From Pecten maximus (taxonomy: Eukaryota), in assembly GCF_902652985.1 (NCBI RefSeq), contig NC_047017.1, positions 20,584,001-20,648,000 on the forward strand: a stretch of DNA of 64,000 nucleotides. The letters are read 5' to 3'. This document shows, one piece after another, positions 1 through 64,000 of this stretch; within the stretch, counting starts at the first letter, position 1; the number at the start of each line of letters is the position of its first letter. The notes below the pieces were generated by a model. That model worked only from the letters and a program-made list of their open reading frames with translations, did not search any database and had not been told where the DNA came from. The position numbers and the translations under genes are program-made.

Positions 1-2032
1 TACTCCAAGGTGAATTGCATTATCCTACATATAATAAATGTTTTATACTACATACCGCTGTCACAAGCCAGTTACAGGATATGTTGAGATATAAAATATC
101 TGTTTAGAAGACGCGGTTGCCTAAACTTCAATCGAACGACATTTAGTATTGAAAACTCTATCTGCTTAAGATAAAATCTGAACTGTTGTGGACTTGTTTA
201 CACGTATACGCAGTGATATTTAGATTCGATTTTTATCATTTTTATGAAAAGTCTGGTGTTATTGAAATTTTACTTTATTTTTTAGAATGAGCTTTTAAGA
301 CGTATTTGAATTAATCTCATATGAATGACAGTTGTAGGATTTCAGTGAATTATTGGTTTGACAACTAAAGAAAAGAAATAGTGTGGAATTTCGTATCTGT
401 AGGCGGGCTGCGACATGCACGACAGATGAAGATTCTTGGTGTGTCGTTTGATCTCAAACGATGGCGGTTTGTTCAGGAAGCCGATATCTCATATAAATAC
501 CTGTAGCATACCAGTGATATTTCACAATCCTATAATCACAATTGTGGTGCAATTTAACACAAGTAACTTGGTCAATTGTTGGTATGTATCATGGCCAATC
601 ACGGGTCATGCTGTTGACATATACATATCAAGGTCAAAACAGAAGCAATGTTTGAATCAAACAAATGCTCGCACTAACTGCTATGGACACTTGTAAGCTT
701 AACGGCATGGTTATTTTGTGCAATATACTGATCCACGAGCTTACAGTGTTCTCCTGAAACTTGCATTTTATGCACGTTTTTGCCGAAATCAACGGACAAC
801 ATAACAGATTAAATATTAACAGCAAAACCCATGGTTAGCCATGATATAAACAATAATTGATCATGTAGTGGTCTACATGCTTCTAAAGTATCACTGGATT
901 TGCTATTAGTATTAGCGGGATAGCTTTAGATTATATCACCCTTATATGTTGCTCAGCGAGGAAGTCATCGGCTACAAATGTCTTCAGAGTTTTTATGTAA
1001 TCAAACACTACATCTACAATGTAGGTGTTACGTTGTTGTTTTCTTTAATCATTTTATTGAGTAACATAGGTATTTAATTGGTTTAAGAAATACACGGACT
1101 TGTCGAAACCTGTAGTAATATATAACATATGGACCGTATAATATCTACTATAGCTCGAAGTATGTCAAATCGACGTACAGGTACCTTGCTAAAAAGAGGT
1201 CACGATAGCATAGGTGTTACATGTGGTCTGTAAGAAGTCACTTAGCATAGTTGTTACATGTAGTCACCGCCGAAGCAAAAAACATTTTTGATTAAATGGA
1301 ACAAAATGCAAATTAAGATCTTCTATATCCCTAATTCACGCCTAGCCCGACGCCAACTACAACCAGCATATTAGTGATAGAAGTATGTGGCAATTATATT
1401 GGTGGTTTAGTGTAGAAGCCCCTTCCATTTACTAAAATCAAACAACAATTTCGGATATTCGCTCCGCTTACATGCATTTTAAATTTTCAATAGTAATTAA
1501 ACAAATTGGTTTATATAAAGATCTCATCTAGAACTCATTGGGTTTTTGAAACAGTCGCCCGAATATACACTGTATTTTAACATCCGACATATTGACCTTA
1601 AATGTGGGTCAAGGTCAATGTCATTTATTAGATATTATAGGCCTGTCATGATCACTAACGATGGATATGAATTGACGAGATAGAATTAATTCATGCAGAG
1701 GTGAAACTTTTAGATAAGCTGATCTGTAAGGATATCACGTTTATATACTTCGTCATTTGTGTTGCTAAATTATATACATTTTGTACATTGTATATATATA
1801 TATATAACTGTAGAGACGTTATCACTTGTAATCTTCTCTGGTATAACTAAATACAATATATTCTATATAAATAATGATCATAGAGGTTTGTAAGGGTCAA
1901 TGATAAAACATTAGAATTGAGATAAGTAAATATATATATATATAGATAGATTAGTACAAACCCACTGATCTGATATACATATATAACATATTACTATATC
2001 TTGAGTTAAACAACTAAATACCTATATCTCAC

Positions 2033-2262
2033 CTGTCAGTTACACCTTGGTATGTTAAGCCGGTGGGTGTGCATTCAGCCGAGTCGACTCGGAGCCCCCC
2101 GAGCGATTTGGTCGGGAACACGTACAGCTCCGATATCGTTCCAACCTTTTCGTATGGCCTGGTTCTATACTTGTTGGACATCCAAGCGAAGCACGTGTAT
2201 TTAAAAATAGCAACACCAGCCAGTGTCGCCGCTAAAGCCACGCCATTCGGATTATCCGACAT
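2033..2262 (-). CDS. MTARC: Mitochondrial amidoxime-reducing component (mARC/MOSC domain), first coding exon; the rest was not located and probably lies left of the window
   Basis: MSDNPNGVALAATLAGVAIFKYTCFAWMSNKYRTRPYEKVGTISELYVFPTKSLGGLRVDSAECTPTGLTYQGVTDR has an N-terminal hydrophobic anchor and then the MOSC_N pattern VGTxxxLxxxPxKSxxGxxVxxAECTxxGL...DR. It ends at a phase-2 donor AG|gtgag. A candidate acceptor gtttacag lies near 2312. Confidence 0.85.
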
Positions 2263-2949
2263 ATTATGAGATGGTCTATATTTAGCAGTGGAAAACCGTC
2301 TCCCCGGATACCTGTAAACACACTGAACGTTACCGTTATGTATACCTTTTCACCCCTGTTTGTAAACAAGCGGTGTTACATGAAAATGTAGGACAGATAA
2401 AAGTTCCGGCGAATCATGATCAGTGCACATTTAGTAAAACGTTTTATGGACATTAGCAAATAGATAGCTACACGTGTGTGTAAAATGTATACGACCCAAA
2501 ACAGGAAGCCTGGTCGGTGAATTTAACGCAAATCTTACTTTAAAATATAAAAGAATAGTCTTTTAGACAATGTTATTAGCACATTATATAAAAATTAACA
2601 CGACGTTTCAATGACACAGCCATCTTTTTCTGACTAAAAGTATTTTTGTCATAGATGATAATTGCAGTTTTAACGAACGTGTGTATGCGATATTTTTTTT
2701 ATCTATTAAGTGATTTAGTTTTTTTTAGTCAAATCCTTTGCAAAACAAAAATTGGTCGAAAAGTTATTGCAGATAATATTAATTTTAAAACTCTCCATGC
2801 TGTGTATGTTATATGGATTTTTTTTTTACATTTCAGTGTTAATATGTTATAAACTGAAAGCATCAGATGTAATGGAATTATTCTTATATTATTTCGCAAA
2901 TTTTGTTCAGTAAAATCGTGCATGGCGGTGTCTCAGGTTGACAGGATTT

Positions 2950-3840
2950 GATAGGTTTGATTTGTTTGACGTCCTATCACCTATCAACGGGTAAGGTCAT
3001 TTAAGGACGGTCTCCTATGCGTGCGATATGCATGCGTGTGGTGAGTGCGTATGCGTGTTTTGGGAAGCTGTCGTTTATTCATGTTAAGTAAAGTGCCGAT
3101 GTATAGTGCTATCTCACTGAAGCATACTGCCAAAGACAGCCAGTAGGACACCCCACCCGGTCACGTTATACTGACAAATAATGTTTTGTGATATGTTGTA
3201 AATCTTGATAATTATATTTCGACAAACATGGCAACCACTGTGTCTAAATTTAACAATGCCAGAGAGGACACTCATTCTCCGTCCATGGTTGTTCTCCGGT
3301 ATATCACGGTTTCGCAGACGTAAAAGGCACACACAGAAGAATATCTAGACACGTGGAGACATTCGGATACAATAAGGTTCCTTGATTGCAATAATTAGTC
3401 GGACGCTGGCCATGTAGTTATATAATCTAGACACCGATAAATACGCCTACCTTGCAGGTTTACGTAGAGTTTGAAAGGGAACTCAGCCATAAGAATATCA
3501 ATATTTTAATGTGATATTACTAAACTAATAAATTCTTGAAATAATCAAATGGAAAAAAAAGTTATCTTGACAAAATGATGTGAAAGCCTTGGCGTACTGC
3601 TACTTCCAAAATGCTGAGCGCTAAGCAGGAGTAGCGACTACCATTTTTCTAGACTCTGGTATGTCTCGACCAGGGGACCCAAAGCCTTCCTCGCAGGGGC
3701 GAACGCTCAACTAAAGGCCAAAAGTGGGAAAATGGAGACATAAGGAAGAAGAAAGTTGTCAAGAAAGATTATATCCCAAATTTAGTCGCATCTTACGAAC
3801 CTGCATTGGGGTCAGCAGTAGGTACACTTGTTACTGCTAA
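2950..3840 (-). mobile_element. tRNA-derived SINE (Meta-domain-like), split by about 420 bp of unrelated sequence (about 3175-3590)
   Basis: 2950-3175 and 3594-3840 are the reverse complement of the two halves of the copy at 20175-20665. Shared features include the 3' tail (taaatgacc...ataggacgt) and the core aaaatggtagtcgctactcctgcttagcgctcagcatt. Confidence 0.7.
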
Positions 3841-4628
3841 ACGAGTGCGATAATAAACATAACGTACATTGGTGCTAAAATTGTTTCTTACCTAAAACAG
3901 TGTCAAATCACGCACCTGCCTATCCCAACAAGGTTAAATGTTTATTGGTATTTAAAAACATCACGTTCACTGCGTAGGTGTTTATCGACATTTACGTAAC
4001 TGACGGTCCCCGGTATGGTGGTAATGTTTGCTGTTATTTGATCATTGATTCTTCTAAATTCTTAATCTATAAACAAAACGATTTGAGTTAATTACTTGTG
4101 ATATTTTAAGGCTTATCGGATATTCTACTTTTATATAAAGTTGATATCTTAATATGCTTGACAGCTTCTTACAATTTTCAGAACTTTCATTGCATGGGGT
4201 CTTTAAATTGTGAATTCAATGTTTAGAGCATTTGTGATAGACTTCCTCTTCACATCTTTTAAGATAACGTTAATCTGTTGGTTTATTTTCTTCAATTATG
4301 AACACCTTTTTTTTCTGATAATGTTTTAATATCATTTTAGATGGACTTATTTCTGATCACGAACTAAATTTTAAAGTAAAATAATCAGGAACCATCTCCC
4401 AATTAGAGAGTGATGGCAAAGATGACCTACCCTGTTCTCTAGTCTCTTTCTTATCCGATAATTCACATCAGATCACATTAAAAATACACGTACACCCGTC
4501 CTTAACTACCAGTAACGCTGTACTTTTCTAGTGTAAATCCAGTGTTGATGGCATTACCTAGTGAACTGAATGCATAAGTTGCGTTTACTAATCTTGAAGA
4601 TTATTCAGAAAATGGATGTAATTCATTA

Positions 4629-4998
4629 TAAGGACATTCCTTCGTTCTCGCATCAGAAACATGCATAATTTCTATTGATGAAATATATGTCCGAACGATG
4701 ATTATATGAGTGTTTGTGCCTACAAGTAATGACATTAACAATGAAATTAACACCGCAATGTAAAAGAAAAGACGTATTATATACAAATGCCGTATGTCTG
4801 CGGTAATTATTTATACTTCGGGTCGAATTTAGAATTTTCAGGAAGTTAATACTCGCAGAACTTTGGTTTATCTTGAGAATAAAACTGCCTTATCAATAGA
4901 AAGATTATAACATTTACTACTTGTGAAAAATACATATTTTCCAATAAGCTAAATTTTGACGACCTTAACTTTATTCAAACGAAGGAATGCCCCTTTAA
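4629..4998. mobile_element. Non-autonomous TIR DNA transposon, Kolobok-like (TTAA target), copy 1
   Basis: Termini are aaggacattccttcgtt ... aacgaaggaatgcccct|ttaa. The internal sequence is the reverse complement of the copy at 57704-58034. Confidence 0.75.
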
Positions 4999-5512
4999 AA
5001 AGATTGGCTTGGTCTTTTTAAATCAGTGTCGATTTATTGGTGACACCGATTAGTACGTCACTATTGTTTCACCTTTCCACATTCTAGGTGTATTATCATG
5101 GTGATTTATAGTCCACTCTAAAAGTTGTTACTTTGAAGCACATATATATTGCTTGCATTATCAGAGTAAGTAAGTCATCTAATAAACAAAACGTGGCCAC
5201 CATAAGATACCAGGTTTTGAATATTAATGTACATGTATTCAGTACGGTAAATCACAAGCGGCCAGGTTGGTCGAAAACCATTGAAACTTATCTTATAGTA
5301 TAGCAAGTAGCTATCATTTTAAACACATACCAGAAAGGGATGTTTTATTCTAAATGAAATTCACTAGTTGATCAATCTGAAAAATGCGTCAGACAGTCAC
5401 ACATTGAATAAGTCTTGACTAGATCTCTATTACTGTTTAAAACAATTTGTTATATCCACAGCCATTTAAATATTGATATTCTCTCTCTTACGGAAATTAT
5501 TTCGGGTCTTGA

Positions 5513-5543
<31 letters not shown>

Positions 5544-5639
5544 TTTTTTTAAAATTATTATTATTTTATTTTTATCAATCCCAGATACCTATATAACTAT
5601 CTATATTATGTCAGTATGTCAAAACCAAATCAATGAGCA

Positions 5640-5745
5640 CATTTACCGTACATGGCACGTGATTACCTCCCCTGTTTGGTACTCTTTACACTGGGAGATT
5701 AAAACGATTGACAACAAGTTTGTTTCAAAATGGCGTAGGGAACCT
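5640..5745. promoter_or_regulatory. Putative CCDC175 promoter region, possibly bidirectional with mARC
   Basis: E-box CACGTG at 5656-5661 and YY1-like AAAATGGCG at about 5727-5735 sit just upstream of the first coding exon. Minus-strand donor-like motifs occur at about 5645 and 5665. Confidence 0.35.
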
Positions 5746-5784
5746 GTCGATGGACTGTTAATAGCAGAAATCAAAACAGTAATA

Positions 5785-8700
5785 ATGTCTGCTAAGAAAG
5801 GAAAGCACGGAGGTTAATGCTGCCGTGGAACGGCTCTTGGAATTGGGTAATTTACTTTTTAACACTTTCACTTACCACGATACTGGAAAGTACAGTGTGT
5901 GTTCAATATTTACTGAACTTCTGAAGCGCAGATCGCTGATTTCATATTGGCTCATAGGACGTTTGGATTTTACCATTTTCTAAACATTTTGACGTTATAC
6001 TGATAGTTTATTGAGTGCTACAGTAAGCCACAAAGAAAATTTTTCTTACAAAGGTTGATAGATTCTATGGTGTTGTACTCATCTGCCCCAACAATATATG
6101 AAAGGGGATACAAAGTTGGAATAATTTAGACTACTGTATAAACAGTAGTGCCTGATCCAGTTGTTCGGGGATTGTCACAACTATGATACCAAGAAGGATT
6201 TAGGTGATAAAGCCAATGCCATTCCTGCTAGATTAGTTGGGTATTTGATTCCACAACTCCTCCTATGATATCATTAATTGCTTTAGTAACGGTTCATCAG
6301 TTATCAAACTTCACAAATGCTGTCATGAAACATATGGTCTGCCCTGACCAGACATACACTTTGTATGTCAAGCTTAAGTGTTGGGAAGTTGTTTAGGCTT
6401 CTCATTATACAGCTGACAGTCCAATTAAAATTGTCCAGATAAGGTTATTTTGTTGTTGCCATTTTTTATACTGTTAGTTTTAAAAAGGCATTTTATTTAA
6501 ATGATGTATTAAAGAAATATATGGAGCACAGGCACTTGCCTTGTTTGCCAATAGACCAAATATTCACGCATTTGGTGTATTGAAAGACGAGGCTAGTGCC
6601 AGTGGACGGAAAACTCTTTCTTAGTTTATTCGCTGGTGTAAGGGCCTCGAAGTATAGACAGGTTGTCACCATTAATATAATTTACAAGTACCATCTATAT
6701 ATCCTATACTGTATGTACATGTATCCACCATGATTTTATTTTCAGTATTTCTAATTTACATTCGTGCTATAATGCAACATTATTCCACTTTCAGCTGACC
6801 GCATGAGGAGCGAGGATTTTGGATTCAATGAAAAAGATGTTCAAAACATAGATGGAGTAATAGAAGCAGTTCATGCATTGGTATGGAGTATTTCTTTTAA
6901 TATTCACATATTTTTTTCTAGAATTATTGTGTAAAATTATTTCCTACAATAGTATCATCATTGCCTTCATAATAAATTTAAGAAGAATTAAATCCATTCA
7001 ATAATATTTAAAGAGAAAAACTACATGTAACTCCTCTTTTATAAATAATTGCTATGCAAGAACTAAAGATGATCTTCAGTGTTTTGTATTTATTCATTAT
7101 AATATGGATTCCTTTCCTGTATCTCAGGAGGGTGAACGAACACGGGTCCATGATAAACTTGAAACAGAAACAATTCATGCCAGTATCCTACGCCACAAAC
7201 TTCAGTTCTTGCCAGGAGAAATCAAGAAAGAAATCAAAGGTAAAATATGGAACAATGTTTAGCATGATTTGTCACTGTATAAAAGAAGTTGAAATGAAAA
7301 CAAGATTAAACTGAGCTGATATAAAAGTGTACAACCACCCTAGTCATTTCTTAGAATCCATAGCTCTTAGAAGATGTAAACATTTACATTGTATAACTTG
7401 TCTGATTGTAGCTGCTGTTGAGTCGGCCAGACAGTCCAATGCTGATGTCCTGCGAAAATTACAGCAGCAACTGGATGAAATCAACCAAAACACAGTTTAT
7501 CTTGAAACAAGACAGCAAGAACTGGATAAAGAAAATGCTGTTTTACAGTGAGTTAATAGCCTTATCTAAGCTTTTTATATACCAGTTCTTGTCAAATGTA
7601 CGTGTTAATATTAGGCTAGGATTCTTAAGAAATAATTTTTCAAGTCCTTTTCATTCTATTTTATGTAACTTGCTACATTGCATTAGAGTTGCTTCACATT
7701 GATTATGAGTGTAGGTTTTGGAGCTGACTGTTCTCCTTTTTTTTAGCCCACAGAGAGAGCTTGTCAAAGAGAAACATGAACAAATTATCTCGCAGCTTAA
7801 CCAGCGTATGGCTGAAAAAGCTAGGTATGTATTTCATCTCAGAGCATATGCATAAGATATAATTCTGAGATAGTTATAGTTATGTTGAATATCAACTTGT
7901 AATGATATGTCAATAATTATTCAAACTGTAATAATATATAATTATAATGATAATTATATACCATTTTCAAATTGTAATGATATACATGTATCATGCACAT
8001 GTAGATATTGTTTTAATTGAATCGCAATGTTTTTATGTTGTTTACACTGTATGTTGTCATCAAGCACTGAGTAAAATTATAAGCTCTCCAATTTTTTTTT
8101 CAAAAGCTTACAGATTACCTTGAATGAAACAAGAGACAAAGTCAGACAGACTAACCAGGATGTAAGTATATATGCCTGTATAAGTCTCATATTGCAGTAT
8201 TCATTGTGTGGTATGTGAAAACTTATTATAGGAAAAAAACTTAAGAATGGTAATCTGCAAAATCATATTTCATGAATGATATTAGCATCAATTGGTTGTT
8301 TCATTTGTTGCTGGTATGTTGTAGATCGTTGATCTTGAAGATGGAATTTTACAACTGAAAGAGGATCTGATTGTTGAGCGGAAAGAAGCAAGGACAGAGA
8401 AGAAGAAACTTAAGAGGGCTGTGGTGAGTGCTGTTGGTTCACAATATTTAGAGATTTCCTAAACATCTGGATTTAGATCAATAGCTTTTTTATCCTTAAA
8501 TATCTATGAATTTACAAATGTACCTGGTGCACAAACTAATACTCCATTGTGATTTTGTGTTTTACAGACTGACACTGCAGAAAAAACAAAAGACCAAAAA
8601 GTGCTGAATATCGTGAAGAAGAAGTAAGTCACAGAGTTAATGGATATATCACTCCAATCTGAAACGACTTTTAGCATAATCAACTGAATGTTTAAACTTA

Positions 8701-11700
8701 CATTGGACACAACTGAATAACTACTTATATCTAATGTAAAGTACTTTTAAGATTGATTTGAAGTAATTAACATCTGGTGCAGTATGTGAGATTTTGGATT
8801 AGTATTTGTGTTGTCATACTCTATATCATCTGAAGCATTGACACAGTCAATACAGTTGTAGGTACACGTATTTGTGAAGAGATGTAGACAATGTTTACCT
8901 ATCTGATCTGTAGCTACTCTCGCCTTTGCCGGGGAGTCCCATGCTGGTAGCCATGATCATGTGAATTAAAAGTGGTTTATATTTTATATGCATATTGTAG
9001 TTTGTGTAGCTTGATCATAGACTCATCAACAAAATTATGCATTTGTTTATCTAATAATTGATCCTAAATAAGTTCATACTTGATCAATCTCATTTTAGGG
9101 AACTTGATGTTATCCATGAACAGCTGCTGGAGAGTGAGGGGAAACTGGAAGCGATAAGAATGGTATTTTTCTGTCCAGATTTTCCTATAAATAGAAAAAA
9201 AGTGTAATTTATTCTGTAAAAAGATCATAAAAATGAGATCTTTGTTACAAAATTTGAAACCACTATGAAAGTTCTCAAGAACTGACAGATACATTCAATT
9301 ATGCAAAATACCACTAATTCTATTTCTATCTCCATCTAATTTAAGGAATAATACTAAATATGTTTTGCGGTTCTTATTTGCTGAAAACTTAAAGAATTTT
9401 ATATTATGATTACTTTATGCAATCAAGTGTTAATTTGTGATATGATGTGATTTGTTAGGATCTTCGGAAATATGAGACTTCAAAAGCCAAATTGGAAGGT
9501 CAGGAGAGGGCTCTGAATGCTCAGCTGCAGAAGCAACTCAAACTAAACGGAGAACTCCGTAATAAGGGGTAAGGAAAAAGTACATGGAAAATAACTGTTG
9601 GTGTTTTTATTCCAGATCTGTAGTTACCATAAACACCATTCACAAATTACTGACAGTCAACATAGACGGCCACCAATTAAAAAGTTCAAACATATTACAA
9701 TGATCCATAAAGTGTTTTGTACTTTTAGTAATTAAGCATGTACTTTATGTAAGTTTGCTTTCAATTTAATTTCCTTTTTTTTTTTAAATATATATATTTG
9801 ATTTGACCTATTATATAAGTCCAACTATATCCATTATAGATGACCCCATGGGCCTCTTGTATTTTTGTATGAACATGGAAGAGACTTATTATATGAACAG
9901 TTGTGTATTGATGAAATCCATGTGTTTTCTGATTAAAGCAATGCAATAATCAAGGAAGATATGCAATCTCAGCAAGATTTTGAAGGTAACGAAAAACTGT
10001 TACGGAATAAATTAGAGAAGGTAAGTTTTTTACGGAATAAAGCAATAGAAAAAGTCACTTTTATCCCTAAATCTGATATGTCTTCCAATTTTGCCATTAT
10101 ATGAGGAACAAGCATACCGGGTATTGGTAAATGGTAACAATACATAACAGATGCAATTAGTTGCTTGCATTATATAGTACCTGTAGTACCCAGTAACTAG
10201 TAAGTATCAGTATATACATACTGCCCCGGTATAGATATGCTGTTCAAAAGGCAACTATATGGTCTCTTGGCTTGCACCTATAAGTTTTAATTTTTTTAAA
10301 AGCTTGTAATGATATTGTTGTGCTTCTAATATTTAAAAAAAATCAATTTGAATTTACAGATGAAGTATGAAATAGAAAGAGAAGATCATAAGAGTATGGA
10401 ACTACAGGGTCAGAAGATGGATTTACATTTAGGTAAGTTTTGTATGTTTAGTTATATTATTGATACAGTAATTCAGTATGTATAGTACAGAGACCAACAC
10501 AACCTCTGTCTGTTACCGTGTTACTGAGTAAGGTTTTACGATGGATTGGGGAGAATTAAGTAAGAGAAAACCTTACATGTTGGTGACATAGTTAATCTGA
10601 AATCATATGTTTACCTTCAGACCTTGAACAGAAGATGAAAATCAGGCAGGTGGACGCTGAACGTGTGAATGAACTAAATGATGAGTAAGTATATGACAAT
10701 TGTATAGGGGTGATTCTTGTGTATACATATACTATATATAATTCTAATGATCTAAAACATATTTTTCTAAAGTTTTTCAGACTTTGTACACGATATTTAA
10801 TCAATCACTGTAGAGACGATAATGCAACATTTTTTATTCTGAAATCTGATATGAATGCAATGTCGTTCACTAGCAGTATTTAGGGACGAATCGTCTTTGA
10901 ACTCTTCGATATACTTTCACGTGCAGGGGAATTCTAAATATCTCTGCCGTTGGTCGCATAGCGTTCTAGTGTTGAACATGATGCAGTCACGCTAGTATCC
11001 GCCTTCGGCCCACGTTTGCCGAAGGGTTCATTGTGGTTTCTCCAGTTACTAAAACATTATTCTTATTGTATTTTATTGTATTTCCAGTACTTCTTATATA
11101 TATTATGTGATTGTATTTGTAATTTTTTGTGTTTTGCTAAAGGGGCGGATTGCCTCGAAAATTTAACAAGCCTTATTGTTTACACTGTTTGAATTACTTC
11201 TTTGCCCCATATACTATATATAGATATAGCTAACATCTTCATGCATATATAAACATACATGTACAGAAGTAAAAAGTCCTACAATGTCGATATACAGAAT
11301 TACACTATATATCAATATATGTGCATAATTACAATGAACAATTTATTTATATATAGTTACACTGTATATCAATATACCTATACATGTATATACAATGTAC
11401 ATAATCACAGTGTACATCAGTTCATGTGTATATAATTATATTGTTTACCGATGTATGTAAATACAATTACATTATGTACAGTGTACATATATAATTGTGT
11501 TCCAACTTAAAATTAAATTGAATGATTACCAAAGACACTAACACAAGTATTATGTGACTGTAGTTGGCACAACATCTGATTTAAATAATGTGTATATTTA
11601 GACTGCAGACAGAGAAGCGTGCCCTGGCCTTGAAGGCTGAGGAGATGGGAAGGATGCAGGCAGAGAACGTAGAGATGCATGACCAGATAGAAAACCTAGA

Positions 11701-14700
11701 GGAGTCCCACAAGTAAGTGATATGTGTTCCCTGAGAAGTCCCACAAGTAAGTAGCATGTGTTCCCTGAATCCCACAAGTCAGTAGCATGTGTTCCCTGAG
11801 GAGTCCCACAAGTCAGTAGCATGTGTTCCCTGAATCCCTCAATTAAGTAGCATGTGTTCCCTGAGGAGTCCCACAAGTCAGTAGCATGTGTTCCCTGAAT
11901 CCCTCAATTAAGTAGCATGTGTTCCCTGAATCCCACAAGTAAGCAGCATGTGTTCCCTGAATCCCACAAGTAATTAGCATGTGTTCCCTGAATCCCACAA
12001 GTAATAAGTAGCATGTGTTCCCTAAATCCCACAAGTGAGAGGTGTGTGTTCCCTGAGGAGTCCCATTAGTAAGTTTCATGTGTTCCTTGCAGTCCCACAA
12101 GTGAGAGGTGTGTGTTCCCTGAGGAGTCCCATTAGTAAGTTTCATGTGTTCCTTGCAGTCCCACAAGTGAGAGGTGTGTGTTCCCTGAGGAGTCCCATTA
12201 GTAAGTAGCATGTGTTCCTTGCAGTCCCACATGTGAGTGGTGTGTGTTCCCTGAGGAGTCCCATTAGTAAGTAGCATGTGTTCCCTGGAGTCCCACATGT
12301 AAACACACTTTGTAAATAAATAATCATTTATTGAGGTTAATCGTTTGTTGAGGAATTAACTTGAACCTCTTTACATTTCTGACAATATTAGACTACATTG
12401 TTTACCACTTCCTCCATTATAGGGCAGTAATGGCTCAACTGAACAAGCAGATAGAGGACTACAGGGAACAGCTGGGGAAGGAGCGTAAGGAAAGGTAGGC
12501 CTGTCATTCAGTAGAAACTCTTGTTGTTTCTTCACACTTTCTGTTAATTTTTTTCAATTTGGATTAAAGAGATTACAATATTGTTACCAAGATCTCCTGC
12601 TAGAATTTTATCCAAGGTTTAGAAGGAATTACCGAATATAAAATATATTCAAATGACTTGTTAGATCAGCTGGTTTTAGACCATAGGTGCTTAACCTGTG
12701 GTAAATAATTGTTTGTCTGGTCATTATCTAAGGATTGCCTCTCTGGAATACCATAAATGGAATTATACAGCAGAGGGGGTATAGATATAGGGCATTATAG
12801 GGGTATATATAGGGCCATACATGTATATATGTAGGGCCATATGGGGGTATATGTAGGGCCATATAGGGATATATGTAGGGCAAAATAGGGAGATATATAC
12901 CCCGGTAGGGCCATATAGGGATATAGGGCAATACAGGATGAAATAGAGATATATAAAGGGCAAACAAGGGGTATTTATAGGGCCAACTAGGGATATATAT
13001 TGGGTGAAATAGAGGTCTATAAAGGGTCAAAAAGGGGCAATATAGGGTGAAATAGGGGTGCATATAGTGCCAATTAAGGGTATATATAGGGCCAATTAGG
13101 GGCAATATAGGGTCAAATAGGGGCATATATAGGGCAAAATAGGGGTGTATATATAGGGCCAAATAGGGAAAATATAGGTTGAAATAGGGGCAGTATAGGG
13201 GTGTATATATAGGGCCATATAGGGGTATATGTATGGGGTCAAATAGAGGTGTCTGAGAAACAGTACACATGGTAAGGTAAACATGAGACTTGAGTTGAAT
13301 AACAAAGAGGATTATATAGGTCACAGTTATTTTGATGATCTCGAGTAAATTAACTGCCATACAGATGGTTATACAGAATGATAAAGGCTGCGGGATTATA
13401 TAATCACTCTGCATCAACAAGTATATTTAGGATTCTGAACTATAAAGTTCATCAGTAAAATTACAAAAGTCCCACTTTTCACGATTTCTTCTGTTTTAAC
13501 AATCACATTTATTTTTCATATTTGTTTCACTCTTTGTTGTAGATAATTTGACATTTTAGTCTTATTGTATGAGGGTCATCAACTGCACAGAAACACTACT
13601 GATATACATGTACATTTCATACTTAATTTAGATGTTGCTTTCCTGATAGTTTTGGTCAAAAATTTAACAGCATATTCACAACGATTTTCCCATAAATTAA
13701 TTTTGATCTTTTTAATATAAATTTGTAATAAACTATTTTTTTAAAATCTTATCAGCTACATTTTTAACTGACCTTAATGATGTAATTTCTAATAATAAAG
13801 TTTTCATATAAATAGTCTGCGACATTTTCATGTTTCTGGGCATTTGATGAATCATCAATTTCCTCTACACCTAAATCACGAATAATATATTTTTTATTTC
13901 GTTCTTTTCTATTTTCCACTTTTCTTGCACTTAGCCCTATCCCACCACCCCCTCCTGTGGTTGAGCTCCCTCCACCCTCCCCATCCCCTCCACCTCCTCC
14001 CCCTAAGCCAAAGAAACCGAAAAAGAACAAACTGGCCAATTACTACCTACAGACTGGTAACGAACCTAATTATGGTCCCCCAGCCGCACCACCCCTTATA
14101 AACGTACCCCCACGACCCCCACTATCCTCTTCCTCTGACGACGACTACACGGACGATGAGGATGGGTAATTATAACATGTCACATGGTTTGACCCGAGTG
14201 TTATTAATATGACTAATTGGTTTCTGGATGTCTAACGAAGACTGTAATCAGATTGGTTATGTTGGGTGTGTTTACTTCTGTAGCGTGTAGCTATAAATAT
14301 ATATGCTTCAGGTTTACCACCATAATGAAATGTGTGTAAATGATATAGAGAAATTAAGGTTTAATACTGATTTTTTGCCTCATAATCAGTTTTGATTATA
14401 AATTATGGTATATGCGTGTTGTTTTAAGTTCAGACGGATCTATGACTTATCATTTAATCTGAAATTCATCTATGATTTAACCATAAACCAATGTCGTTTT
14501 TTTGAAAACCTTATATTTTTGTTGTAACAGAATACACTTATCTGGTATACTTCTAGTTTGAACAGTTAAGTGATGTGTTACCTTGTATTGGTAAATATTT
14601 GGTAAATATATAATTAAAGAGTCAAATTGAAAATGTCTGAGCAGTTGAAATATTTTTTTTTTGAATTCCCAACAAGATATGATGATTTTTTTTTTCATTC

Positions 14701-17700
14701 ACTGTTAAATTCTGTAACGATAAAAGATTTTAAGGACATCAGCACTACTACTATAAGTAGTGCCGATGTCCTTAAAATCTTTTATCGCTACAGAATTTCT
14801 ACCAAGGTGAATATTTTATGCATAAAATTCCAATACATGTATTTATGATAAATTAATTATCAAACCTTAATTCAAAATTGATCGATTATCATTTATCGGT
14901 TGAAAGGAAGGTTAATTTATCATACACTCTTTTAAACAGAACTGATCTCCAAAATTTGAGGCATGTCAAAGTCAATTAAATATATGTGTCAGTACGCCAG
15001 GCACTACATATAGTAAGTGACTAGATTCTCATATTTTACCTGTAGTTAAAACATTCAGTGAATTCAAAATAAAGCAGAGAGAACATTTTTTCTCAAATTT
15101 AAATATATTAACAGCATGTTGTATAGCTGTGTTGTATGAAAAGGTATATCGTGATAAAACTATGTGGTATTAAACTAACCATGTGTTAAATGATTGTATT
15201 CAAGAAACTAAACTTACAATGTATATTCAAGAGTTCAGACTTATATGTAATACTATATATACTATACAGTGTATTTGTATATACAAATGTATTTATTAAA
15301 TTATGTTTTTATTCAGCAAACTATATTTGTGTTCAATATTATAGATAAAAATTTTAAAACTCGTTTGATATGAAAAGAAATAAGGTTTATCATATTTGAT
15401 AAAAGTACCAAAAAGATTAACATACTATATACATGTATCAACAGATCATCACCTGTCAGAATCAATTTTGTTGTTTTTGTTTTTTTAATTTTATCTATAA
15501 AATTATTTTGAAATATACAAAATGTATTTGTAGGAAATCTTTGTTGGCTGACTGCAAGGTATTTACTTAAGATCCACATTATTGCAGAATCTACATGAGA
15601 ATTTACATTAACTAGAATTTAGTACTAGGACATTATGAGGTAAAATCACGACTAATTCTGATTGTAGGATCATGGTACAGGAACAGAAAAACAGTGTGTC
15701 AAAGAAAGTGGAGGATTTTAAAGTAGACAACCAGAAGTATCTTAGTGACATGAACAAGAAGATACAGGAGGGGAAAGTTCGGCATGTCGATCTCTCAAAT
15801 GAGGTGAGTGATTAAAATCACTAGAATGAAATCTTGTATGGAGTATTAATTGGGTAGGCTTGGTGACCTTCAGGAAATGTAACAAAATGAATGAAAGTGT
15901 CAGAAATCTAAAAAACAAAAAAAGAGTTGGAGATAAAAAAAAATTCATGTTTATTAGATTTTATATTTAGATGTATGGGGAGGGGAGAATTACACAAAAT
16001 ATGCATAGGCCATTTAGTTGCAAAAATTACCAATGCCTGTAATTTTGTGATGAACATGTATGTAGTATTTGTGGAACAGGTGAAAAAGAAAAGATCACAG
16101 AAAAAAATTCTCAATGTACACTGTATATAGATTACCCATCAAACTTACAACATCAAACCCCGCAGAAATAGGCATGTTTACAATATCCTGAAACCTGAAT
16201 GGTATGAGTTTTTTATTTGTTAACTTACTAGGGAGCCAGTCTACAACGAGATCTGAAGCTGGATGAAACTGAAATCTCAAACCTGTCTAGTGACCTCAGT
16301 GAGGTTCAAGGTCGCTATGAGACCATGTACACCAGCATGCAGGGTCGCATTGAAATGATGGAGGTATGCTGCAGGAAGATCTGTCAATTCAGTTTTTATT
16401 TGTTACTGGAAAATCTGACACTTAAGTTTGCACTTTGAGGTGCACTGTTATGAAAATTTCGATGACAATTGAAGAATTAATGATTATCTGGAATGTATTG
16501 ATCAAAATGTTCAAAACATGCAATTTGATGATAAACATGTTTAACTGTATACAAGTAGGTTTTGTTTTTGGTTCTTTCTTTTAATTTTTTTTTTTTTATT
16601 TTAAGCAAAATTTCAGCTAGAAACAAAGACATTGAATATTATATTTAAAAAAATTTCACTACATGAAATTAAGTTACCCGGTATTATTTTTAATTAAACA
16701 AATAAAATCACTTTAATCATCCTTATTTCTTTACAGTGGCAAATTGTGGAGTATGAACGTGGGATTGTGGAGAAGAAGAAGAAAATTGAAGAACAGACAC
16801 CAATATTTCATGATTTAGAAAAATTGTTTGAAGAGAGAACTAATGCTTATGATGAACTGAAAAGGGGCATAGCTAGTATGTGAAACGCTTTCTGTTCCCT
16901 ATCACACTTGTGACTGTGCAGGGCCAAAATTCATGGCAAACGTTCTCAGAGAGTTTTATTTATTGAATGTGTACTCATTGTGTGTCTTTTTCATGTTGAT
17001 TTGCTAGTTTCAATCTTTAATTGCAAAGTGAATGTTTAAAAAACACTTCTTTCAATAATTTCTCTTTTAAATATTTCTTCACTTTTACTGCTTAAAACAG
17101 GTTTCGATATTTGAGACACTTTTTTCGGATTGAATTTTGCATGTACATGTGTAATTACACAGGGACTTGACACACATTTTCAAGCTATGGTCGATATATA
17201 TATTATATATATATGGACCTTGGGTTGAACAGTCATTTCAAGTCCCTATGATATGTACTATATGATTTTCAAACCATCTGAACACAAAAAGCTAATTATT
17301 TACAGTTATGTGATTCAAGTGTTTGCTGCAAAACTCATCACAACTTTTATTTAACAAAAATACACTCATACTTAATTGTTTAATTCGAGTATTATTTCTA
17401 AATATTGGAATGTAAACACTTAAAAGATATGTTTAACAGCTTAATCAAGTTATACATCAGCATAATTTTTTTTCCAATACATGATATTCATATCATGACC
17501 TTGAAAAGGTGAAATGCTCAGTTGCTAGTTATATGTTCAAGGTCATAGACTGTAAAGGAAATAGCTAGAGCTAGACAAAATCAATGTTTGTTTGAAGTTG
17601 TGTGCCACTGTAACACAGTCTGCTAACCAATTTGTGAAGCTAATTGCTTTTGTAATTTAAAAGAAAACTCTCAGAACGAAGGAAACTTTATTTCGCAAAT

Positions 17701-20700
17701 CACCCAGAAATTTATTAAATTGTATGGGTATATTTGCACCACAGATTGGGGATGGCCAGCGCATCACATACAAGTCATGTCATTCTGTCTAATAATATAC
17801 TGCCTTACACAAAGTTACAAATTAGTACATAATTAGTTTATTGTTCCAACATTTTTCTGTATCAGGTGACTGAGTATCCTGTTGATGATTAATTTTCTAA
17901 TTTAAAAAATTAATTCTACCCTTTGAAAAAAAAAATCTAGTTATGTATTCTCCTTTTGGATTATATTGTTGTACATTTCCATGGTATTTGTTAACCTCTA
18001 AATCTTGAAGGACATTTTCTTATACAAACATAAGAATAGCATTCACCCTATAGAAATAAAATCTTATGTAAGGCATCATGTGATGTCATTTCAGCCAATA
18101 GATGAACAGAATCAGATGCCATCAACAGGATATATGTGTTAACATGTGTCACACACACTGATGTTGTGTCTAAATTAATGTAACAAGGTGTACGGGAGAA
18201 TTGATATTAGCATAATTAATCGAAAATAAATAGAGAATTAGAAAGGTCCAGTACATGTGGTTTGTTGACTATATTGTTTACAGGTCCTTTTATGAGAAAA
18301 TTTTTTCAGGCATTTTTTCATTTTGTTTTTTTATTAAAATCTAAAATTATGATAACAGGAGGTTGAAAATTGAAATCACATTCTGACAATTAAAATAACA
18401 TGTTATTTGAAAATAAGATTTATGAAATGAATGTTTTACATCAAACTGGTGAAACACAAAAATTAAGATTATTGAAATTTTATAATATTTTTGTTAAACA
18501 ATGCTGTTTAATCTTCTAGAGATGCGACAGAAAAAGAGTGCTCTAGATGAACAGATACGGAAAACCTTAGACACAAAGGACAACCTTGTCGGACCTCGGG
18601 TAAGGTTGAAAAATTTTTCACATTTGCGATTTTGCCTATCTTTATAAGTAATTAAGTTTCAGTGATCATCTCTACAAGACCTGACAAGTCATATGAATTA
18701 GTTTGGAGGAAAACTATTCATCTTATTGAAATTGAATGCAGTAAATCTGTTCTGATTTTAGTGTGACAATAATCAGCTGATTTTGAAATCAACACCAATG
18801 TAACATTTCTTTGGTAGTTAATCTGTTTATCATTCCTGGTAATATTTGAAATATTGTGAAGAAATTTTGTTTTAAATATTAAAAAATTATTTCTTGAAGG
18901 AAAAAATGAAGGAGTCTTTAAAGACCAAGCGAATAGAGTCAATAGAACAGCTGAAGAAACAAGGAGAGGAACGACAGAAAATGGAAAGGGAGATATATCA
19001 GGCTGGCTGTAAACTGAAAACGATAATCGAGGAGAACAAGAAGATTGAGGATGTGTGTATCAGACCAAATATGTTTTTATATTAATTTTTAATATTTATA
19101 TAGATCATTCGAGGGGCTTAATAATGGTTGCTTAGAGCCCAACAATTGGTACAGATCTTTTAGATAAAGATCTAACAACTGATGTAGGCTGAGTTTTCAT
19201 ATAGAGATCCAATGGTTGATACATAAGGGGAAATCGAGCTATAGTTTTACCCTGGCTTCGTCATCAGTGTCGGTTGTAGACAATTATGTTAAATTTTTTA
19301 TAAAACAGTTTTACCTGTTTGGGACCAAAATCTACAGGATGGAGTTTTTGTTTGATTTTGTAAATTAGCCTTGTTTAAACCAAACCAAGAACAGGGGTAG
19401 ATATATGCTAACAAGCAATTTACACTGTACCTGTAGCTTAACATGGGTATCCATTTATTCCCTGTATTTAATGTAAACTCAGAATTTAAATTATTTGCTG
19501 TAAGAATGTGTTAAGTTGTTGTTCTTTATATTTAGTTGACAAATGGAACTAATACTTTCCTACTATTGTGGTACTTTTATCTGATTGATCTTATAGGTCA
19601 TGACAGTTGACCATGTCAAAAAAGTTTCCGTTCTGACAGCAAATGTTTTCTTTTTTAGGGTTGTAACAAATACCAAGCTGATATGGATGAGCTTCAAAAA
19701 CAAATGAATGATGACGAACGTGTGAAAGAAAGGCTTCAGAACACACTGGATGAAGTAAAAGGTAAAGCAACAAGTTTCACAAATATCTGATATGTGAAGG
19801 GAATTTTTTTTCTTGTTTGTTTTTTTTGTTTGCTTGTTTTATTTCATAGAAAAATTATGGAAAAAGTTTGCTTTGAAAGTAAAAAAAATTTATGTGTTTT
19901 TAACATTGCAAGTTTTACAATTATCCGATATGTGAAGGAATTTTTTGTTGTTGTTGTTTTGTTTGCTTGCTTGAGTTTTTTTTCGTGAATTTTTTTTTGT
20001 TTTGAACAGTTTACGTATTTTTTTGTTACAGTGGGCCTCACAGAAAGCTGGCAAAGTGACAGGGATATGGAAGAGGTATGTACTTAATCCGGCCTACTGA
20101 ATCTATATCCAACATACCTACATTGTTATTTAGGAAGACATTCATCATATCATTGATTGATATACTTTGTACTACTGCCCGGCAGGTAGGGCGTAAGAAT
20201 TGTACCTGTTGCGGTCATAAGAGGCAAGTACATTTGGATATTTTTCTTCTTTCTAAACAATTTTCTTTTTCCTACGGTCTCCCTTGACACTGCCTCACTT
20301 TAGGCCTTTAGATGAGCATTCTTTCCCGTGTGAGGAAGGTTTTGGGTTCTGTCCCCTGGCCGAGACATACTAGAGAGTATAGAATGGTTGTCTCTTCTCT
20401 TGCTTAACACTTAGCCTGTTAAGAGTGGGACAACTTGTTCGCCCGTTGATGATGTGACCAGGTGGGGTGTCCTGCTGGGTGTCTTCAGCAGTATGATTCA
20501 GTGAGGTAGCACTATAAAGTAGGCATTAGGTCTGTGCTGTCAGAAGGAGACAAACATGAATCTACTTCAGACTCCCAAAACACACATGCATAAACTACAT
20601 ACATGCATTTCACACACTGGAGAGGCCATCCTTAGGTGACCGCAGCTGGAGATAGGACGTTTTAAAATACTAAACTAGACTAAACTTAACTCTAAAGTAT

Positions 20701-23700
20701 GGTATTTTGTGTATATATACAAACTGATGTACCAAGGAACATATCCTCAAGAGCTGCTGGACTGATTTTGACCAAACATGGAAAGGGGCTGAATATTTTT
20801 TCTTAGGAACTAGGAATTTACATCAAAATGTCAAATCATTGCTGGCTCAAGGGTAAAAGATGAGGAGGAAATAAGTACAGGTTCACCAGGTTGAGTTTTA
20901 ATATGATTTCATGAGCATGCATTTTATTTTTTCAATTTGATTTGAAATAAAAAAAGCAAGGTCCCTTAAATCTGTCCTTTGATTGGCTGAGACCTTTATT
21001 GTAAGGTCACGTTGTCCATTGATTGGCTGAAACATGTTCCATTAGGTCACCCTGTCTTCTGCAAGACAGGTATATATTTGACTTATTCTTAATTACACCA
21101 GAATGATAATTTCAAACATCAGAAAAATGTTTATTCTTTGATGATAATATGGATATCAAGGTCTTACTGTCGCTGAGTTAGAATGATTACAACACAGGCA
21201 AACATTTTTTGGTTTGTTTGGTTTGTTTTTGTTTAACGTCCTATTATCAGCCAGGGTCATTTAAGGATGTGCCAGGTTTTGGAGGTGGAGGAAAGCCGGA
21301 GTACCCGGAGAAAAACCACCAGCCTACAGTCAGTATCTGGCAACTGCCCCATGTAGGTTTCGAACTCGCAACCCAAAGGTGGAGGGCTAGTGATAAAGTG
21401 TCGGGACACCATAACCTCTCAGCCCCTACAGGCAAACAAAACAAATGGATCTAATTAAAAGTCATATATTAAGACTACATTTTGTATGTCAATTAAAAAA
21501 AAATTCAATTGATATGTTGAATCATTACAGAGATACACGGAGCGTGACCAGTTAATCGTGGATGACCTTGGGAAGCTCATGCATAAAACAGAAAAGCGAA
21601 GTGAAAAAATATCAGAGATTTCCGATAATCTGGAGGGAGAGTTAGCAGTGTTGGCCGGATTTCTGGAGAATCTGGCTACACGCAGACCAAGAGGTAGGCA
21701 TCAGTTTCTGATTTAATCTACAAAATATGTTTACTTATTAATGAAAAAGTAGTAAATACTTTATATCTTAAGACATAAACACAGATTCTATACATATATC
21801 TTGTGTTACATAGTAATAATGTTGTTTTGGATATACATGTATTTCAATATTGTATATATATATTCATCAATTAGAGAGATTTAATTTAATCACATTTTCT
21901 TTGTAGAATTTTATCTTTAATTGTAGATAATGAGTTTTTATCATACGGTATTCACATGTAGTTTTTCTTCTGTGAAAATATTTTTTGTTTGTGATGTAGC
22001 TCTATTTAGAGTCATTATAAATAAGTTTCTTATCTGAGACAAAATGAACTTATTCTGACTTCTTTTAAATAACCAATGAATATATTTTCCTTTGAACTTA
22101 AAATTTAGGACTTCAGATTAAAGCTAATGCTTCAACTTCTGTTTGTCTTTTATGTCCAGAATTAGAAAACATTTTAGAAAATATTTGCAAAGCTCTGGCA
22201 TCTATATTGACCATAGACACCAAAAAAAGACCGTTTAATCCTTAAATAACACATAAAACCTATGTAATAGTTGTGTATTGTAAATATTTAAAGTTAAATA
22301 GATGATATTCCAGTGTACATGAACTTGATTTTTTCAAGGCAGGAGACTCTTTCCCTCTTTATATATGTCTTACAAACCAGAGAACTAGTCCCCTTTCAAA
22401 TGTCACATAAATCACAACACAACTTGTAGAATGTAGTTTTCACACTATAATGTACATTTTGTATTAGTTTAATATTATTACCTTCAATGTTGTTTGATGT
22501 TTGATGTTATAAGATGGTGCCGTGTTCCAGAGATGCAGTAATATACAAATGTGCCAGGGCCAGGGTGGGGAATATTAATAATCATTTGTATGTCACATTA
22601 CTAACATTGTCTTTAATCATCTTCTTCATCAAAATTATGATCACAACTTTATAGGAAAGAAAAAGCCATCGGACAAGAGGTAATGTTCATCTACGCACGT
22701 AAATTAATTTCTGTTGTCATTTTGTCAAACCACATGTCAAGGTCAACAGTGATTATGCCCCATCTACACGTACATGGTATAGTCCGCTATGACAAACTGC
22801 TACCACCAAATGCTTTTCATATGTCACGAGCCCACAGAATACAGAAGCTAGAATCCTAATAAATCTGTATGCTTCCTTATGATATTGTTCATGGTCTGAA
22901 TTTAAAAGCATGAATCACAGATATTCTAACAAGTGTGTGAATTGTTAAAAAATATAAATAATATGACACTAAAAATAAATATAAAATTAAGAATATTTTT
23001 TTAATTTAGCACATGGTTACTCAACATTGGTAACCATGCAGAAAGCATTGTTTGATAATTCATTACAATCATTGTCTTGAAATAAATATTTTGTTTTGCT
23101 AGATTGAAAATGATTTTAGTGACAGCAAAGTAACAGGCTAGTTATTTTGGGGATATGTTTAAGTATACAATTTTTTTTTAAGTATAAAAATAAATCTATA
23201 AACAATTTCGTTGATAGCAAGGAACATATTTTTATGTTCATGGAGGACAGGATGCATTATTGTTTTCATGATGCCAGTGGGTGGGTGAGTGAGTGCACAG
23301 TGTCTGCTGAACATCAGGAGTAATTGCAGACAGATTAGCTTCAAACTAACTTTAAATTTTGGAGTTATGGCCCTTTATGCATTGGCCTTACAATGTCAAC
23401 ATATGTTGAGCATTTACTGATGGATAAACATGAAGTTACCATAAAACCCTGGACAAATTTGATAATTATAATTATTGGAGAATTATGATAGTTCTGCAGT
23501 ACACCTTTTCTGATAACTATTGCACATGCAGGCAGAGCTATAAAAGAATGAATTATTCATACCCTGCCTTCCCTCCTCAGAACTCTGTAGGTAGTCCAGT
23601 GCTATATATATTATTGCAGTTAAGCTATAAATAAAAGTTCTGTTTACTTCATATGTCATCTAATATTTCACACGTCTAATAGTTGTAGTTAAACTAGTAC

Positions 23701-26261
23701 TGTCGATCTCCAATCGTTCAGATTCGTAATAAAAATAAATCACTCAAAAAACCTTGATATGTGATTTAATTATATTCATATTACATTTTATTTCTTTTTG
23801 TTCAACATATTTATATGTACTTTATTGTTTATTTTTTTTTATTGTTTCTGGGTATTGACATATTGGAATTGGATTTTATTTACATCTATGTACTTACATT
23901 TATATTTCCCCGATATGATTAAAACTGTCACGTAGGATGTCTTCATCCTGTTTTTTCAAATTCTCATTTTGTGCACCAATTAATTTACTGAATTTTTTAA
24001 AATCATAACCTCCAACATAACATTTGTAATGAAAACATGAGTAGGTTGTATTGAAATCTTTTTACTTAAACTATATTTTTATTTTGAACTATAAATGTTT
24101 GACAACCAAAGGATTAGTAGATAGAATGTATCACCCCTGCTTTGGTGATGGCCTCCTGTGTAGGTAAAAATATATATGTATATTGTTATCTGTACAAATG
24201 CCCCATACAACAATTTATCCTGCAATTGGCATCGGCATTGTTTAAATACACCCACCGTATATATTTTTGCTGTATTCGGCAGTGAAGGAAAACAGCTGTA
24301 TTTTAGAATCTTCGCAAGTGCGTCAATTTGACTGACCTACTTCTAAGTGAAGCAACGTTTAAAGGCGAACATATTTGGAACATTGTTGATGCCATTTCCC
24401 TTTAAAGTGCTAGTTTTTGATGAGTTGCAGGATAAATAGATTACATAGTCAATGTCTTAAAATATAGCTGTATTTTGGCTCGGCAATACACAGCTCATAT
24501 TTAAGACAATAACCATGTATTATCTATATAATTATCATATAAACCCCCAAACAACAATATATGTAACTTCCCCAAAGTTTCTCAATGGTTAAACTTGATC
24601 ACTATACAGAAGTAACACGACAACAGTAAACATCTTAAAACTCATAATACAGGTGTATAAAGGTACTCCAAGTGTTTATGGTTTAGAAGTGAAGTATGAG
24701 AATCTGTAGAATTTAAGTCTTTGTATTGTAATCGGAAATGGTTTTGGAGAGTACAGTACAAGTGTGAAATTTCTACAGAATTGGAACATATATAATCAGA
24801 AATTCTTGTGGACAGTATACAATTTTTTTTTTTTATGGAATTTGAGAATATAATCGGCAATGTCTATTGTGTGTACCTTGTATGGGTTTTCATCGCCATG
24901 TACCATTTATTTTTTTATCCTCTTCCCATTGATCAGCTGTTGTGGTTACCTGTTTTTACATTGTATGTTGTGACTGCTACAGCGCATTTTTTTACTTTTT
25001 TTATTAAAAGATGTTCCTCATCAATTCATAAAACAAATCAATACTTTTCATGCATAACGTTATCTAATGATGAACGAATACATGTTTTTCTGTTAATTTA
25101 GTCGGCAAAATATCTAGGGTTTTCAAAGGCAGTCAGAAGGGTCATAGTATGTATATGCCCCAGGCATCTTATATATCAGAAAGATTGTTAATGTAACGAT
25201 CGCTCAAGGTTCCATGACTAATATTGCACTTACACAAGTAATTATATGCTAGATGGACTGAAATCGTAATGCTTGTAACCATCACAGACAATTTGACTGC
25301 CATGTTTGATAGTAATGATGTATGTCGCATGCTAGTGTCATCAAACTTAGCAAAGTTATTGCGTTGGCATGTAATTGGTCCTGATGAACTTGGGTACAAA
25401 ATGTACCAGTTTCAATTTCAGCTTCAAGAAATATAGCAAAGTTGGATTACAATTTACAATCCAAAAATGTTCTATTTGTCTTACATTTCATTATACGTTT
25501 TAAAACTTAATCTGTTCTAAATATAATTATTTTTGTAATGAAATACATTAGTTTCATCAAAATGCCATATAGATGAATGGTATTGTACAGTTAATGCATC
25601 GTGACTAGGCACAAATTCCTAGCCAATGATCCATATATAAAATAACAGACTATGAACTGCGGGTCGGGAGTTTTGTGCAAAATCCCTGTTGTGTAGTAGC
25701 AGTTTTTATACTTCATATTTCTGATAAATATTCTGTACATTAAAGCAAAACGGTAGATTTTTTTCAAGAAATTGTTCTCATTATGTGTGGTCAAAATTTT
25801 TCAACAGTATGACTGAATTGATATTTGCATTTTCATCTCTTTTTTTTTTTTAGTTTCTTGTTTCGAAGACATGAAAATTTAATATGTACATGTATACTGA
25901 GCATCACTGAACAGAAACTCCTGACAAAAGTTAGGCACCTAATTATTTTTTCATAAGTGTCAATGATAAAAATTCTTTTCATGTTTAACTACTTTTAAAA
26001 CGTTTCGTATAATCCTGTATTATTTCAGACACCCCCGTAAGCAGAACAAGGTCTTCTCGTTCAATCCATCTCGCAAGGCAAGGAACTGAAATATCAACTC
26101 AGATCAATACGCCTATACCCCCAATTTTATCATCACCAAAGAAACATGATGCACAATCCCCGAGGAAACCAATTCATGATGGCCGTGTGTCTCGTCAGGG
26201 TGGCAAAAGTGGACGAACCTCTCGACAAATCAGTGCTCGAAGTGTTGTGATAGAGGGTTGA
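5785..26261 (+). CDS. CCDC175: Coiled-coil domain-containing protein 175-like, 24 coding exons, about 813 aa
   Basis: Exons: 5785-5846, 6795-6880, 7128-7239, 7412-7547, 7747-7824, 8107-8161, 8325-8423, 8568-8623, 9099-9162, 9459-9568, 9939-10020, 10360-10432, 10621-10684, 11602-11712, 12423-12494, 15668-15803, 16232-16363, 16737-16875, 18520-18599, 18900-19052, 19659-19761, 20032-20075, 21531-21693, 26029-26261. All junctions are GT-AG with compatible phases. Exon 1 needs a 1-nt correction near 5797. The protein (..VNAAVERLLELADRMRSEDFGFNEK..KEKHEQIISQLNQRMAEKASLQITLNETRDKV..) matches my recollection of vertebrate CCDC175 (..[32 protein letters not shown]..). Confidence 0.8.
11698..12305 (+). 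repeat. Tandem array (about 18 x 29-34 bp) derived from the CCDC175 exon-14 end plus splice donor
   Basis: The unit gaggagtcccacaa|gtaagtagcatgtgttccct reproduces the exon end GAG GAG TCC CAC AA|gtaagt at 11712/11713. Confidence 0.9.
12775..13250. repeat. Degenerate purine-rich minisatellite (about 10/21-bp units, atatagggcc(a)aataggggt)
   Basis: Repeated atatagggc / aataggggt motifs in CCDC175 intron 15. These explain the spurious Pro/Tyr-rich minus-strand ORFs. Confidence 0.8.
13935..14169 (+). CDS. Candidate alternative proline-rich exon of CCDC175-like (cassette 13935-14165, or terminal with TAA at 14167-14169)
   Basis: A long polypyrimidine tract and ttag acceptor precede it. Phase 2 matches the upstream exon. 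The open frame reads PIPPPPPVVELPPPSPSPPPPPPKPKKPKKNKLANYYLQTGNEPNYGPPAAPPLINVPPRPPLSSSSDDDYTDDEDG and ends GAT GG|gtaatt. Confidence 0.6.
17158..17249. repeat. Short imperfect inverted repeat (hairpin / micro-MITE)
   Basis: The arms agggacttga..ttcaa..ggtc and gacc..ttgaa..tcaagtccct flank a (TA)n centre. Confidence 0.55.
20175..20665 (+). mobile_element. tRNA-derived SINE (Meta-domain-like), near full length
   Basis: Homologous to 2950-3840. Contains gggttctgtcccctggccgagacatac, a Meta-like core, a CA-rich segment and the tail ccttaggtgaccgcagctggagataggacgtt. Confidence 0.7.
21208..21428 (-). mobile_element. tRNA-derived SINE with V-domain (V-SINE-like)
   Basis: The minus strand shows B-box-like GAGTTCGAAACC, the V-domain motif GGTTTTTCTCCGGGTACTCCGGCTTTCCTCC, and the tail TAAATGACCCTGGCTGATAATAGGACGTTAAAC followed by (AAAC)n. 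Confidence 0.75.
24437..24527. repeat. Imperfect palindrome of about 90 bp (MITE-like remnant)
   Basis: atagattacatagtcaatgtcttaaaatatagctg ... cagctcatatttaagacaataaccatgtattatctat. Confidence 0.6.
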
Positions 26262-29200
26262 TGCAAAAACTTTGTAAATATTTATTAAAATTATATATGA
26301 ATTCACTGTGATATTCTTAATGGCAAATTAAAGTATTGAGTAATGAAATTCATTTTGTTATTGTTTATATATGAACTTCATACACTGCATCTATAATACA
26401 CTGTATGTATCGATATATACCTTACCTTAGTCCCTGTGTTAGCAAACTGCAAGCACACAGCTTCTCTTGATACATAATACACCAATAACAAATATAAACG
26501 CTTCTCAAAAGTGGTCAAGAACGTAGAGAACAATAATTTGGAAAAAATTATATAATGGTATCATTAAAGAAGCATAACTCCCAGAAAATACTGATCACAT
26601 GAACCAAGTTTCATAAAATATGGTAAAACAACAAATAATACAAACATAATAACAAAACCATGCAGACTCAAAATCATTTAGATGAAGGCAAAATATATAT
26701 GCAAAAATATAGATTTGCATGAGGACTCTGAAAAAGTACAAGGAGAATAAGACAAGGTGTTCCGAAATAGTAAGAATCTTCTGCTTCATCAACGAAACCT
26801 GCCATAACAAATGCAGGTCAACTCTAGGATAAGCCACAGTCTAAAATGAGAGTTAGGGTGTTGACAACATGAACCACTAGGTATATCAACAAACATCAAA
26901 CTCTTCCGACTTCAAATCATATAAGGAATGGAATATATAGAGTGTAGGGGTTACATTAACTATATACAATTCCCCGTCTACAGATGGACACTTCAGTATA
27001 CCCATCTTAACATCATCATCTGTTACTAGGATAAACATCTGATGTTGTCACCTGTAGCTGAAAAGGATTCACATGCTACCATGGATATAGATATTTTGCA
27101 GGGGTGGTTATTCAGAAGTGTCTTGATTTCCAGCAGTAGTTTTACAGATATGCAGTATAGTTTGCAAGCTAATGCCATAAGGATAACAAAAATACCTGTC
27201 AAACATCGATGTCTTGTCTTTACACACAATCTAAAGGCTAGAGGTAAAAGGTAGGAAAAATATCGGGCGACATATTTTCTCATTGAGACATGCATCTTAG
27301 AAGTTCCTTACCAACAGCTGTCTAAAACTGACAAGAACACCACCTTGAGGTTACAAGTTGCATGGCCCTATTCAATTGCTGCAGTGCTTGGTCCAAAACT
27401 GGCTAAAGTTGCAAAAATTAAATTAAGTTCACAGAGCTCCTAAGTTATGTGGCACAACATACTATATTCTCTAAGAAACAAGAGTTTTTGAAGTTCAGTG
27501 ACTTTAGCAGCAGCACTTCATTGAATAACTACACAAAGAATGATTCTATTTCTGCAAAAATTTACTGTGGTTATCTCCCCTGGTCCTTTGCTTCGCAGTT
27601 TTAGTGTCCGAGGTATATGGAAGTGAAATTCAGAGTATTAACCACTTGAGATACCCGTTCTCCTGGGTATGGATAACACCACTTTATAGGGAGACAAAGA
27701 ATCACAAACACATAAATTGGATTCATGACCTCTCATTTAATCACCCATTCATACGGTACTGTTATTATACAGTGCACACCTGTGTATATTATATATATAT
27801 ATTAATATTATATGTATTCCAATTTAACAAAACAGGGAAAATCTAACAGAAAAAGACTAGATATTTATAGGGTGAAGGCCTTATAAATATTGTTTGAGGA
27901 ACCTTTTATCTGTAACAGTAATCTGATTAAACCTTCCCTACAATGGGGTGAATACATCTACATGTACATGTATATTTTTGTTTCATACTCTCATTTAAAT
28001 GTAAACATATGCTAGATCATTATCAACTATAATTCTAGATAAAATATTTCAGCTAAGTTTCGATAATCTTACCACTTTTCCAAGTTCTAAATACACAATC
28101 TCTTTACATAATCTTAAAAAGAAAAGATAAAAACGACTTTGACACTTTTCTGATGTCTAGACTTGAAGAGCCAAGAATGTTGTACCAGTATCTCAACTAC
28201 CTGTATACCTTAGTAACTGAATATCTATAAACAACCAAACATCTTGCATCTACTTGATGTGAACTTGGATCTACATAACTGGTAAACAACCTAACAAGAA
28301 AAAAGTACCTAACACCTACTAAAGCCAAAGAGAAGGAAATTACTAATCAATGATCAATAGAATAAATGTTTTAGCTTAACAGAAAAAAATGTATGGATTA
28401 TCAAATTTTACCCCCTCGACAGGAAGAAATGCCAAACCAAACATAGCATGAATGTTTTTTATACACTGGGTATATCATAATAGCTTAGGGGTAGATTAAA
28501 AAAGATGTTGACAAAATATTGTACATAGACTTCTAGTTATAAATAGTCATTGATGAGTATATATGATATTATAATGATGTATCTGTACAGATTACCATAT
28601 ATTTCTCAGTTGATATGGAGGGAAAATAAACATTCAAGACAGTCTTTGTACAAAGAAATAATTACAGTATATATATATGTAACCAAAACTTACCGTACAT
28701 CCGACATACAGTCATTAAAAAACAATGCTACATGTACATATATATCAAATGTAAATGGAATGGACACAGAAATTATACAAATTAGTTACGACACATACAC
28801 AATTTTCAATTTCAAGAAACAAAAGAGTATTTCACAAACGTAATGAAGCATGATCTCTCCTAAACTAAATCTACTCTATATCAAGCCACAGTATAAAGTC
28901 ATAAGGCCTTCTCAGGAGGATAATGATAATGAGCACAAAAGAAAAGGCCCAAATGGCCTGGATTTGTTGATTTATTCTTCAAATCTGCAGCTCACGCTTT
29001 TCTCAGCAAACACATGTAGTGGTAATGATAGCAAAATAAAGATGAACATTTTAAGTTTTTTTAATGTTGACATATTCTCTGGTCCCTGTGTTATCAGCAT
29101 GTTTTGACTTTCATTTCTGTTTCGCCCACATATTCACTGAACTGAAGGAAATAAAAAAATAGTTCCTGAAGTTAAGACAGTAGTGATGAATGTTTATGTA

Positions 29201-30079
29201 TAATAGGTGCTAGGAGTATAAATCATACATACAAAATAAAAATTGTACATCGTATATATGTGAGTGTTTTTGTATATAATGAATGTTTAGCAAATGTGTA
29301 ATTCTTCAAATATGAAGACTTGATACCTGTAGAATTGTGCTCATTGGTATATTTTGATTTTTTTAAACAATGTTATCTGAAATTATTCCATTATCCTTCC
29401 TAACAATGTAGATATTGCCAGTTTCTTAAATAACCAGCTACAGTCATGAGACCATCCTACTTTTGTCATTATTGTTTTCAATCGTATTTCAACAATTTAT
29501 AAGATGCATTTTATATTACAAAACATCAGTGTTTTTGTAATCACTTCTTCGATTTCTTGTTGACGATTCACTATCTGTAGGTATATTTCACTAAATGTTC
29601 ATCAACATATATGCTAATTAACACAGAAATTAAGTGTTTTATTAAATTTAAGTTATCAATTAGTTAGAAATCCATTAAATGGATCCAACCAATAATTGCA
29701 CATCAAAAAGAACACCAATATATTGTTTCACAAATATTAAGTGTGACACTAACATTGGACAATTGCGATGTAGAAAATGCACTTTAGTTTATAATCTATG
29801 CAGAAGAATGTGTGTCAACAGATGCATATCACTAATATACAAACTGCGTATCAAAATAAACACAGACATTTGTACCGAATAGTTAATTCTAAAAGCAGTG
29901 GTTTTACAAATAAATTTTAAGACACCTGCAGACATGTTCGTTCATCACACTTTGCCATAGCACTAATTTACTCGATGAAATGTTAACAATCTGGCAATGT
30001 CCTACAGCCATGATCTGGGACATTTGCCAGGTAACTTAACCCACATATCACATTCACATCACCACACTGCGAAGACACT

Positions 30080-33000
30080 TTACGCTTCTTCTTTCATGGC
30101 TGATATACAGTTCTTTAGAAGTTGTACTTGTGCCTGTGTGTAAAATAAATATTGAAAACTTCATTACATCTTCTATGCAGTAATGTGTGATTTTTACAAT
30201 CACAAAATCCTTTCAATAATCCTATTCCATAGTAGGTCAATCAAAAGTTTTTCTTTAAACATATGAAAGTCATCCCAATATAACCTGTGGGATCACTCAA
30301 AATGAAATCCAACATCAACTAATTATATAAAGTTTCCTAAAACCAGAAATTTCATCAAAGTCATTTAATGCTTGACTGTTAATACAACATTCATTCAACT
30401 TTTAGATAACTTATCCCTAAACATTAACTCTGACTCGGGGTCGAATTTGCTGCTCTTCGAAAAGGCATGCTGAAAAAAAGGTGTCTCCAAAAGATGTAAC
30501 TGCTTGAACATCAATTACATTTCATATTTGGGAAAGATCTCAAAATGTTATACAATGTATAACAAAATTAATGTTTAATTTTTCAATCATAACCTACCTT
30601 CGCATGCTTTAGTTCTAGTTCTACTAAGTCCACCAAATTCTTCCTGAAGTACTGTATCCTACGTCCCTTAAATTCTGTTAATTCTGGAATAGATATAAAC
30701 ATGTTTTTAAAGTTTGATACAACTCAGAGATCAAATGAAGTTCCTAACAGTTTAGTTCTGCGGAATTCTCTGTATTTCCTCCACATCATCAAAGTCTTGG
30801 ACCATTTACATCAAACTGAGAGGAAAACACCAGCAAGATTACCAACACTTAGAAACAGTAATTATCATTTCAGCATTCAAAATTTAAGAGGATTCAATTA
30901 TTCAATTAACTGTTTTTATCCTAAAATAAGCCCCCTTCCCTAGTGTAAAAGTTAAGTATCATAATTTGGGGAAGACATTTGTGAGCCACTTTTAGATCAC
31001 TATTTTAAAATTAATGTTTTTGCAAAAATGAAGGGGTTTTCTTGAGCCCAAGAGCTTGTTTGCGAATAAATACTGTAATTAATAAATGGTAACAAGATGT
31101 AAACAGGCAGCAATTATTAAAACATCAGAAATATTATTGATATAAAGTGGGCATCAACTTAGTGGCAATAAAATCAAATCAAGAATAAGATGAATTTTAT
31201 GTTAACTAAGATTCTGACCAAGTGAAAACACAAATATGTTGTAGTGCTCAGATCTGAAGCTTACCTTTTTTAGCTACGTCTGATATCTTTTCAAATTTCT
31301 CACAACATTGTGTTTGATGTTTTTCAGCCTGAAATATCACAAAAAAGATATTTCATGAATATTTCTATTATCATCAATGGAACTGAGTAAGTTTAACAAA
31401 TCAGACACAACATAATTACAAATTAATCTCAAAGACATTAAAGAAATACAATTAAAAAAAAAGATGAAGAAAATACCTGTGGAACGTCTTTGTTTTTAGT
31501 TCTAGCTTTTTCTAAGGCTTTGTTGGCCGACTCGTAGTCAGCGAGAGATCGTGTTCGTCTGTAGAGGAGGTCCTTGGCAGCAGCTGAATCTCTCATGTAA
31601 TATCGGAGGGTGTCACTTAACTTCAAGTCTTCATCCGAGGACACACGACCCTCCAACTTCTACAGAAAAATTACAACACTGCATTTAACAAAGTTCTGGT
31701 TATTTTATTTCTCATAATATAAATCCTGGTCTAAGACATAATTTTTAATATCTATTTATTAAATCTATCTTAACAATAAATTGATGTGCACAATATAGGC
31801 CACAATCATAATAATATTGTGATCATTTTTCATTGTGTTCCTGCAAAAAAGTATGCTGTATCTCCAACAATAAGGCAAACTTACTCTTGCTTTTTCTAAT
31901 GTCTCTGCTACTTTTGTAAACACCCTGTAAAGATAAAATCAAAGTATTAAATTAATCATTAGAATACCACTTCTATCCTTCAGGTTAAATTTCAAATTCA
32001 ATAGATTATATGAATTTGGTTGGGTTGACAAAAGATACAATTTTTTAACAATTGCTGTTCTAACACTAAGAACATACGATGAATACCAGCTAGAGAGGTC
32101 ATGATAGCTCTGAACAAACCAAGACCAAGGGAAAATTGAAGCAGTGAAGGCATGGATAACACCAACAACATTTAATATTGAAGGAGTTGAGAAGTCTTAT
32201 CCAACCGCTGCCACCAAAAATATCTATGGCATACAGGGCATCCAGTAGACATGTTTTGACTCCCCAAAATGAAATCTTTTTTAGACTTGGGTTTTAAAGG
32301 GACTGTGTATTTGACCTATGTTTTGACACTTCAGATTTCTGAGAAATAGTTATCTGACTTCTGAAATACATGTACATAAATATCAAGGGTCAATTGAATG
32401 CCATGGCATATTTGTAAAATTCCAGTGGTAAGTGAAATCTCAAACTTCAACACTTCTTATATATATTTACTACTTATAAATAATATATCATTAGTATACT
32501 TGTAGTCATCTCCTGACGAAGATTTCCACTTACTTGTCCAATTCTGTATTCTCTATTGTGGCCATCTGTACAAACCCTGAGGAAATCTGAATATAATTAT
32601 CTGCTACAGCTGAAATTCAACAAATCATTCACATATCACTTTGAAAATTACAAATTAGGATTCAATATGTGCAGAAATATAAAATAACATTTAGAATAGA
32701 AAGTTCATTACATATTATCAACGAGTGACAAGAGTATTAAAACTTTCTGTCAATTCAAGATTGACAACATTACATTAATTAATAGATTAACTAATTATTG
32801 TTAATAAAGTAACTACTGTTTTTCTCAGTCTTTATATCAGATTTCTGTTGTACATAATTAAATGTAGTAGAATAAATATTTACAGAAAGGAAAATGAATA
32901 TGACCTACTTTTATGTGCTTGTGTCATTTTATCCGACTTCAAAGTAGCATCCTTGATTTTAACATGGTATTCCACCAAAAATCCTTTTTCTTTTTCAAAG

Positions 33001-36000
33001 AAATCATCAACATCCTGTATGAAATAATCAATCAATCAAAACAAGCCAAATATCCTTTATTTTCTTTAATACCAATTACATAACTTACACACCTGTTTAC
33101 ACAAGGCACTACACATGTATTGATGACGGAGCCTATTACATGATAGAACAGGCCAGATACCAGGTATATGTGATAACTCATTAAATACAAACATTTTCTA
33201 CATTGATTACTTTCTTTTTCTATATTATGACTGTGGAAGCAAATATAACTTGTTATGTTTTTTACCTTTTGTGACGACAGTAACACCTCATCAGCTGTTT
33301 TGGTAAGACCTTTGAAGAAACCTCCAATCTTCTCTTTTCTATTCTTCCCTCGAACACTTAACTGTTGATGGAAAACAGTTATGAGATTATGTACATGTAG
33401 ATAAGTCTGAGGCCAAATTTCTCTTGTTCAGTGTAAGACAAAGTTCTCTAGTTCAATGTGAGACAAAATTCTCTAGTTCAATGTGAAACAAAGATCTCTC
33501 AATAACTGTTCTCTCGTTCCCTGTGAGACAAAATACTCTTGTTCAGTGCAAGACAAATTTCTCTAGTTCAGCATGACACAAAGTTTTTTGCTTCTTTGTT
33601 CTCTCGATCAGTTTAAGACAAAGTTCTCTAGTTCAATGTGAGAAAAATTCTCTAGTTCAATGTGAGACAAAATTCTCTAGTTCAGTGCAAGACAAAGTTC
33701 TCTAGTTCAGTGGAAGACAAAGTTCTCTAGTTAAGTGGGAGACAAAGTTCTCTAGTTCAGTGGAAGACAAAGTTCTCTAGTTCAGTGGGAGACAAAGTTC
33801 TCTAGTTAAGTGGGAGACAAAGTTCTCTAGTTAAGTGGGAGACAAAGTTCTTTAGTTAAGTCTAGGACAAATTTACAAACATAAATCTGAGACAGAGTTC
33901 TTTAGTTTAATATTAGAAATAGTCTTCTTTTTTCAATTTCAGTCAACACTACATAAAGAGCATAAAAAATATCTGAAAACAATGAAGATTCAACCAAACT
34001 TACATCTTGGTCGTATTCTAGGAAAACTTCAAAGTTGACATCAGTTCTGAGTAAAGGGTGGCCAGCTATTCGTTGGAGAAACACTTCATGCATGGCAACT
34101 GTTTTCTTGAATGTGGCAAGATATTCACTGAAACAAAATTATGGAATACAAGTATATTATATATAGATTTGTAAATATGAATAATTATAACTACATGTAT
34201 GGTACACTTACAGTAAAATATTATAGGGTAGTCTTCATGAATCATCTAAAGCTTCAGGGCTTTTTCTGGGGGCTTTTTGGGGCCGTCATTGGGCCCCATT
34301 CCCAATTGGAATTATTTAATATTTAAGCCAAATTTCCAAAACTTTTAGTTTACTCCTGAAAAAATCTTTCTCAATTCACCAATTTTCTTCCCAAAATAAG
34401 ACAAAATGGCCCTTCTCCAAATCAGTGAGAAAAAGCCCTGAGCTTCACTCCTTAATTGGTTTTCGTAATATTAACAAATTCAAATACAGTCAAACCTGTC
34501 TATAGCGACCGCCCAAGGGGAGGCAGAAAAACGGTCACTATAGACAGGTTGCCTTTATAGACAGGTCAAAATTATTGCACCAACCAATTTACTTAAAACT
34601 GCCATATATAAATTGTCATTGAACAGGGCATTCAGATACGGAAGTATAGAGGGGACATGTGGAAAAAAAAATTTATCTCGTGCGCACGACATAAAATTTA
34701 TTTTTCCTCAATAATTATGTCGTGCGCACGAGATAGTTATGTCGAGCGCACGACTTAATAGAGATAAAAAAATGTTTCCAAATGTCCCCTCTATACTTCC
34801 GTATTCAGAAGACCAGTCAGAAGTTAAATAAATGCATAAACTTTATAAATCTGAAGGGTTTAATATTTAATGATTTGTGGACCCAAACACAAAATATAAC
34901 TCAAAATGGTCTTATGGATAATTTTTTTTTTTTAAATATTTTGTTCTGAAGTAATGCTATATGTATCTATCAAATTATCTCCCTTTCCTTCATAAATAAA
35001 GAAAAGGAATACACAATAATTAATTAATTAATTATATTTGTGTCACTACTAATTATTTTGTGTTATAGTCTTACTTCCTAAAACCAAAATATTATTTTTC
35101 TGACCCAAATTGAAATCCGGATATTTGTGTCAGTTTACGACTTTTTATTAGTATTGACTAATTAAAGATGGCGGCAGTACAAACGCTAGTAGGCCGACAG
35201 CTACGATTAAGAAAGGCATTATTGGCTTTCATGTGAGTAAATCTTGTTGACAGATATGACCAGTGTTTGTTATTGAAGTGATGTATCCTAGTTGTAATCA
35301 CAAAATTAACTGACCGTGTCAAATGAAGCCACCTGTGCACAGTTGTAATGTAATACCGACACGCATGGTGACCCGACTCCTCTCTTACCGAGGCCCAGGC
35401 CAGGGCAGCTACAGTAATTATAGGCTTACAGGTGGTAGGGGTCTTTTGTTTATATACTTAGGCCAGGGTTGTGGTGGTCCTTTGTTTGTATAATCAAGCC
35501 AGGGGTCGATGTGTCTGAATTTTCCGGGGATTTTATGAGGTATCGATGACTGCCGAGATCAGAAGATGGCTGACAGAAATCGGTCGCTATAGAAAACAAA
35601 TTACCGACCGCCGTTCCGAAATCACCGGTCGTTAGCCACATTAGACAGGTAGTCGCTATACAGAGGGTCGTTATATAGTAAAATCTCACGGGGAATCTTA
35701 AAACCGGTCGTTATAGACAGGCAGTCGTTATATACAGGGGGTCGTTAGAGCAGGTTTGACTGTAATGATATGTACCTCTTCAAGTTAAGCTTGCTTACAA
35801 TCATGCAGTTTAGCACACACCTCTTACTCAGTGAAACTTACGCCACTAACTAAGTTCTACCTATGCCACTAACTCAGTTATACTTACGCCACTTCTACCT
35901 ACACCACTAACTCATTGATACTAACACCACTAACTTAGTTCTATCTACGCCACTAACTCAGTGATACTTATGCCACAAACTTAGTTCTATCTACGTCACT

Positions 36001-39000
36001 AACTCAGTGATACTTAAGCCACTAACTTAGTTCTATCTACGCCACTAACTCATTGATACTAACACCACTAACTTAGTTCTATCTACGCCACTAACTCAGT
36101 GATACTTATGCCACTAACTTAGTTCTATCTACGCCACTAACTCAGTGATACTTATGCCACTAACTTAGTTCTACCTAAGCCTCTAACTCAGTGATACTTA
36201 CGCCACTAACATAGTTCTACCTATGCCACTAAATCATTGATACTTACGCCACTAACATAGTTCTACTTATGCCACTGAGTCAGTTATACTTACGCCACTA
36301 ACTAAGTTCTACCTAAGCCACTAACTCATTGATACTTACGCCACTAACAAACTAAGTTCTACCTACGCCACTAACATAGCTCTACCTACACCACTAACTC
36401 ACTGATACTTACGCCACTTACTTAGTTCTACCTAAGCCACTAACTCAGTGATACTTATGCCTCTAACTAATTCTACCTAAGCCTCTAACTCAGCGATACT
36501 TACGCCTCTAACTCTTGTTTCATCTTGGTGAACTCTTCCTTGGTCATTGTGCCTTCCCCTTCTCCCAGTCGCTGTAACTTTTCCCGTGATGCATCAAAGT
36601 CTGGGCGTGGTGGAGCGGGAGGTATCTGAATGATACAAATTTAATGCACAAAATTTGATAACAAAATTTTTATGAAATCAGAAATACACACAAAAAGATC
36701 TGATATTCATGAGTTTTCATAAAATACAAATATATACATGATTACAAATGAGCAAAATCAACATGAAATGAATTTTTTTTCCAATTTCTTTAAAAATGAA
36801 CTTACGACAACACCAGCATATTCTTCATTCTCCACATAGCGATCGTGTAGCCAGATAAACTCCTCATGCTGCCGTACCACAGAAAACTCTCCCTCTTTAA
36901 ACTTTTGCAAAGAAGTCTAGAAAACAATGATATCTATATGAAATAATTGGCAAGTTTTACTTATCAATAATTACATATACATCAGGCTCAGTTTCATTAA
37001 TGTTTCTTATCTTAACTAAATCAAAATTTCCCTATTGGAAAAAAATATTGAATTCAAAGAAAGATTTTAGTTTTGGAACTTTCCTTTAATTCTGTAGAGC
37101 TATTTCTTAAAGGAAATCTTAAGTTGAGGGATTTACTGAAGTTATTAGTTTTGTGAATATTGAAGAAACATTTGTCATTAAAGCTTAATAAGGCCCAATA
37201 TTACCATTAACACCTGTGATTATGATCATTTACAATTATAAACTTAAGATAAAGATACTACATCAGTGATACACTTACCTTTGTGTGAACAGTAAACTTG
37301 ACTTTGTCTCTCTCGCTTAAAGCATCAGAAATGTCAACTTGTAGGGATGTATCTGTTGACAAATCTACCGTCTCAGATCTTGGCTGAAGGATAAAACAAC
37401 ATCACATTAACAGCGACAGCTTCTGGAAGGACGCCAGCTGTTTACTTCCGAACACACTGGTACCAGTACCGATTTGTACACCTTATATTCAGTTGGTGAG
37501 AACTATATTGGGGAAAATGTCTTCGGGGCATTCAGCAATCAAGAGAATGGTTGTAGGATAACTTGGCCAAAACAGGTTTTCTTTGTTTTTACTTAATCAA
37601 TTCTGTATCTTTAATCATATATATGGTTGTAGCTAAGTACATTTTTCTTACTGAATTTAAATTTACTTTGTTTGATAAAAATGCCAATTGCTGTACATAA
37701 CTTCCTTTTGTTTAGAGCTTCTACATAAGTTATTATGTATTCAATTCATGTTTCTATCAACGGGATATCTCCGACCATATACAGATACAGTTGGTGTCTT
37801 TGCCATTGGAAACTAGGAGTTGAGAATGACTCGGGTCAGTGCAGATAGAAATTCTCAAGGCCATGCCAATTTATTTTTTTTTCTAATTTTATACAATGCA
37901 ACAAGCACAAATATATAGCCTACAAGTATTTCTAAGAGAAAAAAAACATACCCTTTCCATCCCATAGTAATGTTTTGGCAAATCAACAATCAATTTGTGA
38001 TTTGATTGTTGATTTGCCAAAACATTTCCATGGGATGGAAAGGCTTAAGAATAAGTTGTTTTTTCTCTTAGAAATACTAGTAGACTAATTTGTGCTTGTT
38101 GCATTGTATAATATAAGATTTCAAAAAAAAAAAAAAAAAAAAAAAAAAATTCGGCATGGCCTATCTACACTGACCCAAGTAAGCATAGATCCTAGAAATT
38201 GATAAATACCTTAATACTGTATTAAATAGAAGTGCCAAATAACTATCTACATATTTGTATTAATATATAATTATAACTTCACCAAAGTGTACAAAAAATG
38301 AATTTAAGAAAATGTGACGGACATATAGAAAATTAGAAATCAATAGAAAATTACTGTCACTATATTGAAGATCAGGGGGCAAAATTTTTGTTGAAGGAGG
38401 AAGTGTTTTATGCAACAGGACTATTCTGTCACTTATCTGTGACCGATATATGTATGTAAATATACATTAACAAATAAGGCAATTAATGCCTGCCTGGGAT
38501 CTTTTCTTCATCTCCTTGTTTACCAATAGGAATATTTGGTTACTTGAGAGCAATATCACATAGGAAGATACGCGTGTGCACATGTACACCCTATGTTGTT
38601 AATACCGGTACTGTGTATTAGGTCTACCTAAAATCTATGTCCCCTCCCCCTTTTCCAAATGGAAGACATTCAATAAATTGTTTATTTTATATTACTCGTG
38701 GGCAAACATGATGGATATAGCGTTTACTCTTATGCGATCATCGTATGTGTTTACGTTAGAGATGTTGAATTGTGTCGTGGCTCGTGGCTCTAATGTGGAC
38801 AATGCTGAGTTGACTCATCGACGAACACTGAACAGGTAAAATCTGATGAAGTCACCAACTGTTTTGGAACTTTAAAGAATGTCTAACATGCGATATTATG
38901 ATACTTACCTTGTTTTCCTGGTCCCCTTCCAAAAGGTCGGGCCCGTCATCCAAACCGTCCTGGAAAAAATGGAAATAGATGTATTAAAACATAAATCAGG

Positions 39001-39060
39001 TAACTAATTTCCTATTTACATATCCTCAAACAGGAAACATCAATGTACACCCACCATCAT
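30080..39060 (-). CDS. SNX6: Sorting nexin-6 (SNX5/6/32 family, PX-BAR), 14 coding exons, 407 aa
   Basis: Exons (5' to 3'): 39055-39060, 38909-38959, 37279-37383, 36806-36916, 36504-36625, 34004-34127, 33266-33361, 32909-33014, 32534-32609, 31885-31924, 31477-31659, 31265-31328, 30598-30683, 30080-30133; total 1224 nt. The translation [125 protein letters not shown] is diagnostic. Confidence 0.96.
33410..33900. repeat. 25-bp minisatellite in SNX6 intron 6
   Basis: Unit gacaaagttctctagttcagtgg(a/g)a, roughly 18 copies, degenerate at the left end. Confidence 0.9.
34255..34440. mobile_element. 186-bp MITE with CAGGGCTTTTTCT TIRs and a 5-bp TSD (hAT-like termini)
   Basis: agctt|cagggctttttct ... 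agaaaaagccctg|agctt. Confidence 0.8.
34487..35762. mobile_element. Non-autonomous Tc1/mariner(pogo)-type element with TA TSD
   Basis: ta|cagtcaaacctg ... caggtttgactg|ta. Subterminal ggtcgctatagacagg-type repeats occur at both ends. No transposase ORF. Confidence 0.85.
34637..34803. mobile_element. 167-bp MITE nested in the Tc1/mariner element; IS3EU-like termini (TAY..RTA, 6-bp TSD)
   Basis: ttcaga|tacggaagtatagaggggacat ... atgtcccctctatacttccgta|ttcaga, with internal cgtgcgcacg palindromes. Confidence 0.85.
35823..36514 (-). repeat. Tandem array (about 30 x 23 bp, alternating variants) derived from the SNX6 exon-5 end plus splice donor
   Basis: Minus-strand units GAGTTAG(T/A)GGC|GTAAGTATCACT and AAGTTAGTGGC|GTAG(G/A)TAGAACT copy the real junction GAG TTA GAG GC|gtaagtatc at 36504/36503. 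Confidence 0.9.
37829..38180. mobile_element. Fold-back inverted repeat of about 350 bp (MITE-like) in SNX6 intron 2
   Basis: The left arm (actcgggtcagtgcagatag..ggccatgcc..atacaatgcaacaagcacaaat..tgttttggcaaatcaacaatcaa) is mirrored after a loop of about 8 nt near 37995. Confidence 0.85.
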
Positions 39061-39072
39061 GGCTGCAGCTAA

Positions 39073-39080
39073 TCACGTGA
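39073..39080. promoter_or_regulatory. Palindromic E-box TCACGTGA (CLEAR/USF-type) immediately upstream of the SNX6 ATG
   Basis: The 12-bp palindrome aaTCACGTGAtt lies about 13 nt from the start codon. Confidence 0.4.
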
Positions 39081-41094
39081 TTATAAAATTCGGAACGCAT
39101 CGGGAGTTTTTATATTACTCATACATTTCTAAAATATATGACTTACTTCCCTTTGACTGTGTAGTTAATTTAGAATATTTTTCTTTTTCTTTTCTTTGTG
39201 TGTTAGGCCTGGCTTTCAAAATTAACACAGTGATTGGCATATCGATGATAATTGTTCTCATAGGCCTACTAGATCTTAATGCGCATATTGATGAATTTTA
39301 AAGACACCCAATGCATTTCAATCATTTCAATTTCCAAAAAAAAAAAAAAAAAAACGAATAAAACCTATTTTTCGGTATTTTACATGAAATTCTGTGTTCG
39401 TGTCTTAGAGTTCTGTGTTCAGAAATCTTTATTTCATTAAAATATACTGCGTTCAAATTAATTTCCATAAAGTCGATACTACATGTATAAGCTTAGCTGA
39501 TATAGAGTACTGTATATATATCACATATGTTGATATTCTTCATTAGATCCGTCTGCACGTGCATGTGTACGCCGCCTACCTGTATTGGTGCTGTTGTGTA
39601 CTAATTTGATTAAACAAAGATATCTAAAGACCGCGTACATGTCCTGGATCACAATGCGTAAATGGAATCCCAAACTAATCGAATTCGAGAAATAAACTAA
39701 ACGTTTATAGTTTCAGGAGAAACATGAAAGCTGAATAGTAAGATATAGTTCTGCCAATTCAACTTTGAGCCTGATTGAGAAAACAAGATATAGGATTGTG
39801 TGACAGGGAAACTAAATTTTTAATTTTGACAGCTGAAGCTTTTAATTGCTATTTCTTGCGAAGGATTATTTGATTTAAACATATCTTATTGCGTTGGTGC
39901 AGCAAACGGATTGTACGGTCACAAGTTATTTCAACATTACACATGCCTTCTCCTGAATAAGTTTTACATAAATTGATAGATTGCATATTCAAATAATATA
40001 GTGATAATACAACAGATATATGACGACGAGTTAACGTCACATTAACTAAACCTTTGGATTTATTATACTACATACTTTCATTTTATAGGAATAGTACATT
40101 TATATTCATAACGATGACATCCAGAATCAATACATTAATATTTGACAGTAGGGTAAGTTTTTGCATATCTTAACGAGTAAATATGAAAAAATGATAGGCA
40201 TTATCACAAGTACATGTATATATCCATAGTTCTCAGGTCAGATGTACTCTAAAAATTAAAAATGGTAATGATTTTATATATATACTTCACAGGCGCGGAT
40301 CCAGGATTTTCGAAAGGGGGGGGGGGGGGGGGGGGGGGGCTGAATCGCTAGTTCTTCAGCTTTGTATGCATTGTATATTTAGTTTTCGGTCTGGCGGTCT
40401 GGAATAAAAGGCCAATGTTCAGACTTGATGTAGGTTTCCTTGGTCCTCAGTAGGATTACAAGAAGGCCAACCGAAAACAGCCATCTTGTATTTTGACATT
40501 TAAAGTTTGTTATCGCTATTTTTTGAGAAGTCATTCAAAGATATCTCTGAATCAAAGTACTGAAAGTACTGAAGACACAAACGAAAACAAATTATTTTAA
40601 CTGCTTTTGTTTAGTGGGGACATGGTCAACTTTGTATGGAACATCACCAATACCTGATTAGGACTAGGACAAAATATTGGCAAGAAAAGAAATTCATATC
40701 TTCTTTTGATTGGAAGTGCGTCTTGGCAGCTAATTGTCAGAATAGGTACTCAGGTAATCTTATTTGACATCTTCAATGGGTTAATGTATACGTAGTTGTA
40801 GATGTAATATGAAGGTCCTAGATTACCTGTAAAATTAATGAGGCCTTTCTTTTCAAACTTTTGAGGATCCCATGCCTATAAGCGCTTCACAAATTATCAT
40901 TATCATTAGCCATTGAAAAGATATTTATACATTTGATGTAGCGCCCCATCTAGCTACCAGCTTTTAGATCAGAGCTCAGGTTAAAAACACTTGTGTGATT
41001 GTTTTAGGATTTTATCGTGTGTGTGAGCCCTGGTTTGAATTATGTTATGTCAAGGTTTTGAATGATATTTTGTGGCAGATTGTTTCATCTCTTC

Positions 41095-41674
41095 AGTACC
41101 TTCTGTAAAATAGCGATAACAAACTTCAATTGTCAAAATACAATATGGCTGCCTGTCGACCATGTTGTTTTCCGATTAGTCGCAAAATGCAATATCCATA
41201 ACTAGGCACCGAGGGGAACCTACATATAAAATTTTAGAAAGATCCCTTCAGCACTTTCTGAGAAATAGCGATAACAAACTTCAATTGTCTAAATCCAAGA
41301 TGGCTGCCTGTCGGCCATATTGTTTTCCGATTGGTCTCAAAATGCAATATACATAACTAATGTAAGCACCAAGAGGAACCTACATATGAAATTTGAGAAA
41401 GATCAATTCAGTGCTTTCTGAGAAATAGCAATAACAAACTTCAATTGTCAAAACCTAAGATGGCTGCCTGTCGGCCATATTGTTTTCCGATAAGTCTCAA
41501 AATGCAATATGCATAACTAGAAATCAAGAGAAACCTATATATGAAATTTTAGAAGATCCCTTCAGTACTTTGAGAAATAGCGATAACAAGAATTGTTTAC
41601 GGATGGAGGGACGGACGGACCACAGACGCAGGGCGATTTGAATAGCCCACCATCTGATGATGGTGGGTTAAAAA
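41095..41674 (+). mobile_element. Non-autonomous Helentron/HINE (pearl-like) element: about 156-bp core repeats, microsatellite and 3' hairpin
   Basis: Slightly more than three tandem cores (gaaatagcgataacaaacttcaattgtc..aagatggctgcc..), then (ggac)n, then hairpin gcccaccatc-tgat-gatggtgggt and an A-run. Inverted fragments of the core occur at about 40470-40570 and 44400-44660. Confidence 0.75.
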
Positions 41675-44600
41675 CACCTGGGTCTGATAAACAGACTCTG
41701 GAGGCGTAGAATTCGGATGTAGACAGGGCAGGGTATACCATCACAACGGCCACATTAAACTAAGCACTATATTCAAAACTTAGAATTACATGCTCATATC
41801 AGCTCAGACTTGAGACAGTTTCTTAATCGCTCATTAGAGTGAACATGATTTTCATATAGCACTCTACGTTATATGTTTACACTCCATACTGTGTAGCTAC
41901 AAATAATCTATACAACAAAAACACATTCATTCACATGTACAGTTCAAATCAATTTGAAGTGGAATTTTGTTTTTCACCTATGTACATTGCATCAAATATT
42001 CTCCGCAATAGTATATGTACCATATACATAACTGTAACTGCACGATACATATATATATGTATGGTATATACAGTATATCATGTTAATTAATGTTAGTGAG
42101 ATGTGAATGTAGCTATATGTATTGATATCATCGATTTCAAAATCAGAGGTTTTTTTTTAATCTGCAGCATGTCTCAGATGAAAATGTAGTTCGAATGCCC
42201 AAACTGGATGAACTGTACATGTAGTAGCATTCTTCAAAGTCCATTATGAATGCTTTTCATACAAATGTATTTCTTTCAATTGTTCATGTGTTTAAATTAT
42301 TAGAACACTGAAGTAATTTTTATTTTCATAAAAATGAAAGTACTGCTTATCTTTAAAACTAAATTGGATATTGATAAGATAAATTTGCCAAAATGTTAAA
42401 AATCAAACCTTATTAAGTAGAATCTAAACAGTTGTAAATGGCTAAGCCCACTATTCTTAACAACAAAATTACTCATTTTGATTCTCTGTCAAATATAATC
42501 AGGTTACTTGAAGACTTTGTCAGAAAAGTTAACACATATATACATTATTAATAGTTGCTTTAATTAAATTAATCTGAATTTGAACATTAAACCGACTTAA
42601 CAATTTAAATGAAAAATATGTGTTTTCACCATTGACCATAATTGATAAGAAGAAAATAATTATTTAACTCAACCTATGATATAGTATGTAACAGCCATCA
42701 AGACAATACTATTATCTTTAGTCATGCCAAGTTATTTCACAATAGGATATATGCACAACACAAACAAGTTTTACACATTTTTGTTGTTTAGAAGAATAAT
42801 GAACTTAGTAATTTTTGCTGTTCTTCTCAAATAATATGTACTAGTGTTGTAAAGAAAAAAAGATTAAATAATAATAATAAATCTAAGTTATAATAAATTA
42901 TTTGCATTGATTTATCAATACTTTACTGTGCATTAGTTTAAAGGTTAATTTAATTCAGAAGCTGAAATGATTTAAGACAGAAAAAACCGCAGATGTAGGA
43001 ATATAACATTTCCACTGCCTTTAAATATCTCTGGTTAAATTTAGCAATCAGTACATTTCCATGAAAAATTGTGTTTTCTAAAGAGTTACTGCCCTTTAAC
43101 CGTCCCTGAAGCGTTCAAAACTCCACCAAACATAATAAAGGTCTATGTAGATGTACATCGTAGACCCCTTTCTTTTTTATAATATGCTTCGACTGTTATG
43201 TAATATTTCAAATGATAATGATAGATCATTTTCTATTTTTTTTAAACCATCACGAATATTAGAAAAAAAGAATCAGTCGCTATAATTAGAGATGATATTT
43301 TCAGTGACGTCTACATCTGCATGCAGACAGCCACGTTAATGCGGTACGCGTTCTGTAAACGAAAAACTTCATGTGCATTACGTAGGATATAATCAATAGA
43401 TCCGAAGTCAATATTAATATTCACAAGTCCATTTGCCTTTTCGAAACCCTATTCAGTGAGAATTTATTTAACTTTTTATTTGCAAACATGCGTATGGTAC
43501 TCGACTGCCGTTGTTGTGATATTGTCATGATGAATAGACAACTTTTTTCTTTCGTAAAAAAACATCTATATAATCTAACCATCTGCAGACTACATCAATC
43601 ACATGCAAGTTAATATTTCAGTGAGAAAATGACAGTCAAAGTTGGGTTTGATCACCTACTCTTGCTTTTATTATTGTTTACATTACTGAAAGATGGCGGA
43701 CAAAATCGGATGCTGGATGAGTGATTTTCAATGTACAAAATAACAACGATATTCCGACGAAACTTTATCAATTTTATAACCCATTCAGTAACATGCCACC
43801 AAAGAAAAAAAACACATAGATGTCGATGATGAAAATTCAGCGTGATGTTAGTAGATTTTTCTTCCGGGTCACAGCTAAGCAGCAATATGGCGCCAGCGAA
43901 AAGTCGATTGTATCATTCCGCGTGAAATCTAATGCGTTCAACGCGGAAAAATATTCTTACGTATCATCGACAGAACATACTTAAATTAAATACTTTGAAA
44001 ACTATCTATTTGTGAGGTTCTGTTGTTTTGTCATATATCTAACGAAACTGCAGTGTTGCATTTGACTCCGTAAGTCACGGGACTATTATTTTTTTGCGAT
44101 AGAATATGATTGTGAAGTGGCAGTGGAAGTTGTGTCAGAGCGAACGAAAATGCCAAAAAAAAACAAAACACATTGTCCTGTCAGCTTCTAAAATACAACA
44201 AAACAAAAGGTGATTTTTTATAGCTGAACTTTACAATATGTCATTTTTCATCGTGAATATTTACGATATTTACAAATATTTACTGCATAGCATTACGGAG
44301 TTACTGTAAAGCAACGGTTAGATTGGCCAAGGCAGTATCCGCCAGAGGGCATCGTAGATTTTGTCAGCTACACCTCAAAAGCGCTGACATAGACTCAAAC
44401 TAACGTTTGTGTCAAAAATCATATGTATCTTCACCATGGTCCCTTGTTGTACATTTCAATTTAAAAAATTTAAAATCTTATCAGAAAAATAAAATATGGC
44501 CGACTGGAGGCCATCTTTAATTCTGAGTTTGTTAATTATTGCAATTTCTCGAGAAGTATTGAAAGGGTCTTTCACATACTTGATATGCTCGTTACTCTGG

Positions 44601-45199
44601 TCCCTTGTTATACTTTGAAACAAAATGACCAACAGACAGCCATCTTGGATGTAAACACTTAAACTTTCAAAGGAAGCGAAAGAACAGATAGAGAATAGAC
44701 CAGGTCATACAGACTTACGAGCGATTGACAACTGAAGCGAATGCCATGCGTCTTGAGTCAGAGTCGGCTTCGTCTTGGTTAAAATTTAATCTATGAGAAC
44801 CTATTCTACAAACTGTCGTTATCAGTATTCCTGTACTATCATTCGTCGTCAGATTATGAAAATGTTTAAAAAGATCCGACGACGAACGATCTATTCTTTT
44901 CTTAGTCGCTATGATCTTTGCTGATTAACATTTGGTTGTCAGGTTCGTTAAACTGTCGTCAAAGGTATGTTAAATATTGCCAAAATGTCGCCCATTAGTC
45001 TTTATAGTAGTCTCATTCCATTCACCAATCGGTCGTAATTTCGAAACTGCTTTTTTTCATACGTCAGCAAACCGTACGTGGTATATAAGTTTGCTTTAGA
45101 CTTGTTTTTTTCCAGTTTTGGTTCAAAGCTGATATTTGGTTGCATGGTTAATCTTTAGACATAATTTACTATGAAAGTGATTCTGTTGCAGCATGTTCT

Positions 45200-45455
45200 C
45201 CGCGACATGACCGAAGTTGTTGTGGTTCAACGCTCCATATCCGTGGTTAGTTTTGTTTCCTGGGATGAAACGGACCGGTCTATGCTGAAGTGGTTGTGTC
45301 CGTGGGAAAGGCACTTGACCCCTATCGATCTTGATGGCATATGACGGACCTTCTGTATGCTGTTCAATGAGGAAGCCACCAGCTACTACAAGGAAACCCC
45401 TCCTCATTATGATCCTGGCTGTTCAAGGGGCGATAAACCCAACCGACAAACACAA
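45200..45455 (+). mobile_element. Degenerate SINE with CORE-like domain
   Basis: gttgtgtccgtgggaaaggcacttgacc resembles the CORE motif. The tail tatgatcctggctgttcaaggggcgataaacc resembles the tail of the other SINEs here. Confidence 0.5.
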
Positions 45456-45771
45456 TTTGGTATGACTGCTGGTTAGTCTGAATAATTAAGATTTTCTATC
45501 TGCTATATACTGCTGGGGGCTGATGAGTCTCCCGACTTTCTCGGACTAGAATCTGACGAACTTTTTAAAATCTAATATGGTGTTGTTGTGTGCATAAATG
45601 ACATTTGTTGATCCTAATCATACTTAGGAATAAATTAACAAAGACTGACTAAATATGAAAACATTTAATGGACAAAACAGGTACATGTACATAATAATAG
45701 GCCTATTCAGAGTTGATAACGGATCCGTGAGTGACTCAGACGCGCGACATACATTATGTTAATGTGTTGGG

Positions 45772-48700
45772 CTAGCTTACTATCATCATCGGGAACACAA
45801 AACAGAACATATAATTGCCGTTTTCGTCTTTTAAGTCCCACTGTACATCTAAACTGATCTGTAACAAGAAAAATACAATATTAAAAAATGAAATGGCATT
45901 ATTGTAATTATCCAATGGTACAAGTGTAAAAAATAGAGAGTATACGGTTACAAACCGCAAGGCCGTAATAATCAATCTGGCGTAAATTTCCCTTTACCCT
46001 AATGGTAGGATGTTTGCCTTGAGAGCGAAAGGTCGCTAGTTCGAAGCCCGGCACGGGCAGGGTATTTTTCATTATCCTTATCTTGATTTTAAAAAAAATG
46101 TTGAATAACAATTCGGTGTATTTGAACATTCCTTGGATGTATAAAACATTTAGACATTTATGAAAGTTTGCATTCTGATTTATCAGAGTTCCTTCGTCCG
46201 TCAACTTATAATTGTACATTAGGTATATCGAGGGACAAGGCGGGTGATTGTGCTTGACAGCCGATGGCGGCCGTGAATGGAAATAATTAGGCAAGATTAA
46301 CCAGCAGACAAATCCGTGGTCATCGAATGAAAGAAGTACATAAATCTAGAAGTAGTTAAAATATAATCATGGCGGCCGATCGAGATACTTTTCTTGATTT
46401 AAACATTTTAATTCAACAAATATATTACATGGGTACTTGAAAAGGGAGAAGTTAAGCACGTGGCGACGTACACATTTAAAGTGACTTGTAAGTACTATAA
46501 TTACCAATGGGTATGTTGGAATGACAGCGAAAAACTGGACATAGGAGTACTTTGTTGAGCTTGTGAGTGGACATTGCAGACCGGAATCTTTACATCCGTT
46601 TGAATTGGGCATGGCGAACTTGACCGGTATTCCCATCACTATCCCGTAAATCTCGGACGTCACCTGTGCCGAGTTGGTTGCTATGACGAGACAAGCAAAC
46701 AATATCAGAATAACTGTTTGTTGTTTTTCTTAGATACGAAATATGCACAATTTTAGAAATAAGGAAGTGGTGGTCTAGATAGTGTTAGAAAAGTCTAGCT
46801 GAGGTAAGAATTATGGTCTAGTAAGGATCGGAACAGTCTAGTGGGGTAAGAATGGTCTAGTTAGGATCGGAACAGTCTAGTGGGGTTAGAATGGTCTAGT
46901 TAGGATAGGAACAGTCTAGTGGGGGGTTAGAATGGTCTAGTTAGGATCGGAACAGTCTAGTGGGGTAAGAATGGTCTAGTTAGGATCGGAACAGTCTAGT
47001 GGGGTAAGAATGGTCTAGTTAGGATCGGAACAGTCTAGTGGGGTAAGAATGGTCTAGTTAGGATCGGAACAGTCTAGTGGGGTTAGAATGGTCTAGTTAG
47101 GATAGGAACAGTCTAGTGGGGGGTTAGAATGGTCTAGTTAGGATCGGAACAGTCTAGTGGGGGTTAGAATGGTCTAGTTAGGATCGGAAGTCTGGTGGGG
47201 TAAGAATGGTCTAGTTAGGATAGGAACAGTCTATTGGGGTTAGAATGGTCTAGTTAGGATCGGAACAGTCTAGAGGGGGTTGGAATGGTCTAGTTAGGAT
47301 AGGAACAGTCTAGTGGGGGTTAGAATGGTCTAGTTAGGATCGGAACAGTCTAGTGGGGGTTGGAATGGTCTAGTTAGGATAGGAACAGTCTAGTGGGGTA
47401 AGAATGGCCTAGTTAGGATAGGAACAGTCTAGTGGGGTAAGAATGGCCTAGTTAGGTTAGGAACAGTCTAGTGGGATTAGAATGGTCTAGTTAGGATAGG
47501 AACAGTCTGTTGGGGGTTGGAATGGTCTAGTTAGGATCGGAACAGTCTAGTGGGGTTAGGATGGTCTAGTTAGGATAGGAACAGTCTAGTGGGGTTAGAA
47601 TGGTCTAGTTAGGATAGGAACAGTCTAGTGGGGGTTAGAATGGTCTAGTTAGGATCGGAACAGTCTAATGGGGGTTAGGATGGTCTAGTTAGGATCGGAA
47701 CAGTCTAGTGGGGTTAGGATGGTCTAGTTAGGATAGGAACAGTCTAGTGGGGGTTGGAATGGTCTAGTTTGATAGGAACAGTCTAGTGAGGGTTATAATG
47801 GTCTAGTTAGGATCGGAACAGTCTTGTGGGGGTTATAATGGTCTAGTTAGGATCGGAACAGTCTAGTGGGGTTAGAATGGTCTAGTTAGGATAGGAACAG
47901 TCTGGTGGGGGTTAGAATGGTCTAGTTAGGATAGGAACAGTCTAGTGGGGGTTGGAATGGTCTATTATAGGATAGGAACAGTCTAGTGGGGGTTGGAATG
48001 GTCTAGTTAGGATCGGAACTGTCTAGTGGGGGTTGGAATGGTCTAGTTAGGATAGGAACAGTCTAGTGGGGGTTGGAATGGTCTATTATAGGATAGGAAC
48101 AGTCTAGTGGGGGTTGGAATGGTCTAGTTAGGATCGGAACAGTCTATTGATGAGTTAGAATGGTCTAGTTAGGATAGGAACAGTCTAGTGGGGGTTGGAA
48201 TGGTCTAGTTAGGATCGGAACAGTCTATTGATGGGTTAGAATGGTCTAGTTAGGATCGGAACAGTCTAGTGGGGGTTGGAATGGTCTAGTTAGGATCGGA
48301 ACAGTCTAGTGGGGTTGGAATGGTCTATTATAGGATAGGAACAGTCTAGTGGGGGTTGGAATGGTCTAGTTAGGATCGGAACAGTCTAGTGGGGGTTATG
48401 ATGGTCTAGTTAGGATAGGAACAGTCTAGTGGGGTTAGAATGGTCTAGTTAGGATAGGAACAGTCTAGTGGGGGTTGGAATGGTCTAGTTAGGATCGGAA
48501 CAGTCTAGTGGGGGTTGGAATGGTCTAGTTAGGATCGGAACAGTCTAGTGGGGTTGGAATGGTCTATTATAGGATAGGAACAGTCTAGTGGGGGTTGGAA
48601 TGGTCTAGTTAGGATCGGAACAGTCTAGTGGGGGTTTATAATGGTTTAGTTAGGATAGGAACAGTCTAGTGGGGGTTATGATGGTCTAGTTAGGATCGGA

Positions 48701-60364: not shown

Positions 60365-62373
60365 TCAGCCAACGACAGCATGAGAAGGGTCAAGTATAGA
60401 TGCTGGCATTACGAAGCAGGCCAAGTCGTTTCCCTGCTCGTCTATTAACTCCCATTTCACCAGAAGTGATATCTTAAATGTAAAATAAAAAACATATTCA
60501 TTGGAATAATAATGTTTCTTTTATACACTACCTGTTACAATCTTGCCATAAAATATGTATATATGATAGATTATGATAGACTATTGCATGATTATAACAA
60601 TTAACAATGACATGAACAACTTAAGTATATATTAGTATCATTGTTTAAGAACAGCTGGAATGAAATGTATGTGGCGGATATGATATAAACATACTTCTGG
60701 GTGTATTTGTATTTCAGAAGTGTAATTTGGGTGGTGGATACTATATATACTTACCTGTGGGTATATTTGAAGTACAGGGATGCAGTTTGTGTTAGTGATA
60801 TAATATATACAGGGATGTAGTTTGTGTTAGTGATATGATATATACAGGGATGTAGTTTGTGTTAGTGATATGATATATACAGGGATGCAGTTTGTGTTAG
60901 TGATATGATATATACAGGGATGTAGTTTGTGTTAGTGATATGATATATACTTACCTCTGGGTATATTTGTAGTACAGGGATGTAGTTTGTGTTAGTGATA
61001 TGATATATACTTACCTCTGGGTATATTTGTAGTACAGGGATGTAGTTTGTGTTAGTGATATGATATATACTTACCTCTGGGTATATTTGTAGTACAGGGA
61101 TGTAGTTTGTGTTAGTGATATGATATATACTTACCTCTGGGTATATTTGTAGTACTGGGATGTAGTTTGTGTTAGTGATATGATATATACTTACCTCTGG
61201 GTATATTTGTAGTACAGGGATGTAGTTTGTGTTAGTGATATGATATATACTTACCTCTGGGTATATTTGTAGTACAGGCATGTAGTTTGTGTTAGTGATA
61301 TGATATATACTTACCTCTGGGTATATTTGTAGTACAGGGATGTAGTTTGTGTTAGTGATATACTATATACTTACCTCTGGGTATATTTGTAGTACAGGGA
61401 TGTAGTTTGTGTTAGTGATATATATATACAGGGATGTAGTTTGTGTTAGTGATATGATATATACAGGGATGTAGTTTGTGTTAGTGATATGATATATACT
61501 TACCTCTGGGTATATTTGTAGTACAGGGATGTAGTTTGTGTTAGTGATATGATATATACAGGGATGTAGTTTGTGTTAGTGATATAATATATACTTACCT
61601 CTGGGTATATTTGTAGTACTGGGATGTAGCTTGTGTTAGTGATATGATATATACAGGGATGTAGTTTGTGTTAGTGACATAATATATACTTACCTCTGGG
61701 TATATTTGTAGTACTGGGATGTAGCTTGTGTTAGTGATATGATATATACAGGGATGTAGTTTGTGTTAGTGATATGATGTATACTTACCTCTACGTATAT
61801 TTGTAGTACAGGGATGTAGCTTGTGTTAGTGATATAATATATACAGGGATGTAGTTTGTGTTAGTGATATGATATATACAGGGATGTAGTTTGTGTTAGT
61901 GATATGATATATACAGGGATGAAGTTTGTGTTAGTGATATGATATATATTTACCTCTACGTATATTTGTAGTACAGGGATGTAGTTTGTGTTAGTGATAT
62001 GATATATATTTACCTCTACGTATATTTGTAGTACAGGGATGTAGTTTGTGTTAGTGATATGATATATACAGGGATGCAGATTGTGTTAGTGATATGATAT
62101 ATACAGGGATGTAGTTTGTGTTAGTGATATGATATATACTTACCTCTGGGTATATTTGTAGTACTGGGATGTAGTTTGTGTTAGTGAAATACTATATACT
62201 TACCTCTGGGTATATTTGTAGTACAGGGATGTAGTTTGTATATACATTATTTACTCCGGGGCTAATTGGACAGTGCACATTGTTGCTTGTGCAGCTGTGC
62301 GTCGACATGAATGGCACAGGAATTCCGGCAATGATTCCATGAACTGACGTTGTCACTTTATTTGTGTGTACAT
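60365..62373 (-). CDS. NPC2: NPC2-like / ML-domain protein B, last two exons (5' exons lie beyond the window)
   Basis: Exons 62204-62373 (..KVTTSVHGIIAGIPVPF..CTSNNVHCPISPGVNNVYTNYIPVLQIYPE) and 60365-60472 (ISLLVKWELIDEQGNDLACFVMPASILDPSHAVVG*). Intron phases match NPC2-A. AATAAA at 60239-60244 (minus strand). Confidence 0.9.
60670..62240 (-). repeat. Tandem array of 60-bp (donor-containing) and 35-bp (donor-less) units derived from the NPC2-B exon end plus splice donor
   Basis: Unit ACAAACTACATCCCTGTACTACAAATATACCCAGAG|GTAAGTATATATCATATCACTAAC. About 16 donor copies lie downstream of the true donor at 62203. Confidence 0.95.
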
Positions 62374-62483
62374 CTGCAACGTTAATCAAGATAAACACGT
62401 GAGTGATTGTTTCAAATGAAGCACCATAATTTATACTTGGAATAAGTTTACGTCAACAGGGAATATTTCGCTTAACAAATGAT

Positions 62484-64000
62484 ATGGACCTAAACTCAGT
62501 GAGTTATTTAGCGACATATTTTGTGGACCTGGACTTACTGAGTTCTCTAGCTTCACATTTTGTAGGCCTTGACTTACCGAGCTCTTTCGAGACACATGTA
62601 GCGGATATACACATATTTAATCATTTATTGAGACACGTTGTGGAGTCGGACATTTTAGGAACTAGACTTACTGAATTCTTTACCTACACGGGTTATGGAC
62701 CTAGACATACCAAATTCTTTACCGACACATGTATTGGATATAGACATACCAAAAGCTTTACCGACACGTTGTGGACCTAGACATACCGAATGTTTTACTG
62801 ACACATGTTGTGGACCTAGACATACCGAATGTTTTACTGACACATGTTGTGGACCTAGACATAATGAATGTTTTACTGACACATGTTGTGGACCTAGACA
62901 TACCGAATGTTTTACTGACACATGTTGTGGACCTAGACATACCGAATGTTTTACTGACACATGTTGTGGACCTAGACATACCGAATGTTTTACTGACACA
63001 TGTTGTGGACCTAGACATACCGAATGTTTTACTGACACATGTTGTGGACCTAGACATAATGAATGTTTTACTGACACATGTTGTGGACCTAGACATACCG
63101 AATGTTTTACTGACACATGTTGTGGACCTAGACATACCGAATGTTTTACTGACACATGTTGTGGACCTAGACATACCGAATGTTTTACTGACACATGTTG
63201 TGGACCTAGACATACCGAATGTTTTACTGACACATGTTGTGGACCTAGGCATACCGAATGTTTTACTGACACATGTTGTGGACCTAGACATACCGAATGT
63301 TTTACTGACACATGTTGTGGACCTAGACATACCGAATGTTTTACTGACACATGTTGTGGACCTAGACATACCAAATGTTTTACCGACACATGTTGTGGAC
63401 CTAGACATACCGAATGTTTTACTGACACATGTTGTGGACCTAGACATACCGAATGTTTTACCGACACATGTTGTGGACCTAGACATACCAAATGTTTTAC
63501 CGACACATGTTGTGGACCTAGACATACCAAATGTTTTACCGACACATGTTGTGGACCTAGACATACCGAATGTTTTACTGACACATGTTGTGGACCTAGA
63601 CATACCGAATGTTTTACTGACACATGTTGTGGACCTAGACATACCAAATGTTTTACCGACACATGTTGTGGACCTAGACATACCAAATGTTTTACCGACA
63701 CATGTTGTGGACCTAGACATACCAAATGTTTTACTGACACATGTTGTGGACCTAGACATACCGAATGTTTTACCGACACATGTTGTGGACCTAGACATAC
63801 CAGAATGTTTTACTGACACATGTTGTGGACCTAGACATACCGAATGTTTTACTGACACATGTTGTGGACCTAGACATACCGAATGTTTTACTGACACATG
63901 TTGTGGACCTAGACATACCGAATGTTTTACTGACACATGTTGTGGACCTAGACATACCGAATGTTTTACAGACACATGTTGTGGACCTAGACATACCGAA
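62484..64000. repeat. 39-bp satellite in NPC2-B intron 2, running off the window
   Basis: Unit gacacatgttgtggacctagacataccgaatgttttact, more than 30 near-identical copies from about 62760, with progressively degenerate copies at 62484-62760. Confidence 0.97.

Follow-up and report, generated by a model that had tools for sequence, protein, structure and literature searches.

Tandem arrays whose repeat unit crosses an exon end and its 5' splice site lie in four introns at a king-scallop locus of 84 kb, and the donor bias of tandem arrays that they exemplify is real. Repeats of this kind have already been described in amphioxus and in a few human genes, and the scallop arrays are further examples. 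We regard them as splice-junction ('mirage'-type) minisatellites, which are probably tolerated and most likely inert by-products, and not evolved batteries of decoy donors.

Arrays were detected with Tandem Repeats Finder, and their anatomy was then read on the strand of the gene. In the window, that is the whole stretch of 64,000 nucleotides that was analysed, they are arranged head-to-tail, with periods of 23-65 nt and 9-43 copies by Tandem Repeats Finder. The sequence-only reading had reported three arrays there (A1, A2 and A3), in introns of a coiled-coil gene, an SNX5/6-like gene and NPC2-B, with a unit composed of exon end, GTAAGT donor and intron start. All three were confirmed by Tandem Repeats Finder, by reading on the gene strand and by the recurrence of the junction 20-mer; the count itself fell short, a fourth array (A4) having been overlooked. 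The detected periods were 34/65 nt for A1 (detected span 11703-12302), 23/46 nt for A2 and 60/35 nt for A3. The A1 unit consists of about 14 nt of exon end and about 20 nt of intron, the A2 unit of about 11 nt and 12 nt, and the 60-nt A3 unit of 36 nt and 24 nt, respectively, with the donor lying near the middle of the unit each time (0.41, 0.48 and 0.60 of the period). As had been stated, the units of A1, A2 and A3 have unrelated sequences. The donor is weakened or lost in many A1 and A2 copies: the GT is kept at the homologous place in 15 of the 17 A1 copies, where the donor region belongs to the most variable stretches of the unit, and in about 18 of the 29 A2 copies, the complete true donor sequence being present in about 7. 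A3, which makes up about 88% of NPC2-B intron 3, shows the exact true donor context in 14 copies and contains 14 donor-less units.

Table 1 Positions of the junction arrays and of the exons next to them, numbered from the first nucleotide of the window.
Feature	Position	Strand	Description
Coiled-coil gene, coding exon	11602..11712	+	36-codon open frame between AG acceptor and GTAAGT donor; donor GT 11713-11714
A1, donor-junction minisatellite	11699..12302	+	17 further copies of 31-34 nt
A2, donor-junction minisatellite	35826..36514	-	about 29 units of 23 nt; 46-nt higher-order repeat
SNX5/6-like exon, end ...ELEA	36504..36625	-	from homology; donor GT 36503-36502
NPC2-B last exon, coding part	60365..60472	-	from RNA joint and weak ML-domain match; acceptor AG 60474-60473
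A3, donor-junction minisatellite	60677..62239	-	60-nt units mixed with donor-less 35-nt units
NPC2-B exon 3, ML domain	62204..62373	-	from Pfam and RNA contigs; donor GT 62203-62202
A4, part in the window	62485..64000	-	39-nt unit, about 60 copies in A4; A4 fills NPC2-B intron 2

The array A4 runs 1085 bases past the end of the window, up to the exon 2 donor, and takes up nearly all of intron 2. The alignment of its unit with the NPC2-B exon 2 junction beat all of 2000 shuffles. A usable GT is kept in about 47 of 50 units, and the greatest divergence is found in the exon-proximal copies.

With up to four mismatches allowed, the true-junction 20-mer recurred in the following intron 6 times for A1, 13 times for A2 and 17 times for A3, and no recurrence was found at nine other mapped donors or at ten mapped acceptors. 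Among the mapped splice sites of the locus, arrays lie on 4 of 17 donors versus 0 of 16 acceptors, and the claim that no array is built from an acceptor holds within the window. Junction origin was rejected for the arrays at 33414-33861, 46771-51582, 52599-52765 and 12781-13252 and for L002:1603-2138, which are plain intronic or intergenic arrays. Read-through past the true donor meets a stop (TAA) at once in A1 and A2 and at the fourth codon in NPC2-B, in agreement with the stop within four codons noted before. This stop has no special significance, because it follows from GTAAGT and AT-rich introns. In the same way, GTAAGT was rejected as a significant feature, since 11 of the 17 mapped donors at the locus are GTAAGT and the motif is ordinary.

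The gene models were searched exon by exon against Pfam and homologous proteins. Exon 3 of NPC2-B matched the Pfam ML domain (E 4e-9), and the stop codon and 3' UTR come after the coding part of the last exon. The SNX exon showed 88-90% identity to invertebrate SNX5/6 homologues, the exon next to it matched a PX domain, and ORF fragments of other animals end at the same exon boundary. The coiled-coil exon gave no Pfam match, and its Atlas neighbours were generic coiled coils only. Among the names first given to these genes, NPC2-B is retained on its ML domain and SNX6 becomes SNX5/6-like, and the exon first named CCDC175 reads only as a generic coiled coil.

RNA was examined for NPC2-B alone, as assembled contigs, which drop rare isoforms and in which NMD would hide the use of decoy donors. 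In the contigs of four runs from four studies, the sole joint was 60472/62204, with GT..AG ends, and it was present in all four. A loose RNA end at 62373 matched the true end of exon 2, and therefore the true exon 2 donor is used. No joint from the extra donor copies was found in the NPC2-B contigs for introns 2 and 3 in the four runs. Fragments of the arrays and the unspliced end of the intron also occur in the contigs, which differ little from the assembly. As far as the contigs report, normal splicing is retained and the authentic donor is in use for NPC2-B introns 2 and 3.

The copies are not better conserved at their donor columns, where variability is average or higher in comparison with the rest of the unit: the decoy-donor columns rank 6/31, 45/60 and 2/39 among all 9-column windows, a low rank meaning more variable. 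Within the units of the two older arrays, few parts vary as much as the donor region, and the GT is missing from many copies. The distal copies had been described as the most diverged, which the data do not bear out (Spearman rho 0.11, -0.19 and 0.20 for A1, A2 and A3, none significant); in A3, only the final one or two units are degenerate. The introns predate the arrays, because the paralogue NPC2-A has the same intron positions as NPC2-B and the SNX boundary is common to other animals, and intron gain by tandem duplication is ruled out on these same grounds. No junction arrays were found in the NPC2-A introns. A transposon-borne or dispersed satellite is likewise ruled out, the units being mutually unrelated and derived from local exon sequence.

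Over the whole genome, motifs were counted as matches and not as arrays, at any position, exon-adjacent or otherwise, so that long arrays weigh heavily in the following numbers: three periodic GGTAAGT at a spacing of 10-40 gave 26,555 matches versus 3,466-4,736 for four same-composition controls, one of which differs solely in a destroyed GT, and the fuller donor consensus AGGTAAGT at a spacing of 41-70 gave 9,498 versus 1,039. Periodic strong-donor motifs are thus 6-9-fold commoner than same-composition controls, and GGTAAGT counted singly outside arrays does not exceed the controls. The periodic acceptor motif TTTCAGG, with 2,420 matches genome-wide, showed no excess; a simple acceptor weight matrix gave true acceptors poor scores. 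Among the matches listed first, the units of the donor-motif arrays (C1) were all unrelated. The GGTAAGT and AGGTAAGT counts support the proposal that the pattern is lineage-wide and donor-biased.

A random sample of 200 kb contained 47 tandem arrays covering about 22% of the sequence. At the 84-kb locus, a donor is spanned by 4 of 14 arrays, for which uniform seeding would give about 0.1-0.3. Inspection by eye showed no clear exon next to any random-sample array that contains a donor-like motif, and an open-frame proxy for the exon adjacency of these 200-kb arrays, which is too noisy, gave no signal over the null. A donor weight matrix applied to the random arrays showed a weak excess at 4 bits (8 observed versus 2.9 expected) and none at 5-6 bits. 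One array of this sample, L010:9363-9998, may be donor-derived and runs off its locus.

For the origin of the arrays, we propose that a short piece of DNA across an exon end and its 5' splice site was duplicated in tandem and would then have been amplified into the intron by slippage or unequal-exchange turnover, the same turnover that may have put about one fifth of the scallop genome into minisatellites. Old introns would in this manner have been swollen by arrays. The arrays could persist because splicing keeps to the exon-proximal donor; if this donor is always used, every further copy is merely intron, and the use of a later copy would introduce an early stop codon. In support of the mirage-type reading, the known precedents likewise keep normal splicing. 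Tolerance alone cannot account for the numbers: donor motifs are in 6-9-fold excess in periodic form, outside arrays the motif is no scarcer or commoner than the controls, and more arrays of the locus span a donor than uniform seeding would give. The cause of this excess is the concern of another explanation, compatible with the mirage-type one, by which 5' splice sites of the scallop lineage might be true hot spots at which tandem duplications arise or grow, the arrays remaining neutral. The two genome-wide excesses, the equal availability of the motif outside arrays, the unrelated units of the arrays listed first, the restriction of arrays to donors among the mapped sites and the mid-unit position of the donor in A1-A3 all point this way, but the counts of matches favour long arrays and the random 200 kb holds no array with a donor-like motif and a clear adjoining exon; we put the idea forward tentatively, as less likely than not. 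Such a process might be coupled to transcription or to splice-site recognition, for example by polymerase pausing, R-loops or fork stalling at the donor. That tandem duplication has a true hot spot at scallop 5' splice sites, coupled to transcription or to spliceosome assembly on the DNA template, is conceivable and in our estimation less likely than not.

The pattern could also be due to chance, if donors are not truly enriched and some of the arrays of a minisatellite-rich genome simply happen to cross them. Arrays cover about 22% of random sequence, out of hundreds of thousands of arrays thousands would be expected to cross junctions by chance, and the window was picked, among 784 annotated windows, for showing the pattern. 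The 6-9-fold motif excess is however independent of the choice of window, and four arrays in 84 kb have a Poisson probability of <=2e-4 before allowing for selection, which makes chance unlikely. Less likely still is a selected role for the arrays along the lines proposed in the sequence-only reading, by which they would be batteries of U1-binding decoys that tune splicing, NMD or premature polyadenylation. It would fit with the exact donor context of 14 A3 copies, with the usable GT of about 47 out of 50 A4 units and with the placing of the arrays at the 5' start of their introns, the region in which bound U1 would have its effect. Against it, the first donor alone appears in the NPC2-B RNA of four studies, the donor columns show no extra conservation, with the donor region among the most variable and the GT often lost in the two older arrays, the donor-less 35-nt units of A3 were amplified no less readily than the donor-bearing ones, and the paralogue NPC2-A manages without such arrays. 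As assemblies are error-prone at tandem repeats, an assembly artefact might have inflated or invented the arrays; the copies differ in structured ways, however, and in RNA contigs of independent studies, array fragments and the unspliced end of the intron agree with the assembly but for a few differences, so that we consider an artefact extremely improbable.

Taken singly, the arrays are more examples of a described repeat type and are probably functionless. A genome with about one fifth minisatellite and a 6-9-fold excess of periodic strong-donor motifs offers thousands of natural experiments on the choice of the first donor among identical donors, and as a group the arrays may reveal a mutational process, tied to splice sites, which enlarges introns. 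If the hot-spot reading is true, donor-junction minisatellites would rank among the major, directional forces of intron growth in the scallop lineage and would not be a random subset of its repeats, a consequence that we judge possible and not likely. In practical terms, such arrays are a possible source of error for gene prediction and isoform calling.

Many U1-complementary motifs in the 5' portion of an intron are also a feature of U1 telescripting and of intronic decoy 5' splice sites; the likeness of the scallop arrays to these is one of sequence only. Intron gain by tandem duplication, in the Rogers model and for human introns from tandem arrays as cited in PMC3087553, likewise relies on tandem duplication of a segment with splice signals that alters the size or structure of introns. 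Unlike this model, the scallop arrays enlarge pre-existing introns and create none. In the 37-bp VNTR of human F7 IVS7 and in similar cases (IFI6/6-16, CBS IVS13, LMNB2 and PDGF), the first monomer crosses the exon-intron boundary and identical pseudo-donors come after the authentic donor; splicing is limited to the site lying furthest upstream or to the first one, two or three sites, and for F7 an oriented-scanning mechanism of donor choice was shown (PMC1557585). NPC2-B resembles F7 in using the most upstream donor. The exon part of the unit is 4 nt in F7 versus 11-36 nt in the scallop, and the human cases are isolated in a genome poor in such arrays, whereas in the scallop four lie within 84 kb, with many others across the genome. 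The 'mirage' minisatellites of amphioxus were reported in Adh3, troponin C, the globins BflGb6 and BflGb9, and PGBD5, with a unit that spans the exon-intron boundary, splice signals that recur in the intron and normal splicing preserved (PMC3087553, PMC3902484). They show variable unit length, concerted evolution and degenerate edge copies, are suspected to be a general trait of that genome, and were reported at both 5' and 3' boundaries with no bias stated; somatic or allelic length instability was shown for the Adh3 mirage (PMC3087553, PMC3902484). The scallop arrays share with them the junction-spanning unit, the repetition of the splice site in the intron and the use of the authentic site, the latter in NPC2-B, and they differ in belonging to a bivalve mollusc with a measurable genome-wide donor excess.

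Tandem Repeats Finder returned 47 rows for the window, among them the arrays A1, in a coiled-coil gene, A2, in an SNX5/6-like gene, and A3, in intron 3 of the NPC2-like gene NPC2-B. Read on the gene strand, each array begins within an exon and repeats the exon end, the GTAAGT donor and the first intron bases, and the three units have no sequence in common. With up to 4 mismatches allowed, the 20-mer at the true junction recurred 6, 13 and 17 times in the following intron for A1, A2 and A3, respectively, and was absent as a repeat from nine other mapped donors and ten mapped acceptors. Program output, unit reading and 20-mer recurrence together confirm what a sequence-only reading had proposed, namely donor-built arrays with unrelated units at three introns. 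In A1, A2 and A3 the exon contributes 0.41, 0.48 and 0.60 of the period, which places the donor close to mid-unit; random spanning duplications would be expected to scatter more widely, three arrays being too few for a test. The plain minisatellites used as local comparators, including those in the pieces L002 and L003, were without junction sequence.

Coordinates of the arrays, genes and other repeats
Feature	Position	Strand	Remark
A1 array	11703-12302	+	Tandem Repeats Finder, period 34/65
A2 array	35826-36514	-	Tandem Repeats Finder, period 23/46
A3 array	60677-62239	-	Tandem Repeats Finder, period 60/35
A4 array	62658-64000	-	39-nt unit; continues beyond the window
NPC2-A exons	51950-51861, 46672-46508, 45858-45778	-	paralogue within the window
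Two tandem NPC2-like (ML-domain) paralogues	45778-51950 and 60365-64000	-	the latter extends beyond the window
NPC2-A intron 2 minisatellite	46771-51582		G-rich, 20/40 nt
Plain intronic/intergenic minisatellites	33414-33861, 12781-13252, 52599-52765; L002:1603-2138; L003:4745-6937		local comparators
160-nt repeat	41087-41589		3.2 copies
466-nt-period array	L020:2874-5277		another chromosome
41-nt array	L010:9363-9998		random 10-kb piece

Searches with the gene models were made one exon at a time. The NPC2-B exon preceding A3 matched the ML domain (E 4e-9) and the one following it matched the same domain weakly. Ten minus-strand exons of the SNX gene were mapped; its SNX exon shares 88-90% identity with SNX5/6 proteins of invertebrates, and the exon after the array-bearing one matches the PX domain. 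The A1 exon is an open, coiled-coil-like frame of 36 codons flanked by good splice signals, and CCDC175 is a putative name. Many short ORFs from genomic contigs of other animals (P0001-P0012) end at or just past the SNX exon boundary (...ELEA); these are read-through artefacts of gene callers, yet they mark a conserved intron position.

We found also a fourth array, A4, in NPC2-B intron 2, which runs 1085 bases past the window end up to the exon 2 donor and whose unit, aligned to the exon 2 junction, outscored every one of 2000 shuffles. A4 takes up nearly all of its intron, and the 60-nt array A3 about 88% of intron 3. The paralogue NPC2-A has its introns at the same positions as NPC2-B, and its sole array is a plain one of 4.8 kb that starts about 270 nt past its donor. 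This minisatellite, which fills intron 2 and carries poly-G runs, derives from neither junction. The arrays are later additions to old introns and not intron gains, because NPC2-A has the same intron positions and the SNX boundary is also where the ORF fragments of other animals stop.

The 918-Mb genome is extraordinarily rich in minisatellites, and in twenty random 10-kb pieces (L004-L023), 47 arrays with a length of 100 nt or more make up 22% of the bases. The 84-kb locus, composed of the window and two flanks, contains 14 arrays, of which 4 span a donor, a count qualified by the window having been picked because it showed the pattern; uniform seeding predicts 0.1-0.3 (17 to about 40 donors, 40-nt units; our arithmetic). 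Arrays stood at 4/17 mapped donors versus 0/16 acceptors (hypergeometric 0.06, our arithmetic). Genome-wide counts of three periodic 7-mers (spacing 10-40) do not depend on the choice of window, and they tally matches, not arrays, the exon adjacency of the arrays counted being presumed. GGTAAGT gave 26,555 such matches and the reversed motif 4,736, compared with 4,704 and 3,466 (reverse) for the GT-destroyed control GGAAAGT and 2,420 and 4,574 (reverse) for the acceptor motif TTTCAGG. The full donor consensus AGGTAAGT at spacing 41-70 gave 9,498 versus 1,039. Outside arrays the tested 7-mers were equally frequent (26-46 per 224 kb), and units were unrelated among the first periodic-donor arrays listed genome-wide. 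The donor bias of the genome's arrays, as seen in the match counts, is real. Behind it may lie a splice-site-coupled process, but we consider this rather unlikely.

Among the random pieces, L010 carries a 41-nt array with a strong minus-strand donor motif, and some 35 nt separate the end of the array from a likely acceptor and exon on the minus strand. This may be one more case of an intron occupied by a donor-derived array, but the 5' end of the array lies beyond the sampled piece. The 160-nt repeat of the window has a core of about 35 nt in common with the 466-nt-period array, and the two probably represent a dispersed satellite family, perhaps transposon-borne. Four of the 20 random samples (L004, L011, L020 and L022, on four chromosomes) contained a satellite of about 145-158 nt whose core is GC-rich and palindrome-like.

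Selection of the arrays for a decoy function, with later donor copies serving as decoys, is very improbable in our judgement. The nine donor columns were no better conserved than the rest of the unit, ranking 6/31, 45/60 and 2/39 among 9-column windows (low ranks being more variable), and in the two older arrays, A1 and A2, many copies have a weakened or lost GT. A3 mixes 60-nt and 35-nt units, the latter being the former minus 25 nt bearing the exon end and donor, and this donor-less unit was itself amplified 14 times. In A4, diverged copies at either end retain GTAAGT, and the most diverged copies are the exon-proximal ones. Identity to the junction unit showed no trend along any array, and therefore the gradient previously described, with distal copies the most diverged, fails.

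Logan contigs from four runs, each belonging to a different study, were placed on 60000-62600. A single joint, 60472/62204, was present in 4/4 runs; it has minus-strand GT..AG ends and connects the exon-proximal donor of NPC2-B exon 3 to the last exon. A loose RNA end at 62373 coincides with the true exon 2 end. Short contigs within A3, plus one spanning the unspliced acceptor, look like pre-mRNA, and the short array contigs show that A3 is present in the data of other animals too. Later donor copies of A3 were joined to nothing in these contigs, which cover NPC2-B as the only gene and can document what is present but not what is absent; poison isoforms would be concealed by NMD. Most likely the four junction arrays are inert, and they would be tolerated because splicing uses the first donor.

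A literature search found no publication on junction minisatellites in molluscs. In human F7, IFI6, CBS, LMNB2 and PDGF, the first monomer of a minisatellite spans the exon-intron boundary, and the most upstream site or first few sites are used and no others (PMC1557585). In amphioxus, splice-junction minisatellites named 'mirages' occur at both kinds of boundary in Adh3, troponin C, globins and PGBD5, with splicing unharmed (PMC3087553, PMC3902484). A1-A4 belong to this known type of repeat, of which they are four additional examples.
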